64,000 bases of DNA. Source: Trichosphaerium sp. ATCC 40318. Its lineage: Eukaryota > Protista > Tubulinea. The position numbers and the translations under genes were made by a program. Of this stretch, positions 1-64,000 are shown piece after piece. The DNA lies in contig JALMLS010000076.1 in assembly GCA_038496445.1 (NCBI GenBank), positions 235,300 to 299,299 on the forward strand, given 5' to 3'. The notes beneath the pieces are model-generated. The model was not told the DNA's origin, did no database searches, and saw only the letters and a program-made list of their open reading frames with translations. The stretch's first letter is position 1. Every line of letters starts with the position of its first letter.

Positions 1-1292
1 GAAATTAAAATCATTAATACGTATAAGCTTAAGAGTGGCAATTACCTGTGCTGTAACAGATACTGAAGGCGAAGCTGCTGCTGCAGCCTTAGCACGACGT
101 GCTTCTGCACGTGCTCTCCTTCGTAATTCTCGTTTTCTGTCAGATTCTGACATACCAGCGAGAGTAGGATCATCCTGGAACAAGAACATTAGTTGCAGCT
201 TTAGAATGGATATTTCAAATTAAATAGTTCCCAAAAAGTACCTCAGCATCTTGTGCAACACGATCTCTGGCACTTCTAATCTTTTCTTGTTCTTGACGTT
301 TTCTTTCGTCTTCTTCACGTCTTAGAGCTTCAGCAGCTTCTCTACGGGCTGCTTGCTCTCTAAATAAAGCTTCTTCCTCTTGTTTACGTATTTCTTGCTC
401 CTCTTGACGTAGTTGTTCCTCTTTTCTCTTAGCTTCCTCATCTGCAGCACGTTTACGTTCTAATTCCGCTGCTGCTTCTCTGTCAGCCTTAGCTTTAGCC
501 TCCTCTTCAGCTTTTGCATCTTCGGCAGCTTTGGCATCTGCTGCAGCTTTAGCTGCTTTATCTGCCTCTTCTTCCTCTGCTACACGTCTAAATAGCTATT
601 AACCGACAAAGTTACAATAAATGTCGAATTACTTTGCGTCTTCTGCACTCATATCTGGTTCGGGGGTGGGCGTGGGGGTGGGATTTGGCTTAGGCGACTA
701 TTTATAATAAGAAGGAGATAACACGGAGCGAGAAGCAAAAAACTTTCAAAAGCAATTTAAACTCAAAAAAAATCAGTTGGTAAGCGTACTGCGAGCCCGT
801 TTCTTCTGGCTTCTCTTTCCTGGCGTTTTCGTTCGCGTTCAGCTTCCCACTCTTCCTCTTCGCGCTTACGCTTCTCCTCACGCTCTTTTCGTTTCCTTTC
901 TCGCTCCTAGAACACGTCATTAATAACGTTTTTGGGCCAAGTTTAAATAAAATTAGTAAAGTTCTTTTGAAGTTTTAGTACATAACCAGGGATAATAGAG
1001 TGTGTTTGTTGTACCACAAAAGTAGCTTTTTTTGTCAAACAAAGCAATTGTCCTTAAAGCGTGTACATTAAATAGAAGAGCTCTTATTATGTTGAATGGT
1101 ACGTTTTGTAAAGTGTTTTATTGTGTTTTAAATGTAACGCAGTGATATCGACAAATAACCAACAGGTTGTTATTTAAACTCGCTTTGTACCTCTTTTCGT
1201 AATCTGTCCTCTTCGTCCATTTTCCGCTGGCGCTCTTCGCGCTCTCTGGCGCGCCTGGCTCTACGTTCCTCAAGAGTTTCCGACTCGGACAT
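1..1292 (-). CDS. 5' part of a multi-exon gene for an E/R/A-rich coiled-coil protein; continues off the left edge
   Basis: ATG at 1292 (MSESETLEERRARRAREREERQRK...); exons ~1191-1292, 790-907, 633-697, 243-587, 46-174 joined by GT-AG introns; no recognisable domain in the visible part. Confidence 0.7.
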
Positions 1293-1552
1293 GCTACAAT
1301 GCGTTGTAGTTTATGTTACACTCTTAACACTGACACTTGCAATTGCACTTAACCTCAAGGTTCCGTTTTTGAAAAACGCTCTTATTAAAAGCTACAAACG
1401 CTAATACGCTGCACAGCGCATAAATATAATTTCTTTTATTTTACTCTTTAAGCCAACTGTCTAATTCCGCAATAAGGCTTGTACGCTACGTACTCACATT
1501 AGTGAGTTGTTGTAACGTTACTGTATAGCTAGTAAAGTGACAGGATGACAAA

Positions 1553-4418
1553 CTATTTCCGAGGTGCCAAGCGAAACGATCCACTAGAGCTTCGTCTACG
1601 CGCTAGGTGGATAATGTAAGCGATACGAACAGTCTCAAATCACGCAAAAAAGATACAAATTGGGCTAAAGCAAAGAAGCGACAAAAAGTTCTATCTTCAG
1701 CGTACACGACGATGTAGGTGTACCAGGGCCATCTGCTGCTACTTTCATCATTTTTTGTATAATACGGACAATCTACAAAACAGCAAGTCAAAAAAACTTT
1801 GCAACTAACTTGGCTTATTTACCTTTGAAAATGAAGGTCTGTTCTTTACTTTCTGAGCCCAGCAGGATTTAATAAAATTTTTGTAATCCTTTGGACATTC
1901 CTTTGGAATAGCAGGTCTCTTACCAGCTATAACAAGAGAAGGAATATTAAACGATGATTGATCTTCAAAAGGGATTTTTCTCGTCAACATCTCATACAGT
2001 ACTACAAAGTGCATCAGTAGAACCATACAACTTATCTGATAGCGTTACCTGCACCAAAACTATAAACGTCTGCCTTTTCTGTGTACTTTTGATTCTCAAA
2101 TATCTCTGGAGCTATCCAAGCAACAGTACTAGAGCTAAAAGTTAGTGCTACCAATCCAAACACAAAACAATAAAAAAAAAGCTTATTTCGAAACATACCC
2201 GACATTACCCGTCATATTCTTCTTTGTGTCTATAACACGGCTATAAAGCATTATTAGATACAATACAGTACAAAAATACCATATAACAAAGAAAATACCT
2301 TAAACCAAAGTCACAAACCTTTGCTATTGTGCAGTTGTCTTTGACCTTTAAAAAAAAACATTAACTTCGGAAATACCTTTTTTGATATGGCTCACGGCCT
2401 TCTCACGTACCAGTATATTACAACTCTTCAGGTCTCTGTGTATTAAATTACAACTATGTAGGTACTCCATACCACGTGCTACTTGAAGGGCAATAGAGTA
2501 CATTTTTTTCTTATCAAGAACATAATCTTCATCTTCGATATAATAATATAAATTTTGTTCCATTAACTCAGTTACAATTGTGTACTTTCCATCCTCTGTA
2601 GTAAAGATTATGAACAAGAAATATACGCCAAAAACATACCTGTACAACCACCAATACAAAGAACTAAATTAGGATGCCGCACAAGGCTAAAACAAGTCAG
2701 CGAAAAGGAATCATCAAACAACTTGTTTTTTGTATTGTACCTCATGATACTTAACTCACGCATGAATTCTGTAGGGTTACTAACTCCTCGAAACTTCTTG
2801 ACTGCAACAACTTGATCACGCCATTTTGCTAAAACAGTTCATTACACATCAAGAACAAAATGAAACTTCGGGTAACTCCATACCTTTAAACACAGACGCT
2901 TCTGTACCATCACCAAGTTTACCTTTATTCAAGTCAATCTCGTACTCTGACGCTGGTATCTCTTCATGTATTATAAGCTAAAAATAAGGGTTAATTGGAA
3001 GGATCAATGTAATGCTATTACCCCATCTCCATTACTACCAAGAAGATGCGCAAGTGTTTGTTTCTCCTTTAAAATAGCAGAACAAATTGTATCGCGAGAA
3101 AGAGCAAAATCTGAACTACAAAGCAATGTAAATAACTCAAAGATTACGCCCACAGAAAAATAAAAAAAATACTTACGGTGGATCTAAAATACATTTACCA
3201 AGAGTCTTTGCAATCAATGATTTAATTTCTGGATCACCAGAAGAATTCATTAATCGCATAACTGTATCAAGTTCTTCCTGAGTATACAAACCTTAAAACA
3301 AAGTCAATCGAAAAAAAAAAAAAAACACCAAAAAACATTTCATTTTCCATTTTTATAACATGCCTCTAGTCTCCAATTTACCGCTCTTTAGCAATCCTTC
3401 AATCTCTGATGATTTTTCTGCTTCTGTTTTATTATCCACGTGATATATTTGGGATCTAAATAACGTGTCAGGTTGCAACTTGTTTAAATCTTTAAATCTC
3501 TTAAAACTTGCGTTAGAATATTCTGTTCATCTGTAGATGGTAAGTGACGGATAGGGTAAAAGAAGTTTCTATATGCTAGAGCCATTTGGCTTGCTACAAG
3601 CCTAGAATTCGCCATTAGTTTAATTTGCTTTAAAATAAATAAAACGTGTCTTACCTTTTGCGCTCAGTGGATAATTTACCAAAGCAGAATGTTGGTATTG
3701 CTATTGTCTGTATTCCCTTTTGTTGTGAAGAATTCTTTGACAGTGCTTGTTTATTATGTTTTAACACCTCTATAAGTACGCCACGCATGGCGTTGTATGC
3801 ATAGTCTGTGTTTGGGGTTTGTCTAACCTCCGATTCTCGTCTTACAAGTGACACGATAGCAACGTACTTGTAAGGTACTCCAGCTTCCTTAGGAGCCTGC
3901 ATTTATTGCGTTAGACTAACGTTTAGGCAATGTAAACTGCGTGCTTTTAAGAGAAACGCTGTTCCAGCTGGTTGCTCGCCATAGTAATTGTGGAGTATGT
4001 AGTTGTTTACCTTAGCAACAAACTTCTCGCCAAAGGGTCTTCGACGTAGTATTTAGGGGTATAGCCAAAAGTAGCTTATTTTAACGTACGAAAGGTAGTA
4101 ATCGGCCACAACGTACTCGCTTGAGTGCCCAAAAGCGCTTGGTATTGGTATTACCTTGATTCTAATTTAGTCGACATGCCATAAAATAAAATAGCGCACC
4201 AAACAATCTATAGACGCATATGATTGGAATGGGTCTTTTGTAACTGTTGCATTAGGGAAAGCATGAAAGTAGTCCTGAAATTGAGGTGCAGACACATCAT
4301 CTCCTTGTATTTCTTGTAGGAGCAATATCTGAACTGATTCCATTACCAACAAGTGCAATTTCTGTAATAAAATTAGCTCTTCTTACGTAACAATTCTCCA
4401 AATTAAAACGGAAGCCAT
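1553..4418 (-). CDS. Tyrosine-kinase-like (TKL) protein kinase with N-terminal degenerate macro domain
   Basis: Spliced kinase motifs LGDGTEASVFKG, VAVKKF, HPNLV, IHRDLKSCNIL, KVCDFGLSR, WIAPE, DVYSFG, CWAQKVKNRPSF; N-terminus YILHNYYGEQPAGTAFLL / TDYAYNAMRGVLIEVLKHN / IQTIAIPTFCFG / VASQMALAY resembles macro (Appr-1-p) domains; start could be 4418 or 4436. Confidence 0.88.
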
Positions 4419-4510
4419 TTTGTCAGAGCAAGTCATCAACGGCTCAAAATAAAACCACAAGAACTGTTTTGTGTCTGTCAGTTAAAGCAGAATAAAAACA
4501 AACACTAATA

Positions 4511-5924
4511 ATGAAAAGTACACCAAAGAAACGTAAACAAAGGCGTAATGCCAAACTTATTAAAAGGATGAGCGAGATACTAGATGACCTATGCTGGTAA
4601 GAGGAATTCTGATTTGTGTAATACCAGTTGGTTAATTTCTATTTAGTCGCTTCGTTATAAACTGCCCTGAAGAGGAATGGGCTTTTGAGCGTATTTGCTT
4701 TCAAATAGAACAAGCTCATTGGTTTTACGAAGATTTTTACCGGTAAGTGCACTCCCCAGCGCTGCAGTACCATAAATCGCTCATTTTCATGATTCATTGT
4801 TATTCTAACTCCTTTTAAGAGAAAATGACGATAAACTGCCTCAAATGAATTTGCGTGTATTCTCAGAGAAGAGTACGTACCTATTTCGAGTGTATTTTAG
4901 ATTCAATTGACACTTTTAACGTTCTTAAACAGTTTTTGCGCACTGTCCTCTTTTGCACCTTTACGGAGATCAGTTTGAACAGATCTTTGATGTTTTTAAG
5001 AATTACAAAATGCGTGTGCCTGTATACGGCGCTATAATTCTAAATGCTACACTTGATAAGTGCTTATTGGTACGCATTGATTTTATTTTTTTATTTCAAC
5101 CCACGTGGGTATCAATAGCCGTGGTGTGCTTGACAAGTATTTTTTTGTTGACGATTTTTTCTTTTTAGGTTCAAGGATGGGGTCAGCGCTCTAGTTGGGG
5201 TTTCCCACGAGGAAAAGTAAATAAGGATGAAGACGGATTATTATGCGCCATTAGAGAAGTTTATGAGGAGATAGGGTTCGACTTAAAAGGTCACGTCTCC
5301 GAAAAGGATCATCTCAAACTTTTCAGGTATGTTTTTTTTTTTTAGCTCTGGTATTTCTCTTGGAATAGAGGTGATAAAACCTTGGTACTAACAATCTTTC
5401 ATAGGAACGAACAAGAGTGCAAGTTGTATATTGCGCCTTTTATACCAGAAGATACGTTTTTTGAGCCTCAGACTCGAAAAGAAATTGGCGTAAGAATTTT
5501 GTTGCTGTTTTTTAGTTTTAGTTTTGACTATTATTTTAGGCAATACAATGGGTCAAGGTATCTGATCTACCATCCCAACAGTCAAAAAATGGAAAGGATA
5601 GAAGTAAATACTTCCTAGTGTTGCCTTTTGTAAAGAAACTAAGACAATGGATAAAACGTAAAAAGCGTGCTATGGCAGTACGCATTTTTCTTTCACTTCG
5701 ATTTGTTGTTTTTTTTTTGTTGTTTGGTTTTTTTAACGCCTATGTAGAATGATAATGATGCTGCTGTTCAAGAAGTAGATGATGATCATATTGTAGAAGA
5801 TGTTGAGGAAGAAATAGATACTGAACCTATTGATGTTATCCAACATGACCAAAGATATATCCCTTCTCTAGCAAATTTCAAGTTCGATAGAACTGCGATT
5901 ATGGAGTGCTTCAATAACCTGTGA
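4511..5924 (+). CDS. DCP2: mRNA decapping enzyme Dcp2 (Nudix)
   Basis: Box A ILDDLCCRFVINCPEEE...FQIEQAHWFYEDFYR; YKMRVPVYGAIILN; Nudix box WGFPRGKVNKDEDGLLCAIREVYEEIG; FEPQTRKEI; stop TGA 5922-5924. Confidence 0.95.
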
Positions 5925-8054
5925 TTTCATTTGGATTTCAATACAACCCTTCACGGCGACACAACAAAGCAATGAGGCCCTGTACAGCAATTTTTCTTCA
6001 ATCCTCAACCACGTGGGTGCTTCCTTGATGTTTTTCTTTGCTTCTTTTTTTACACTTTCGCTGGCGTATTCTTTTTCGCTTATGACCTAGTGACGCACGT
6101 GGTGGTCGGTCAGCCACACTAAGAGGTTGCAGGAACAACGCAACATCCAAAAGTTCGAGCTTTTCTATGTAATTATTGATAGTGACTTGTAACCGAGTAT
6201 TACACACCGTTGTTGCGTTTTCGGTGGGTTAGCGAATAAAAAGAGCATTTTGAAGCGTACAAGAATAAATTGCGCGAAGGCAGTATTCAAACAGTAACTG
6301 GTACTTTAGGCGTTTTGATACGTATGTACCGTATTTTGCGTTGTACAAGCGAAAGTTGAGCAAAGGTACTTTAAACCTTTTTTTACGCGTATATATACTT
6401 CGGAAAACTCGTTGTAGATGGTTTCAAGTTCAATAAACACGTTTGAGATCTTTTCATCTCATTTCTCATTTTGTACGCTTGCTTATCCTTTGAACTTTCT
6501 TTCTAAGCGTAGAGGCGCTACTAGAGTGTAAAAAACAGTGAAACACACAAAACCATTTCTTTGCTGTTTCCTATTTTTGTTCTGAGGTATCCTAGAGGCT
6601 AGGGGCGGCACTCATTGGTGTTTTTACAGGTACCACAATAAATAGCTACTGCCACGGAAGCAATTTAAAAAGAGGATGTATGCTCTATTCACCAGCAATG
6701 AAGAAGATATCCTGACATGCAAGTGTTGGGAGCACTGTGTTAGTAGAATTTCCGTTTAGGATTTCTGCGTATGACCACTACATCTATCGGAGCTTTTTTG
6801 TTAAAGTCGGGTAAAAATGTGAGATTTTGTTGGTGTTGTATCATGGCACCACATGCTTTTTTTAAGTTCTACATGCTCTCAACGGCTTTGAAATTAGTTT
6901 GTGTTCGATACCATAGAAACCTAGTATCACGCAAAAAAAATGCAAGAATTGAATAATTTGAGTTTTACCCTATTTTTCTTGCAGGTTGTAGCCGGTCCCA
7001 ACTTAAACGGCTAAACGGCTATAGCCATTTGGCGACCACCTCTATGTACATACAAAGTACACAAAGAAGTGAAATGTAGTTGCAGATGGATTACCCTACT
7101 CGCAGGTCATTTCAATTCAAGTCGATTTTATTTGTAAATGTTGGTTGTGTACTTGTGGTCCAGGTGCAGGTACAGATGGAGGGACGTAAACGCTCGAACA
7201 GCTAGTAGGTGCAAAACACGCTCAAAAGAGCTTTAAAGTATCGTGAGTCTAAGAGGTAGACGTCATGGCTTCTTGCTAATGCATTAGAGTCCACAAAAGA
7301 AAGGCAAACACTATTTTGAATTAAAAGAGCGCCAAAAAGCCGACAGTGGCATCACAGTTACGCGAATATCTCTAATATTGCATACACGATCGTTTGAGAG
7401 CAAAAGTCAACAGAAAATCGGTAACGGTACGATCACGTTTTTTTGAAACCGAAAAGGCAAGTTACAGGTTCAAACCGTCACCAACGCTATGATACATTAC
7501 GTTATAAAATCGAGGCATGTTTTGAGCGACAAGCGCTTAAGGGAAGCTACAACAGAAAGATCACCCTTTTTTTGGATCAAAGCAACACGGAAACGTATTA
7601 CTTTACATTAATATCATACCACCAATAAATAAAGGTTGATTACGCAAATTCTCGGTTCTTTGGATTCTTATTGGCTTAATATCAGTTTTAAATATAGATG
7701 AGTATCAAAATACGCGTGTAAGATACCACGCAGGAACGCTGAAACCGGTGTAAGTTGTATTTAAGTATTTTTCGAATTTCACTTTTTTTCACACTTGTTT
7801 CTCAACATTGCAATCCCGATTTACTTCATAACTCCATATCTTAAAACCCAACATCAAAATCCGTACATCTGCTATCGATTGGCCCTTATATGCTTAGATT
7901 AACATGTACAACACACTGGACTGGTTTTCGCAAAAACTGTAGGAAACCACAATTTTTTTGCAACAAGAAATTACTTGGTTAAAAGGAAAATCGATTTTTT
8001 ATCTAGTGGAAGCATACGAATACTACAACTATAATATCTATACTTCTGCTTGAC

Positions 8055-8324
8055 ATGTCAAGACTACTCCGAGCAGTGCGAAAGTACGCTCGTAAAAAAT
8101 ACAATTCTCTCCTGGGCAGACCATTAGTGATTAAAGTCACGGTCACAGTCCCTAAAAGCATCTTGGTTAATACCAATCCAGACTACACATACGCTCTGAC
8201 TTGGGACCCACAGGTAGAAGACCTCTACTACCCACCTACAGGCGTATCAAATATCATAATGATATCCAGCTATGACATTGATCTAGCAAAAATGGCATTC
8301 GAAGGCGGAAGCCCAAGAATGTAA
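8055..8324 (+). CDS. Hypothetical 89-aa intronless ORF followed by an A-rich tract
   Basis: ATG-initiated ORF with protein-like composition; no recognisable family. Confidence 0.35.
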   Translation: MSRLLRAVRKYARKKYNSLLGRPLVIKVTVTVPKSILVNTNPDYTYALTWDPQVEDLYYPPTGVSNIIMISSYDIDLAKMAFEGGSPRM

Positions 8325-9124
8325 AAAAAACAAAAAAAAAAACAAAAAAAAAAAAACAAAAAAAAATTTTGCTAGAACCAATAGGTTATTGCAACAACCC
8401 CTTTTGTAGACAAATATCACTTTTTTTGCTGCCAAAGTATCGCTAGTAGCGAAAAAAAAACCCAATGATAAGAGTTTGTTGTTGGTATCACGTAGAGTTA
8501 CATTGTCGTAAGCGTTTGAAAATCAAAAGCTGCATCAACATACACCAGTCAAAAGTAGACCAGTCCTCAGATCACCAAAGAGCAACAAAGACAGTCTTGG
8601 GAGGAAAGGAACACATCTGTACTTGACAGAGAGCTCAAGCGCAGAGCGAGCGTGTGGTTTATTATTGCAAAGCAAAAGTGTTTTGAAATAAAAAGAAAAA
8701 GTTTTAAGTCTAACGCAGTTTCCGCTGGGTGGAGTGGGTGGGCGTTATCTGCTTTTTATCATAGTTATTGCTTGATTGGTGATGGACATCAAGTTGGCGG
8801 GTCCTCTTTGTTCAAACGTCGTGAAATGTACATCATGTTCATAAAAATGTTTCATCAAACCTTTGATTTGATGATGGTCAGTGCAAATTGCACGTGTTCA
8901 GTACTCGCGCACATTAACTCCTAATCATTAGCACATGACTTTCTTGTCCTACCCTCTATTGATGTATCCTTATACTGCACTTTGTATGGCGGTAGGACCA
9001 AAAAGTCAAGTGCTACTTAACTAGCTTAACGCTAAATTGAAACAGCGTTATTTCAGACAACTAATACACTGAAAGTGTTCAAATCATCTTGAAAGCATAA
9101 CACTAGGCATTATAGGCGCTTGAG

Positions 9125-10054
9125 ATGGAAGCACAACCAAACAATGCAAAGCGATGCTTTTCAGATGACTGTACAGTCATAGATTCTATCCTAGAACATA
9201 TCAACAGCGATATGTTCAATGCCATCGTCAGTATGGTGCTAATAGCAGAAGCACCAGCTGTAACGCAATTAAAAGCTACAAACAAACGCATTTATCAACG
9301 CATAGCATCTATACAGTCTTTTACGCCTGATAAACTAAAAGAAACCGCGTTTCTTCAAATACTCAACCCTGAGCGTCAAACATACCTAAAACTACTCAAA
9401 TCTATACAACAAGGCAAATACAGAGTATTTTGTGTTGATCAAGACAAAACAAGAATTATCTCGTTTACTTCACTCTATGAATCTCTATCAACACCTAAAT
9501 TACATGGTATGGGTATTAGACCAATGGCTGATGTTATTGAATACTCAAATATTAACGGAGCAATTCACATGAGTTGGCCTCAAGGTATTTTTTGTAAAGA
9601 CTGTATTTCTGTTCCAAGGCCTCATTTTGGAGATGGTTACCGTACCATTGCATCCGTGACTACACGTGATAAGAACGTTTGTGGTAGACATACTAATCAC
9701 AAGGAAGCTTTTATTCCTCTTGTATGTGTGACATGTAGCTTGGGGAATGCTATTTTTGAATGGGAAGGTAAGATATATTGTTCAAGATGTATGATAAAAA
9801 GTCCTGTTCGTTCTTTGAAGTATATGATTCATCATCGGGTTGTAGAAACTACAAAGTTTAAATCAAACTCCCCTGGGGTCTATAGTATTGCCAAGGATCA
9901 CTCAGTGCTTGTTGTGGAACTATTGGATGATGATATGAGGACAAAACTTGAAGATCCTAGCAGTTCTGCTTTTATTATTCAACAACTAAAAGAAAGCTTC
10001 TTTTATCAAGATCCTTTTGATAGTAGTTGCCTTTGGCTTCTTGCCTGGGATTAA
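9125..10054 (+). CDS. Intronless 309-aa hypothetical protein, F-box-like N-terminus and Cys/His pairs
   Basis: Uninterrupted ORF; ILEHINSDMFNAIVSMV...VTQLKATNKRIY is weakly F-box-like; CKDC, CGRH, CVTC, CSRC motifs. Confidence 0.65.
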   Translation: MEAQPNNAKRCFSDDCTVIDSILEHINSDMFNAIVSMVLIAEAPAVTQLKATNKRIYQRIASIQSFTPDKLKETAFLQILNPERQTYLKLLKSIQQGKYRVFCVDQDKTRIISFTSLYESLSTPKLHGMGIRPMADVIEYSNINGAIHMSWPQGIFCKDCISVPRPHFGDGYRTIASVTTRDKNVCGRHTNHKEAFIPLVCVTCSLGNAIFEWEGKIYCSRCMIKSPVRSLKYMIHHRVVETTKFKSNSPGVYSIAKDHSVLVVELLDDDMRTKLEDPSSSAFIIQQLKESFFYQDPFDSSCLWLLAWD

Positions 10055-10093
10055 ACGTTCCTGATTTTTCTGAGTACAGTAAAAAGTACTTCT

Positions 10094-10437
10094 TCAATCA
10101 ATAGCAATGAAGCTTTTTTTGTTTCCACCAGCAAATTCTCTTACAATATCATACTTAATATCACCTTTTAATATGACACTTGTGTTTCCAAGAATACCAC
10201 CATGTTGTACAATTCTTTTTGCTTGTTCAGGTGTCACTACAATTTCATGGTACCCAATGACTTCGTGAATCATTAAAGAGAGTAAGTGACAAGCTGCAAA
10301 TCTTGTTGTAGTTGTTTGTCGTAGAACATGCTCTAATATCTCAGGTGGAAACTTTAGAAATGTCACCTTAGCGCTGTCACGTAGACATCACATGTATCCG
10401 AGCGGCAAGTCGATACTGTGGGCACTGTTTTATGGAA
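10094..10437 (-). pseudogene. Truncated F-box(-LRR) family pseudogene
   Basis: FLKFPPEILEHVLRQTTTTRFAACH..LLSLMIHEVIGYHEI is paralogous to the 10669 gene; no in-frame ATG, 9-nt deletion, stops before the LRRs. Confidence 0.8.
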
Positions 10438-10668
10438 AACTGTCACAGAACTAGAGCCAAAAGTGGCTCTAAAGTTCGCGAAACATGGTCCTGGAAAGAC
10501 ATCCACGTTACCTCTAATGGTGTTGGTTTTATTCTTTTTCTTTGTTGACGCGCGACAGTTACCACGATTCATTTGGACTACCCTTTTCACCACGTGACTT
10601 CAGACAAACGTCGTGTATTTTCTTCATAACGCAGGCTCACCACAAGAAGAACGTGTACTCACAACCAT

Positions 10669-11838
10669 ATGGCCAATCGTTCAGTGACAGTTGATCGGTA
10701 CTACAACAATGTTGAATAGTGTTGTTTATTCTAAATAAATGCTTTCAGTACCACCGCTGCCAAGAGGAGTATTTTGGAGCTACCTACAGAGATTTTATCG
10801 AAAATTTTAAGTTTTACAACAACGTCGCGATTTGCTGCTTGTCAAACATGTCGTTTCTTCTCTTCTATCATTCATGACATTATTGGATACTACCATATTA
10901 AAATAAGAACAGAAAATCAAGTAAGAGCTGTTGTGAAGCATAGTGGTATTCTTCGAAACACAACAATCAGAGTAACCAACCATTCTCGTTACTTTTCTCC
11001 TGGCATCTTAAAACTATTTGCTGGTGTTCATTCAATCGATCTTTATACCTTTCTTGTAACAGATGAAGATGTGAAAGCGCTTTCTGGAGTTCATACCATA
11101 AATCTGTCTCGTACACCAATAACAGATGAAGGCGTAAGAGCACTTGCTGGCGTTCATACAATTGACCTTACTACAACTAATGTAACAGATAAAGGCATAA
11201 AGGCACTTGCTGGCGTTCACAGTATACGTCTTAATGATACTCAGGTGACAGATGAGGGTATAAAAGCACTAGCTGGTGTTCATTATATTCAACTTAGCAC
11301 CACTCAGGTAACAGATGAAGGCGTAAAAGCGCTTGCTGGCGTTCACACTATACATATTCGCGAAACTAAAGTAACTGATGAGGGTATTAAAGCGCTTGCT
11401 GGTGTCCATAAGATAAACCTTGAAGCCACTGCTGTAACAGATGAAGGTATAAAAGCACTTGCTGGCGTTCATACTATACTTCTTATTGGTACTAAAGTGA
11501 CAGATGAAGGCATAAAAGCACTAGCCGGTGTTCACACTATTAACCTCAGTGGCACTTCAGTAACTGATGAAGGCATAAAAGCACTAGCTGGTGTTCACAT
11601 TATTAACCTTGGTGGCACTTTAGTAACAGATGAAGGAATCAAAGCACTTGCTGGCGTTCATACTATTGACCTTTCATTAACTTCAGTCACAAATGAGGGT
11701 ATAAAAGCACTAAAAGGTGTTCACAGAATTTCCGTTTTTGGCACATCAGTAACAGATGAAGGTGTTAAAGCTCTAACTGGTTCATACCCTACATGGAGAA
11801 ATATTAATGGATTTCTGAAACTGCCTATGAGAATGTAA
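10669..11838 (+). CDS. F-box protein with 12 x 21-aa leucine-rich repeats
   Basis: Exon 1 10669-10697 (MANRSVTVDR), GT-AG intron 10698-10748, then TTAAKRSILELPTEILSKILSF (F-box) and GVHxIxLxxTxVTDEGIKALA repeats. Confidence 0.9.
11023..11778 (+). repeat. 63-bp tandem repeat x12 (LRR-coding)
   Basis: Unit ggYgttcaYnnnatHnnncttnnnnnnactnnngtaacagatgaaggYataaaagcacttgct. Confidence 0.95.
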
Positions 11839-12021
11839 ATTAAATTGATGTACAGCGGTACTTTGACAATATTATGGTTTGTTTATGCTAGCTAAAACGC
11901 AGAACAGTTTCTGAGTTAGTTTCATCTGTTCAATCAGTTGTTTCGAACACTTTAAGCCAAGTTGATTAAGAAGGTGATTGTCTGTAAAAATTTTACGAAA
12001 GGTCATGTGATTTCTTTTCAA

Positions 12022-12394
12022 ATAAAACACAGGGCCACAGTATCAACTTGCTGCACGGAACTACAAGTGATGTCTACATAAGAATATTCTAATATTGCTT
12101 TGCAGTTAACGTGTGACATGACAGTGCTAAACCGACATTTCTAGAGTTGCCACTTGAGATATTAGCGCATATTCTACGCCAAACAACCACAACAAGATTT
12201 GCAGCTTGTCATACGTGTCACCTACTCTCTTCAATGATTCACGAAGTCATTGGGTACCATGAAATTGTAGTGACACCTGAACAAGCAAAAAGAGTTGTAC
12301 AACATGGTGCTATCTACTACTTGCAATTTGTTCATTTGTATCAAAGCAAGGTGTTAAAGAACTGTCTAGTATTTGTGAATGTATTGTGGGGTAA
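12022..12394 (+). pseudogene. F-box-LRR pseudogene with the LRR array deleted
   Basis: ~94% identical inverted copy of the 10199-10366 F-box segment; then, out of frame, a last-LRR-like segment LAICSFVSKQGVKELSSICECIVG*. Confidence 0.75.
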
Positions 12395-12775
12395 AAGTGT
12401 AATCGTAATCATTGTTTGGAGGATAATTGAGGTCAGGTCATAGCACTAGTTAACGTAGAATACCAAAATTTCATCAAAGGTTACCATTGATTTTGTTGAT
12501 GGAAGCGCAGACTACATTGTGATTTGGACATGAATCCTGTTTCTTGGATTCGTCCTTTTATTGCCACTAATCACAACTATATGTTTTGCTCTCACTTTAA
12601 ATTTCACGTGTTCAGTATTCATGCACGTGATAGCACGAATTTCAAAAAAGCTTTATTAGATGAACCACCTTATTGTTGTATCTCTCAAGTTACGTTACTA
12701 TCAAGGACCTAGTGACTACATAATTAAGCCATTTTGCTAAGCCAGGTTTGAATCAAAAAAGAGCCTCACCACACA

Positions 12776-15079
12776 ATGCACGTGGTTTTTGGTACGAATT
12801 AGTTTGCAGTTTATTTCGCATATTGACCGCTTTATAGTATCTCTAATATTGTTGTACCTATGCGTCTTAATGTCGTGCTCTACTATCACTGTAGATATAA
12901 ATGATACACCGATCTCAAAACCTATTCCACCCAACTTCGCTGGATTCTCGATGGAGGTAACACAACACGGCCTTCTTTGTTCATTTTATGCTTTTTGAAA
13001 TATCTATGGAAAAAGTGTTTGATATTTCTCCGTCTCCTTACAACTAACGTCTTTTTTTTCGTTTTAGGTAGGTTCTACAAAAACGATGGTAGGCGAGTAT
13101 CCTGCGCCACCTAAAGCGTCTTTTGTTCAATTGATTAAAAACTTATGCGTAACGGAAGGACAAAAAGGAACAATCATAAGGTGAATAGTAGTCTGCTAGC
13201 TGTTTTTTGTTGGCAGTGTCTTTGTTAAATCATCTTATACTGGATACCTCTTACTTAAACATTGATTTATAGTATTACTAACTTATTATAGAATCGGTGG
13301 CAACAGCGCTGATGAATCATGGTGCGGGAATAGCATTTGAGTTTTTCCGTTTTATTTGAAAATCATGAATTTTTCTAAACGAGTTCAAGGTGGAATCCTG
13401 AGAAGAAGCCAAGGCCTCCTGGTGTCGGATATGATATCTCAACTGTTGATCTATATTCTATCAATAATTTTGTAAAGACTTTTGATGGATCATGGGTACC
13501 TGGCGTAATATTCAGAGAAGTAAGTTCACTTTTCTTTTTTTTTCTCTCGTTAAATTTCTTATTTTTTCAAAAAGCCAAAAAACGCTTCTTGGGCTGTCAA
13601 TTATGTCAATGCTATTGATAAGTATGTTGGATGGGATCATGTAAGTGCAATTGAGATAGGTAACGAAGTCGACGTGTTTGGAGAAAACGGCATACGGTAC
13701 ATCTAATGAAAACGAATAGTTTACCCATGTAATTTCTTTTGCTTAGAGCAGCGAACTACTCCAACACAGAGTATATGACTGAGTTTAAGCTTTACGCAGA
13801 TACCATATATTCTGAGACTAAAATGCCTAAAAAGCATATCCAAGGAGCGACATACTGTTGCCGGCAAGCTTTCGAGGAAGGCACGTGATATCGGGGTTTT
13901 TTTCTTATCGTTTTTCTCCGTGAAAAGTTTTCTCTTCATCTATTCACTGTTTACAGGATTACCAAAGTACATGTCAACATACCAAGATCAGTTGAAGACA
14001 ATATCATTCCATAGATATCCTGAGACCACGTGCCATGGCTCCCATGCATCATTGGCTAGGTTAATGGAGGACTCTGCATCTCTCGGACAAGTACTTAAAT
14101 ACTCCAATGTACTACTTATCCAATACGCTTACTGTTCAAAGGCCACGGGCATGGAACCATACATTAAAGATGCTGCAAACCTTGGTCTTGAATATTATAT
14201 TGGAGAAACAAACTCAGTGTCATGTGGCGGACAGACTAATGTCAGGTACACTCAGCCTTATTTAACAATTGGTTTCGAAGTTTATTAATATCGTAAAGCG
14301 ATATTTTGGGTGCTGCAGTTTGGGGAGTTGATTACATGCTTAATTTCGCACTCGTAAGCCAAACGATTATTGATGAAGTTGTAGCAGGGTATGACTTAAC
14401 TACTTTTTTTTTAAGGTCGGTGCTGCAGGTGTTAATTTCCATGGTGGTCCAACTGCTACGTATGGTCCTGTTGATTTTGACTTTAAAGATAACAATATAC
14501 CTGATGTTAGACCATTGTACTATGGTATGGATATTTGTTTTATGTTTTTTTTTAAATTGAATGGATGTTTTTTTGTTAAAACCTTGTTTTTTAGCAATGT
14601 GGATTTTTGCTTCTGTTACCAGTCACAATGCCGAAATATTAGATACAAAGATAACCTCAGATGATAATTTAGTAAAGGTTTGGGGAATCAAGAAGCAAGA
14701 TAAGTACTACGCTGTCATTGTACACAAGAACTATTTAGGTAGGCTTTGACCTAAAGAGTGCAAGTGACAATTGTAAATGTAGGTGACTCAGCGACTGTTA
14801 CCATAAACCCTCCTGGTTCCAAACGTACTGAAAGCGCTCAACTAAAGGTTCTTGAAGGTAAGGATGGAGTGTATTCGAAATACGGTCTCAGCTTTGGAGG
14901 TACAATGTCAAACAATTCTAAAACCAGAAGAATTACACTTTCTGTTAGGACAAACATTTGATAATACAAAGGATGGTAACCCTATAGGCAAGTCAACATC
15001 TAAAGAAATTGAAGCCTCTGATGGAAGCTACAAAATTACGGTAAACCCAGCAACAGTGGCAGTACTAGAAATCCCTTAA
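12776..15079 (+). CDS. Secreted glycoside hydrolase family 79 (beta-glucuronidase/heparanase-like)
   Basis: Signal peptide MHVVFVSLILLYLCVLMSCS; FAGFSME, IRIGGNSAD, IEIGNEVD (acid/base), ISFHRYP, IGETNSVSCGG (nucleophile), AAVWGVDYML, GVNFH, RPLYYAM. Confidence 0.92.
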
Positions 15080-15327
15080 TATAGCTTCTATTCCTTTTTG
15101 CTTTTTTTTTTTCTCGTTTTTCTCACTTTGATACTACGAGCGTCTTATTTACAAGTATTTTAATCCCTCAAGAATCAGAATCCAGTGGATAATGAAACTT
15201 GAGTTTTTTTCTTACATAAAGTAACGAGGGAATCGGCAATCACGTTTTTATCAATGCGGGAAAAAATTTATTTAACAGAAAACTTTATGGAGGCATAGTT
15301 TTGGTTGTGTTACGCAACTTTACATGA

Positions 15328-17115
15328 TCAACAAGGGTAGTGCATTATACCGTCTGGCGTTGCGAGTAGTACAGTTAGATGACTTACACATTCCCGGAAG
15401 GAGTAAAAGTGACTGGTCATGAGGAAGCCAACAATATGACCGTTTTTAGGGTGTGTAGGATATCCACCATCGCCACCAAATGGTCCATGATGTCTTGATT
15501 TGCTTGTTATGAATGTTATTTTATCTATAATAGCGCCACGAATTACATCCACACGTGTAAGTCTTTCGTCGTCATCAAGAGATATTTTGTGGACTTCATC
15601 TCTGCTTGTTTTTTTTCCAGCTTCTATTTTGGGAAGATTAGCAAAACATGCGTTGTGGAATAACTTAATGTGCTTGAAAAAGGTTCAAAAATAGTGTAAT
15701 AACTACTAATAGTATAATTTTAAGTATTGTGATGTAAACCAAGCGGAAAGATTTCCCTTGAGGACCAGGAAATGATAAATGTTCGAAGTCATTATTTCAT
15801 ATTTTTCCAAAAAACTAAATTAAACAAAACCTTCACACTTACCCACAACTGTACCGTCACTGAATTTGAAACCTACATAATCCTTTAGTACTAACCTCCC
15901 TCTATAAAATAGCCAGTCGTTATTTCGTTTGGCAGAAGACAAAACACGTGTAAAAATCCAAAGTTGTGTTCTTTTAATGAAAGTAAAAACAAATAAGAAG
16001 GACTGCTGATGTGCGTACGAAGATAGAATAGGTATATTCCAGCAACAAGCTCTATTGTTGTTACTTTACGTTGTTTCTTTTGTAGCAAAGCCCATGGATC
16101 CTCCCAGAAAACAGGTATGTACATTATCCTGGAGAGAAATGCAACTTGTTGCCATTGTAAGTCAATCAAAAATTTTCCTTCGTGTTTGCTCATAAATCCG
16201 CCTACAAGCAATATTAAGGTCAATGTGGACACGTGATAAAAAATATAAGTTTTCTGAAGAAAAGAAATACATAATTATGCTTGTAACGCAAGCATTGCGT
16301 CTACTGAATAGTTCTTTCTAATGAAAAATAAAAAAACTTGCAAAAAAAATTTGATAAAAATTTGATACGTACGGTCCAGACGGCTTGGAAATACATACTC
16401 CACCTTCTTTCCTGTAGTGGTTTCAAATTCAATGGCTTCTATTGTGAAAAAACTGATTAGTGATGATTCTTTGGTGAAAAGATTTGTTTTTTCTGACAAT
16501 TGTGCAAAAAAATTCATGTTTCGCGTACTAACGGACTCATCATGCCAAAGATTAATTGAAACTATATCCTCGTTTTTAAGGAATGCTTTAACAACCTTAT
16601 TCTCAATAGAGCAATAATCAAATGTATTTACAAGCAGGAATAAGTCGTCTTCTTTCTTTTGAACTAAAATTCTATCTTTTTTTCGTATCATCGCGTTTGC
16701 CCTTCTTTTAAGTGCCTTTATCACGTGATTTTTTAGAAATCAACCCGAAAAAAAATTAAAAAGTTTAAACCATACCTTTCTCCATGAAAAATTATCTGAT
16801 GGCGTCACTGTAGTCGGAACTGTTTCCCTAAGACCAAAAACGTTAGTTTTCCAAATAAAAATAAAAAAAAAGTAGTTTAGCGCACCTTTCCCGAATTAAA
16901 ATAGTCTCGTATAAGTACCTCCATAGAGTATCATTTAACAACAGCTTATTGACGCAATGGCAGGTACGTCCAAAATTAAGTAACGAAGTAATATCATCAG
17001 CAAAGTATCCCGTAATATCCTCTAATATTTCTTTTGGTATAGACTCCAAAACACCGCTAGGTGAATAATATAAAACCGTTTCAGAAAAATATTGTTTGTA
17101 TTCTCTTTGGGCCAT
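15328..17115 (-). CDS. Multi-exon F-box protein with jacalin-like C-terminal region
   Basis: F-box LESIPKEILEDITGYF...LLNFGRTCHCVNKLLLNDTLWRYLY; IIDKITFITSKSRHHGPFGGDGG and IEAIEFETTTGK resemble beta-prism I lectin strands. Confidence 0.7.
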
Positions 17116-17728
17116 ATAAATTATACCAAATCAATCCTCTTATACTATATATAATACTTCTAATACCAATTAAAACAGAAAGCGAGGTGTTCGTCTTTTC
17201 TCTTTGTTTTGAAAAAAAAAACTAACAGTTTGCGTAACGGTGAGGCTCGCTATCGTTCTTATGCGTAATGAGGTTCTAACCTACAGGTAGGCCTTGGTTT
17301 GGATTTTACTATCCCTTTAAGCCAGCACTAGATCAAGTAATGTGGAACGCGTACGGATTTTCTATTACTCCACACAAACATTTCCTACGAAATATACGAT
17401 ACCGTTAGAAAGTCACGTGATAAAAGGAGTTTTGTACAAACAACCGTTAAGGTTGCACTTCTCAAGAAAAGGAAACTGTCAGATGTACCGTACCAACCTA
17501 GGAAGTAAGTGAGGTTGTTTTAGGGCCAGCCATTCAAATGAAACAAAAACAAGGGACAGTTTTGCTGCTTTAAAAAGTTTTGTGAGTTTTTGATAATAAT
17601 TATATCTTTGTTACGTAAAAGTGATTTACCGCGTACGACCAAGTTTCGAACACAGACTTGATTGCTCTCGCTTTATGACGACAAATTTCTGATCAGGGTT
17701 TTGATAAGAACGGCTACAGATATCAAGA

Positions 17729-19870
17729 ATGATCATAGAGATCAAAGGAATCATTCTATTAGCGTTTATAACAATTGTGGCCACGTGAGTTCCCAAATTA
17801 TCTTGTTTTGGGCATAACACTCTCTAGAGATTCTTTTACGCCAACTCAGTACCCAGTGATCAGTATTGGCGGCAGTGGAGAAAATATTATATCTACGTAC
17901 TCATATTATGGAGATATTGTGCTAGATGAGATGCAAAGCTTCTCTGCAAGGGTAGTTGGTACTAAAATCAAAAAATTTTTTTCGAGATGAATAAGAAAAC
18001 AATGTGAGAATTTTATCGGGACTAGTTTGATGTTCTTTTACAAAACACGTGCATCCAAACAAGAGTGACCTTTTCTCTTTAATTATTTTTTTATGAATCA
18101 ATTGAAAGTTGGGTTAAATAACATTTATCTCCTTAGAGCTGCTTTGTATTAAGTGTGAGGTTATAAGAAACAACTCAGTACAAATCACGGGTAAACTTCA
18201 AATTTTTTTTTTCTTTTTGCTTCTTGTTACAAACTGCATTTAGGTAATGCTGTTTTGGTTGATATAAGTGCGGATATTTGTGACGATAGTTGTGGTAGTC
18301 GCTTGGGTTTGTTTATGAGTAAGAAATTGAGCGATATGGGAGCACGAGCAGTGGTCTTTGTGACTGGTACGCAGTAGTTGAACAAAAAAAAGGTTCTAAA
18401 ATGCAAACAGAAAAGTTTGACGAGATAAAAATTCTACATCAAATGGGAAACGATATCATCGTAGCTTTTGTTAAAAACGATACTCAATTGTCTTCAGGAA
18501 TCTCAACGATAACATTCTTAGCTGCAGACAATCCTTGTACGTAAATGTTCTTTTTTCGAACAACATTTTTTTTGTTATGATTGCTGATGTTTGGGTTAGT
18601 CATCAGTCGATACAATGCGTTTGTGAGCACACAGCTCGCCTATGTTTGCTTGTTTTCAATATCATTCGGTCTCTTAGCAATTATGGGATTTATAGCAGCA
18701 GTAATTCACGTGTGGAAACACGTGATCCACAGGACAAGAGAAGTCGTGCATGTTGGAGATATGTACCTTCTAAGCTTCACACTAGGTTTTGCAACACTCT
18801 TTTCTTTGTGTACGTTTCCTTTTCTACCAACTAAACATACTAATTACGCATTGAAGTGAGGTTCTTCATTCATGCTATTGACTACGGAGCATATCAAGGC
18901 ATAATAAGCACAACTAAACGTGATTTAGTAGCCAATATTGCGGATACTTTTTTGGTGTCTGTTTACGTTGTTGTAGTAACATACTGGTGCGTTAACCATT
19001 TGAAGTGATTGCTTTGCGTTCAACTATATAAACCTTACCTTATTGGCTTATTAATGATGTGTTAATAGGGGACAATTAGCCACGTTCTCATCTCAGTTTT
19101 GGACACCAAAGCGCGTGCTTAGAGTGGGCTTTGTTTGTATCATTATATTCTATACTATCACACTTGGTATCTTTATTTTGGGTAGTACTACAAGTATTTC
19201 ACGCTCTATGACAGTTGCTGGATTTTTTGGGTTTATTACAGCTTTAGTATTAATAGTATCTATCGTACGTTGCTGTGTTTTTTTTCTTGAGAACCACTAT
19301 TTTTACAAAAAAATAGGAGTGACTGCTAGCTCTATAATATTCTGCTTTGTTGATGTTATTTTTAGAGTATTGGTTCTTATATACTATACAGAGTCAGGAT
19401 ACTGATAGGAAAATCAAATGGGGCTCGAAGAACATCTGAACTGTTTCTTAGAGTGCGTCAGTCTTAACTTTTATTTTGTAAAGTAGTACTATTATTGACA
19501 TCTTTTTAGATGACTGTCCTTATTACTGTAGAAGGAGTTCTCGGTACTTTTTATCTTCTAAGTCAAGTTGTACACTTATTCAAGAAGTACGGTACAATAC
19601 AAGGATTTCAATTTAAATACTGGATTTGGAGCACCTTGGAAGTATTTCTTATTTTTTTCATAATCTTATTCTTGGGGTATTTATTAATATTGCTTACTCG
19701 TTGCCTCTTTAATAGCTTTTATTTGTAGATTCCCAGAAATTGTTTGGTATCATAGGAGGGGCAAGACAAAAACATCTAAAGCAACATCATCAACTTCAAT
19801 GGGAGGTACCCCATCTAAATCCAAGTCCAAGTCAAAGCCTTCTTCTACAACACCATCAATTTCATTGTGA
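17729..19870 (+). CDS. Signal peptide + PA-like ectodomain + multi-pass (probably 7TM) membrane protein
   Basis: MIIEIKGIILLAFITIVA; GNAVLVD...KKLSDMGARAVVFV (PA-like); several hydrophobic exons; Ser/Thr/Lys-rich tail ending TTPSISL*. Confidence 0.7.
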
Positions 19871-20273
19871 TACACATGGATATTGTTTTTGTAGTTGTAA
19901 GTTCTATGTATTGAAGCTGTATTGTTGTAAGTTTGTATAAAGTTAATTTAAGGACTTTACGAATACTGTTCCCAAAAGGGAGACTTAACAAACCCAAACA
20001 CTTTTTTATCTGCAGAAAACTTTATTTGTTTCTTAGTAGCTTGTTAGTGTCGCAATATAACTCGATCTGTTACCTAACAGTTTTCTTTTTAGAAAGGTGG
20101 TTCCCATTACACCAGCTATATACATCATTAATACGGAGTAAAAGGTAGAGTAGAGCGAGAAAAGCCATTGCTAAGCCTCTTTTTTTTTGGACTGACACGC
20201 TACTAGGTAGGATACCACTCATTGTGGTTAATAAACGTTGATTCGTTGTAATATTATTTCGTTTCTTAGGTTC

Positions 20274-20520
20274 AAAGTTGATTGCTCTGAACAAGAGAAT
20301 GACCCAGAATGAAGGCGAGGATGAAAGTAGAAAACCCACATACACTCCCAGCAGCAAACAAAACATAAGGTCTATAAAACTTGTTGGAAGCTAAAAAAAA
20401 AACCAATCACCAACTCTGCCAGACTTTATCACGTGCCATAAACGACACAGAAACAAGAGAAGCAAGCCATTAAAAACTAACCAAGCACAAGCAATGAAAC
20501 TTGAAATTCCCTTTCAAAAT
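20274..20520 (-). CDS. Possible small membrane-protein exons or remnant
   Basis: Hydrophobic frames GISSFIACAWLVFNGLLLLFL and YVLFAAGSVCGFSTFILAFILG; gene model not resolved. Confidence 0.3.
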
Positions 20521-20963
20521 CAAGGAGAAGGGATACAGAGAACGCATTAGCAAAACATATCATATACAATGCTCCATAAACAGCTAGAGTTCGTGTTCGT
20601 CAACTTTTGAAATATACACCTAATCCAAACTCCCAGGTAGGTCAATTAGTGGCTAAAACGACTTGAGTTTTTCGACTTTGGGAAAGTAGTACCAGGGCCT
20701 TTATTTATTGAAAATAGATCCTCGGTCACATTGTAGACGCATAACATAGAACTGGCTATTTTCAATAATCAAACTGCTGAATACTGACATTGCTTTAATG
20801 TGTGACTAAATAAAGTGATACATTGATGTTCAAATTATTTGCCTTGGCAATAAATTGATTGATTGGCTTACTGACACAAATGTAGATTGTCATGACGTGC
20901 AAATTTATGTCATTATCTCGTTTTTTATATGACATAGTGCTTCATACCTTTCGTTTTAAGATG

Positions 20964-21902
20964 TCAAATAATGTGGTGAAATTTAACTTTTACGCCACGT
21001 TTTCTGAGCTCAAGTATTCTTTGCTCTGAAATACGGCAAAAAAGAACATGTAACACCTTGATACCTAACAGCGGAGCAATCCAATCATCTGTCGCTTTTG
21101 TACGTGATAAAATGACCGTGTGTGCACTAGCAAGACTCTTCATACAGCTCCTCCCAATATATTGACAATTCTGTAGATTAATGAAATGAACGCCAGCCAA
21201 CGCTGCCACTCCCTTGTCTGTCACTTTTGTACCACCTAAATATATGGTATGAACGCCAGCCAATGATGAAATACCCTTATCCCTGATTGACATGCAAAGA
21301 TTCAAGTCAATCGTATGTACACCTGCCAATAAAGATAATACATCATCTGTTATTCTTGAGTATGCTAGACGGATCGCAATATGTGGTATGACTGCTACAG
21401 CTTTAATGCCAACTCTTGTAAATCCGACAATACCATGGTTGTAGCCTTGATCCATAAAAACATCCTCCAGGTGTTTGACAACTGATACTATCCCAGAGTC
21501 TGTGATACCTTTACATTGCGATAAATGTAAACTGGTAATACCAGAAACAGCTTTTAAACCCAAGTCTGTAAGGTTATTATTCCTCTTAAGGTACAGTTTT
21601 TGAACACCAGAGAGAAAAGCGAGATCGCTATCACGTGCTTCTTTATATGATTCAAATGATATTTTGGTGTTTTTGAGAAGAGGACTTCCTGATAGACGCG
21701 AACAATCTAACGTTGATCGAACCTTGATAACGTTGTACCCGATATGATGGTGGATAATGTCAGATAATCGGTTACAAGTTTGAGAAACATTAAATCGATC
21801 AGGAACATCCACAAGGCTTAGTAAATGAGCGATTATCTCTGTAGGCATATCTAGTAGCTCGTAATCATTAAGTACATGTTTTAGGTTATCATGTGGCTCC
21901 AT
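20964..21902 (-). CDS. F-box + LRR protein (same family as 10669)
   Basis: LLDMPTEIIAHLLSLV..RFNVSQTCNRL F-box; repeats such as LAGVHTIDLNLCMSIRDKGISSLAGVHTIYLGGTKVTDKGVAALA; intronless ORF. Confidence 0.9.
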   Translation of the reverse strand: MEPHDNLKHVLNDYELLDMPTEIIAHLLSLVDVPDRFNVSQTCNRLSDIIHHHIGYNVIKVRSTLDCSRLSGSPLLKNTKISFESYKEARDSDLAFLSGVQKLYLKRNNNLTDLGLKAVSGITSLHLSQCKGITDSGIVSVVKHLEDVFMDQGYNHGIVGFTRVGIKAVAVIPHIAIRLAYSRITDDVLSLLAGVHTIDLNLCMSIRDKGISSLAGVHTIYLGGTKVTDKGVAALAGVHFINLQNCQYIGRSCMKSLASAHTVILSRTKATDDWIAPLLGIKVLHVLFCRISEQRILELRKRGVKVKFHHII

Positions 21903-22009
21903 AACACCTGTTGTACTCGGTAAGCACTAGTACCGAGAAATTATGATGGCTAGTCAAATGGAGTAAGTTGGGTGCCTGTCTTTGTTATTTCATAGAATAT
22001 TGGAAATAC

Positions 22010-22435
22010 ACGTTCCAACGTGTAAACGATTATCTGACACTATCCACCATCATATTGGTACAACGTTATCATAGTTCGATCAACGTTAGATTGTTCACGT
22101 CTATCAGGAAGTCCTCTTCTCAAAAACACCAGGTTATCATTTTGGTATTTCTCTCGTGCAAGAGACTCATATAACCTTGCTTTTCTTTCAGGAGTTACAT
22201 TTAAACTGGACCTCATTCGCAATAAGTATATCACAGATATTGGATTGCATTCATACATCTATCTTATTGTAAAGGCATCACAGGATCATGCATGAACAGT
22301 CTATCAAACGCATTATGTTAATCTACAAGGAACAAACGCAACAAATGATTGGGTGGCCTCACTTTTTGGTGTAAAAGTAATAGTACTATACCTGAGTATG
22401 TTGCTTCTTTACAAGGCGTAACAGTACATATCTAA
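22010..22435 (+). pseudogene. Inverted, internally deleted pseudogene copy of the 20964-21902 gene
   Basis: 22021-22131 is ~94% identical to the reverse complement of 21665-21776; later patches match the LRR and C-terminal parts; frameshifts. Confidence 0.85.
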
Positions 22436-22806
22436 TCAACATCAAACTATTGCTCTAACACGTGCACGGCCAAACAATTGTTCTTTGGGTCTGTATACAG
22501 AACACTGCCAATTGTACGTTTACACATAGTGTATAGGGACAACTTGATTGCGAATGTTCATGAAAGCTCAGTTTGTAAAAAAAAGTGACAAAAAAACAAG
22601 TACGTTAACACACAAGCCAAGAGCCTTCTTTTTTGTCTCCATTCATGAACCATGACACTTACTATCTCTTCCGTTTCTGAGAATAAAATACATAAAATTC
22701 TGATAACATGCAAGTAATTGTAAACCGATTGAATAAATTAGCAAAACTGACTTAACAATCATTGTAACAAAACGAAACGACACTAAAATAACAACTACTA
22801 AAGGAG

Positions 22807-25243
22807 ATGGACAGGTGGGGTGAAGATGCGGCATCAAACGAGCTTTACCCTGAAAATGAGACTATGCTCAAGTGTAATCCTATTTACACAGAGGTACTGC
22901 CATCTCTATGCCACTGTACATGGGTTGATAAGGTTTTTAGGACGTTTACATGGCTTGTAAAAGTGGAAACCTAAAACGCGTCCAATATCTTTGTGAGGTA
23001 TCACAAAATACTTTTTAACGCATCTAAATGGTTCTCGTGTAGGTTCAGGCTATTGATTTAAATAAACACGATGAACATGACGCAGTGCCCTTATTTTACG
23101 CTTGTTTATGCGGACACAAAGGTAAACCTCAAATTAAGTGTCATTAGATCATAACAAGCGACTTTCTTTCTTGAACCAAACTAACACCCGTTAAGCTGTT
23201 GTACGATATCTGCTTGACTCTGGAGCGCGTTTAGATCCCGGTACATACGATACAAAAAGATGTTATTACGGTTGTCTCACAAAAGGCATTGCTAGCATCT
23301 TGAAGAACTACAAAGGTATGTTCTCGTTATAATAGAAACAAACAGATAGCTTTAAAGCAAGTTTTGAGAAAATTACTCAAAAAACCTTTTCACGTTCTCT
23401 GAATGTCATGTTTGACACATTGTTTCCTCTTTTCTTGTCTATTGTATTTGTAGCATCTTTTATGCTATAGTTTTACTTATTTTCATGCTTCTAGCGACTA
23501 AGAATCTTGGTCATTTTGCTCAAATTATGAAGGATATTTTATCAAATAAGTCTTTCTCCGATTTTTCCTTTTTGGTCGATAATCAGACTTTCAAAGTACA
23601 CAAGTACGTACAAAATATAATTATGCTGACTTTCTATATCGTTTTAAACGATAAAACATTACACCACAACAGAAAAATGAACCTACAAAAGTATTTATCT
23701 TCTTTGTTTCTTCTTTTTTTTTTCTTTTTTCTTTTTTCTTCTGGTTCAACTCTACTAGTTCTCTCTTTCATTCTCTTGTTTATTTTCTAATATTTGTAGG
23801 TTTGTATTAGCTGCTCGTAGTGAATATTTAGCTTTACAATTATGTACAAGATGGAAAGACACAGATTGCGTCAAATTAAAGAGAATAAGCAAAGAAGTAA
23901 TGTCTGCTTTTTTGGAGTACTTATACACTGGTACCCGATAAATATTCTTAAATTTACAATCTCGACATTAATAACACATAATTAATAGAGGCGTTGAATA
24001 TTAGCACAGTTGATTTTGATGGCTTATGCGCATTGGCCAAGCAATGTATAAAAAAATCAAGTTTGAGCTCAGTAATTTTACTTTCTCTTTAGGCGGAATG
24101 AGCGACCTTATAGAGTCTTTGGAGAAAGAGAGACAAATGAGCGAAGGTCAAAATTTAGACAGGATTACTATACATCCTAAAGGCATCGAAGCTGGATCAG
24201 AGCTTTTGAAGGTATGAGGAGAGACCCAATAAGAATCGAAACTTTTTGGATACAAAAATATTTTATATCATGCTTGTTCTTCAAGTCTCTTTTAATTTAT
24301 GTTACTAGGCTATTTCTAAGACATATGTTTGTTGTATTGATAAAGAAGACAAAGTACCTGAAGCTTGTAAGATGTACTTCACGGATGTTTGCCTTGCTGT
24401 AGATGCACCTAACGTACTTTTTTTTGCTTTGTTTTTTTTTTTTGTTCTCAACAATAACACTCTTCTAGAGTACTTTTCAGCATCGATTTTATTGTCATAA
24501 GGCGCTGTTGTGCCAACGTAGTGAGTATTTTCGCGCGATGTTGGTGGGACACTTTAAAGAAAGCGCAGAGAAAATTGTGACGTACGTGCTCTTGTTTTGG
24601 GGTTTGTCTTAGTTTCTTCTTTCGTTTAACCGACTTTTCGCCTTCTCACATGTTTATCATAGACTCAATGATATCGAACCTGAAGTAATGTATATGGTTA
24701 TAGAGTATCTTTATTCTAACGATGTCAAGAAAGCGAATGCTGAAAAGGTAAACATTCAAATATTTTGGCAGTATTTTGTCATACTCGACCTTTCTTTTTG
24801 CTTAACAGTGACTGTTAGTTTGTGAGATTACTTGAAGTTGGACAAGCGTACCTCATTGATGACCTGAGAAAGTTTTCAATTGTGAACCTATGTAGGTTTA
24901 TCAGTGACGACAGTGTAATCGATTTGTTAAGGTAAACAAACAACTACAGTTTTTCATATTTTTTGTTCGGGACAAAAAAACTCCGCTATTGTCACGTGTC
25001 TTGACATTTCATTTTTACAGTTACACTATTTCACGCGCTTATATTATGAGTAGATTATCAGACATGTACAGTGCTGTACGATTACAAGATGAGTGTTTAG
25101 AGTACATTGAAGATCAATTCGATATTATGTACAAAAGAGAAGATTTTACTCAATTTTTGAAAGATGGAGGTGAATCTTTAGCACATATAAGCCTTCTTGT
25201 TGAAGAATACGAAGAAATACATAATACAAATTCTTCACAATAA
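22807..25243 (+). CDS. ABTB1: Ankyrin repeat and BTB/POZ domain protein (Cul3 adaptor)
   Basis: DVYMACKSGNLKRVQYLCE..VPLFYACLCGH..YLLDSGAR..RCYYG; two BTB domains (SDFSFLVDNQTFKVHKFVLAARSEY; FYCHKALLCQRSEYFRAML). Confidence 0.88.
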
Positions 25244-26468
25244 AAGGATAACCTTCCTCAAAGACTCTTTCCTGTACCACGGTCACTAGTTTTTGTGGCT
25301 TGGCGTTTCGTTAATAACCTTCTCAATAAGCCAATCCTATTTACTTTCAGATACACAAGATATTACTTGCGATGCATCACGGTGCTAGACAACACCATAC
25401 CCCAAACTCCAATACTCACCTTTAGGGACCTCCACTATTTGGTTGTAAGAAGCTTGTGGTTCTCGTTGCGCCGTTTGTAGAAGAAGCAACGTGGTTAGCT
25501 CCGGAAGGATTAGGGGAAGGTACACGAGACCACGTATGTTGTAGGTCGACAACCCATTGTAAATAAAGTATAGTAAAGGCTTCATGGCTGAAGTTTGAAT
25601 TGTAATGATTAGTTTAAAAGTGTAGTTTTCCTACCGACATCACGTGGTTAATACTGAAAGAGCAGGAGAGATAAGGGGCCATTAGGTTTGCTATGGATAC
25701 CTTAAAGCATGAAGCGTATAGTATATGTCTTTGCAACTATGCAGTGTATCTCACAAGACTAATTGTCGCCCAAAACAACTGCTAAATTCAATGGTTTTCA
25801 AGTCAGTTATAACCCTATGAATCATTGCCTTGGTTTGTATCTGACGACGTGCTATACAATATTTGTGCACTACCTCCGCTTTCCACCAACTACTTTCCTC
25901 AAACAACCGAGCATCCAACCTTCCGACCACAGTAGCACCAACAATACCAACAACTACATTGGCCACCAAAAGAAACATTTAGTCAATATTTGTCATAAAA
26001 CTACAAAACTAAAAGTTCCGTACACAAACTAAAAGTTCCTCACACAATTTCCCGTACACTACACATTGCTAGATCTTTGTAAAATAGCGCTAGAACACCC
26101 TTATAAATCGCTAACTTAAGAAAATCGGGCGGGCTGCAGCGAGCGAGTGTATCGAGTACACAATGACGCTAGTAAAACTCGCCGTTTTTAGCGGTAACAA
26201 ACTTAGAAGTGAAAATATAGTACACTGTATATTGTCACGTGATAGCCAGTTTTTCTACTCAGGTGCTGACGTGATAGAGATGGGTCGGGTTTTTTTGTCC
26301 GCTATTGTCGGCCAATCCTTAAACACGTATAATATTGTATTTGTATACCTTTGGAGGCCATAGGTTCGTTTTAAACTCTCGGCCAAAACTTTTGTGATTC
26401 GTATACTTTTAAGAGCATCTTCGCTTAACCAACAAACTTGTTAAGTTGACATAAAATACAAACCAAGC

Positions 26469-29036
26469 ATGATGAGCAACAACTCTACTGCTTTTAAAGT
26501 ACTACTTGTACTTTCTATAGTCACTCTCGTTTCTAGTGGTACGTTAAAAAAGGATAAATTAAAGTACAACATGGCACAGTTCTGATTGTTTTTTCGTTTA
26601 GCAACTGTAACAGCACCCATCATTGGAGATCAAACATGTCGCGAAGGATCAAGCCCAATGAATGTACCTACAAACACACTTTCTTGGGGAAGTAACGGAA
26701 GGTTCTCTGTCATAAAGTTCCGTATCTTTGATGACGAAGGTGGTTCAGTACCACGTGGAGCTACTATTGACTCTGCCACTTTAACTTTTATTGGCGAAAA
26801 TAATGGTGAATATCGCGGAAACATTTACAGATCAGCTGTTGATTGGCAAGAAAGTACTGTCAGTTATGACAACTTTGGTCCTTCTCCTGGAGCCGATACA
26901 GCAGATTTCAGTGGTCCTATGATAGCTGAATTTGATGATACACAAAGAAACCAACCTTTTTCTATTGATGTTACAAACGCAGTGTTAGCATGGAATGGCG
27001 GTCAAAACAACTTCGGTTTTGTCATTGTACCAGGTAAAAGAGTATAGTATGTAACGTATTTTTACTGATGTTTATGTTTAGACGGTAACGGTAGAGGCAA
27101 CTCGGCAGTTTACTCTTCAGAATCACAAGATGATCCAGTACTTCAGATTGAAGTCCGTGAAGAATACCAAGGATACGATGGCTCTGATAACAACCTTAAT
27201 AACCCAACATATGGTGCTGTTAATACACCTCTGTTACGTCAAGTAATGAGTAACGGAGGTAACATTGTCATACCAACGTCATACGCTGATGGTCTCTCTG
27301 CAGTACGCAAACATTGCCTTTTTTTTTGTTTGTGACTTTATTAACTTTATTCACTAGCCACGTGAATTAGATTCTAGCGGTAACCCTCTTCCTTCAGTTC
27401 GATTAGTAAGTAATCTTGTTGCCGGTCACGTTGAACAAAGATCACGTGCAAGAAACCCAAGAAGGTAATTATTTTTACAAAACAAAAAAACACCTTCATT
27501 GTCGCTTTTGTTCTCATACGGTGTACTCTAGACATACTGATTTATTGACATATTTTGGTCAATTTATCGACCATGATATTGATTTAACACCAGAAGGTGG
27601 CGATGACTTCAATATTGTAATACCTGCAGGCGATCCAATCTTCACAGGAGAATTTCATTTCACTAGAGCTGTACCAATATCTGGAACTCCTGCAAATCAA
27701 CCTCTCGAACATCCAAACGTCATCAGTGCTTACATTGATGGCTCGATGGTATACGGAAACAGCGTCGAGCACGCCAATAGTTTGAGAACAATGTACGTTC
27801 TGCAATGTTTCAGTTTGTTTTCGGTTTTGATATTAAGTTTGTTTAGGAATAACGGACTTATGAAAACAAGTGCTGGTGATTTCTTGCCTTTTAATCTTGC
27901 TGAACTTAACCTTGAAATGGGAAATATTGGATTTGTTTCAGATGAGGAAATATATGCTGCTGGTGATGTCAGAGTCAATGAAAACGCTGTTTTGACTTGT
28001 TTGCATACTCTTTTTGTTAGAGAGCATAACAGAATAGCCGGAGAGCTTCAAACAGATAACCCAACTTGGTCAGATGAGAGATTATTCCAAGAAGCTAGAC
28101 GTCGTGTCATTGCTATTATACAATCCATTACAATGTACGAATGGCTTCCAGAGATTATTGGAAACATACCAAACTACACTGTACGTCCAGCTACAACTTT
28201 TTTTTCAACACAGCAAGTAGCCACCAACTGACTCTATCTGATCAGGGCTACAACGACAATGTTAATCCTGGCATCATGAACGTATTCTCAGGAGCCGCAT
28301 TCCGATTTGGACACAGTCTCATCAGCACTGTAATTCACAGAGTTGATCCAGACTTTCACTCTATCTCACAAGGACCTATTCTCCTTCGTAACGCTTTTTT
28401 CAACCCTGTTGCTATTCAATATGGTATTGGTTCTATGCTAAGAGGTGTCATGATGCAACAACACGAAGCTGTCGATGTACTTGTAAGCGATGACTTGAGA
28501 AACTTCCTATTCCAAAACGTTGGAGGTGGTGGAGCTCAAACACATGATTTGATATCATTCAACCTTCAAAGAGGCAGAGACTTAGGTCTACCTGACTACA
28601 ACACACTTCGTGCTGCATACGGTTTTTCAAGAGTGAATGACTTCTCTGATGTATCAAGCGACCCTGGAACAGTAAATGCGCTTGCTACCGCATATGCGAG
28701 TGTTGATGACATTGATCCGTTCATAGGAGGTCTAGCTGAAGGTACTGGTTCATTACTTAACTATCACGTGACTTATTTTTATTTTTAGATCAACTTCCGA
28801 ATAGTAAACTTGGTGAGTTGTTCACAGCTATACTCAGAGACCAATTCACAAGATTGAGAAGTGGTGATAGATTTTGGTTTGAAAATGGACACTTTAGCGC
28901 TCAAGAGACTCAAGAGTTGTTGAACACTAAAATGCTTGATGTAATTATTCGTAATACTGACACAAGATCATCAACAGCTCGAGATTTTAGCTCTGCTTTT
29001 TCATTAAGCGATTCTTCAGATGTACCTAACTTGTAA
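26469..29036 (+). CDS. Secreted animal-type heme peroxidase (peroxidase-cyclooxygenase superfamily) with N-terminal DNRLRE/CBM96-like domain
   Basis: Signal peptide; YDGSDNN, FGQFIDHD, SAYIDGSMVYG, AGDVRVNE, LHTLFVREHNRIA, AAFRFGH, NLQRGRDLGLPDYN, DQFTRLRSGDRFWFEN; N-domain VPRGATIDSATLTF..DWQESTVSYDN..IDVTNAVLAW..NFGFVI. Confidence 0.93.
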
Positions 29037-29462
29037 TGCAAAGTGTATCACAGAACCTGCTCTGTAAATAAAACTCAGGTTAAGCCCAACACAACTTGCT
29101 GTTTTCAATTTTTACAAGTATTTTTTTTTTTGATTCTACGTTCAAACTATTTTACAGTATCGACTTTGTATACAACCACCTTCTTTTTAGGCGTTATCTT
29201 TTCTTTTAGAAGGAGAAAATTATCATACTATCACGTTTTCTTTTTTCTACTTTTACCATTGTAACCCAACCCAACCACTCCAGGGCTTTTCTTGCTGCTC
29301 TTTCCTTTTGCAACCTTCTTCTTGTATGGGGAAATACCTATACCAATAGCAACAGTATTATCTCCAGTCATATTGGTAAAGCTGAGTGTATAATTTATAG
29401 TGGATAAGACAGTTTGGATAGTCGTTCGAATGAGTATTGAGCTGGAAATTTTAGTTTATTGA

Positions 29463-30459
29463 CTACAATGACGTAATACACAACAGCACCAAAACAAGAA
29501 TGCTCAACAAGGTACACGTTTTAGAGCCTGAACTTTGAGGTGTTGGTGTATCTGTAGGAGTGTTTGTATTCACAGGTGGCATGGTATTCGTGGGTGCAAC
29601 GGTGGGTTGGTCTGTAGGCACTAACGCCGTTGTTGGCGTTCCTGTAGTGGGGGTACTTGTAGCATCTGTTGGTGCGATAGTAGTAGCTACAAGTTGTGAG
29701 TATTCTTTTTTTTTTCAGTGATAGTTACCTGGCTCACTTGTTGTTGGTGCCAATGTTGTGGATGGAGCACCAACTTCAGCGAAGGTTGTAGGTCCTATTT
29801 GAAGGTAATTACATGAAGCTCCTTGTGACTCTGTTGTTCTACTTCGTAGAATCCAGAACTACTTTCAGGTTAGGAGAGTTCAAAAGCAAATCCACGTGCT
29901 GCGTACTGTCGCTGTAATAGCTCCTTTGTTTGTTTCAGGTGCTGTCCAATTAAAATATTTGTTGGTACTCACATCATCAGCGTTAGCATGCCTTATAGAG
30001 TCAAGACATGCCAAGGTAGTAAAGCCACCTGATGTTCTGAACTTGGGGTCACTTGATGAAAATTTGCCCTCAAGTAGACCACTTGGTGATTCGCCAGTGT
30101 AGAAAGTGCCGACAATCCCCTGCTCATTATATAAGCTACAGAATCGTTTGAAACACAAAAAAGTATCCTCACCTTCCATGTTTGTGCAGTACTTGCTGTA
30201 ACTTCCAAAGTATATGTTGCTCCGGGCTCATACGCCGTCATAGGGAAATTGATAGTGATATCATCCGCTGTACCAGGCATGCTGTTCGAATGTTTAATAG
30301 ACATAATAGAAACTGAAGAGAAAGCTTACCTTGTACCGCACACATAGTAGAGCATATATCCGTATCTGAGGCAGGACAAATACTCAAAGTGTTTGTAGAG
30401 TGACCAAGGACGACACAAAGCGAGCAAGTGAAAAATACAAACCGGTGTAAAAGTGACAT
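29463..30459 (-). CDS. Reeler-like domain protein with Thr/Pro stalk and C-terminal hydrophobic (GPI-like) tail
   Basis: Signal peptide; AYEPGATYTLEV, SIRHAN..FNWTAPETNKGAITA; stalk PTTGTPTTALVPTDQPTVAPT; tail LLSILVLVLLCITSL*. Confidence 0.75.
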
Positions 30460-31012
30460 GATGTCTGTTCAGTACGACTATGAATTAAATGATTATACGG
30501 TACACAGGCTTAAGTGAAACATGCCATTACCCAAAAGTCTCCTAAAAGTACCTTGTTTCTATTTGTCTAAATAAGACAAGAATGTCCGAAAATAAAGTTT
30601 CGAGTTTATTGATAAAAGGCATGAAAAGCAGAGCACGTGATAATTTATCTTACTACCAAGCACCGGGGAAACAGTTTCTCTTGGGCAATAGTAGGTGTCT
30701 TTCTTATTCCTATAAAATTATCAGTAGTCACTGTCTTTCATAGCACGTGATATCACGGTATAAGATGTGTACGCATTTTAGCAGGAAAAGGAAAGACACC
30801 CACTATTGGTATAACGTGTGATAATAGGCCAAGAAAACTGTCATACTGTTTATAACGCTGTAACCTCTGTTTATATTCTGATTTTACCGAAACTGCTTGT
30901 TGTGTGTTCCATTCTTGTAAAAAAGAAAAGAAACTTTTGCTTTTGCAAATCTTAAAACGTTGTATCGAACGTTCTGAACAAAACCATCTCACTCTTCAAG
31001 TAGGAAAAACAA

Positions 31013-32003
31013 ATGTATGGCTTACTCAAGCTCCCTTGTGAAATTCAACAATACATTGTACATTCAACGCTGAAGCTTTCACAAAGTTCCATACATTATC
31101 AAAGAAAGCAGCAACCAATACTCATTTTGATGGATCATTACAACGTAAAGGGAAATGGATCAGATGGTACAAAAGTGGAAAAGTATGGTGTGTTGGCATA
31201 AAAACGGACAACTAATAAGACAAGTACATGGGTCAATAATAGGCAAAATTTAGAATTCAAGGATTGGTACAAAACTGGACAACTTCAGGAACATAGCATG
31301 TGGATCAATGATAAACCAAGTGGTGAGATGAAAGTGTACTACAAAAATGAACAAATCAATATATACTGTAATTGGCTGAATGGTAAGAAAAACGGTGAAA
31401 ACAAAGAATGGTATCAAAATGGTCAACTTAAAAGGCAATGTACGTGGATTGATGATAAGAAAACTGGCGAATACAACACGTGGTATGCAAATGGCCAACT
31501 CAAGGAACAAAGTTTATGGGTTGATAATGAATTGAATGGGATCCTCATGGTGGTATGAAGATGGACGGCGCAAGGAACAAACTAAGTGGATAGATGGAAA
31601 AAAGGCTGGTGAAGAGAAGCAATGGTATGATAATGGACAGCTCAATTTACTAGGTATGTGGGCAGACGGTAAGCGCCATGGTCAACTAAAATACTGGCAT
31701 GACAATGGTCAACTGAGTGAACAAATTATGTGGGTTGATGGTAAACAAAATGGCCAACTCACGACGTGGTACAATACTGGTAAACTCAAGGAACAAATCA
31801 CATGGGTTGATGGCACACAACATGGTGAAAGCAATGAGTGGTATCACAACGGACAGCTGAAGATAAAAAGTATGTGGGTTAAAGGTAAAAAACATGGTCA
31901 AGTTAAAGAGTGGTATGAAAATGGACAACTGAGAGAACAAAGCATGTGGGTTAGAAGGCTGATGACACATTGTGAGTGGCCTGATGAACTATGGGGCGAA
32001 TGA
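31013..32003 (+). pseudogene. F-box + MORN_2 repeat pseudogene
   Basis: MYGLLKLPCEIQQYI then 1-nt deletion; ~13 WYxNGQL repeats spread over several frames; 5' ~130 nt ~94% identical to the 39302 gene. Confidence 0.88.
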
Positions 32004-32524
32004 AGCAGTTTCCTTACGAGATTATCCGTTTTGTTCATTCAATGAACTGTACTTTTCACATGACGTCCCTTTAAAAACGTGATAACCAACAGATTTGTAT
32101 GGTGCATTAAACCACCCTTTCGGACTAATTTAGGCCTCTTTTGGCACAAAATTCGCCTTTTTCTGCAGAAAGTACATTAAGCAAGACACAAAGGGTTAAG
32201 TTTTTTTAATGGTTTTTTTTATTGATGTAAACGATGGTGAAGAATCTATTGTACATATAAATGATAATACAAAACATTACAAAAAGGGAGAGAGGCCTCT
32301 GGTTGAAGGAGGGGATAAGGCAAGGCATAGGGTGTAAATAGAGAGAAGGAGAACCCTTTTTTTTTTGTCGCTCTACAAAAACTTTTGTAGAGTATTATAG
32401 ACAATAGTATCATTACCACTACCTTTCCCTTGTTCATTAGATGTCTCTCTCCCTTTAATACGATTATTTCTACCCACTAAATATTGCTAAATTAAATTTT
32501 GAATCTTTTTGCTAATAAGTTTTT

Positions 32525-34700
32525 CTAAGGGTAGTAATAAGCTGGGTGGTATACGCCAGAAGGGGCTGGTGGACGTGATGTATAGTATTGTGGGGCAGCA
32601 CGGGGATATCCCTAGACATCAAGTGAGAAAATCAACTTTTTCGGTTATTTAGGAGCAGGTTTTTTTTCACGTAAATGATAGAACCGTCTACGTGTTTTTG
32701 AGAAATTACTTATAAGTTTACCTGTGGCGCTGGGCGTGTGCCATAATAGTTACCCATATCACTAGCAGGTGGATTTGTGTCTTGTTGCATCTTTTTGATG
32801 CGTTGTTCAAATTTTTTAATTACACCTGATTAAAAAGTGTTAGAACTGCTTTGGCTACCTTTAAAAATAGGTTATAAACTATAAGAAACGTACTCATTGC
32901 TTTTTCTTTTTGTTCTTGCAATTTTTCTTCAGGAGAACCGGATTGTGTGCGTTCTACACAATGTCCTTCTCCTTTATAAATAGGAATCTCTTGTGATGCA
33001 TCGATCTCTAAGAGACCATCGAAAAATCTGTTTTCAACAGAGTTTTGTAGTAGGGGACCATCATCACTATTAGTAAATCAATAAGTAAACAGCATGAAAC
33101 GTGTTGATCGCATGGTTCAGCAAAAATGAAAACAGTAAAAAAACAAGAAAATTGTTAGTGTTTTTTTTCCTTTTCTCTTTGCGTCTGTGACGTACGGTGA
33201 GCCAATTGTGTTTGCTAAGGATATAGGTGCTTGCGTACGGAAGCCTCCATGTCCATGCGGAATTGGACTATCACAAAATGAGTACACACAAAAAACGCCG
33301 AAGATTTAAAAATTTTCAGTCAATATAAAACCAACTTATTGCAAATATGCCTTAAAGTGACTTTCAGTGCAAAAACGAGTTGAGAAAAATACTACAATTT
33401 AAACGAGAACCACACAAACAACATATAGCGTTGTGTTAAGCAATAAAAAAAAAATTGAGAAATACAAAGAAAGAAGTGCGTACTGTAAGTCACCCTTGAT
33501 AGGTTTTTGCTTCTCTTTTGTGTTAGCTACAGGTATAGCTTTAGATGCGCTACCCCAAAGACCTGTAGACGGTCTTTCACCACTATAAGCAAAGTTAGAC
33601 GTCTAGTACGTATTTCGCAGTTATAAAAATCCTGTTGCGTACTTTGACCACTGCTCCATACTACCATGGCTAGAAGTACTTGAATTATCGCTATTATAAA
33701 AAGATTCTTCTACACACAAGTGTAAATAAATGTGCACAACAAATTTTTATAACAAAAACGCTCGTGAGTAAATATTTCGACACGTCACTGCGTGTACGTA
33801 TTGATTTTAAGTTTAAATTGCATGTAAAAAAGGTATTGTGTAAATTAAATAAAACAACATTTTATCCTTCACCAAGCAGTATTTTGAAGTAACGTTTCCG
33901 TACCTATGCCGCTATTTCCTCGTACTGATTCTGTACCTGGTTCAGACCAGGGTTCTGTGGACCAGGAAGAAGTTCTGCTGTTATACCTTGATTTATCTTT
34001 GTCTACGTCACCTACAAGCGTATTTATTAACTTTTGAACTCACCAGTACCTTTTCAGTGGTTTTTGTGAAGGTGTTTTTACGTACCATCTGCTTCGCCTT
34101 TCCACAGCGGCTTGGACCATTTGGAAGTATCGTACGCGTTGTATTCTGCAAAAAACTCAATACCTTATTACAATAATGAACTTGTACCTCCACGTTGATG
34201 TCCTAGAAGGTTCTGTTTTACTTTTGGGTGCGTTTTGAAAAATTCTGTTCTATCCACACTGTCGCTTCTCAACCTTTCAGGTCCATTAAGGGTGTGTGCA
34301 AAGGAGAACTGTAATGTCCCGTCTGTGTCTATTTGTTGGTGAGGTTTCGTTTTTTTTTGTATTTTGCATTATAAATCTCACCAGCGTAGTTCACAGCAGA
34401 CGATTGAGATCGTATTCTTCCGACACTCATTTTTGGAGCTATTTAGTTTTTTTTTGTTGTGAAAAAGCCTACATATGAATAACATTAGAGACCAGCTAGC
34501 ATTACAAGGCTTATTGTGTTCACTTCAAATAAACAATGCGGAACTCAAAGAAATAGCGTCTTTTTTTTTTGTTATATGCTCTTTTTACATAGTGTATGTA
34601 CCTGTGAAATTGAAATTAAAGGTGAACGCTGCGTAGTGGTGTGATGGAATTTACGCTACCAAAAAGAACAAATCTTAGCGGTGGTTTTGGCATGAAAAGT
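32525..34700 (-). CDS. Multi-exon low-complexity hypothetical protein
   Basis: Chain of GT-AG-bounded open exons (..SRYNSRTSSWSTEPW..; ..ENRFFDGLLEIDASQE..; ..YPRAAPQYYTSRPPAPSGVYHPAYYYP*); 5' end unresolved. Confidence 0.5.
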
Positions 34701-35814
34701 CAGGTTGCGCAAAAATGCCAAAAGCGGCAGAACAACACTACTTACCAAAACTGACACGTAGTAGCTAAGTATTCGCATTTTATAATCGTGTTATTTACTA
34801 TTAGGCTGTTTAAAGCTGTTTTGTTTGTTTTTCTTTTTGTAGTTTGTCTCTTCGAGTATTAGCGGTATAAACTGCGTTGATTAGTTTTTTACTTGCCGAA
34901 TAAAACATTACGACTCATTTAGAACAAAGGTAGGATTAATACTAAGTGTACGCTCCTGTTTAGGACAAAACTATTTCCGTCGCTATACTTAGAGTTGTTT
35001 AAACGCAACAGGCACTATCTCGCAATAAAACCTAACCATAAGTGCACTAAAGTGCTTGTTGATTGTACCTTGAATAGCTACGTTATTGTGACGCGTTTTA
35101 ACGCTATTGGACGTATGGTAACTCTACGTCCACGCTCTAGAAAGTCGCATAAAGCTGTTCTCTCGCGTTGCGCCTGTTTACTTCGTTGGCTTGCTTGTGC
35201 ATCATTCGTTATGGTGTCTAACGATTTTCACTTTCCGTATCGCTGGATAGTAAGAAATGTATTTGAAAATTCTTTCCAAACCTTTACGCGTTCGCTAGAG
35301 TGAACCTTATACGGAAATGTTGCAAACAGTTTAAGACGATCTTGCTTTAAAAACTGGTACCTTGAATGGAAACACGTGCCCCAAATTCTGCGCCTTTGTT
35401 GTGCAATCGCGAAATACTATGTACCTGTTTTAGTATACTCAAGTCTTGCGTACTGTAACAAGAGCCACTGAGAGCGTAGTACTCTTTGTTTACTTTTTGA
35501 TAATGCTTGTGTAAACAACCTAAACTTGCATAAGTACTACTTCGCTAGAAGGCTGAAACTGGCGGAAGTAGTATTTGCACAGGTACCACTGGCCGTATAT
35601 CACATAATAACCACATTTGGGGGTTAGCTATTAAACACTCCACTTTCTAAATCAAAAAGATGTCACGTGTTGATGAATACATAATCAAACTTGTAGAGTA
35701 CTGCAACGCGTAAACTTGGAGCATGGCATCCTAGTAAACAAGTTTCTAAGCGCACGAGTACTTCTTTAAGGAACTTTGCTTAGTTTACACGTAAACGCGC
35801 AAACGTTAACGCCA

Positions 35815-36399
35815 ATGAGCGAAATATTCGTGTACGGATCGCTATTGAATGATAGAGTGTTAGAGTCAGTAATTAAAAGGTAGATTCTCCACTTAATGCC
35901 TACGTATACTCAATAAGCTCTAGAGTACCGTCTGCTTACGACGCAGTGCTTTCAGGCCATTGTCGCTATTGTATACTGAACCACGGATACCCAGCTGTAA
36001 TTCCAAGCAAGGAAGGGTCTGTTCAAGGCCGTGTGTTAACGAATTTGACAGAACAAGAAGAAAAAATCCTTGACGCTTTTGAAGTACGCTAAAAACAACG
36101 AATTTAGCGCTAAAGCTTTACATATTGATAGGACAGAGAATATAGGCGTACCAAGGTGACTGTATCAACAACTGGACCTAAAGTGGAGAAAAAACAGGTT
36201 TATACGTACATATGGCAAGGTGGAGATGATGGTAAGTTGTTGTAGTACTTACTACGCTAAAGTATCACTAGCACTGGAGAAGAAGCCTTGGGATTACAAA
36301 AAATTTTGCGAGAAGGACCTTGATTCTTTTTTGGCTATGTGTGCAAAGTTTGATCCAAGCAAGTCCCGTTTGTCAATTCAAGCAGAGCGAGCGACTTAG
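35815..36399 (+). CDS. AIG2-like gamma-glutamylcyclotransferase family protein
   Basis: IFVYGSLL, YPAVIP, VQGRVLTNLT..ILDAFE..YRR, VYTYIW, WDYKKF; 3 introns. Confidence 0.92.
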
Positions 36400-36887
36400 C
36401 CATTGTCGTTACATAGAGAACTTCAAAATACTAAGTGGTTATATGAATCGCACGTGACAATTTCAGAACAAAAAACAGTAAACAATATTTGAATTCGGAC
36501 TTCTTTTTCTCACTGTACAATATGTCATTTGCCTATTTAGGTACATAATCATAGGTGCAATAACTGAACGTCTTACGAATTCTAAACCGTCCTATCATGA
36601 GAAAAAGCTGCGCCAAGGTTTCTTTTACGTAAATATCAACAAAGTAGACATTGAAACTATGAATTAAAATGAGAACGTGGGTTTGTACACAAGACAATTT
36701 TTGTATGACAGCAAACCCACTTCGCATTTTGTGGCATTCATTGGTGCCAAAGTAAACGCCAACATGGTGGGTGTACATACCATCAACTATTCTTAATTGT
36801 CAAAACAACCACATGGCTATTTCAAATGTGTTTTTTATTTTTTTTTTATTTTTTTTCAACTACTCTACTTAAACTCGCAAATGTTTG

Positions 36888-39302
36888 TTATCTTTTACTT
36901 TTTGACCAATATGATTGTGAAGAGTAAAACGCCCTTGTACAGTACCTAAACCAAGCAAATACTGTATGATAAAACTTATGGAAAGGAAACAATATGGTGT
37001 TGATTGATCGCATCATTAAATTGTTTGTAGTGGTACCAGTTATTACCTTTTGTTCTATCAAATCTCCATTATCATACCACATCTTGTAGTCTCCTTGTTG
37101 TGTGCCATATTCAAAACGAGAAAGCTCAGCTAATTTTCCATTTTTATGCCATTTCTTGCGGTCACCATGTGCTCTATTATTAATCCACATACTTTGTTCT
37201 CTAAGTTGGCCATCTTCATACCATACTTTGAGTGGTCCATTTCGCTTACCATCGATCCATATGCTTTGTTCTCTAAGTTGACCATCTTTATACCATACTT
37301 TGAGTTCACCATTTAGTTTACCATCAACCCACATGCTTTGTTCTTCAAGTTGGCCATCTTCATACCATACTTTTCGTTCACCATTTTGTATATCATCAAT
37401 CCACATACTTTGCTCTCTAAGTTGGCCATCTTCATGCCATAATTTTCGTTCTCCATTTTGTATACCATCAGCCCACATGCTTTGTTCCATAAGTTGTCCA
37501 CTTTTGTACCATTTTTTATATTCACCACAATGTATGCTATCAACCCTGTATTCTTTACGTTGTCCATTATCATACCATGCCTTATGTCCATTTTGTTTAC
37601 CATTAACAAACATTCCCTTTGTTTGTAATTGTCCATTTTTATACCACTCCTTGTGTTCCCCATTTTTTTTTCCATCAACTATAGTACCTTGTAGCCACAG
37701 TTGTCCGTTGTCATACCATCCCTTGTATTGGCCAGTATCATCAACAAACATACATTGTATCTTTAGTTGTCCATTTATATACCATTCTGTGGATTTACCA
37801 TTTAGTTTACCATCAACCCACATACTTTGTACCCTAAGTTGGCCATCTTTATACCATACTTTTTGTTCACCATTTAGTTTACCATCAATCCATGTTCTTT
37901 GTTCTCTAAGTTGACCATCTTCATGCCACATTTTTTGTTCACCGTTTAGTTTACCATCAACCCATGTGCTTTGTTCTCTAAGTTGACCATCTTCATGCCA
38001 CATTTTTTGTTCACCATTTAGTTTACCATCAATCCATGTGCTTTGTTCTCTAAGTTGACCATTTTTATACCACACTTTGAGTGGACCATTTAGTTTACCA
38101 TCAATCCACGTGCTTTGTTCTCTAAGTTGACCATTTTCATGCCACACCTTTGTTTCTCCATATTGTTTACCATCAACCCATGTGCTTTGTTCTCTAAGTT
38201 GTCCATTTTTATACCATATTTTGCGTACACCATTTTTATTACCATCAACCCATGTGCTTTGTTCTCTAAGTTGGCCATCTTCATACCATACTTTGAGTTT
38301 GCCATTTAGCCAACCATTAGTCCACATACATTGTTCCTCCAGATTACCATTTTTATACCACTTTTTGTGTTCACCATTCTTTTTTCCATCAACCATAGTA
38401 CCTTGTAGCCACAATTGTCCATTTTCATACCACTGCGTATATGGACCAGTTAACTTATCATCAACCCACCCACATTGTATCTTGAGTTGGTTGTTTTTAT
38501 ACCATACTTTCACTTCACTGTTTAGTTTATGGTTGTCCCACATACTTTGTTCTCTAAGTTGACCATCTTTATACCATACTTTGAGACCATTTTTATTACC
38601 ATCGACCCATGTGCTTTGTTCTCGAAGTTGACCGTTGTCATACCATATTTTGAGTTCACCATTTAGTTTACCATCAACCCATATGCTTTGTTCTCTAAGT
38701 TGACCATTTTTATACCATACTTTGAGTGGACCATTTAGTTTACCATCAATCCACGTGCTTTGTTCTCTAAGTTGACCATTTTCATGCCACACCTTTGTTT
38801 CTCCATATTGTTTATCATCAATCCACATGTTTTGAAACTTACGTTGTCCATTTTTGTACCACACCTTGAGTTGACCATTTTGCTTATCATTGACCCACAT
38901 AGTTTGTCTAAGTAGTTGTCCATTTTCATACCACTCTTTAGTTTTGCCATGTTGCTTGCCATTAACAAACATAAACTGTACTTCAAGTTGACCGTTTTCA
39001 TACCATTTTTTATGAGTGCCGTGTTTTACACCATCAATCAACATGTACTGTTCCTTACATTGTCCATTCTTGTACCATTTGTTGCATTGCCCATTTTTAG
39101 CGTATTCGTGGCACCATACTTTTCCACTTTTGTACCATGCAATCCATTTCCCTTTACGTTGTAATGATCCATCAAAATGAGTATTGGTTGCTGCTTTTTT
39201 TGACAATGTATGGAACTTTGTGAAAGCTTCAACGTTGAATGTACAAATACATTGTTGAATTTCACATGGGAGGTCAAGTAACACCAATGAAGGAGAAGAC
39301 AT
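36888..39302 (-). CDS. Intronless F-box + ~30 MORN_2 (YwqK-like) repeat protein, 804 aa
   Basis: LLDLPCEIQQCICTF N-terminus; 24-aa unit GKLNGELKVWYKDGQLREQSTWVD (72-bp DNA repeat). Confidence 0.92.
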   Translation of the reverse strand: MSSPSLVLLDLPCEIQQCICTFNVEAFTKFHTLSKKAATNTHFDGSLQRKGKWIAWYKSGKVWCHEYAKNGQCNKWYKNGQCKEQYMLIDGVKHGTHKKWYENGQLEVQFMFVNGKQHGKTKEWYENGQLLRQTMWVNDKQNGQLKVWYKNGQRKFQNMWIDDKQYGETKVWHENGQLREQSTWIDGKLNGPLKVWYKNGQLREQSIWVDGKLNGELKIWYDNGQLREQSTWVDGNKNGLKVWYKDGQLREQSMWDNHKLNSEVKVWYKNNQLKIQCGWVDDKLTGPYTQWYENGQLWLQGTMVDGKKNGEHKKWYKNGNLEEQCMWTNGWLNGKLKVWYEDGQLREQSTWVDGNKNGVRKIWYKNGQLREQSTWVDGKQYGETKVWHENGQLREQSTWIDGKLNGPLKVWYKNGQLREQSTWIDGKLNGEQKMWHEDGQLREQSTWVDGKLNGEQKMWHEDGQLREQRTWIDGKLNGEQKVWYKDGQLRVQSMWVDGKLNGKSTEWYINGQLKIQCMFVDDTGQYKGWYDNGQLWLQGTIVDGKKNGEHKEWYKNGQLQTKGMFVNGKQNGHKAWYDNGQRKEYRVDSIHCGEYKKWYKSGQLMEQSMWADGIQNGERKLWHEDGQLREQSMWIDDIQNGERKVWYEDGQLEEQSMWVDGKLNGELKVWYKDGQLREQSIWIDGKRNGPLKVWYEDGQLREQSMWINNRAHGDRKKWHKNGKLAELSRFEYGTQQGDYKMWYDNGDLIEQKVITGTTTNNLMMRSINTILFPFHKFYHTVFAWFRYCTRAFYSSQSYWSKSKR

Positions 39303-40110
39303 GCTTTATTTCTAAAGAAAACAATAAGAAATATGAAGGACAACAAATATTTAACAGTGTAGACCCTTTGAGAAAGTTTAAAAAGCTGCTTTGAAAATAG
39401 AAATAGCACGTGTTTAAAATTTTTTCCAAAAATACTATCAAGAAATGATGCTCGCTAACCACAGACTATACAAAGTTCTATAAAATTACACTGAGGCAAT
39501 GTATCGTGAGTACTCTTTGTTTGAAACTAAACTTTAAAAGCTATTATGTAGCACTGTAAAACAGTGAGGGAAAAACTAACACCAAATTCTTTGGTCGGTA
39601 TTTTGTTTCAAAAAAGAAGGCTGACCAAATAACAAATCTAACTCACGTGTATATACACAAAACAATGGTTGCCTCTTTACCTTATTTACTAAGGCACAAG
39701 TTTTAAGCAATTGGGTAGGTTGTGTACTATAGTGTAGTTGCCTGTACTCACAAACCATCTTGAAAAACGATTTAGCTAACTAAAAAAATAGCATTATTTC
39801 AGGTCAAACAATAACGGTCTAGACGCATTGCTAGCAGCTCGTATGGGCAAAACAGACACGAATCTAAATTTAAAGACATACATAACAGAACAATCGTTAA
39901 AAGACAATAAAGGACAGACGCTAATAAAGAGTTACCCTATGGTAGCTGAAATGTCATGTACCGGGCTAGTGTTTAAATCTCAGGTACACAATTCTACGTC
40001 AATGAAACACAACTCTGCTGACACTCACTGAAAGGTAATGGCAGCTTTGGGACTTTCTGGAGGGTTTGGATGATTTATAACTTAGTAGTTTTGAACACAA
40101 AAACCCACAT

Positions 40111-40351
40111 GGGTTTGCACTGTGTATCTGATAATAACCACGTGCGCACTAGTTTTCGTTGTCAAATACAGTCAAGTGAAATTAAACGGAAATCAATGAA
40201 AGGGTTTGCGCTAATTTTCGCGAACTTGGTCAGAGCCATGATTAAAAAATGTGCTGTTTTATGCAAAAATATTGTACAAAAGTCCTCCAAAAGAACAGAC
40301 TTCGAAGAAATACAACATACCGCCAAATTTCGCGAAAGGTAGTGCAAACCC
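40111..40351. mobile_element. MITE-like element, copy 1
   Basis: Perfect 11-bp terminal inverted repeats gggtttgcact/agtgcaaaccc flanked by CAT on both sides; second internal TIR copy at 40202 pairs ~28 bp with the right end; body homologous to 56573-56731. Confidence 0.72.
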
Positions 40352-41703
40352 CATGACATTGTTGTCATCGGTAACAGCACAGCAAGAAAAAATATCAACT
40401 GCTAAGCTCACAACGTTTTGTTAGAGTTCTAACACTCTCAGTTGACTTTCTTCTATCAACTAACCAATGAACACTAACTAAGACGATGTTGGGAGGAAGA
40501 CAAAATGTCTTGTGGCTCTAGCGCAGCGCCAAGCATTTGTTATATTATACAAGAACACTTGGAAAATAAAAGAAAGGTTTTACAGTTTTTAAAACAAATG
40601 AAAAGGAAATTTTTGGGTGGGATGTGGGTGATTGCTGCTCGCCATGTTGTTTAAGCTTTGTCGGTTGTTGTTGTTGATTTATACGAAGTCAACTCAAGTT
40701 TACCCAAACGTAACGGTGTAAAACACGTGTACAGCCAAAAGGAATCAGGCGAAAAAGAAAAATTCGTGTAGGTTTTCTTTCGCGAAGGACAGATTTTTGG
40801 TCGACTACCAATACAGTAGGCCGCACTAAAACTTTTATTACAGCGTAATTACTTTGTGCTAAAATTTGATTCGAATCACGTGATAATTTTTTTTTTGGTT
40901 TTTATCAGCAGTAACATAAAATCTCACGCGCAAACTAGCTTGAGAGCTTTTTTTAAAAAGGTTTAGGCTAACATACCGTAATGTTGAATGTCCTCATAAT
41001 CGTAGACCCCAGACACGTTTATTTGTATACTAACGCAACACGTCAGGAGAAGTAAATAGTATAATAATAATGGGAAGTATTGGTCAAAAAGTAACGCGCC
41101 GTACCCCTTGTGCTTTACTCAATTAATTTACCATAAACTAATAAACTCACAAAGACTCAAAATACGTGGTACAAGGATTCACGTTGAAAAAAATACGGTT
41201 CCTGTCAAGCGCAAGCTAGAGGTCCAATTTGCTTAGCCATAGATAACCGTTTAAGAATCAGGATTTAATTGTCAGCTAGAATATCGCAAACTTCTGTCGG
41301 TTCATTACTGAACCAAAAGACAATAAACGGTAGAAAATCAACGTAGTACTGGTGCGTAGCAACAAAATGAAGTCTTAGCTAGTGTATTTTACAAGGTTTT
41401 TTGGTACATTTTTTTTCTCTTTTTTTTTCACATCGTCCTGTAGCTGTTACAGTATGAAAAAAATGCATGTGGTTCAGACAGATTCTATTTTTGTTGTCTT
41501 GGTAACAACTTACTTTTAGAAAAATCATATCTAAATACTCGTGAGCTTTAAAACTTGTACTTAAGAAAAAAATGAGAACAAGAGATCCCAAAAAGAAAAG
41601 AAAAAAGTAGCTCAAACTTTTTGTTCCGTTTCGAACTTAAAACATGTTTTTGAACAGCGACACCTTGTGTAGGGTGTCTGCAATATTTTTTGAAACCAAA
41701 AAA

Positions 41704-42954
41704 TCAATAAAATATTTTCCAGGAGGCAACACTGCCTTGTGGTTTAACATACCTGTCTGAGAATACAGTATAATTCAAAAAAGTAGTAGACGCCCATAAT
41801 TGAAGTGTATAGACACCTTCTAAATCTGCTGTTGCAAATAACTCACGTACTTCTTTCTCAGGTCCTCTCATTTCATTATGACGATAAGGATAGAAAGTAT
41901 GTGAAGGAAGAACAAGAAAATTAAAAAAATCTTCATCTCCATATTGAGTCTTAGAAAGTTTTAAGAATTTTGGACCTACTGTCTTCCACACAGGGTTATA
42001 AGTCTTCCACTTATCTCTTATAGAAGGTATCATTTTTAATATGTATCTCAAAGTAACAGAAGAATCATGACAAGCGAGTATACCGTTTGCGATGTAAGAG
42101 TCTTTAGTTTCCTCAGCAGCAAAACAATCATACTCGCTCTCCTCAAGATCTTTGATTAAAGGCTCAAAAGATCTCAGGCATAGAGAATCAGTATCTACAA
42201 AGATACCACCATACTTATTGAGTATCTCATAACGACCAATATCGGAAGATGCATGACAATTTTTAACATCTTCTAAGCATGGTGGTATGCCATTAAAGAG
42301 CTCTTTGTTGACCATCCACTCATTTTCTTTAAAATCGTCATCTCTCCATAACTTGTATTTCCATCCTGATTCTTCTGCAGCTGCTTTACATGTTTTCATA
42401 AGCTCTTTATGAGGCTGTTTTGGCCAAAAAACAAAACGTCAGTGATTTTTTTTTTCAAAGAAAGAAAAAAGTGTTTTTGATTTCCTGACGTGTCTGGGAA
42501 ATACTGGAACGAAAACGATGCACCATACGCCTAGCGGTATAGGAAACTTTCAATTTATACCACTTAGCGCTTGGTACCTTTTGGGAAAGATACAAATTGA
42601 ACGTAAGTTGTTTAGCCGTACCGGTTCTGTGCCTAGCCATATTTGGTGGAGTATGCGTGGTATTTTAGGTGGTTTCTATGCGTTTTAGCGTGACTCCAAG
42701 TGCAAGTAGCGTACTGTTTTATCTATGCTCTTTAAATATGATAGAGTTGTTGGAGGTATAGTTAAGCTTGGTTCAAACCACTTGTTGTATTTATTTAACA
42801 TCTCTTCGTTTGGTTTTAGAAAGAAAAGTATTACACACGCTGACAATAGCATAAGGATCATTTTAAAGCTTAAAATGTAATTTAGCGTAACATGTTACAA
42901 AAAGTCGTACTGCACGGGTTTAAGCGGTTTCTTACGCCTAGGATGGTTTTGCAT
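41704..42954 (-). CDS. Glycosyltransferase family 32 (DXD, OCH1/MIPC-synthase-like), type II membrane protein
   Basis: TM segment MILMLLSACVILFFL; IPRILHQIWLG; WKYKLW; SSDIGRYEILNKYGGIFVDTDS; IANGIL; TVGPKFL; FYPY. Confidence 0.9.
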
Positions 42955-43556
42955 GGTTATATATGGCGAGCTAGCGGTCTTATGTGAGTTGTGTGATGAC
43001 ACAATGTCAAGTTTCTCTTAAGCCACGTTGAGGTTTTTGACCAAATTAACCTATTAAGTGGTGAGAAAGAAAAGGTCCTAATTTCGGTTCTCTCATGCCT
43101 AGGATGACCTTGATTGTATTGTTTTTGATGGTAAAAAATAAGAAACGTTTCTTGTGTCAAGGAACACATTTCTCTGGCAGTGTTACAAAAACGTTTCTAA
43201 CGGATGTGGAAACATCTCTAATATTACGGTTTATTATTAAAACTGTCTTCTAATTGTTTTGCTTTGTAAGACCCAATAAACCCTAAGTCATTCTTGCCCC
43301 ATCACTATTCAAATCCTACTTTTTTTACCCCTTGAAATTCTTCTCTCGGCGGAATTTCGAAGGAATATTTTGCCTGCACGCCAACTAAGGTCAAGCGAAG
43401 ATACATGTTCTTCCTGTCTATGTTATTTTTTGTACGATACAGTGGACAATAGGAATCTAGCATTGTTTAGTTGGAAACGTTTTCTACAAAGGGCAAAATG
43501 TGAAACAGCCAAAACGAAACAAAAAGAGCATGCTCGCGGAAAGGTTTATTAAATAG

Positions 43557-44153
43557 CTACAATGAAAGACAAGTGACTACTAGTAACACTATAAAGTATA
43601 TTGAATGCATTGTGACAGTGCCGGCTGTAGGAGCTACTGTTGGCGCTGCTGTTGGCTGTGGTGTTGGTGGAGGAAACGGTGCGTTTGTTGGAGCATTTGT
43701 AGGTGGTGGGAACGGTGCGTTTGTAGGTGGTTGTGTTGGTGGTGGGAAAGGGGCATTAGTTGGAGGCTCTGTCGGAGGAAGGACAGGAGCGTTAGTAGGA
43801 GGGTTTGTTGGTGGAGGGTTCGGAGGATTAGTGGGCGATGAAAACGGTGCGTTTGTTGGTTGTCCGATAGGTGAAACTGGAGCATTTGTTGGAGATGAGA
43901 ATGGTGCGTTTGTAGGCTGCTCAACAGGCACAAAGGGAGCGTTGGTTGGTTGAGAGAATGGAACGTTCGTAGGAGCATCACTAGGAGCAACAGGAGCGTT
44001 TGTAGGTGAAGAAAACGGTGTGTTTGTTGGTGTTGTGGGATTGGCTTCTGTCTCTTAGTTGAGTTAGTTTACTAGTCATTGATTTACAGGCGTACGACTC
44101 AGAGAATGAGGAATACAGGTGAGCAGAAAGATAACGAGTATGTGAGTATGCAT
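43557..44153 (-). CDS. Secreted/GPI-like Pro-Thr-Asn-Ala repeat (mucin/AGP-like) protein
   Basis: Signal exon MHTHILVIFLLTCIPHSLS, one intron, many PTNAP/PTxPP units, hydrophobic tail SIYFIVLLVVTCLSL*. Confidence 0.82.
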
Positions 44154-44829
44154 ATGGGTAGTAGGCAAGTGGCTGATATGGTAACGTTGATGATTAAAAT
44201 GGTGTTTTACATCCGGATACCAATACTACAAAAGTAAAATGGCTCTATCGGAAAAGTGACATTTATCTGTTTTGGAAACAAGTGTATAACTCATACAAGC
44301 ATAACTAAACTGAGTGATTATAATTTATAGTATACAATGTCCTTGCGTTTGAAGATCTTTCGTTCATGAATAATTAAATTGTGATCTAAGTTAGCTACCA
44401 TGAACAAAAAAGAAAAGCAAAATAATCATACCTGCAGGGAACTTTGTATACAAGATACTCTATAGAATATTCAACTACTGAAGCTACCGCTGTTAGAAAT
44501 ATATCTGTTAGCCACAAAGTAACATGTGTCTCAAGTACAGACGTGATAGCAAAAGGCAGAATAGTTTGCCCTAGTAATAGGATGAACACTTTGTGCTTTC
44601 TGTATTTTGGTCGTTGAAAATTTGCTAACCAATAGATAAATTCGAATATCCTAAAAAATATACGAGTATTGCAACTAACCTAACAATGGCCTTTCCAGCT
44701 TCCTGATTTTTATCACTAAGTCTCACGTTTTCCTGTAGATTGTACGTCAATAATAGCTAAGATTAGATAAGCTTCAGAAAAGAGTAGGAAAAATTGAAAA
44801 TAAAATTATTAGGCTCCACCCATTCTTGG

Positions 44830-45030
44830 GCGGGATGTTGGTATGCTAATGGTACATTGAATGGTGAGTACAAGCAGTGGTATGAAAACGGCCAAGTTCG
44901 TATGCAATGCTCTTTCAAAAATGGCAACAAAGAAGGCGAAGAAAAAGGCTCGTGTGACACGAACCAAAGTAACGAGTGTCTTACAGAGATGGGAAAAAGG
45001 AAAGTTGAGTGCAAATCTAATAGTTATCAT
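44830..45030 (+). pseudogene. MORN_2 repeat remnant
   Basis: CWYANGTLNGEYKQWYENGQVRMQCSFKNGNKEGEEK; no intact ORF around it. Confidence 0.7.
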
Positions 45031-45297
45031 TGTTTTGGCTTCAGATTGCGAAATGTCCAGCTGAACAAGCAATCGTGCGAAATTAAAGCTTTACTTGACT
45101 CTTAACAAAACCACGCTTTGTTTAAAAATATCCAATATCACGTGCACAACGAGTATGCGTAGAAAAAAGGTATCCTTTGTGCGTATAGCTTGCTAGTATT
45201 AATGTGAGGTTCAAATAAGGCCGTGGCCATAACTTAAGTGCTTATCTAAAGTAAATTTGGAATCTAAGCAACTTGTCTTTATTAAATTTTCCACCCA

Positions 45298-48200
45298 ATG
45301 TCAGCTGAACCGCGCTGGCAAGTCCAACAGCGAAAGGTAAGATCTTTTTTTCCAAATGTTTTTTTTTGTATGTCCAAAATACTTTTCTGACCATTTAGTT
45401 CGCTGTATAACGTGTTACTTATGCGTATTTTGTAGACTTTTACGCGATGGTTAAATTCTAAAGTGGAAGAAAAGGGAGTCTACGCTAAAGAGTTAGAAAA
45501 TGATGTAAGTGATCATCATAACTAAATCTCTTTAATACCATCATCTTGATCATATTTTTTGTTATTTCTTACTTATCGATAGCTTCAAAATGGTGTGATA
45601 TTACATATACTATTATCGACGCTTTCAGGAGAGGAGATTTTGCCCAAATGCAATACCAAACCAAAGTGTAAGTTTGTATTTTTTATTTTTGTTTTTTTGC
45701 CAACTTTTTTTTCAAATATTCATTACGTGCCATCATAAATACCTCCACGTGCGTACGCCTCAAAACCACGTGGTTTTGAAAAAACCAATAAAAAAATACC
45801 ATCACGTGATTTATTTCTTTTTTTTTCATACGTAAAGTACAAGCGAGATGAGTGTATGCTTTAGTCACGAGGTAGTATTTTTTAACTGTTGCCTTTCACG
45901 TGCCATTTTTATTAGCTTTTTGTTTTTGGTAACTTTTCGTTTAAAACGCTAATTGAGTCACCTTTTGCAGTCAAACTTCATTCTCTCGCAAATTTAGATG
46001 CCTGCTTTAAGTTTATTCAGAAGAAAGGTATTAGATTGGTATCATTAGGTGCAGAAGGTACGTTTCATCTCAATTTTAAGCGCGTACAGTACAGTAATTG
46101 TATTTCTAGATATATACGATAAGAAAACAAATTTAGTTCTTGGGTTATTGTGGACATTGATTCTTCGTTATCACATATTGGGTGTTGAGTATGCAGATGA
46201 AGCAGGCAGTTCTGAAAGAAATAAAGCGAGAAGTATTTTATTAGATTGGTGTAATGATGTACTGGTTCCACAAGGAATGGCTGTGACATCATTCGGAAAA
46301 AGGTGAAACAAAGGAAAAAAAAAAACCTTTTACATTTACGTTTTTAACGCTTTTCAAGCTGGGAAGATGGTCGTGCGTTTTGTGGAATAGTAAATGCTGT
46401 AAAACCAGGCTTCATGGATCTTGATAAAATGCCAGATGTGCGTATAGGAATATCGTAAACCACATGTTAATGACTTAAAAGGATGCATATGGGAATATTT
46501 CGAAAGTTTTCCGTGTAGGAACTGAAGAATACGGCATTCCAGCGCTTCTTGACCCAGAAGATATCATAGATGGTAAGATAATTTAATATTAAGTGACACA
46601 TACTTATATTTATATAAAGGACCTGCTGATGAACACTCAGTTATGAGTTATGTTTCTTACTACAGAACGCTTGTACAAAAATATTAGTTTTATCCTTTTC
46701 AAGTTTTAAAGGATTATATAGGCTTTAGAAAGCGTGCCTGTAGCAAGTAAATGTTATGTATCAGGTGATGGGATATATAAAGCAACTTGTAGAGATACTA
46801 AAGAGGTCACAGTCCAGACAGTAAACAAAAATGGTACCATTTTAAATGTCAACTTGTTCTTTAACAATAAATAACCTTTGCTTTTTTTAGATGATTTGTG
46901 TCGTATAGGCGGAGCATCAGTTGAAGGTAAACATGAACATAGTTGTTCATGCACTCGCTTTCATCTTTTTTTAAATGTATTTCTTGTAGGAACAATAACA
47001 GTTGGCAACGTCTCCACTCCTGTAAACTTTGAAGACAAACAGAATGGATTGTACATAGGAAAATACACACGTACGTGTAATACGCTACAGTACTATTTTT
47101 TGTATTAAGCAACGATACCACACCATTGCCTAGTATCGTCATTTAATGTTAGAGATTGTCTCTGGACGTTTTGTTACTTTTTTTCTTACTTTTTTCCTTT
47201 TTTTTTATAGCGTTTACAACTGGTGCTCATCACTTATCTATAACGCTCAATGGAGAAGCTATCAAAGATTCTCCTTTTGATGTTGATGTATTACCTAATG
47301 ATAAACCTTTCCCAAAAGCAAGCGCTTCAAGTGCGAGCGGAAGTGGACTAGAAAAAGTGTATGCTGGAATGAAAGGAACGTTTCAACTTGACATTAAATC
47401 CGATGACGGACAAGCTTTAAAATACGATGAAACACTTATATCTGTTGCTATCAAGCAAGGCGATAATACTGTCAAATATGGTATTGTACCAATAGATGAT
47501 AGTCTAGCAAGCACTATCCATTATTTCCCTAAAACACCAGGTCCAACAGAGATCTCAATAACGATTGATGAAGGTGAGTTTTTTGCATGAAAATCTTACT
47601 TACTTACTTGTCTAGGTGATGAAAACCGCCATATTACCGGCTCCCCTTTTAAGGTGAGCGAGAGTTGGAATGACACTCAAAAATCCAACAGGCTTTCTTA
47701 GAATGAGACGTATAATCGTATGATTAACGAACTTTTTAGGTTGATGTTATTAAATGTCCACCTGTTATCATAGCGTTAAGAGATCAGGATAATTCGGCAG
47801 TTATAAGGTTGCTTGATTATAAAAACAGGCTATTAGACTATGGTGGTTCAGATGTATCAGCTCACATATCTGGTATAGCTTCAGTCCTGTTAAACTGTCA
47901 TTGTTGTCACTTGGTTAAATTTATGCTATCTAGGTCCTGGTGATGTTAAAGTTAATAGTGAGGATAATGACGATGGAACTTATACTTTAAAAGTACGGTA
48001 TAGTCATCTAATACATTTATACTCACGTTCTTCAAGTTCCACCCACGCACTGCAGGAGTATACAAAATGGCAGTTTTAGCATCTCCTGGTCTTCCTGAAA
48101 ATGCTGTATATCTCTTAGATGTACGAAACAAATTAGTGGTATCTGTGGTAGATATTAAAGCTTTGTCAAGGTCCCCGATGGTAGAACAATAGAAGCGAAC

Positions 48201-51200
48201 TGTGCACAACAAAATACAGTCACACTTTTCTTAAGAGGAGACGATGGTCAGTTTTTGGATTACCGCTTACTCATGGTTTTAATAACGTTAATTAGGTGAG
48301 TTTAAGACAGAAGGAGGTGATACCATTAGAGCAGAGATGGTTGGACCTGAAGAAGTTAAAACAGACGTCGTAGATAATGGTATATACCTCGATGTTTCTT
48401 ATTTTATGCTAATTTTTTTGTGTAGGTGATGGTAGCGTACGATGCCTTGTTGTTTTCGTTTATTGCTTGTTTGTGAATGTAATCACGTGATAGTATATGA
48501 TTTCTTTCGAACCACATACTTTTGGAGCTTATAGAATGGATGTCTTTGAAAATGAAAAGGCAATACCAAAGAAGATATTTGGAAGTAAGTTCTCCATTTG
48601 TCATTTTTCATATCTTAACCTTCTTTTAGTCATGGTAGCTAAAGAAACGCATATTTTTGAAGCTTTCTTAAACGAACAAAATGAAGTGACAGTAGATATT
48701 GGAGATAGTGAAGCTTACGTGAAATCCGTAATGGAAGGTGGCGACGACATTGATACCAAGGTTTCAAACTTTATAACAATGGAATTAACTGATTTTTTTC
48801 CAGGTCTTGAACAATGGTGATGGTACCTTCACCGTTGTTTATGTACCACAAACTTTAGGTGAATACTCTTTGAGGATATTCGTTGGTGAAAACGAACTAG
48901 AAAGTTCACCATTCGGTGTTAATGTCATGGAGAGAATTGTAAGATATTTTAATAAGTCAAGTATATTCTTACCTAGAGTTTCCTAGAACGAGGAAGAGGT
49001 TGAGCCCATCGCAGCAATTACAGGATTTTCTAATAGTATCACTTTGCGTTTACAAGATGAAGACGACCAATATGTTGCCGGCGCAGTTGAGTGCTAAGCC
49101 CAAAAGTTTGCCTTTCAACTTTGTTCTTATTTTTTTCCCATTTAAAGGCAGGAGCGGTTACTGCTAAGATTAGCGGTGAACAAGATCTTCAGGTAGATAT
49201 CGGAGATAACGGAGGTAAGGAAAGGATTAATATACGTTTATGCTGACACGTGGGGATTTTGTTTAGATGGAACGTTTAGTATAACGTATACACCAATTTT
49301 TAACGGCAGGTACAACCTTGAAGTATTTCAAAACGGAGCACCTGTAAGTCCATGCTATTTTTGATTTTTCTTTTTGTTGAAACAACGGTTAGGTTCCTGG
49401 CTCTCCTTTCTTGATAGAGTCCAAGACAGAAGAACTACCAGAAGAAGAAAAGCTAGAATCTATTGCTAGAAGAGTCAACAAGGTTACCTTTGAAATAGAA
49501 CCAATAGATGGTGTTGGTAAGTGCCCTAATGTAGTCCATTCACTACACGTTCACTAACTCTTTAAAAAACAGCTCCAGAAGTGACAGCTGTATTGGAAGG
49601 GCCACAACAAGGGGGAACAAGTGTTACTGATAATGGCGACAATACTGTCACAATAAGGTACTTTCACCAAAGTGAAACACTACAACGTTGAATTTTGTGC
49701 TTTATGTCCGTTTTATTGTAATGTGGCCCTTATTGTTGTTATAGATTCGAACCGCCTGTAGCAGGAGACTACTTTTTACATGTTACATCCAATGGAGAAG
49801 TGTTCCCAGGATCTCCATTTGGAGTACGATTTTAAAAGCATTCATTTCAGCTTGCTAACATTTCTCAGGTTCGAGCTACTTCACCTGACCAAGCATACAT
49901 CACTTTCAAAGGAGAACAAACTTATACTGTTGGAACATCCATGCAGATCATTCTATGGACTGTTCGAGAGTCAGGTTCTTCAGAGGAAATACTTATTGAT
50001 AACCTCTCTTTCGGCTTAAAATTCAAGTTAAATGGTGAAGAAGTTGAAGATGTTGTCACCCTTGAAAATTATGAACAAATAACTCAAAGCAATTTAGCGC
50101 TTACATTAAATACAGTAAGAGCAGGTTCATACTCTTTCTGGTACGCCTAAATCGAAAAATGAGAAAAATCTAAGAAACCTTTTTTAGGATTGAAGGTGAT
50201 GATATTGTGCATGACAACACCTTTGATTTTACAGCTGTGCCTGATGTTGTAGATTTAAGCCGTACAGTTTATACCTTAGATACACCAGAGGTATCGGTAG
50301 TTGATGAGATTCAACTGTCAGTTGAGATTTACGATAAATACGATAATGTTATTGTGCCTGGCGCTGATGATGAAGTTTCTGTTTTGTTCTCTCATGAGGA
50401 TAAAAGTTTGACCTGCAAGGCCATAGTGGAAGGCAGTAAATGGATAGTGAAAGAGCATGAATTAGTTTCTGGCGAATACAGTGTAACACCAACTCTTAAT
50501 GGCAACGTACAAATAGTCGTCTGTTTTCTTTTTGAAACTCAAGTCTTTTTCCTTAGGCTATTTCTGATCAACCTACTGCTATCCAAGTATCATCTCCTAC
50601 AGTAAGACAAAACCTATACTACTTAAACGCTGAAAGGTTGTAGATTTCCGCTGAGGAAAGTATCATTGATAGCAAAACTACAGTTACTGCAGGTACTAAT
50701 TCTACTAAAAAACAGGTTAGAAAGCAACTCAATTAATCAACTTTAGGTTCTACCAGTAGCACTTTTAACATCGTTGCAAAAGACTCTAGTGGTAAAACGA
50801 TACCTATTACAAAAGAATTATCAGAAAGAATCCACGTCAGATTTGAGGATGAGAAGGTAAGTGATAAGCGCTTATATTTTTCTAGACAGAAAAAAAGCGC
50901 TAAATGACGTTGCAGGTTAAAGATATCCTCAGAACTATTGATGATGATAAATTACTTATTACCTTTGATGTACCTAAACACGCTCGTAAGTTGGTTATTC
51001 AAGCAACATTAGAAGTAGATGGAGAGGTACAATCTAAACAAACACATCACAAAACATTCGTAAAATATTCTTATTTACTCTTGTCTAGAGTATACCACTC
51101 AAGAATGCTCCTTTCGAAATACTTGTTGAACCAGGTCCACCTGAGAGTATTGCTATCGCTCCTACAAAAGTGGAAGCGGGTACGATACTACTGTTGCTAG

Positions 51201-54200
51201 CCAACGCAGGGTTTTTTTAAATTAATTCTTATATTTCCCAAGGTAAATCAATTGAGCTTCGCGTTTTCTTCAAAGATGCTTTCGGCAACAACTGCGACAA
51301 TCTTAGCAGTCCAGTTGAACTTTCACTTGCTTCAAAAGATACAAATAAAACAATAACACTACAAGACAAAGAGGTACAGATAACACCACTTCACGTGTAA
51401 GTTAAAACAATAAAATAGGGAGATGGCGTGTTCGCAGCTGCAGTGGACTTGACAAAGGCTGGAGAATACAAGCCAGCTGCTTCTTATGGAGAATGCACGT
51501 TTGAAGCTTCTCCAATATCTGTAGTACATGCTCCACCTTGTCCTTCAAATTGCCGCATAGAGGGGAAAGGATCTCAGAACGCTCAAGTTGATGAAGAAGC
51601 TTTCTTTGAATTATTTATTTGTGATGAATACGATAATATTATCACATCACCTGTTGGTGTCACAGTAACACTGGGGCTTAAAGATGCAAACCAAGACGAG
51701 ATTACAGGTATAGATTAACCACAAAACCAAAAAAACATGAGTATTCCTACAATTTTCTGAAAATTTATACTTTATTGCAGATGATCAAGAAGCTATTGTT
51801 GTTTCTCTTGAAAAGTCTCCTGAGGGCATAAGGAAAGGGAAATATACTATCAGTAATCTTGGAGATCATTTGTTATCTATTGATTTGGAAGGGAAACCAA
51901 TCAAAGACTCACCTTTTGCTGTCAAAGGATTACCAGGTAAGGTTTTGTTGTAGCTTGCTCATGCATTGATTATCGTTTCAATAGGGCGTACACATATTCC
52001 AAACACACTTGTTCTCGTTTCTGGTAGAGACCAAATCAGCGGAAGCACAGGAATCACAGTCAAGACGAAGGATGGTACCAGCTTTGAAATTTGCTTTAAA
52101 CAACCTTGGTTTGTTATTTACGCTTTCTCTCAGTACGAGGCAACTTGTGTAATGTTGGTGGCGATAAAATTGAAGCCAGAGCGCTTCCTAAAGATTATCT
52201 ATCATTACCAGTTAAAGATACAGAAGACGGCACATACGAAGTCAGTAAGTCCAATACCCGTTTTACAGTCATGAATATTGTTTTATTCACAGAATGCGGC
52301 TAAATGATTTTTAAAAGAATGCTACGAAAGTATTTATTGCTCTATTTAGGTTATCCTTGGGACTTTCATGGTAAATTTGATGTAAGCCTGAATGTGAATG
52401 GCAAGGAAGTTCCTCAAACAGTATTTGTTCAAGTGGATAAAAAAGCGCTTGATGCTTCCATCAGTGAACGTGTTGTTAAGGCATTCCCTTCATCACACGG
52501 ACTTTTGACAAAGTTTTTAAGCACTTGTGCACCTAGTGAGCGTGCTATGTTCCTGAAAGACCTTGATAATCTCCAACAAGAATCTTCTGCAACCCAAACT
52601 GTCGAAGAACAGCCTAAGCAATCAGATGTTGCTACTGAACCTTCTAAGAATGCTGAAGCTGTTGACGTATCAGACAAAGACGAAGCCACTAAAGAAGAAA
52701 AAACTGAACGTGTTGAAGAGCCAGCGATTGTTGATAACAAGGAAGTTGAACAAGAAAAGGCTACCACAGAAGAAAAAGATATCATACAGCCAGCACCAGC
52801 TGAAAAAGAAAGTGACAACAAAGACGATGAGAAAGAGGACGACACCAAAGACGAACCACCTAAAATTGTTGTGCCTACAGTGATTATCCAAGAACCTTCA
52901 ACACAAGAGCAAACCGAAAAAACAAATGAAACAGCGGCTGAACCAGAAAAAGAACCTACAGAGCAGGTTGAAGAATCTAACAACCCAGACATACCTGATG
53001 TAATAGTTGATGAACCGGAAACATCTAAGGAACCTGAAGTGCCTACAGTTGTTGTCCAGGAACCTCATCAAGTAGAAGAACCCACACCTTCTGTTACAGT
53101 TCAAGCGCCACCTGTGGTTCCTTCTATAACAGTCAACGAGGTGTCCAACCCTGATGATTCCGTAAACAAACAAACTCTTGAACAGAATCAAACAGAAGAA
53201 GATGAACAAACCACGGTAGCCGAAGAAGAAGAAAAAGACACAACGCTGCAAGAAAAATCACAAGATGAACCAGCTCCAATAGATGATGTGCCCATTACTC
53301 AAGACGTAACAGCTGATGATACAGCTCCAATAGATGATGTGCCCGTTGTTCAAGACGTAACAGCTGGTGAGACAGCTCCAAAAGATGACGTGCCTGTTAC
53401 TCAAGACTTGAAAACAGACGATGTTGAAGATACTTTTCTGGATGTAAAAGACGATGTTGTAGTTCAGAAAAATGAACCTACACCAGCTGCAAACATTGAC
53501 AATCAAGACACACCAACATCTGATCCAAAGCTCCAAGAAGAGCCTAGCAACGATACCGACACCAAAGAATCGCCAGTGGAGAAAGCAGATGCTGAGGATG
53601 AAGGTGAAGCAGGAGATGACACTTCAACTGAAGAAAAAACGAAGGTTGAGAGTGTGGAAAGTAAAGCTGCTGATAGAGTCGAAGAAGTTACACCAGAGGC
53701 TATTGTTGTTGAAGATGGGACTAATCAAACCGATTACGATGGCGATACTATTGTACTAGAACTCCCAGAGATTACTTTTGAAGTAGTTGAAACGACTACA
53801 GTCGAAAGAAGTCCAAAACAATCAAGAAAAGTCAAAGAAGAAGAAAAAGATGAACAGCTTCCTGTTTCAAACCCATTAATTGACGACGATGACTTGGATC
53901 GTATACTAGACGTACAAGCTTTAAAACGTTCATATTTTATAAGACTTACTGTGTACTAAGGATATTGATGATACGCCTGATGATGAGAAAGATCCAACAG
54001 ATGTACGTCAAAACTCAAAAGTATTAAGCTAGTACAATGAGAAAGTAAATTTTGGTTTTTTTTTTTGTACAGGAAGACTGGGCAGATATCTTAACAGAAT
54101 TTGAGCAGAAGGAAATTAAGCATAGAAAACAAGTTGAGGCGATATATGCTCCACCTGATAATGAAGAGGCGTTAAAGGCTGGAGGCGGAGACGTACGTTA

Positions 54201-54895
54201 CTAACAAAAAAAAACAGCTACAAAAAAAAAGTAACAAATTACAAAACGGCATGGGCGCCGCTCTTTGTGAAAACTCTCGACTGGTTTTAATACCTAAAAA
54301 CATTCAAAAAGACTCTACTGTGTTCACATACCATATTGGTGTAATTTGAAGGCATCTTAAGTTGCATAGTAAAGAGAACCTTCAACTTTTTTTTGAAAAA
54401 AATACGTGTCTAAACAATACCTCAGGAAGAATGGACAGATATTTTGAACGAATTTGAAAATAAAGAGGAAGAACACTTACAGACATTACTAAAGAAAGAA
54501 GTACGTTCTGAGAAAAAAAAACCCACCCACGTGCATCAATAAAAGACTTACCAAAAAAATCAATCAAATAGGTTGAAGAATCAGAGAAAGAAGAAAAACA
54601 AAAACCCAATCCAACAGAGCCATCTTTAGATATACTAGCAGAATTGGATTTAGAGCTAGAAAGCGTTGATGACGTATTTCCTAAATCCACATCACCCTCA
54701 ACTTCCTTACAAAGTGAAAAGCCACCTCCATCTCCAAAGTCAGCACTGAGAAGATCACCATCGCCAGGTACATCACCCTCCTCTCACTTGTTTTCTGTTT
54801 AATGAATATCCTCTCTAATGTATTGTTAAGGTGCTGATAGTTCAAGACGTGTTCGGTTTGCCCTGGAAGATAATGTACTTCATTACGAAGAGTAA
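45298..54895 (+). CDS. Large filamin/gelation-factor-like protein: tandem CH actin-binding domain, many filamin-type Ig repeats, long acidic tail
   Basis: WQVQQRKTFTRWLN, LQNGVILHILL, NLVLGLLWTLILRYHI, WEDGRAFCGIV, DEHSVMSYVSYY; repeats ASGSGLE / DNGDGTF / GSPF; many short introns; ends SSRRVRFALEDNVLHYEE*. Confidence 0.9.
53271..53407 (+). repeat. 51-bp tandem repeat (~2.7 copies) in filamin tail
   Basis: cagctccaatagatgatgtgccc... at 53271, 53322, 53373 encoding APIDDVPITQDVTADDT. Confidence 0.9.
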
Positions 54896-55541
54896 ACAAC
54901 AAATAATTAAAGAAAAAAGCAGCAGGACTTACATAACGCCCAAGCCTTAACTTTTTGTTGAATTTTGTTACTATCTATCCCAAACAAACCGTTAAGACCA
55001 GATATAGTTGTGGTTACCACAAGATGTGAAAAATGAATTTTGTGGCTGTCTGAGAGTAACGTAAAGCACGCCATTATCCCAAGAACCGTTGGAGGTTGAA
55101 ATGAAGTAGTACTGTAAGAACAACGCTGTTGGACACTTCATACGCTGAAGTATCATTATGCAATCGCCTTTGCTATCATGCCAAGAAGCGTTCGCCATTG
55201 TAGTAGAGTTAAATAATGAATTCTACGTCAAGTCGCCTTCAATCAATCAACTACCTTTTACGCTTAACAATTGAACAACCTCGTCAAGTATTTGCTCACA
55301 CCGAAAACTCACAAGACATTGAAGTCTAGAGCAAAAACCAACAATGAAGAATCTTTCAAGAACATATTGGATTCAAAAAACGTATGTATTTTGTTTCATT
55401 TTTGATATGCTCAAGTGCATTAAAAGAGATGCAACATTGTTATGAAAACTAGCAGAAAATACAGTCACGTGATTTTTTCAATGGTGCGTATTGGCTTTAC
55501 AGTTATACAATACCAAGCGCCTAGAATTGTTTGTTATCTGT

Positions 55542-56405
55542 TTATCTGTAGATCTTGTGAGCTCCCAAACTTTTAACACCTTCATTTGTCACATTCCAAC
55601 ATCTCCATAGGCCTATCTCATAAACACCAGCAAGCACTTTGATACCTTCATCTGTCACTGAAGTGTAACCAAGGTAGATGGTATGAACACCTTTGAGTGC
55701 TTTAATACTTGCATCAGTAGTATTTGTGTATTGTAAATTAATCGCATATACACCTGCCAATGCTGCAATGCCTGAGTCTGTTATTGACGTACAACAAGCC
55801 AAGTCGATAGTGTGAACACCAGCCAATGCCTTTAAACCTTCATCTGTGACACGTGTGTGAGCTAAACTAATCTCATGTACACCTGCCAATGCTGCAATGC
55901 CTGAGTCTGTTTTTCTCTCACAAGTAGACAGGTAGATAGTGTGTACACCTGTCAATGCCTTTAATCCATCATCTGTAATATTTGTGCGTGATAAGTTGAT
56001 ACAATGTACACCTGCCAATGCCTCAACCCCCTCATCTGTTATTGAACAACAGTCATGCAAGTAAATACTATGAACACCTGCCAATGCGATGATACCTGAA
56101 TCTGTTACTGACTTATTAGTCAAGACGATGGTATGTACACCTGATAGTGCCGATGTACATTCATCTGGCTCACAAAATCTCAAGTCAATTATCGTATTCT
56201 GTAGTAATGGACTGCCTGCAAGCAACTGAGCTTGATTCTCACTTCTTATATAGATACGGCCGTATCCAACGTGGTTGTGAACAATTTCTCTCAATAGGTG
56301 GCATGTTTGGGCTGCCCGGAGCGCACAAACAGTTGTCCCTTGTTTCAGAATATGCACTATTAGTTCAATTGGTAGCACAATAAAGTCAGTGTCTTTTTCT
56401 TCCAT
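55542..56405 (-). CDS. F-box + LRR protein (same family as 10669)
   Basis: MEEKDTDFIVLPIELIVHILKQ..AAQTCHLLREIVHNHVGY; ~9 repeats alternating 21/22 aa (GVHTIxLxxTxxTDEGLKALA / GVHTIxLxxCxSITDSGIAALA). Confidence 0.9.
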   Translation of the reverse strand: MEEKDTDFIVLPIELIVHILKQGTTVCALRAAQTCHLLREIVHNHVGYGRIYIRSENQAQLLAGSPLLQNTIIDLRFCEPDECTSALSGVHTIVLTNKSVTDSGIIALAGVHSIYLHDCCSITDEGVEALAGVHCINLSRTNITDDGLKALTGVHTIYLSTCERKTDSGIAALAGVHEISLAHTRVTDEGLKALAGVHTIDLACCTSITDSGIAALAGVYAINLQYTNTTDASIKALKGVHTIYLGYTSVTDEGIKVLAGVYEIGLWRCWNVTNEGVKSLGAHKIYR

Positions 56406-56572
56406 TTTGTATGTTGATCTGTTTAAACAGGTTTGGTTAGTTTTATTCAATGTAAAAACACTTTAACGTAAACCTTACTTCACACCTTGTACGATACTTT
56501 AGGGTTTTGAATTTAACCTCTATCAGCCTTTTATAACAAAATTTACGTTTAGCGGTAAAACAAGGAAGCGCT

Positions 56573-56731
56573 GGGGTTCGCACTACCTTTTTGCGTAATT
56601 GATTAGAGCCACAATTGACTAAAAAATGCACTGTTTTTCTTCCAAAAATGTTGTACAAAATGCCGCCAAAAGAACGGACTTTGAAGAAATACAACATACC
56701 GCCTAATTTCGCGAAATGTAGTGCAAACCCA
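56573..56731. mobile_element. MITE-like element, copy 2
   Basis: Ends ggggttcgcactacc.../...gtagtgcaaaccca with GCT on both sides; shares aaaagaacRgacttYgaagaaatacaacataccgccWaatttcgcgaaa with copy 1. Confidence 0.7.
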
Positions 56732-57378
56732 GCTGGCCTACCCACTACTTTTTGTCACTTTGCGCGTAGAGAAATGTATAAAAGTGTATTACTTACGCGA
56801 AATAATAGTTTCTAAACTAGTTTAGGCTTATGCACAAAAAAAAAGGGAAGAATCAAACCTGCCACAAAAAGGAATAGGTTTTATCATGTGATAAGAACTG
56901 TGGACTTTATTTAGGTGCCACAAAAACTGACTTTTATTTCCACACTGCAAAGAACTGCTAAGGTGTAGAATGAGTCATAATTTAAAGTATCGAACCCAAT
57001 ATCAGAAAAAAAGAGGAAAGCTTCTAGAAGTTTGTAAAATAAAAACTTATTCCGACCATTTCGATGTCCAAAAAAAACTTTAGCAAGGATCTCTCGTTGA
57101 AACGGTATCACGTTCCGATATCGTGTATGCTAGTTCCTCATCTAGTTGCAAACTTGAATACCTCATAACCCTGATAAGGAGCTTTATTGTAGGGAAGTGT
57201 ATGGTGCACAAGATCACGCAGAAATATAAAAAACTTTTCATAAAATACCCAATTTTCACGTGATTTGTTTACATCAAATGCCAAAAACAATTTACTTAAG
57301 TACATAATTTATGCTCACTATAAGTGTTGTGAAATTCACGAACTCTTAAAGTCAGAAAATAAAGTTACACGTGTGTAA

Positions 57379-58887
57379 TTACTTATCAGTCTTTTTTGAT
57401 GTTTTTGCTTTTTTTGTTGTTTTTTCTTCTTCTCCTTTAGGTGCTCTCTTTCTTTTTCCTCTTTTTGTCTTTTTAACTTTTGGTTCAAACCTACGTTTAG
57501 GTATAGCCAAAGTGAATGCCTTTTCCCAATCATTCGTTTCAGCAAAAATAGCCAAAATCTCATACACTTATAAAAAAAAAGTCAGAAAAGCTTCAGTCGT
57601 ACGATGTGGTCTCAGATAAAAATGAAAATGTCAATTATAAGTTTCTATATATTTACCTTGATTAATAGTCAATACTTTACGACCTACAAGATCAACATAT
57701 TCATCTATGAAACAAGGAGTAAGCATACAAAAAAAAACAATAAAAATTATTTGTAAATTGAACACGTACCAATTGGAAGTCTTGCAGTTTCTATGCGTCT
57801 CTCATTTGCACGTTTATACGTGGCTCCTTTACATTGGTTGTGATCAAGTAATCCTCCTATAACATAAACCTTTTTTCATGTTAATAAACGGAGTAACGCA
57901 ACAAAGCACTCACCATTCCAGGATCCAATTTTGTAAGAACATTTTCTAAAGTAAAAAATATTAGTTTAAAATCCGCCATTTCAACCGCTCTTTGAAGGAC
58001 GCACTTGATTCAGCGGTGAGGTACACAATTTTTTCAGGGTCATGTACTTCATGGTAAGGCTTTTCATTCCATTGTACCTTGAATACATAAGCAAAGAGAA
58101 CAAAGGCGAAGTGTATTAAAAAAAAAATTATCCCTTACCTTCCATTTAGTATGTCCTGCGTGTTTATGAACGTGTTTTACTACTTTCCCTTTATAACTAC
58201 AAAAATCAAGGTGAAATGGGTTATCCATCTTTTTATTCACGCCATAGCACTTGACAAAAACAGTCAGCAAAAAAAACCAAAGATTTCGTTCAAAAAAAAG
58301 CCTTTTGTCGCGCTAGTGCGACTTTTTTTTTTCGACATTTACAATTGGAAATATAAATTTTGTAGTAGCCTTGTTCTAAGCTACTTTTTGTAAAATCAAC
58401 GCAAACAACATTTTGACACTTTTTTCCCAATTTTCAGAATTTTTTTTAAACGCCTTATTTGCATACCTGAAGCATTTGAGGTACTACTTTCCGTACATCT
58501 AGTAATTTTAACAAAAATAAAAGCAAGAAAATTATAAATTACCTTTATCCGTCATTTCATCCTCCCATTCCAAGTCAATTACTACCGTGTTATCCCTACA
58601 CGCATTAAAATGAGAAATAATGTATTTTATGCTACAAATACCTGTATGTTGCAGTCTCAAGCCTTTTCTTGCTCGTTCCAGTAGAATCTCTACCATCTAA
58701 TGCAAATATGCGTTCTCGTTCTTTTTCTTCAAATCTTCGTTTTTTATGTTTCTGAATAACGTGAGCAATTTATATACGCTATAGGTGTCCGTACCTCATG
58801 CCAAAAATTTTGTAGATCATCACGGTTGTTCTCTGGCTTTTTGTACTCTTTTTTAGTTTTAGTTACTGTTTCCTCGTTCTCTGCCAT
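57379..58887 (-). CDS. TRM10: tRNA m1G9 methyltransferase Trm10
   Basis: [69 protein letters not shown]. Confidence 0.95.
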
Positions 58888-58983
58888 GGTGTCAAGCGAA
58901 ATATACAACAGACAGATCAAATAAACTTCGGCTGAGAACAAGTTTGAAAAATCGCGCTTCGCAAAAATCTAGCGTCGTGAACC

Positions 58984-61900
58984 ATGAGTGAAGACGCTGC
59001 ACCAATAACAGGTACACACACTATTTTATTAACCCTCTGAGGGTAAAAACGCATTCAAATAATATTTATCGTTAATTTGTTTTGTTGTAGAGCAAAGCGT
59101 ATCTCCTGGTACTACTAGATGGTTTTTAAAATACCAATAACATTTTTAGATGAGACAACGCCAAATGAGCCTCAAAATGATCCTATGGGTACATTTATTC
59201 CTTGCACATGAATTTTAAAGGCGTACTAACGAACTAAAAGAGACTGAAAGTGTGGTTCAAGCGACACCGGACACTAATTCCGCAGAAGTGCCTCAAGATG
59301 CGCCAGTACGTATAAACAACGTCTCAGACGAAGAACCAAAAGCAATGACACTTCAATTTTACAAACCCGTTTATCACGCTAACACGTCCACAAGGCCCCT
59401 CAAGAACAATTTGATATACCACCAGAACCAGAATCATCCCTGGACGACTGGAAGATGCATACAACGCCAGAAGGCACACCATACTTCCATAACGCTGTAA
59501 CCAATGAAACAACATGGATAAGACCGCTAGGATTCTTATCGGTGCGTTATCGTTTAGAAAAATGGACTAGAAGCAAGTTTACAAGCTTATTTTTTCATTT
59601 TTTTTTGCAAAAATCTGCTTTTTCTTCGTTCAGATGTCATTGTAGAGACTTATATTTACTACCTAGGAGGAAGAGAAAAAGAGGCCAGTGTCATCGTACG
59701 TACCTTGGATTGCGCTATGTATGTAAAACGCTTTTCTTTTCGTTTCAGCAAGACAAAAAAACAAAAGTTGGTAAAAAAAATTCATGACGTTTTTTCGCGA
59801 TTTTGTTCGTTCATAGACCGCCATTATGTATTGAAATTGCATAGTACATATTGTTTCTTTATTATTTTTGGTCTATTCTTTTAGTACATATTAGTGGAAC
59901 GTTTTTATTTCGGGGTCTTTTGGCGGCGTATTTTTTTTTTGTTTTTTTTTTTAATATGGTCTCGTAGCGATCGTATCGGAACTACTGATTGGATGATTGT
60001 ACATACAGCTGGTGGAACACCTTATTACCACAATAGTGTCACTAATGAAACTACTTGGTCACTACCAAGTAATTTAAACTCCAAACCACAACTCCAAGAC
60101 GAAGCTGAAAACAAAAGAAAGGTAACCAATTTTTTTGGAACAAAAAAAGACTTCGCTCTCCATACTTCTATCATTTTGAGGTTATTTTAGTTTATATTGT
60201 AAGGTGTATGTATGTATGCTAATAAGTGATAGGCTGATGAAGCGGGACTTGATGAGAATGCCCCATCACCTAAAAAAGCTAAAAAAGATGAAGGACCTCC
60301 TCCTTTAACACATGATGAACGTATTGAGCTTTTTAAGACTTTACTACGTGAACACGATATAACACCTGTCACTACATTCCAAAAACTAGCTCCACAACTT
60401 GTTTACGATAAGAGATTCACAGGCAAGCATTGAAACACCAAAAACCTTTTTTTTTTGTTGAAATCTTGACACTTTTTTTCCTTAATTTTGTGAGCCTGTG
60501 CCTCGTTTGTGTTCACATTTTTTGGTTGGATTCTTATTTGGAGTTTTCATCTAGCTATTCAGACGCAGTCAGAAAGAAAATCAGTGTTTGATGGGTTTGT
60601 TCTTGAGCGTCAAAATGAAATCTTGAAAGAAAAAGAAATGGCAAAGAAGAAAGCTAAAGAGAACTTTGCTATTACTATTGAGGATATGGTAGATGATGAA
60701 AAGATTGATCCTGATATTACTTGGTCTGAATTCAAGAAGAAGGTTTCAAAAGAAAAATGGTATCAAGTCGTTAAAAGTAAGGCAAGCGTGTACCTCTTTT
60801 TTTTTTCTTGTTTTTTCTGAGAAAGTCAGAAAAAACAACCAAAGACATTCTTGAATTGTTCTTGTTCTTATATATTTTTATAGGATCGTGAAAAACTATT
60901 TAATGAAGTTATTGAGCCTATACGCGATGAATATCTTGCACGTACGCCTTAGAATTGTTTCTTATACTCGTCACAACATCAACTCTAGTCTGAATTTTTT
61001 TTGTTTTTGGCGCTTGTTTTATGTTTTCAAATATCTGACTTGTGTTCTCTTTTAGAATTGAAGTATGCCATGTCGGATTTTAGAGAGCTTCTTGAAGAGC
61101 AGGAAGATATTACAGGAAGTTCTAAATTTGATGAGGTCATGGAGATTATTGAGAAAGATGAACGTTTTGGTAAAGATTCTCTTCGAGAACGTCATAGACG
61201 TCGCATTTTTAAAAAGTATGTCGGCGAGCTACGAAAACAAGAGGATGAAAAGGCAAAGAAAAAGAAACGTGAGGAAGCAGCAAGACGTGCTAGGGAGGCT
61301 GAAGTTCGTCGTATTAAGCGAGAGCAGGCAAGAACATGTTTTGATTTTTTTTTTGATTATTTTGGTTTTTTTTTCTGGTCAGAAGTTCTTCTTTTGGACC
61401 GCTTCGTCGTGACCTATCTATTAAAAATATAAGCAAGTGTTTGTAGCTTAATTGGTTAGAGCCGTCCGCTGTTAACGGGAAAGATGGTGGTTCAAGTCCA
61501 CTCAAACACGCTTTTTGGCATACTTTTTGGGGAATATGCATAACGCGGCTTTTTTCGTTTTTTGTATTGTTATTTGTTTAACTGCTTTGTCGTCTAATGG
61601 AGGTTTTTTAGGATAGAAAAACTAATAGTAGAAGGTCTAGGCTGGAAGAAGACGAAGCATACGCTAATTTTAAAGCTTTACTTGCTGAGAATATTCAAGA
61701 TCCATCAGTACGTCCTTTCATTTTTTTTTTCCTTTTTTGTTTGTCCTTTTTCTCGTTTTCTTCTTATTTGCTTTTCTGTCGTATTGAAGTATATGCTTAT
61801 TTTTTATTATCTAGACTGTATGGGAAAAGGCACAGCAGAGGTTAGAACACGATAGACGGTTTTTGACACGTTTGATTCCGAGAAGCGAAAAACAACGTAT

Positions 61901-63079
61901 GTTTGTTGATCACTTACAGGATTTACAGAGTGTACGCTAGTTGTTTTATGTTTTTGTTACTAACGATGTAACTAGGTAAAATACAGAGACTTTAGACAGC
62001 TCCTTGAGGAGCAAGATATAAAGATAACATCTAGATGGCCTGATGTTTGTAAAGATATTGAAAAAGATGAAAGATTTTCATCTGTTAGTAAAGATAGACG
62101 TCGTGAGTCTTTATTTGAAAAGTACAGATCAGAACTTGAACGTAAAATATACGAGGTATGTATAATCATGTTTACAACGTAAAAACAGATGACCCTGCAG
62201 GCTGAAAACAGTTAGGATCTTTTTTGAGAATCTGTTTCCCAAAATTTTCCTTGAATCTTGTGCTTACTGACACTGTCTTGTAGCAATTTGATAAATTACT
62301 CAATGATACACCACAAATTAGTTGTGCTACTCCAATTGAGGGAGACGAATTTGATCAAATAATAAACTACATGCGGGTACCCAAAAGCTTTTTTTTTTGT
62401 TTGGTCTTCTTCAAAAACAATCCTTTGTTTATTTGTCTTGTGTAGGGCGATAGGCGGTGGAAAGAACTTGATGTAGTACCAGAAACACGTTTACGTAAAT
62501 TACGAAACTTTATAAAAGACTTAAAGGCCAAGGCAGAGAAAGGTATTCAACCAAACCCCAACCAGTTTTTTTCTCTTGATTTCAATTTTATTTTGTTTGT
62601 GTGGTTTCTGATATCACGTGTTTTGGAGGTTTATCCTTTTTTTTTATTTTTTACCCTTGTCTCTTGTTAATTTCTTTGTAGCAACGAAAGGAGGTAAACT
62701 AGAACTCCCTTCACGTGATTCTAGAGATAAAAGAGACAGAGGAGATAGGAGAGGTGATCGCCGTCATAGAAGAGATGACAGAGATCGTGATAGACATGAT
62801 CGTGGTGATAGAGACCGTAGAGATCATGGTGGAAGAAGTGACAGGAATAGAAGAAGAGCCGTGATCGTTACAGAGACAGCGGAGATAGAGATAGGTAAAT
62901 GATATTGCTCAGTTGTTTAGAATGACTTTCCTTTTACGTTCTTTTTATTTTTGCTATTGCTGATGCTTTATCATAGGCGAGATGATCGTGATGACCGTGA
63001 TAGAAGGAGAAGAGATCGTAGAGATCATTCTAGAGATAGAGACGACAGCAGGCGTAGTGATAGAAGATCAAGACATTGA
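58984..63079 (+). CDS. TCERG1: WW- and FF-domain splicing/transcription factor (TCERG1/PRP40C type) with RD-rich tail
   Basis: Two WW domains (WKMHTTPEGTPYFHNAVTNETTWIRP; WMIVHTAGGTPYYHNSVTNETTWSLP); several FF domains (FKTLLREH..DKRF..ERKSVF; FRELLEE..DERF..RRIF); Arg/Asp-rich C-terminus. Confidence 0.85.
61437..61510 (+). tRNA. trnN-GTT: tRNA-Asn(GTT), intronic
   Basis: Acceptor gtgtttg/caaacac + G73; D arm gctt-aattggtta-gagc; anticodon loop ctGTTaa; T arm ggtgg-ttcaagt-ccact; T5 terminator immediately downstream. Confidence 0.9.
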
Positions 63080-63753
63080 TGTTTGTAATAAAAAAAAAGA
63101 AACAAATTATTGTCTAGTGAGTTCTGAAGTTATTTTTTTTCCAGCTGAAAGCTATCGATTCTATCGAAAAAGTTTTCGACGTACAAACTTAAAATCTGTT
63201 ACAGAGCACCAAGGTACGCCATTCTGCCATTACTCATCGCTGGATTTTTCCGTAATCATAAGCAACTGCACTGAAATTGAAGTGAGCCCTTGAGAGAGCA
63301 ATACTACCAATAACGCACGGTTATGGACCTTAGATTTTTCTTGCCCTTGATGTTGAAATTGTACTATAATGTGGTTTTAACGGGTTCTATTCCAGACCAT
63401 TTTCAATATTAATGAGCTAGAATAATCATTGTGCACTCCGTTTGGTGACGGATCGATTGAGCTTTGGGACTTCATTGAGATATCCTTTTTTGGAGGGTTC
63501 GAGTTAGTGCTCTCTTCACGTTAAAATACACTTCTTTTCTCAAAACAGATAGGTAATATCAACTCATATGTCGTCTATCTACGTTGTCGCATTTTTACTT
63601 ACAGCTGAAATATTGTGCGTACCTTCACACGAGTAATTGAGGGATAACCCGCATAATTTTTCGGCTGGCTATCTCTATGCTTTTTTTACCACTTTATTTG
63701 TACCTGTCACATGACTCAACAAAAAACTCTTTTGGACTAAAACCAACTTTTAT

Positions 63754-63980
63754 TTAACGTGTGAGGTTGTGTACAGCTGCTGCAAGAAAGACAAGGTAGT
63801 CCATTTGGATGGCTGGCCCAAACCACGCTTTTGATAATTTTTTGAATTTATTCTTTATCTGGCCAAATGGGCACTCCACTCGTGCACGGAAAGTTCTGAT
63901 AGCTGCATTGTACTTGCGCTGTTTCTTAGTGAGTACTTTGATACTTCTCCCAGTTTTTGTCTTGGTGCTATTCCGTGGTT
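63754..63980 (-). mobile_element. Last exon of a PIF/Harbinger (DDE_Tnp_4) transposase; rest lies beyond the window
   Basis: LTKKQRKYNAAIRTFRARVECPFGQIKNKFKKL...LVFLAAAVHNL* matches the N..R..VE..FG.lK.kF..L...lHN C-terminal signature; preceded by ctaat...aag acceptor. Confidence 0.82.
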
Positions 63981-64000
63981 CTTTTAAATTAGCATGTATT

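Follow-up and report, generated by a model that had tools for sequence, protein, structure and literature searches.

The window analysed here, a stretch of 64,000 nucleotides on scaffold 57 of the marine amoeba Trichosphaerium sp. ATCC 40318, is best explained as a sample of two lineage-specific families of mostly single-exon repeat genes, each of which would number from hundreds to more than 1,000 loci in the genome; we put the probability of this explanation as a whole at about three in four. Genes of family 1 encode an F-box recognisable by Pfam, a conserved linker and an array of 21–24-aa LRR_6-type repeats. In genes of family 2, the array consists of MORN_2 repeats and is preceded by a short helical head, which bears an LPxEI motif and is probably a degenerate F-box. 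As an earlier note on this DNA had claimed, members of the families and their relics lie scattered among intron-rich ordinary genes. The genome itself has been published (PMC10521059). The genome paper describes neither of the two head modules, nor how the families are structured, nor the relics and inverted patches presented below. The window's proteins were absent from a collection of 15 billion proteins.

Intact F-box–LRR genes

Three F-box–LRR genes had been proposed, at positions 10669, 21902 and 56405, and all three were recognised by Pfam through F-box or F-box-like and LRR_6 matches, with the F-box of the third scoring below the cut-off. All three pass the LRR_6 (PF13516) cut-off of 23.4 bits, the criterion being tandem LxxLxLxx units. 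Gene 1 (10669..11838, plus strand) scored 28.6 bits for F-box-like (cut-off 24.3) and 107 bits for LRR_6. Its long open reading frame (10774–11838, plus strand) contains no in-frame ATG, and we infer a splice model in which exon 1 (10669–10697) is joined to exon 2 (10749–11838) across a 51-nt GT..AG intron (10698–10748); exon 2 served as the query in homology searches. Gene 2 (20964..21902, minus strand) is a single exon of 312 aa, with 29.4 bits for F-box (cut-off 20.5), 36.8 bits for LRR_6 and 119.6 bits for the family head profile. Gene 3 (55542..56405, minus strand; open reading frame 55542–56450, ATG at 56405) is also a single exon, with 65.3 bits for LRR_6. Its F-box-like (21.3 bits) and F-box (17.5 bits) scores are both under the Pfam cut-offs, and its homology to genes 1 and 2 is established by the family head profile (114–118.1 bits). 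A copy of gene 3 on another contig, C129, has the identical head-profile score (118.1 bits) and the same 306-aa open frame, and its flanking repeat is 98% identical.

The array of gene 1 consists of 12 tandem LRR units, each exactly 21 aa long, which vary at positions 4, 6, 8, 9 and 11. At these five positions dN was 1.38, compared with a dN of 0.08 and a dS of 0.80 for the framework codons, and the variation is located at exposed strand positions. Surface differences among the LRR genes may arise from these five exposed residues per unit. With a dS of 0.8 between them, the units of the array are old, and they bear no sign of having been homogenised or shuffled recently.

The window also contains a further F-box gene of a separate class, absent from the earlier note (15331..17130, minus strand). 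An F-box-like exon (16846–17130), scoring 28.4 bits, is followed downstream by an exon for a jacalin lectin (15331–15684, Jacalin 40.3 bits), and the two probably form one intron-bearing gene. The open reading frame starting at 9125, which had been described as weakly F-box-like, gave no F-box signal with Pfam; this frame (9125–10054) belongs to a separate family with about 8 close copies and weaker matches, 17 matches in all.

The MORN_2 gene and its head

The proposed F-box–MORN_2 gene at 39302 was confirmed in its repeats, and its head shares only the LPxEI motif with the F-box. It is an 804-aa open reading frame (36888..39302, minus strand) with a head of residues 1 to ~52 followed by ~30 MORN_2 units of 24 aa. 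The array, with a periodicity of 72 nt, scored 298 bits for MORN_2 (PF07661, YwqK-like) against a cut-off of 29.6. Omega relative to the closest paralogue was 0.17 in the head and 0.38 in the array. The head (residues 1–52) gave no Pfam match even at E 10, and profile–profile comparison with the F-box by hhalign returned a probability of 2–4%, the alignment being limited to the LPxEI stretch. Structure prediction gave models of low confidence, the first (pLDDT 45) too poor for use and the second (pLDDT 64) with three helices. Among the 11 structural matches of the second model at Z >= 2, four were F-box or F-box-like regions (Cdc4, cyclin F, an F-box/Skp1 complex and Elongin A), at Z scores of only 2.0–2.2. 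Foldseek with a predicted model of the head found no match, and a sequence search of the PDB with the head profile returned chance-level matches only. Neighbours of the head in the Atlas, which we take as a lead only, were Nucleocytoviricota clusters with F-box and MORN_2 (score 0.85). Overall, the MORN-type head is F-box-like, a putative and probably degenerate F-box.

Relics and inverted pairs

All five relics that had been reported (at 10094, 12022, 22010, 31013 and 44830) were located by profile, alignment or tblastn. Relic A (10097..10441, minus strand), head-to-head with gene 1, consists of the head module and the start of the linker, ends after 97 codons and scores 113 bits with the family head profile. 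Relic B (12022..12440, plus strand) is a partial inverted copy of relic A, comprising the upstream stretch and the head, with homology ending at 12313 and a weak Pfam F-box-like score of 18.1 bits. An LRR-type relic (21996..22335, plus strand), head-to-head with gene 2, is frameshifted, lacks the LPxEI half and carries a 95% patch at 22029–22131. A MORN-type relic (31022..32003, plus strand) points towards the 804-aa gene in convergent orientation; its sequence is distributed over at least two frames, and its head has a patch of 95–96% at 31037–31190. The last is a short MORN_2 relic (44788..45159, plus strand), with 26.4 bits for MORN_2, under the cut-off, and a tblastn match.

The claim that three pairs of head segments lie in inverted orientation was upheld by alignment, with identities of 87–96% (the earlier note gave ~94%). 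Pair 1 joins relics A and B (10194–10382 and 12116–12313) in two blocks of 96% and 88%, 87% overall; pair 2 joins gene 2 and the LRR-type relic (21654–21783 and 22014–22142) at 91–93%; and pair 3 joins the MORN-type relic and the 804-aa gene (31056–31190 and 39112–39246) at 96%. Genome-wide, the local partner ranks first or nearly first among the matches in all three. Identity collapses towards the array, as had also been claimed: to no homology in pair 1, from 95% to 70% in pair 2 and from 95% to 67% in pair 3. The contrast in pairs 2 and 3 was reached in none of 300 column shuffles. Their tracts are 95% identical compared with 67–70% in the flanks, and other paralogues are 77–84% identical over the same stretch.

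Pair 1 is probably a truncated partial duplication. In pairs 2 and 3, paralogues that have long been neighbours would share short tracts produced by gene conversion or template switching, or by chimeric duplication, in either direction. We consider it extremely improbable that the inverted pairs are artefacts of long-read assembly. The assembly does hold uncollapsed duplicates (C129 and C443 relative to C57). However, palindromes from chimeric reads are expected to be long and identical, whereas the arms here are short (100–200 nt) and 4–13% diverged, with indels and unique flanks. There is also a very slim chance that the pairs have a role as RNA, with read-through of the 5′ end of a gene and its mirror relic giving a hairpin from which small RNAs would be made that silence members of the family. 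The arms of pair 2, ~130 nt long, 91–93% complementary and ~230–320 nt apart, would suit such a hairpin and are the sole observation in its favour; the arms of pair 3, however, are 7.9 kb apart, and the arrangement is rare among the loci sampled elsewhere in the genome (below).

Donor-cassette models of diversification are known from chicken antibody genes, trypanosome VSG and lamprey VLR. By analogy, the inverted relics could form a dedicated system that remodels the arrays of the intact receptors by gene conversion, and the earlier note had suggested pseudogenes as conversion donors. The sharply bounded tracts of high identity between relic and intact gene in two pairs, and the local and inverted arrangement of all three, are what such a system might produce. 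However, the high-identity patches cover the head and linker and miss the variable array, so the relics do not look like donors of binding surface. In addition, the array units are old, as described above, and the arrays of a relic and its paired gene are no closer than those of any two family members. We regard dedicated diversification as very unlikely, and the sampled loci argue further against it.

Family size and sampled loci

We searched the whole genome with three profiles and scored 150 candidates for each family; the resulting totals are upper-side figures, since duplicates on haplotigs add to them. First-look candidates numbered 1,809 for PF12937 (150 of 150 scored exceeded the cut-off), 1,367 for the LRR-type head (150 of 150 at E <= 6e-24) and 1,104 for the MORN-type head (150 of 150 at E <= 5e-17). 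Since the families are very large, dispersed and rich in relics, the birth-and-death evolution that had been proposed for them is supported.

We also inspected 20 loci elsewhere (200 kb), drawn from the best-scoring matches. In them we counted 32 head modules, some of which are short relics or stand head-to-head. None of the 20 has a local inverted head copy of at least 90% identity, and a copy at 83% is present at just one, so the pairing of intact genes with inverted relics, raised in the earlier note as a point to check, is not a general design. Adjacent family pairs were head-to-head in 7 of 15 cases, compared with 25% expected (p ~0.06, by our own count), an excess that is suggestive only. 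Inverted local duplication also affects unrelated genes and other sequences, as exemplified by a 2.1-kb P450 pair in one sampled locus (L014). Nor did the proposed scheme of a constant F-box and a variable array hold for the family at large: in 325 gene pairs, identity was 60% in the head and 62% in the array, so that the head was no more conserved than the array.

Carriage of the F-box genes by a transposon was considered and rejected. At one sampled gene, the flanking 2.1-kb inverted repeat proved to be the duplicated P450 gene, the repeats at another sampled locus (L020) are retroelement pieces, and a 155-nt repeat near two genes of the window is an unrelated dispersed element.

Relation to giant viruses

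According to the genome paper, Tekle et al. 2023 (PMC10521059), which describes the same assembly, about 1,570 gene models (1,568–1,581) have their best matches in giant viruses, F-box and MORN being the commonest domains, and the genes are read as hundreds of separate lateral transfers into the amoeba from Harvfovirus, Hyperionvirus, Indivirus, Tupanvirus and others. Those counts speak for this reading, as do the E-values in the paper's tables, which reach 1e-88. The LRR unit consensus of metagenomic virus-like proteins is, moreover, nearly the same as the amoeba's, and the Atlas neighbours of the MORN-type head mentioned above are a further lead in the same direction. However, in the examined part of the transfer table a few viral name groups recur ~100–190 times each, which is the pattern expected of one expanded host family matching a few viral relatives.

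The head modules also argue against the transfers. Both are common to hundreds of amoeba genes and absent from the viral and metagenomic relatives. A search of 1.84 billion representatives with the MORN-type head found only 17 proteins. For the 10 of these that were looked up, seven clusters are or contain MMETSP transcripts and three are JGI entries on ~1-kb contigs, none bearing the name of a virus as source. The LRR-type head is likewise found in MMETSP transcripts, and the MMETSP source of both heads is one marine protist transcriptome. Metagenomic and virus-like relatives share the repeats only, at 31–40% identity, and bacterial relatives likewise share repeats only. The N-terminus of the virus-like relatives differs, is not an F-box by Pfam and lacks both amoeba head modules. 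IMG/VR was scanned with LRR gene 1, with an alignment (A2) and, separately, with the head and the array of the MORN gene; no close relative was found, the only matches being 32–36% identical and confined to the repeats. Finally, the amoeba copies are dispersed one by one among host genes rich in introns, and gene 1 at least, by its predicted splice model, requires a spliceosomal intron. Hundreds of separate transfers thus seem very unlikely to us, and for whole genes we find no support for the suggestion in the earlier note that they are domesticated viral genes, no viral relative of the head modules having been found. A repeat type may have been exchanged once, long ago, in one direction or the other.

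Predicted function and comparison with known systems

The SCF-receptor role that had been suggested for the F-box–LRR genes is supported as a prediction, because of their domains. Intact proteins would dock on Skp1 through the head, and the repeat surface would be the substrate-binding part of SCF ubiquitin ligases. The genome has four to five Skp1 loci; the scaffold of the window itself carries one, 27 kb upstream. The two families are probably target-pickers for protein degradation. New members would arise through local duplication, which can take any orientation and is often head-to-head, and members would be lost through truncation and frameshift, which would leave relics among the intron-rich ordinary genes.

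The F-box genes of Caenorhabditis and the plant FBX superfamily are reportedly similar (PMC8120010, PMC8665587, PMC3030570) in having hundreds of lineage-specific genes, birth-and-death evolution and many pseudogenes; in them, variation is concentrated in the substrate-binding part and a hypothetical anti-pathogen role has been proposed. In Trichosphaerium, by contrast, a 21–24-aa LRR_6-type repeat and MORN_2 take the place of FBA, FTH or kelch as partners, conservation of the head does not exceed that of the array, and the repertoire is denser, with at most ~1,800 F-box-like candidates (an upper bound) in 70 Mb. In FBXL-type proteins of the Skp2 class, as in family 1, the F-box is N-terminal and precedes LRRs of the cysteine-containing or RNI-like type, and family 1 likewise gives Pfam F-box and LRR_6 matches. 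The Trichosphaerium genes differ in that their units are shorter, at 21 aa for gene 1, that a linker peculiar to the family follows the F-box and that paralogy is massive, and their Skp1 binding is predicted here.

Among giant viruses, the klosneuvirus-type LRR expansions and the F-box, MORN and ankyrin expansions of pandoraviruses and others have the same repeat types, with a nearly identical LRR unit consensus and, as a lead, an F-box and MORN_2 architecture in Nucleocytoviricota clusters. Viral repeat families reportedly scale with viral genome size (PMC5753266). They differ from the amoeba genes in the N-terminus and in genomic setting, as set out above. The Parachlamydiaceae reportedly (PMC4209131) also have large amoeba-associated families in which F-box or related domains are fused to LRR-type repeats; those are, however, bacterial effectors thought to hijack the host SCF, whereas the Trichosphaerium genes are the eukaryote's own.

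More speculatively, and in our view rather doubtfully, the F-box repertoire of Trichosphaerium could be among the densest reported for a eukaryote (possibly 5–8% of genes) and serve cell-autonomous surveillance in an arms race with klosneuvirus-type giant viruses, whose same LRR and MORN repeats on non-F-box heads could be decoys or mimics. What has been published as 'unprecedented gene trafficking from giant viruses' may largely be explained by two host families that expanded in place and resemble a few viral proteins in their repeats. The inverted relic pairs would be ordinary by-products of duplication and conversion. An amoebozoan thereby joins the short list of organisms, nematodes and plants, with many hundreds of F-box genes, and whether ubiquitin-ligase receptors serve as an arsenal for innate recognition becomes testable in a protist that meets giant viruses.

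F-box-type genes and relics in the window

The DNA of the window is eukaryotic (GC ~37%). Pfam searches revealed three open reading frames in which LRR_6 repeats follow an F-box or F-box-like domain at the N-terminus, gene 1 (10774–11838, + strand), gene 2 (20964–21902, −) and gene 3 (55542–56450, −, ATG at 56405), in agreement with the three F-box–LRR genes of the earlier note. The F-box of gene 3 scores below the curated Pfam cut-offs, yet gene 3 is recognized (114 bits) through the profile of the family head, by which we mean the N-terminal module before the repeat array. The long open frame of gene 1 has no in-frame ATG. A 29-nt first exon, joined through a 51-nt GT..AG intron (10698–10748) to the long exon, reads in frame, and the sequence supports this inferred model of a spliced start at 10669, as originally suggested; family searches with gene 1 used the long exon only. 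The 804-aa open reading frame at 36888–39302 (−), called an F-box–MORN_2 gene, does contain a MORN_2 array (72-nt units, by Pfam and periodicity) but no recognizable F-box.

All five reported relics were found at or near their expected positions: the head-only fragments A (10097–10441, −; by head profile and alignment) and B (12022–12440, +; by alignment to relic A), a frameshifted LRR-type relic (21996–22335, +), a MORN-type pseudogene broken into at least two frames (31022–32003, +) and a small MORN fragment (44788–45159, +). The supposed weak F-box-like frame at 9125–10054 (+), in contrast, gave no F-box signal and matched no Pfam family. It encodes 309 aa in a single exon and belongs to a small family of its own (17 matches in total, ~8 of them close copies and the rest weaker), several copies of which cluster on contigs C135 and C228. 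An exon overlooked earlier, 16846–17130 (−), is F-box-like (28.4 bits), with a jacalin-lectin exon (40.3 bits) downstream of it within 15331–17130 (−); if one gene, these exons would form a third class, F-box plus lectin, probably intron-bearing.

We also noted a dispersed ~155-nt repeat at 40202–40351 and 56574–56730 (at least 70 first-look copies genome-wide, 78–98% identity), whose final ~27 nt correspond to its beginning in reverse orientation, much as in a miniature inverted-repeat element. These two copies lie ~900 nt upstream of the MORN gene and ~125–280 nt upstream of LRR gene 3. A DDE_Tnp_4 (Harbinger/PIF-type) transposase fragment occupies 63757–63999 (−), at the very end of the scaffold. 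The 231-aa frame at 41704–42399 (−) has a DXD sugar-binding glycosyltransferase region and weakly resembles the TcdA/TcdB glucosyltransferase domain (20.2 bits, below the cut-off of 23.6).

Both families are very large

We searched an assembly of 70.28 Mb in 642 contigs; the published Trichosphaerium sp. genome has 70.87 Mb, 37.69% GC and 710 scaffolds (PMC10521059). First-look candidates numbered 1,809 for the Pfam F-box-like model, 1,367 for the 86-position profile of the LRR-type head (F-box and linker) and 1,104 for the MORN-type head (65 aa), figures that are bounds rather than totals, as scoring covered 150 candidates in each search and the assembly retains some duplicate contigs that were not collapsed. 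All 150 scored candidates passed in each case (above cut-off, E ≤ 6e-24 and E ≤ 5e-17, respectively), most of the LRR-type ones lying within open frames of 250–580 aa. Thus, neither family is confined to a few members. Skp1 is encoded at four to five loci, one of which, on the same scaffold, is 27 kb upstream.

We analysed whether the MORN-type head is an F-box. Pfam was negative for F-box, profile–profile comparison with the LRR-type head aligned the LPxEI stretch alone (probability 2–4%), and Foldseek gave no match with the head model. A model predicted from a more diverse alignment has three short helices after LPxEI (pLDDT 64). A structural search of 48,161 chains returned 11 matches with Z ≥ 2, four of which were F-box or F-box-like regions (Cdc4, cyclin F, an F-box/Skp1 complex and Elongin A), at Z of only 2.0–2.2. 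Language-model neighbours of residues 1–52 were giant-virus clusters with F-box and MORN_2 (score 0.85), which we treat as a lead only. On balance, the MORN-type head is probably a true, degenerate F-box.

Variation and selection along the genes

The proposal of a constant head and a variable array does not hold as a rule for the family. In pairwise comparisons of 26 intact LRR-type genes (325 pairs), the head had a median identity of 60% and the best array alignment one of 62%, and the head was better conserved than the array in only 143 pairs, even though the genes were picked by head similarity, a bias that runs against this result. In the 12 LRR units of gene 1, 16 positions are invariant or nearly so and positions 4, 6, 8, 9 and 11, which are exposed strand positions, are variable. 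Framework codons have dS 0.80 and dN 0.08, so the units are old and purifying selection acts on them. The five variable positions have a dN (1.38, a saturated estimate from few sites) above framework dS, suggesting positive selection there.

The closest paralogue of the MORN gene, on contig C443 (G000:C443:14323–17517), is collinear with window positions 37602–39935, including 640 nt upstream (89% identity overall, 96% in the head), and is too diverged for a simple allele. Between the two, omega is 0.17 for the head against 0.38 for the array. As dS along the array is strongly uneven, from 0.08 to 1.1, it points to a mosaic history.

Inverted pairs and the role of relics

Alignment confirmed all three inverted pairs described before, and in each the local partner ranks first or almost first among relatives genome-wide. 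Pair 1 (10194–10382/12116–12313) consists of relics A and B, which flank gene 1, and comprises ~60–100 nt of upstream sequence plus the head. Relic B is a truncated partial copy, because homology ends sharply in it at 12313 while relic A runs on into degenerate linker. In pair 2 (21654–21783/22014–22142) and pair 3 (31056–31190/39112–39246), gene and relic are homologous across their entire overlap at 67–70%, with one tract of 103–155 nt at 95%; divergence along these pairs is, thus, not uniform. The contrast between tract and flanks was reached by none of 300 column shuffles, and in this stretch other paralogues match the gene at 77–84%, so the tracts are more than mere conserved sequence. 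They look like the signature of a short conversion event or a template switch that involved old neighbouring genes.

It had been proposed that pseudogenes may serve as conversion donors. The shared segment in all three pairs is head and linker, with the repeat array outside. In 20 family loci from elsewhere in the genome, which span 198 kb and hold 32 LRR-type heads including several short relics, head-to-head pairs occurred in five, an inverted head copy in only one (83% identity) and an inverted head copy of at least 90% in none. Because the patches are not where such a mechanism would need them and are rare at other loci, a constant/variable donor design is unsupported. Adjacent pairs within ~6 kb (these loci plus the window) were head-to-head in seven cases, tail-to-tail in four and tandem in four; the surplus of head-to-head pairs (p about 0.06 by our own count) is suggestive only. 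Inverted local duplication is not peculiar to F-box families, since one sampled locus (G000:C146:65700–75600, 612–2724 and 7203–9315) carries a cytochrome P450 gene with introns that has been duplicated in inverted orientation (2.1 kb, 95% identity), and other loci contain inverted repeats of unrelated sequence.

The P450 duplication brackets an F-box/LRR gene and a QueC-like gene. Another locus (G000:C18:1–9900) has a perfect 103-nt inverted repeat (895–997 and 3080–3182). In a 214-aa LRR gene, one arm takes the place of the first half of the F-box, and a neighbouring family gene, which is intact, has the other arm ~300 nt upstream.

Probable host expansion and viral resemblance

The occurrence of F-box and MORN domains in this genome has been published in outline: ~1,568–1,581 gene models were counted as giant-virus-derived, in what was termed unprecedented gene trafficking, with F-box and MORN the commonest domains (PMC10521059). 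Beyond this genome, gene 1 is most closely related to MMETSP transcripts (at most 48% identity) with the same head and linker, one with a weak F-box score. Next come metagenomic proteins, rich in K, N and I and encoded on contigs of 9–32 kb, whose LRR unit consensus is nearly identical to that of the amoeba; they differ at the N-terminus, where Pfam finds no F-box. These are plausibly the klosneuvirus-type proteins behind the published BLAST matches.

When 1.84 billion representatives were scanned in full by HMMER, the profile of the MORN-type head found only 17 proteins. Of the ten looked up, seven clusters are or contain MMETSP transcripts and three are JGI entries on ~1-kb contigs; none of the source names suggests a virus, though most entries lack names. 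Nine have MORN_2 (eight above cut-off) and none a Pfam F-box. The remaining relatives of the MORN gene, mostly bacterial YwqK-like proteins, match via MORN_2 repeats alone. IMG/VR scans returned no close relative. In part of the published transfer table, a few viral name groups (Harvfovirus8, Harvfovirus20, Harvfovirus3, Hyperionvirus5 and Indivirus ILV1) recur ~100–190 times each (PMC10521059).

Taken together, the head relatives among MMETSP transcripts, the repeats-only matches, the negative IMG/VR scans and the recurring viral names indicate one or two host families expanded in place, which resemble a few viral proteins in their repeats, rather than hundreds of separate transfers. Domestication of viral genes is unsupported for whole genes; an old exchange of a repeat type, in either direction, is possible.

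The families, relics and inverted pairs are all real. As the earlier note supposed, the best explanation is birth-and-death evolution, here of two families, both very large, that probably encode SCF substrate receptors and in which the high-identity patches probably come from local, often inverted, duplication and short conversion tracts. By analogy with nematode and plant F-box families (PMC8120010, PMC8665587, PMC3030570), these receptors may have an immune function.
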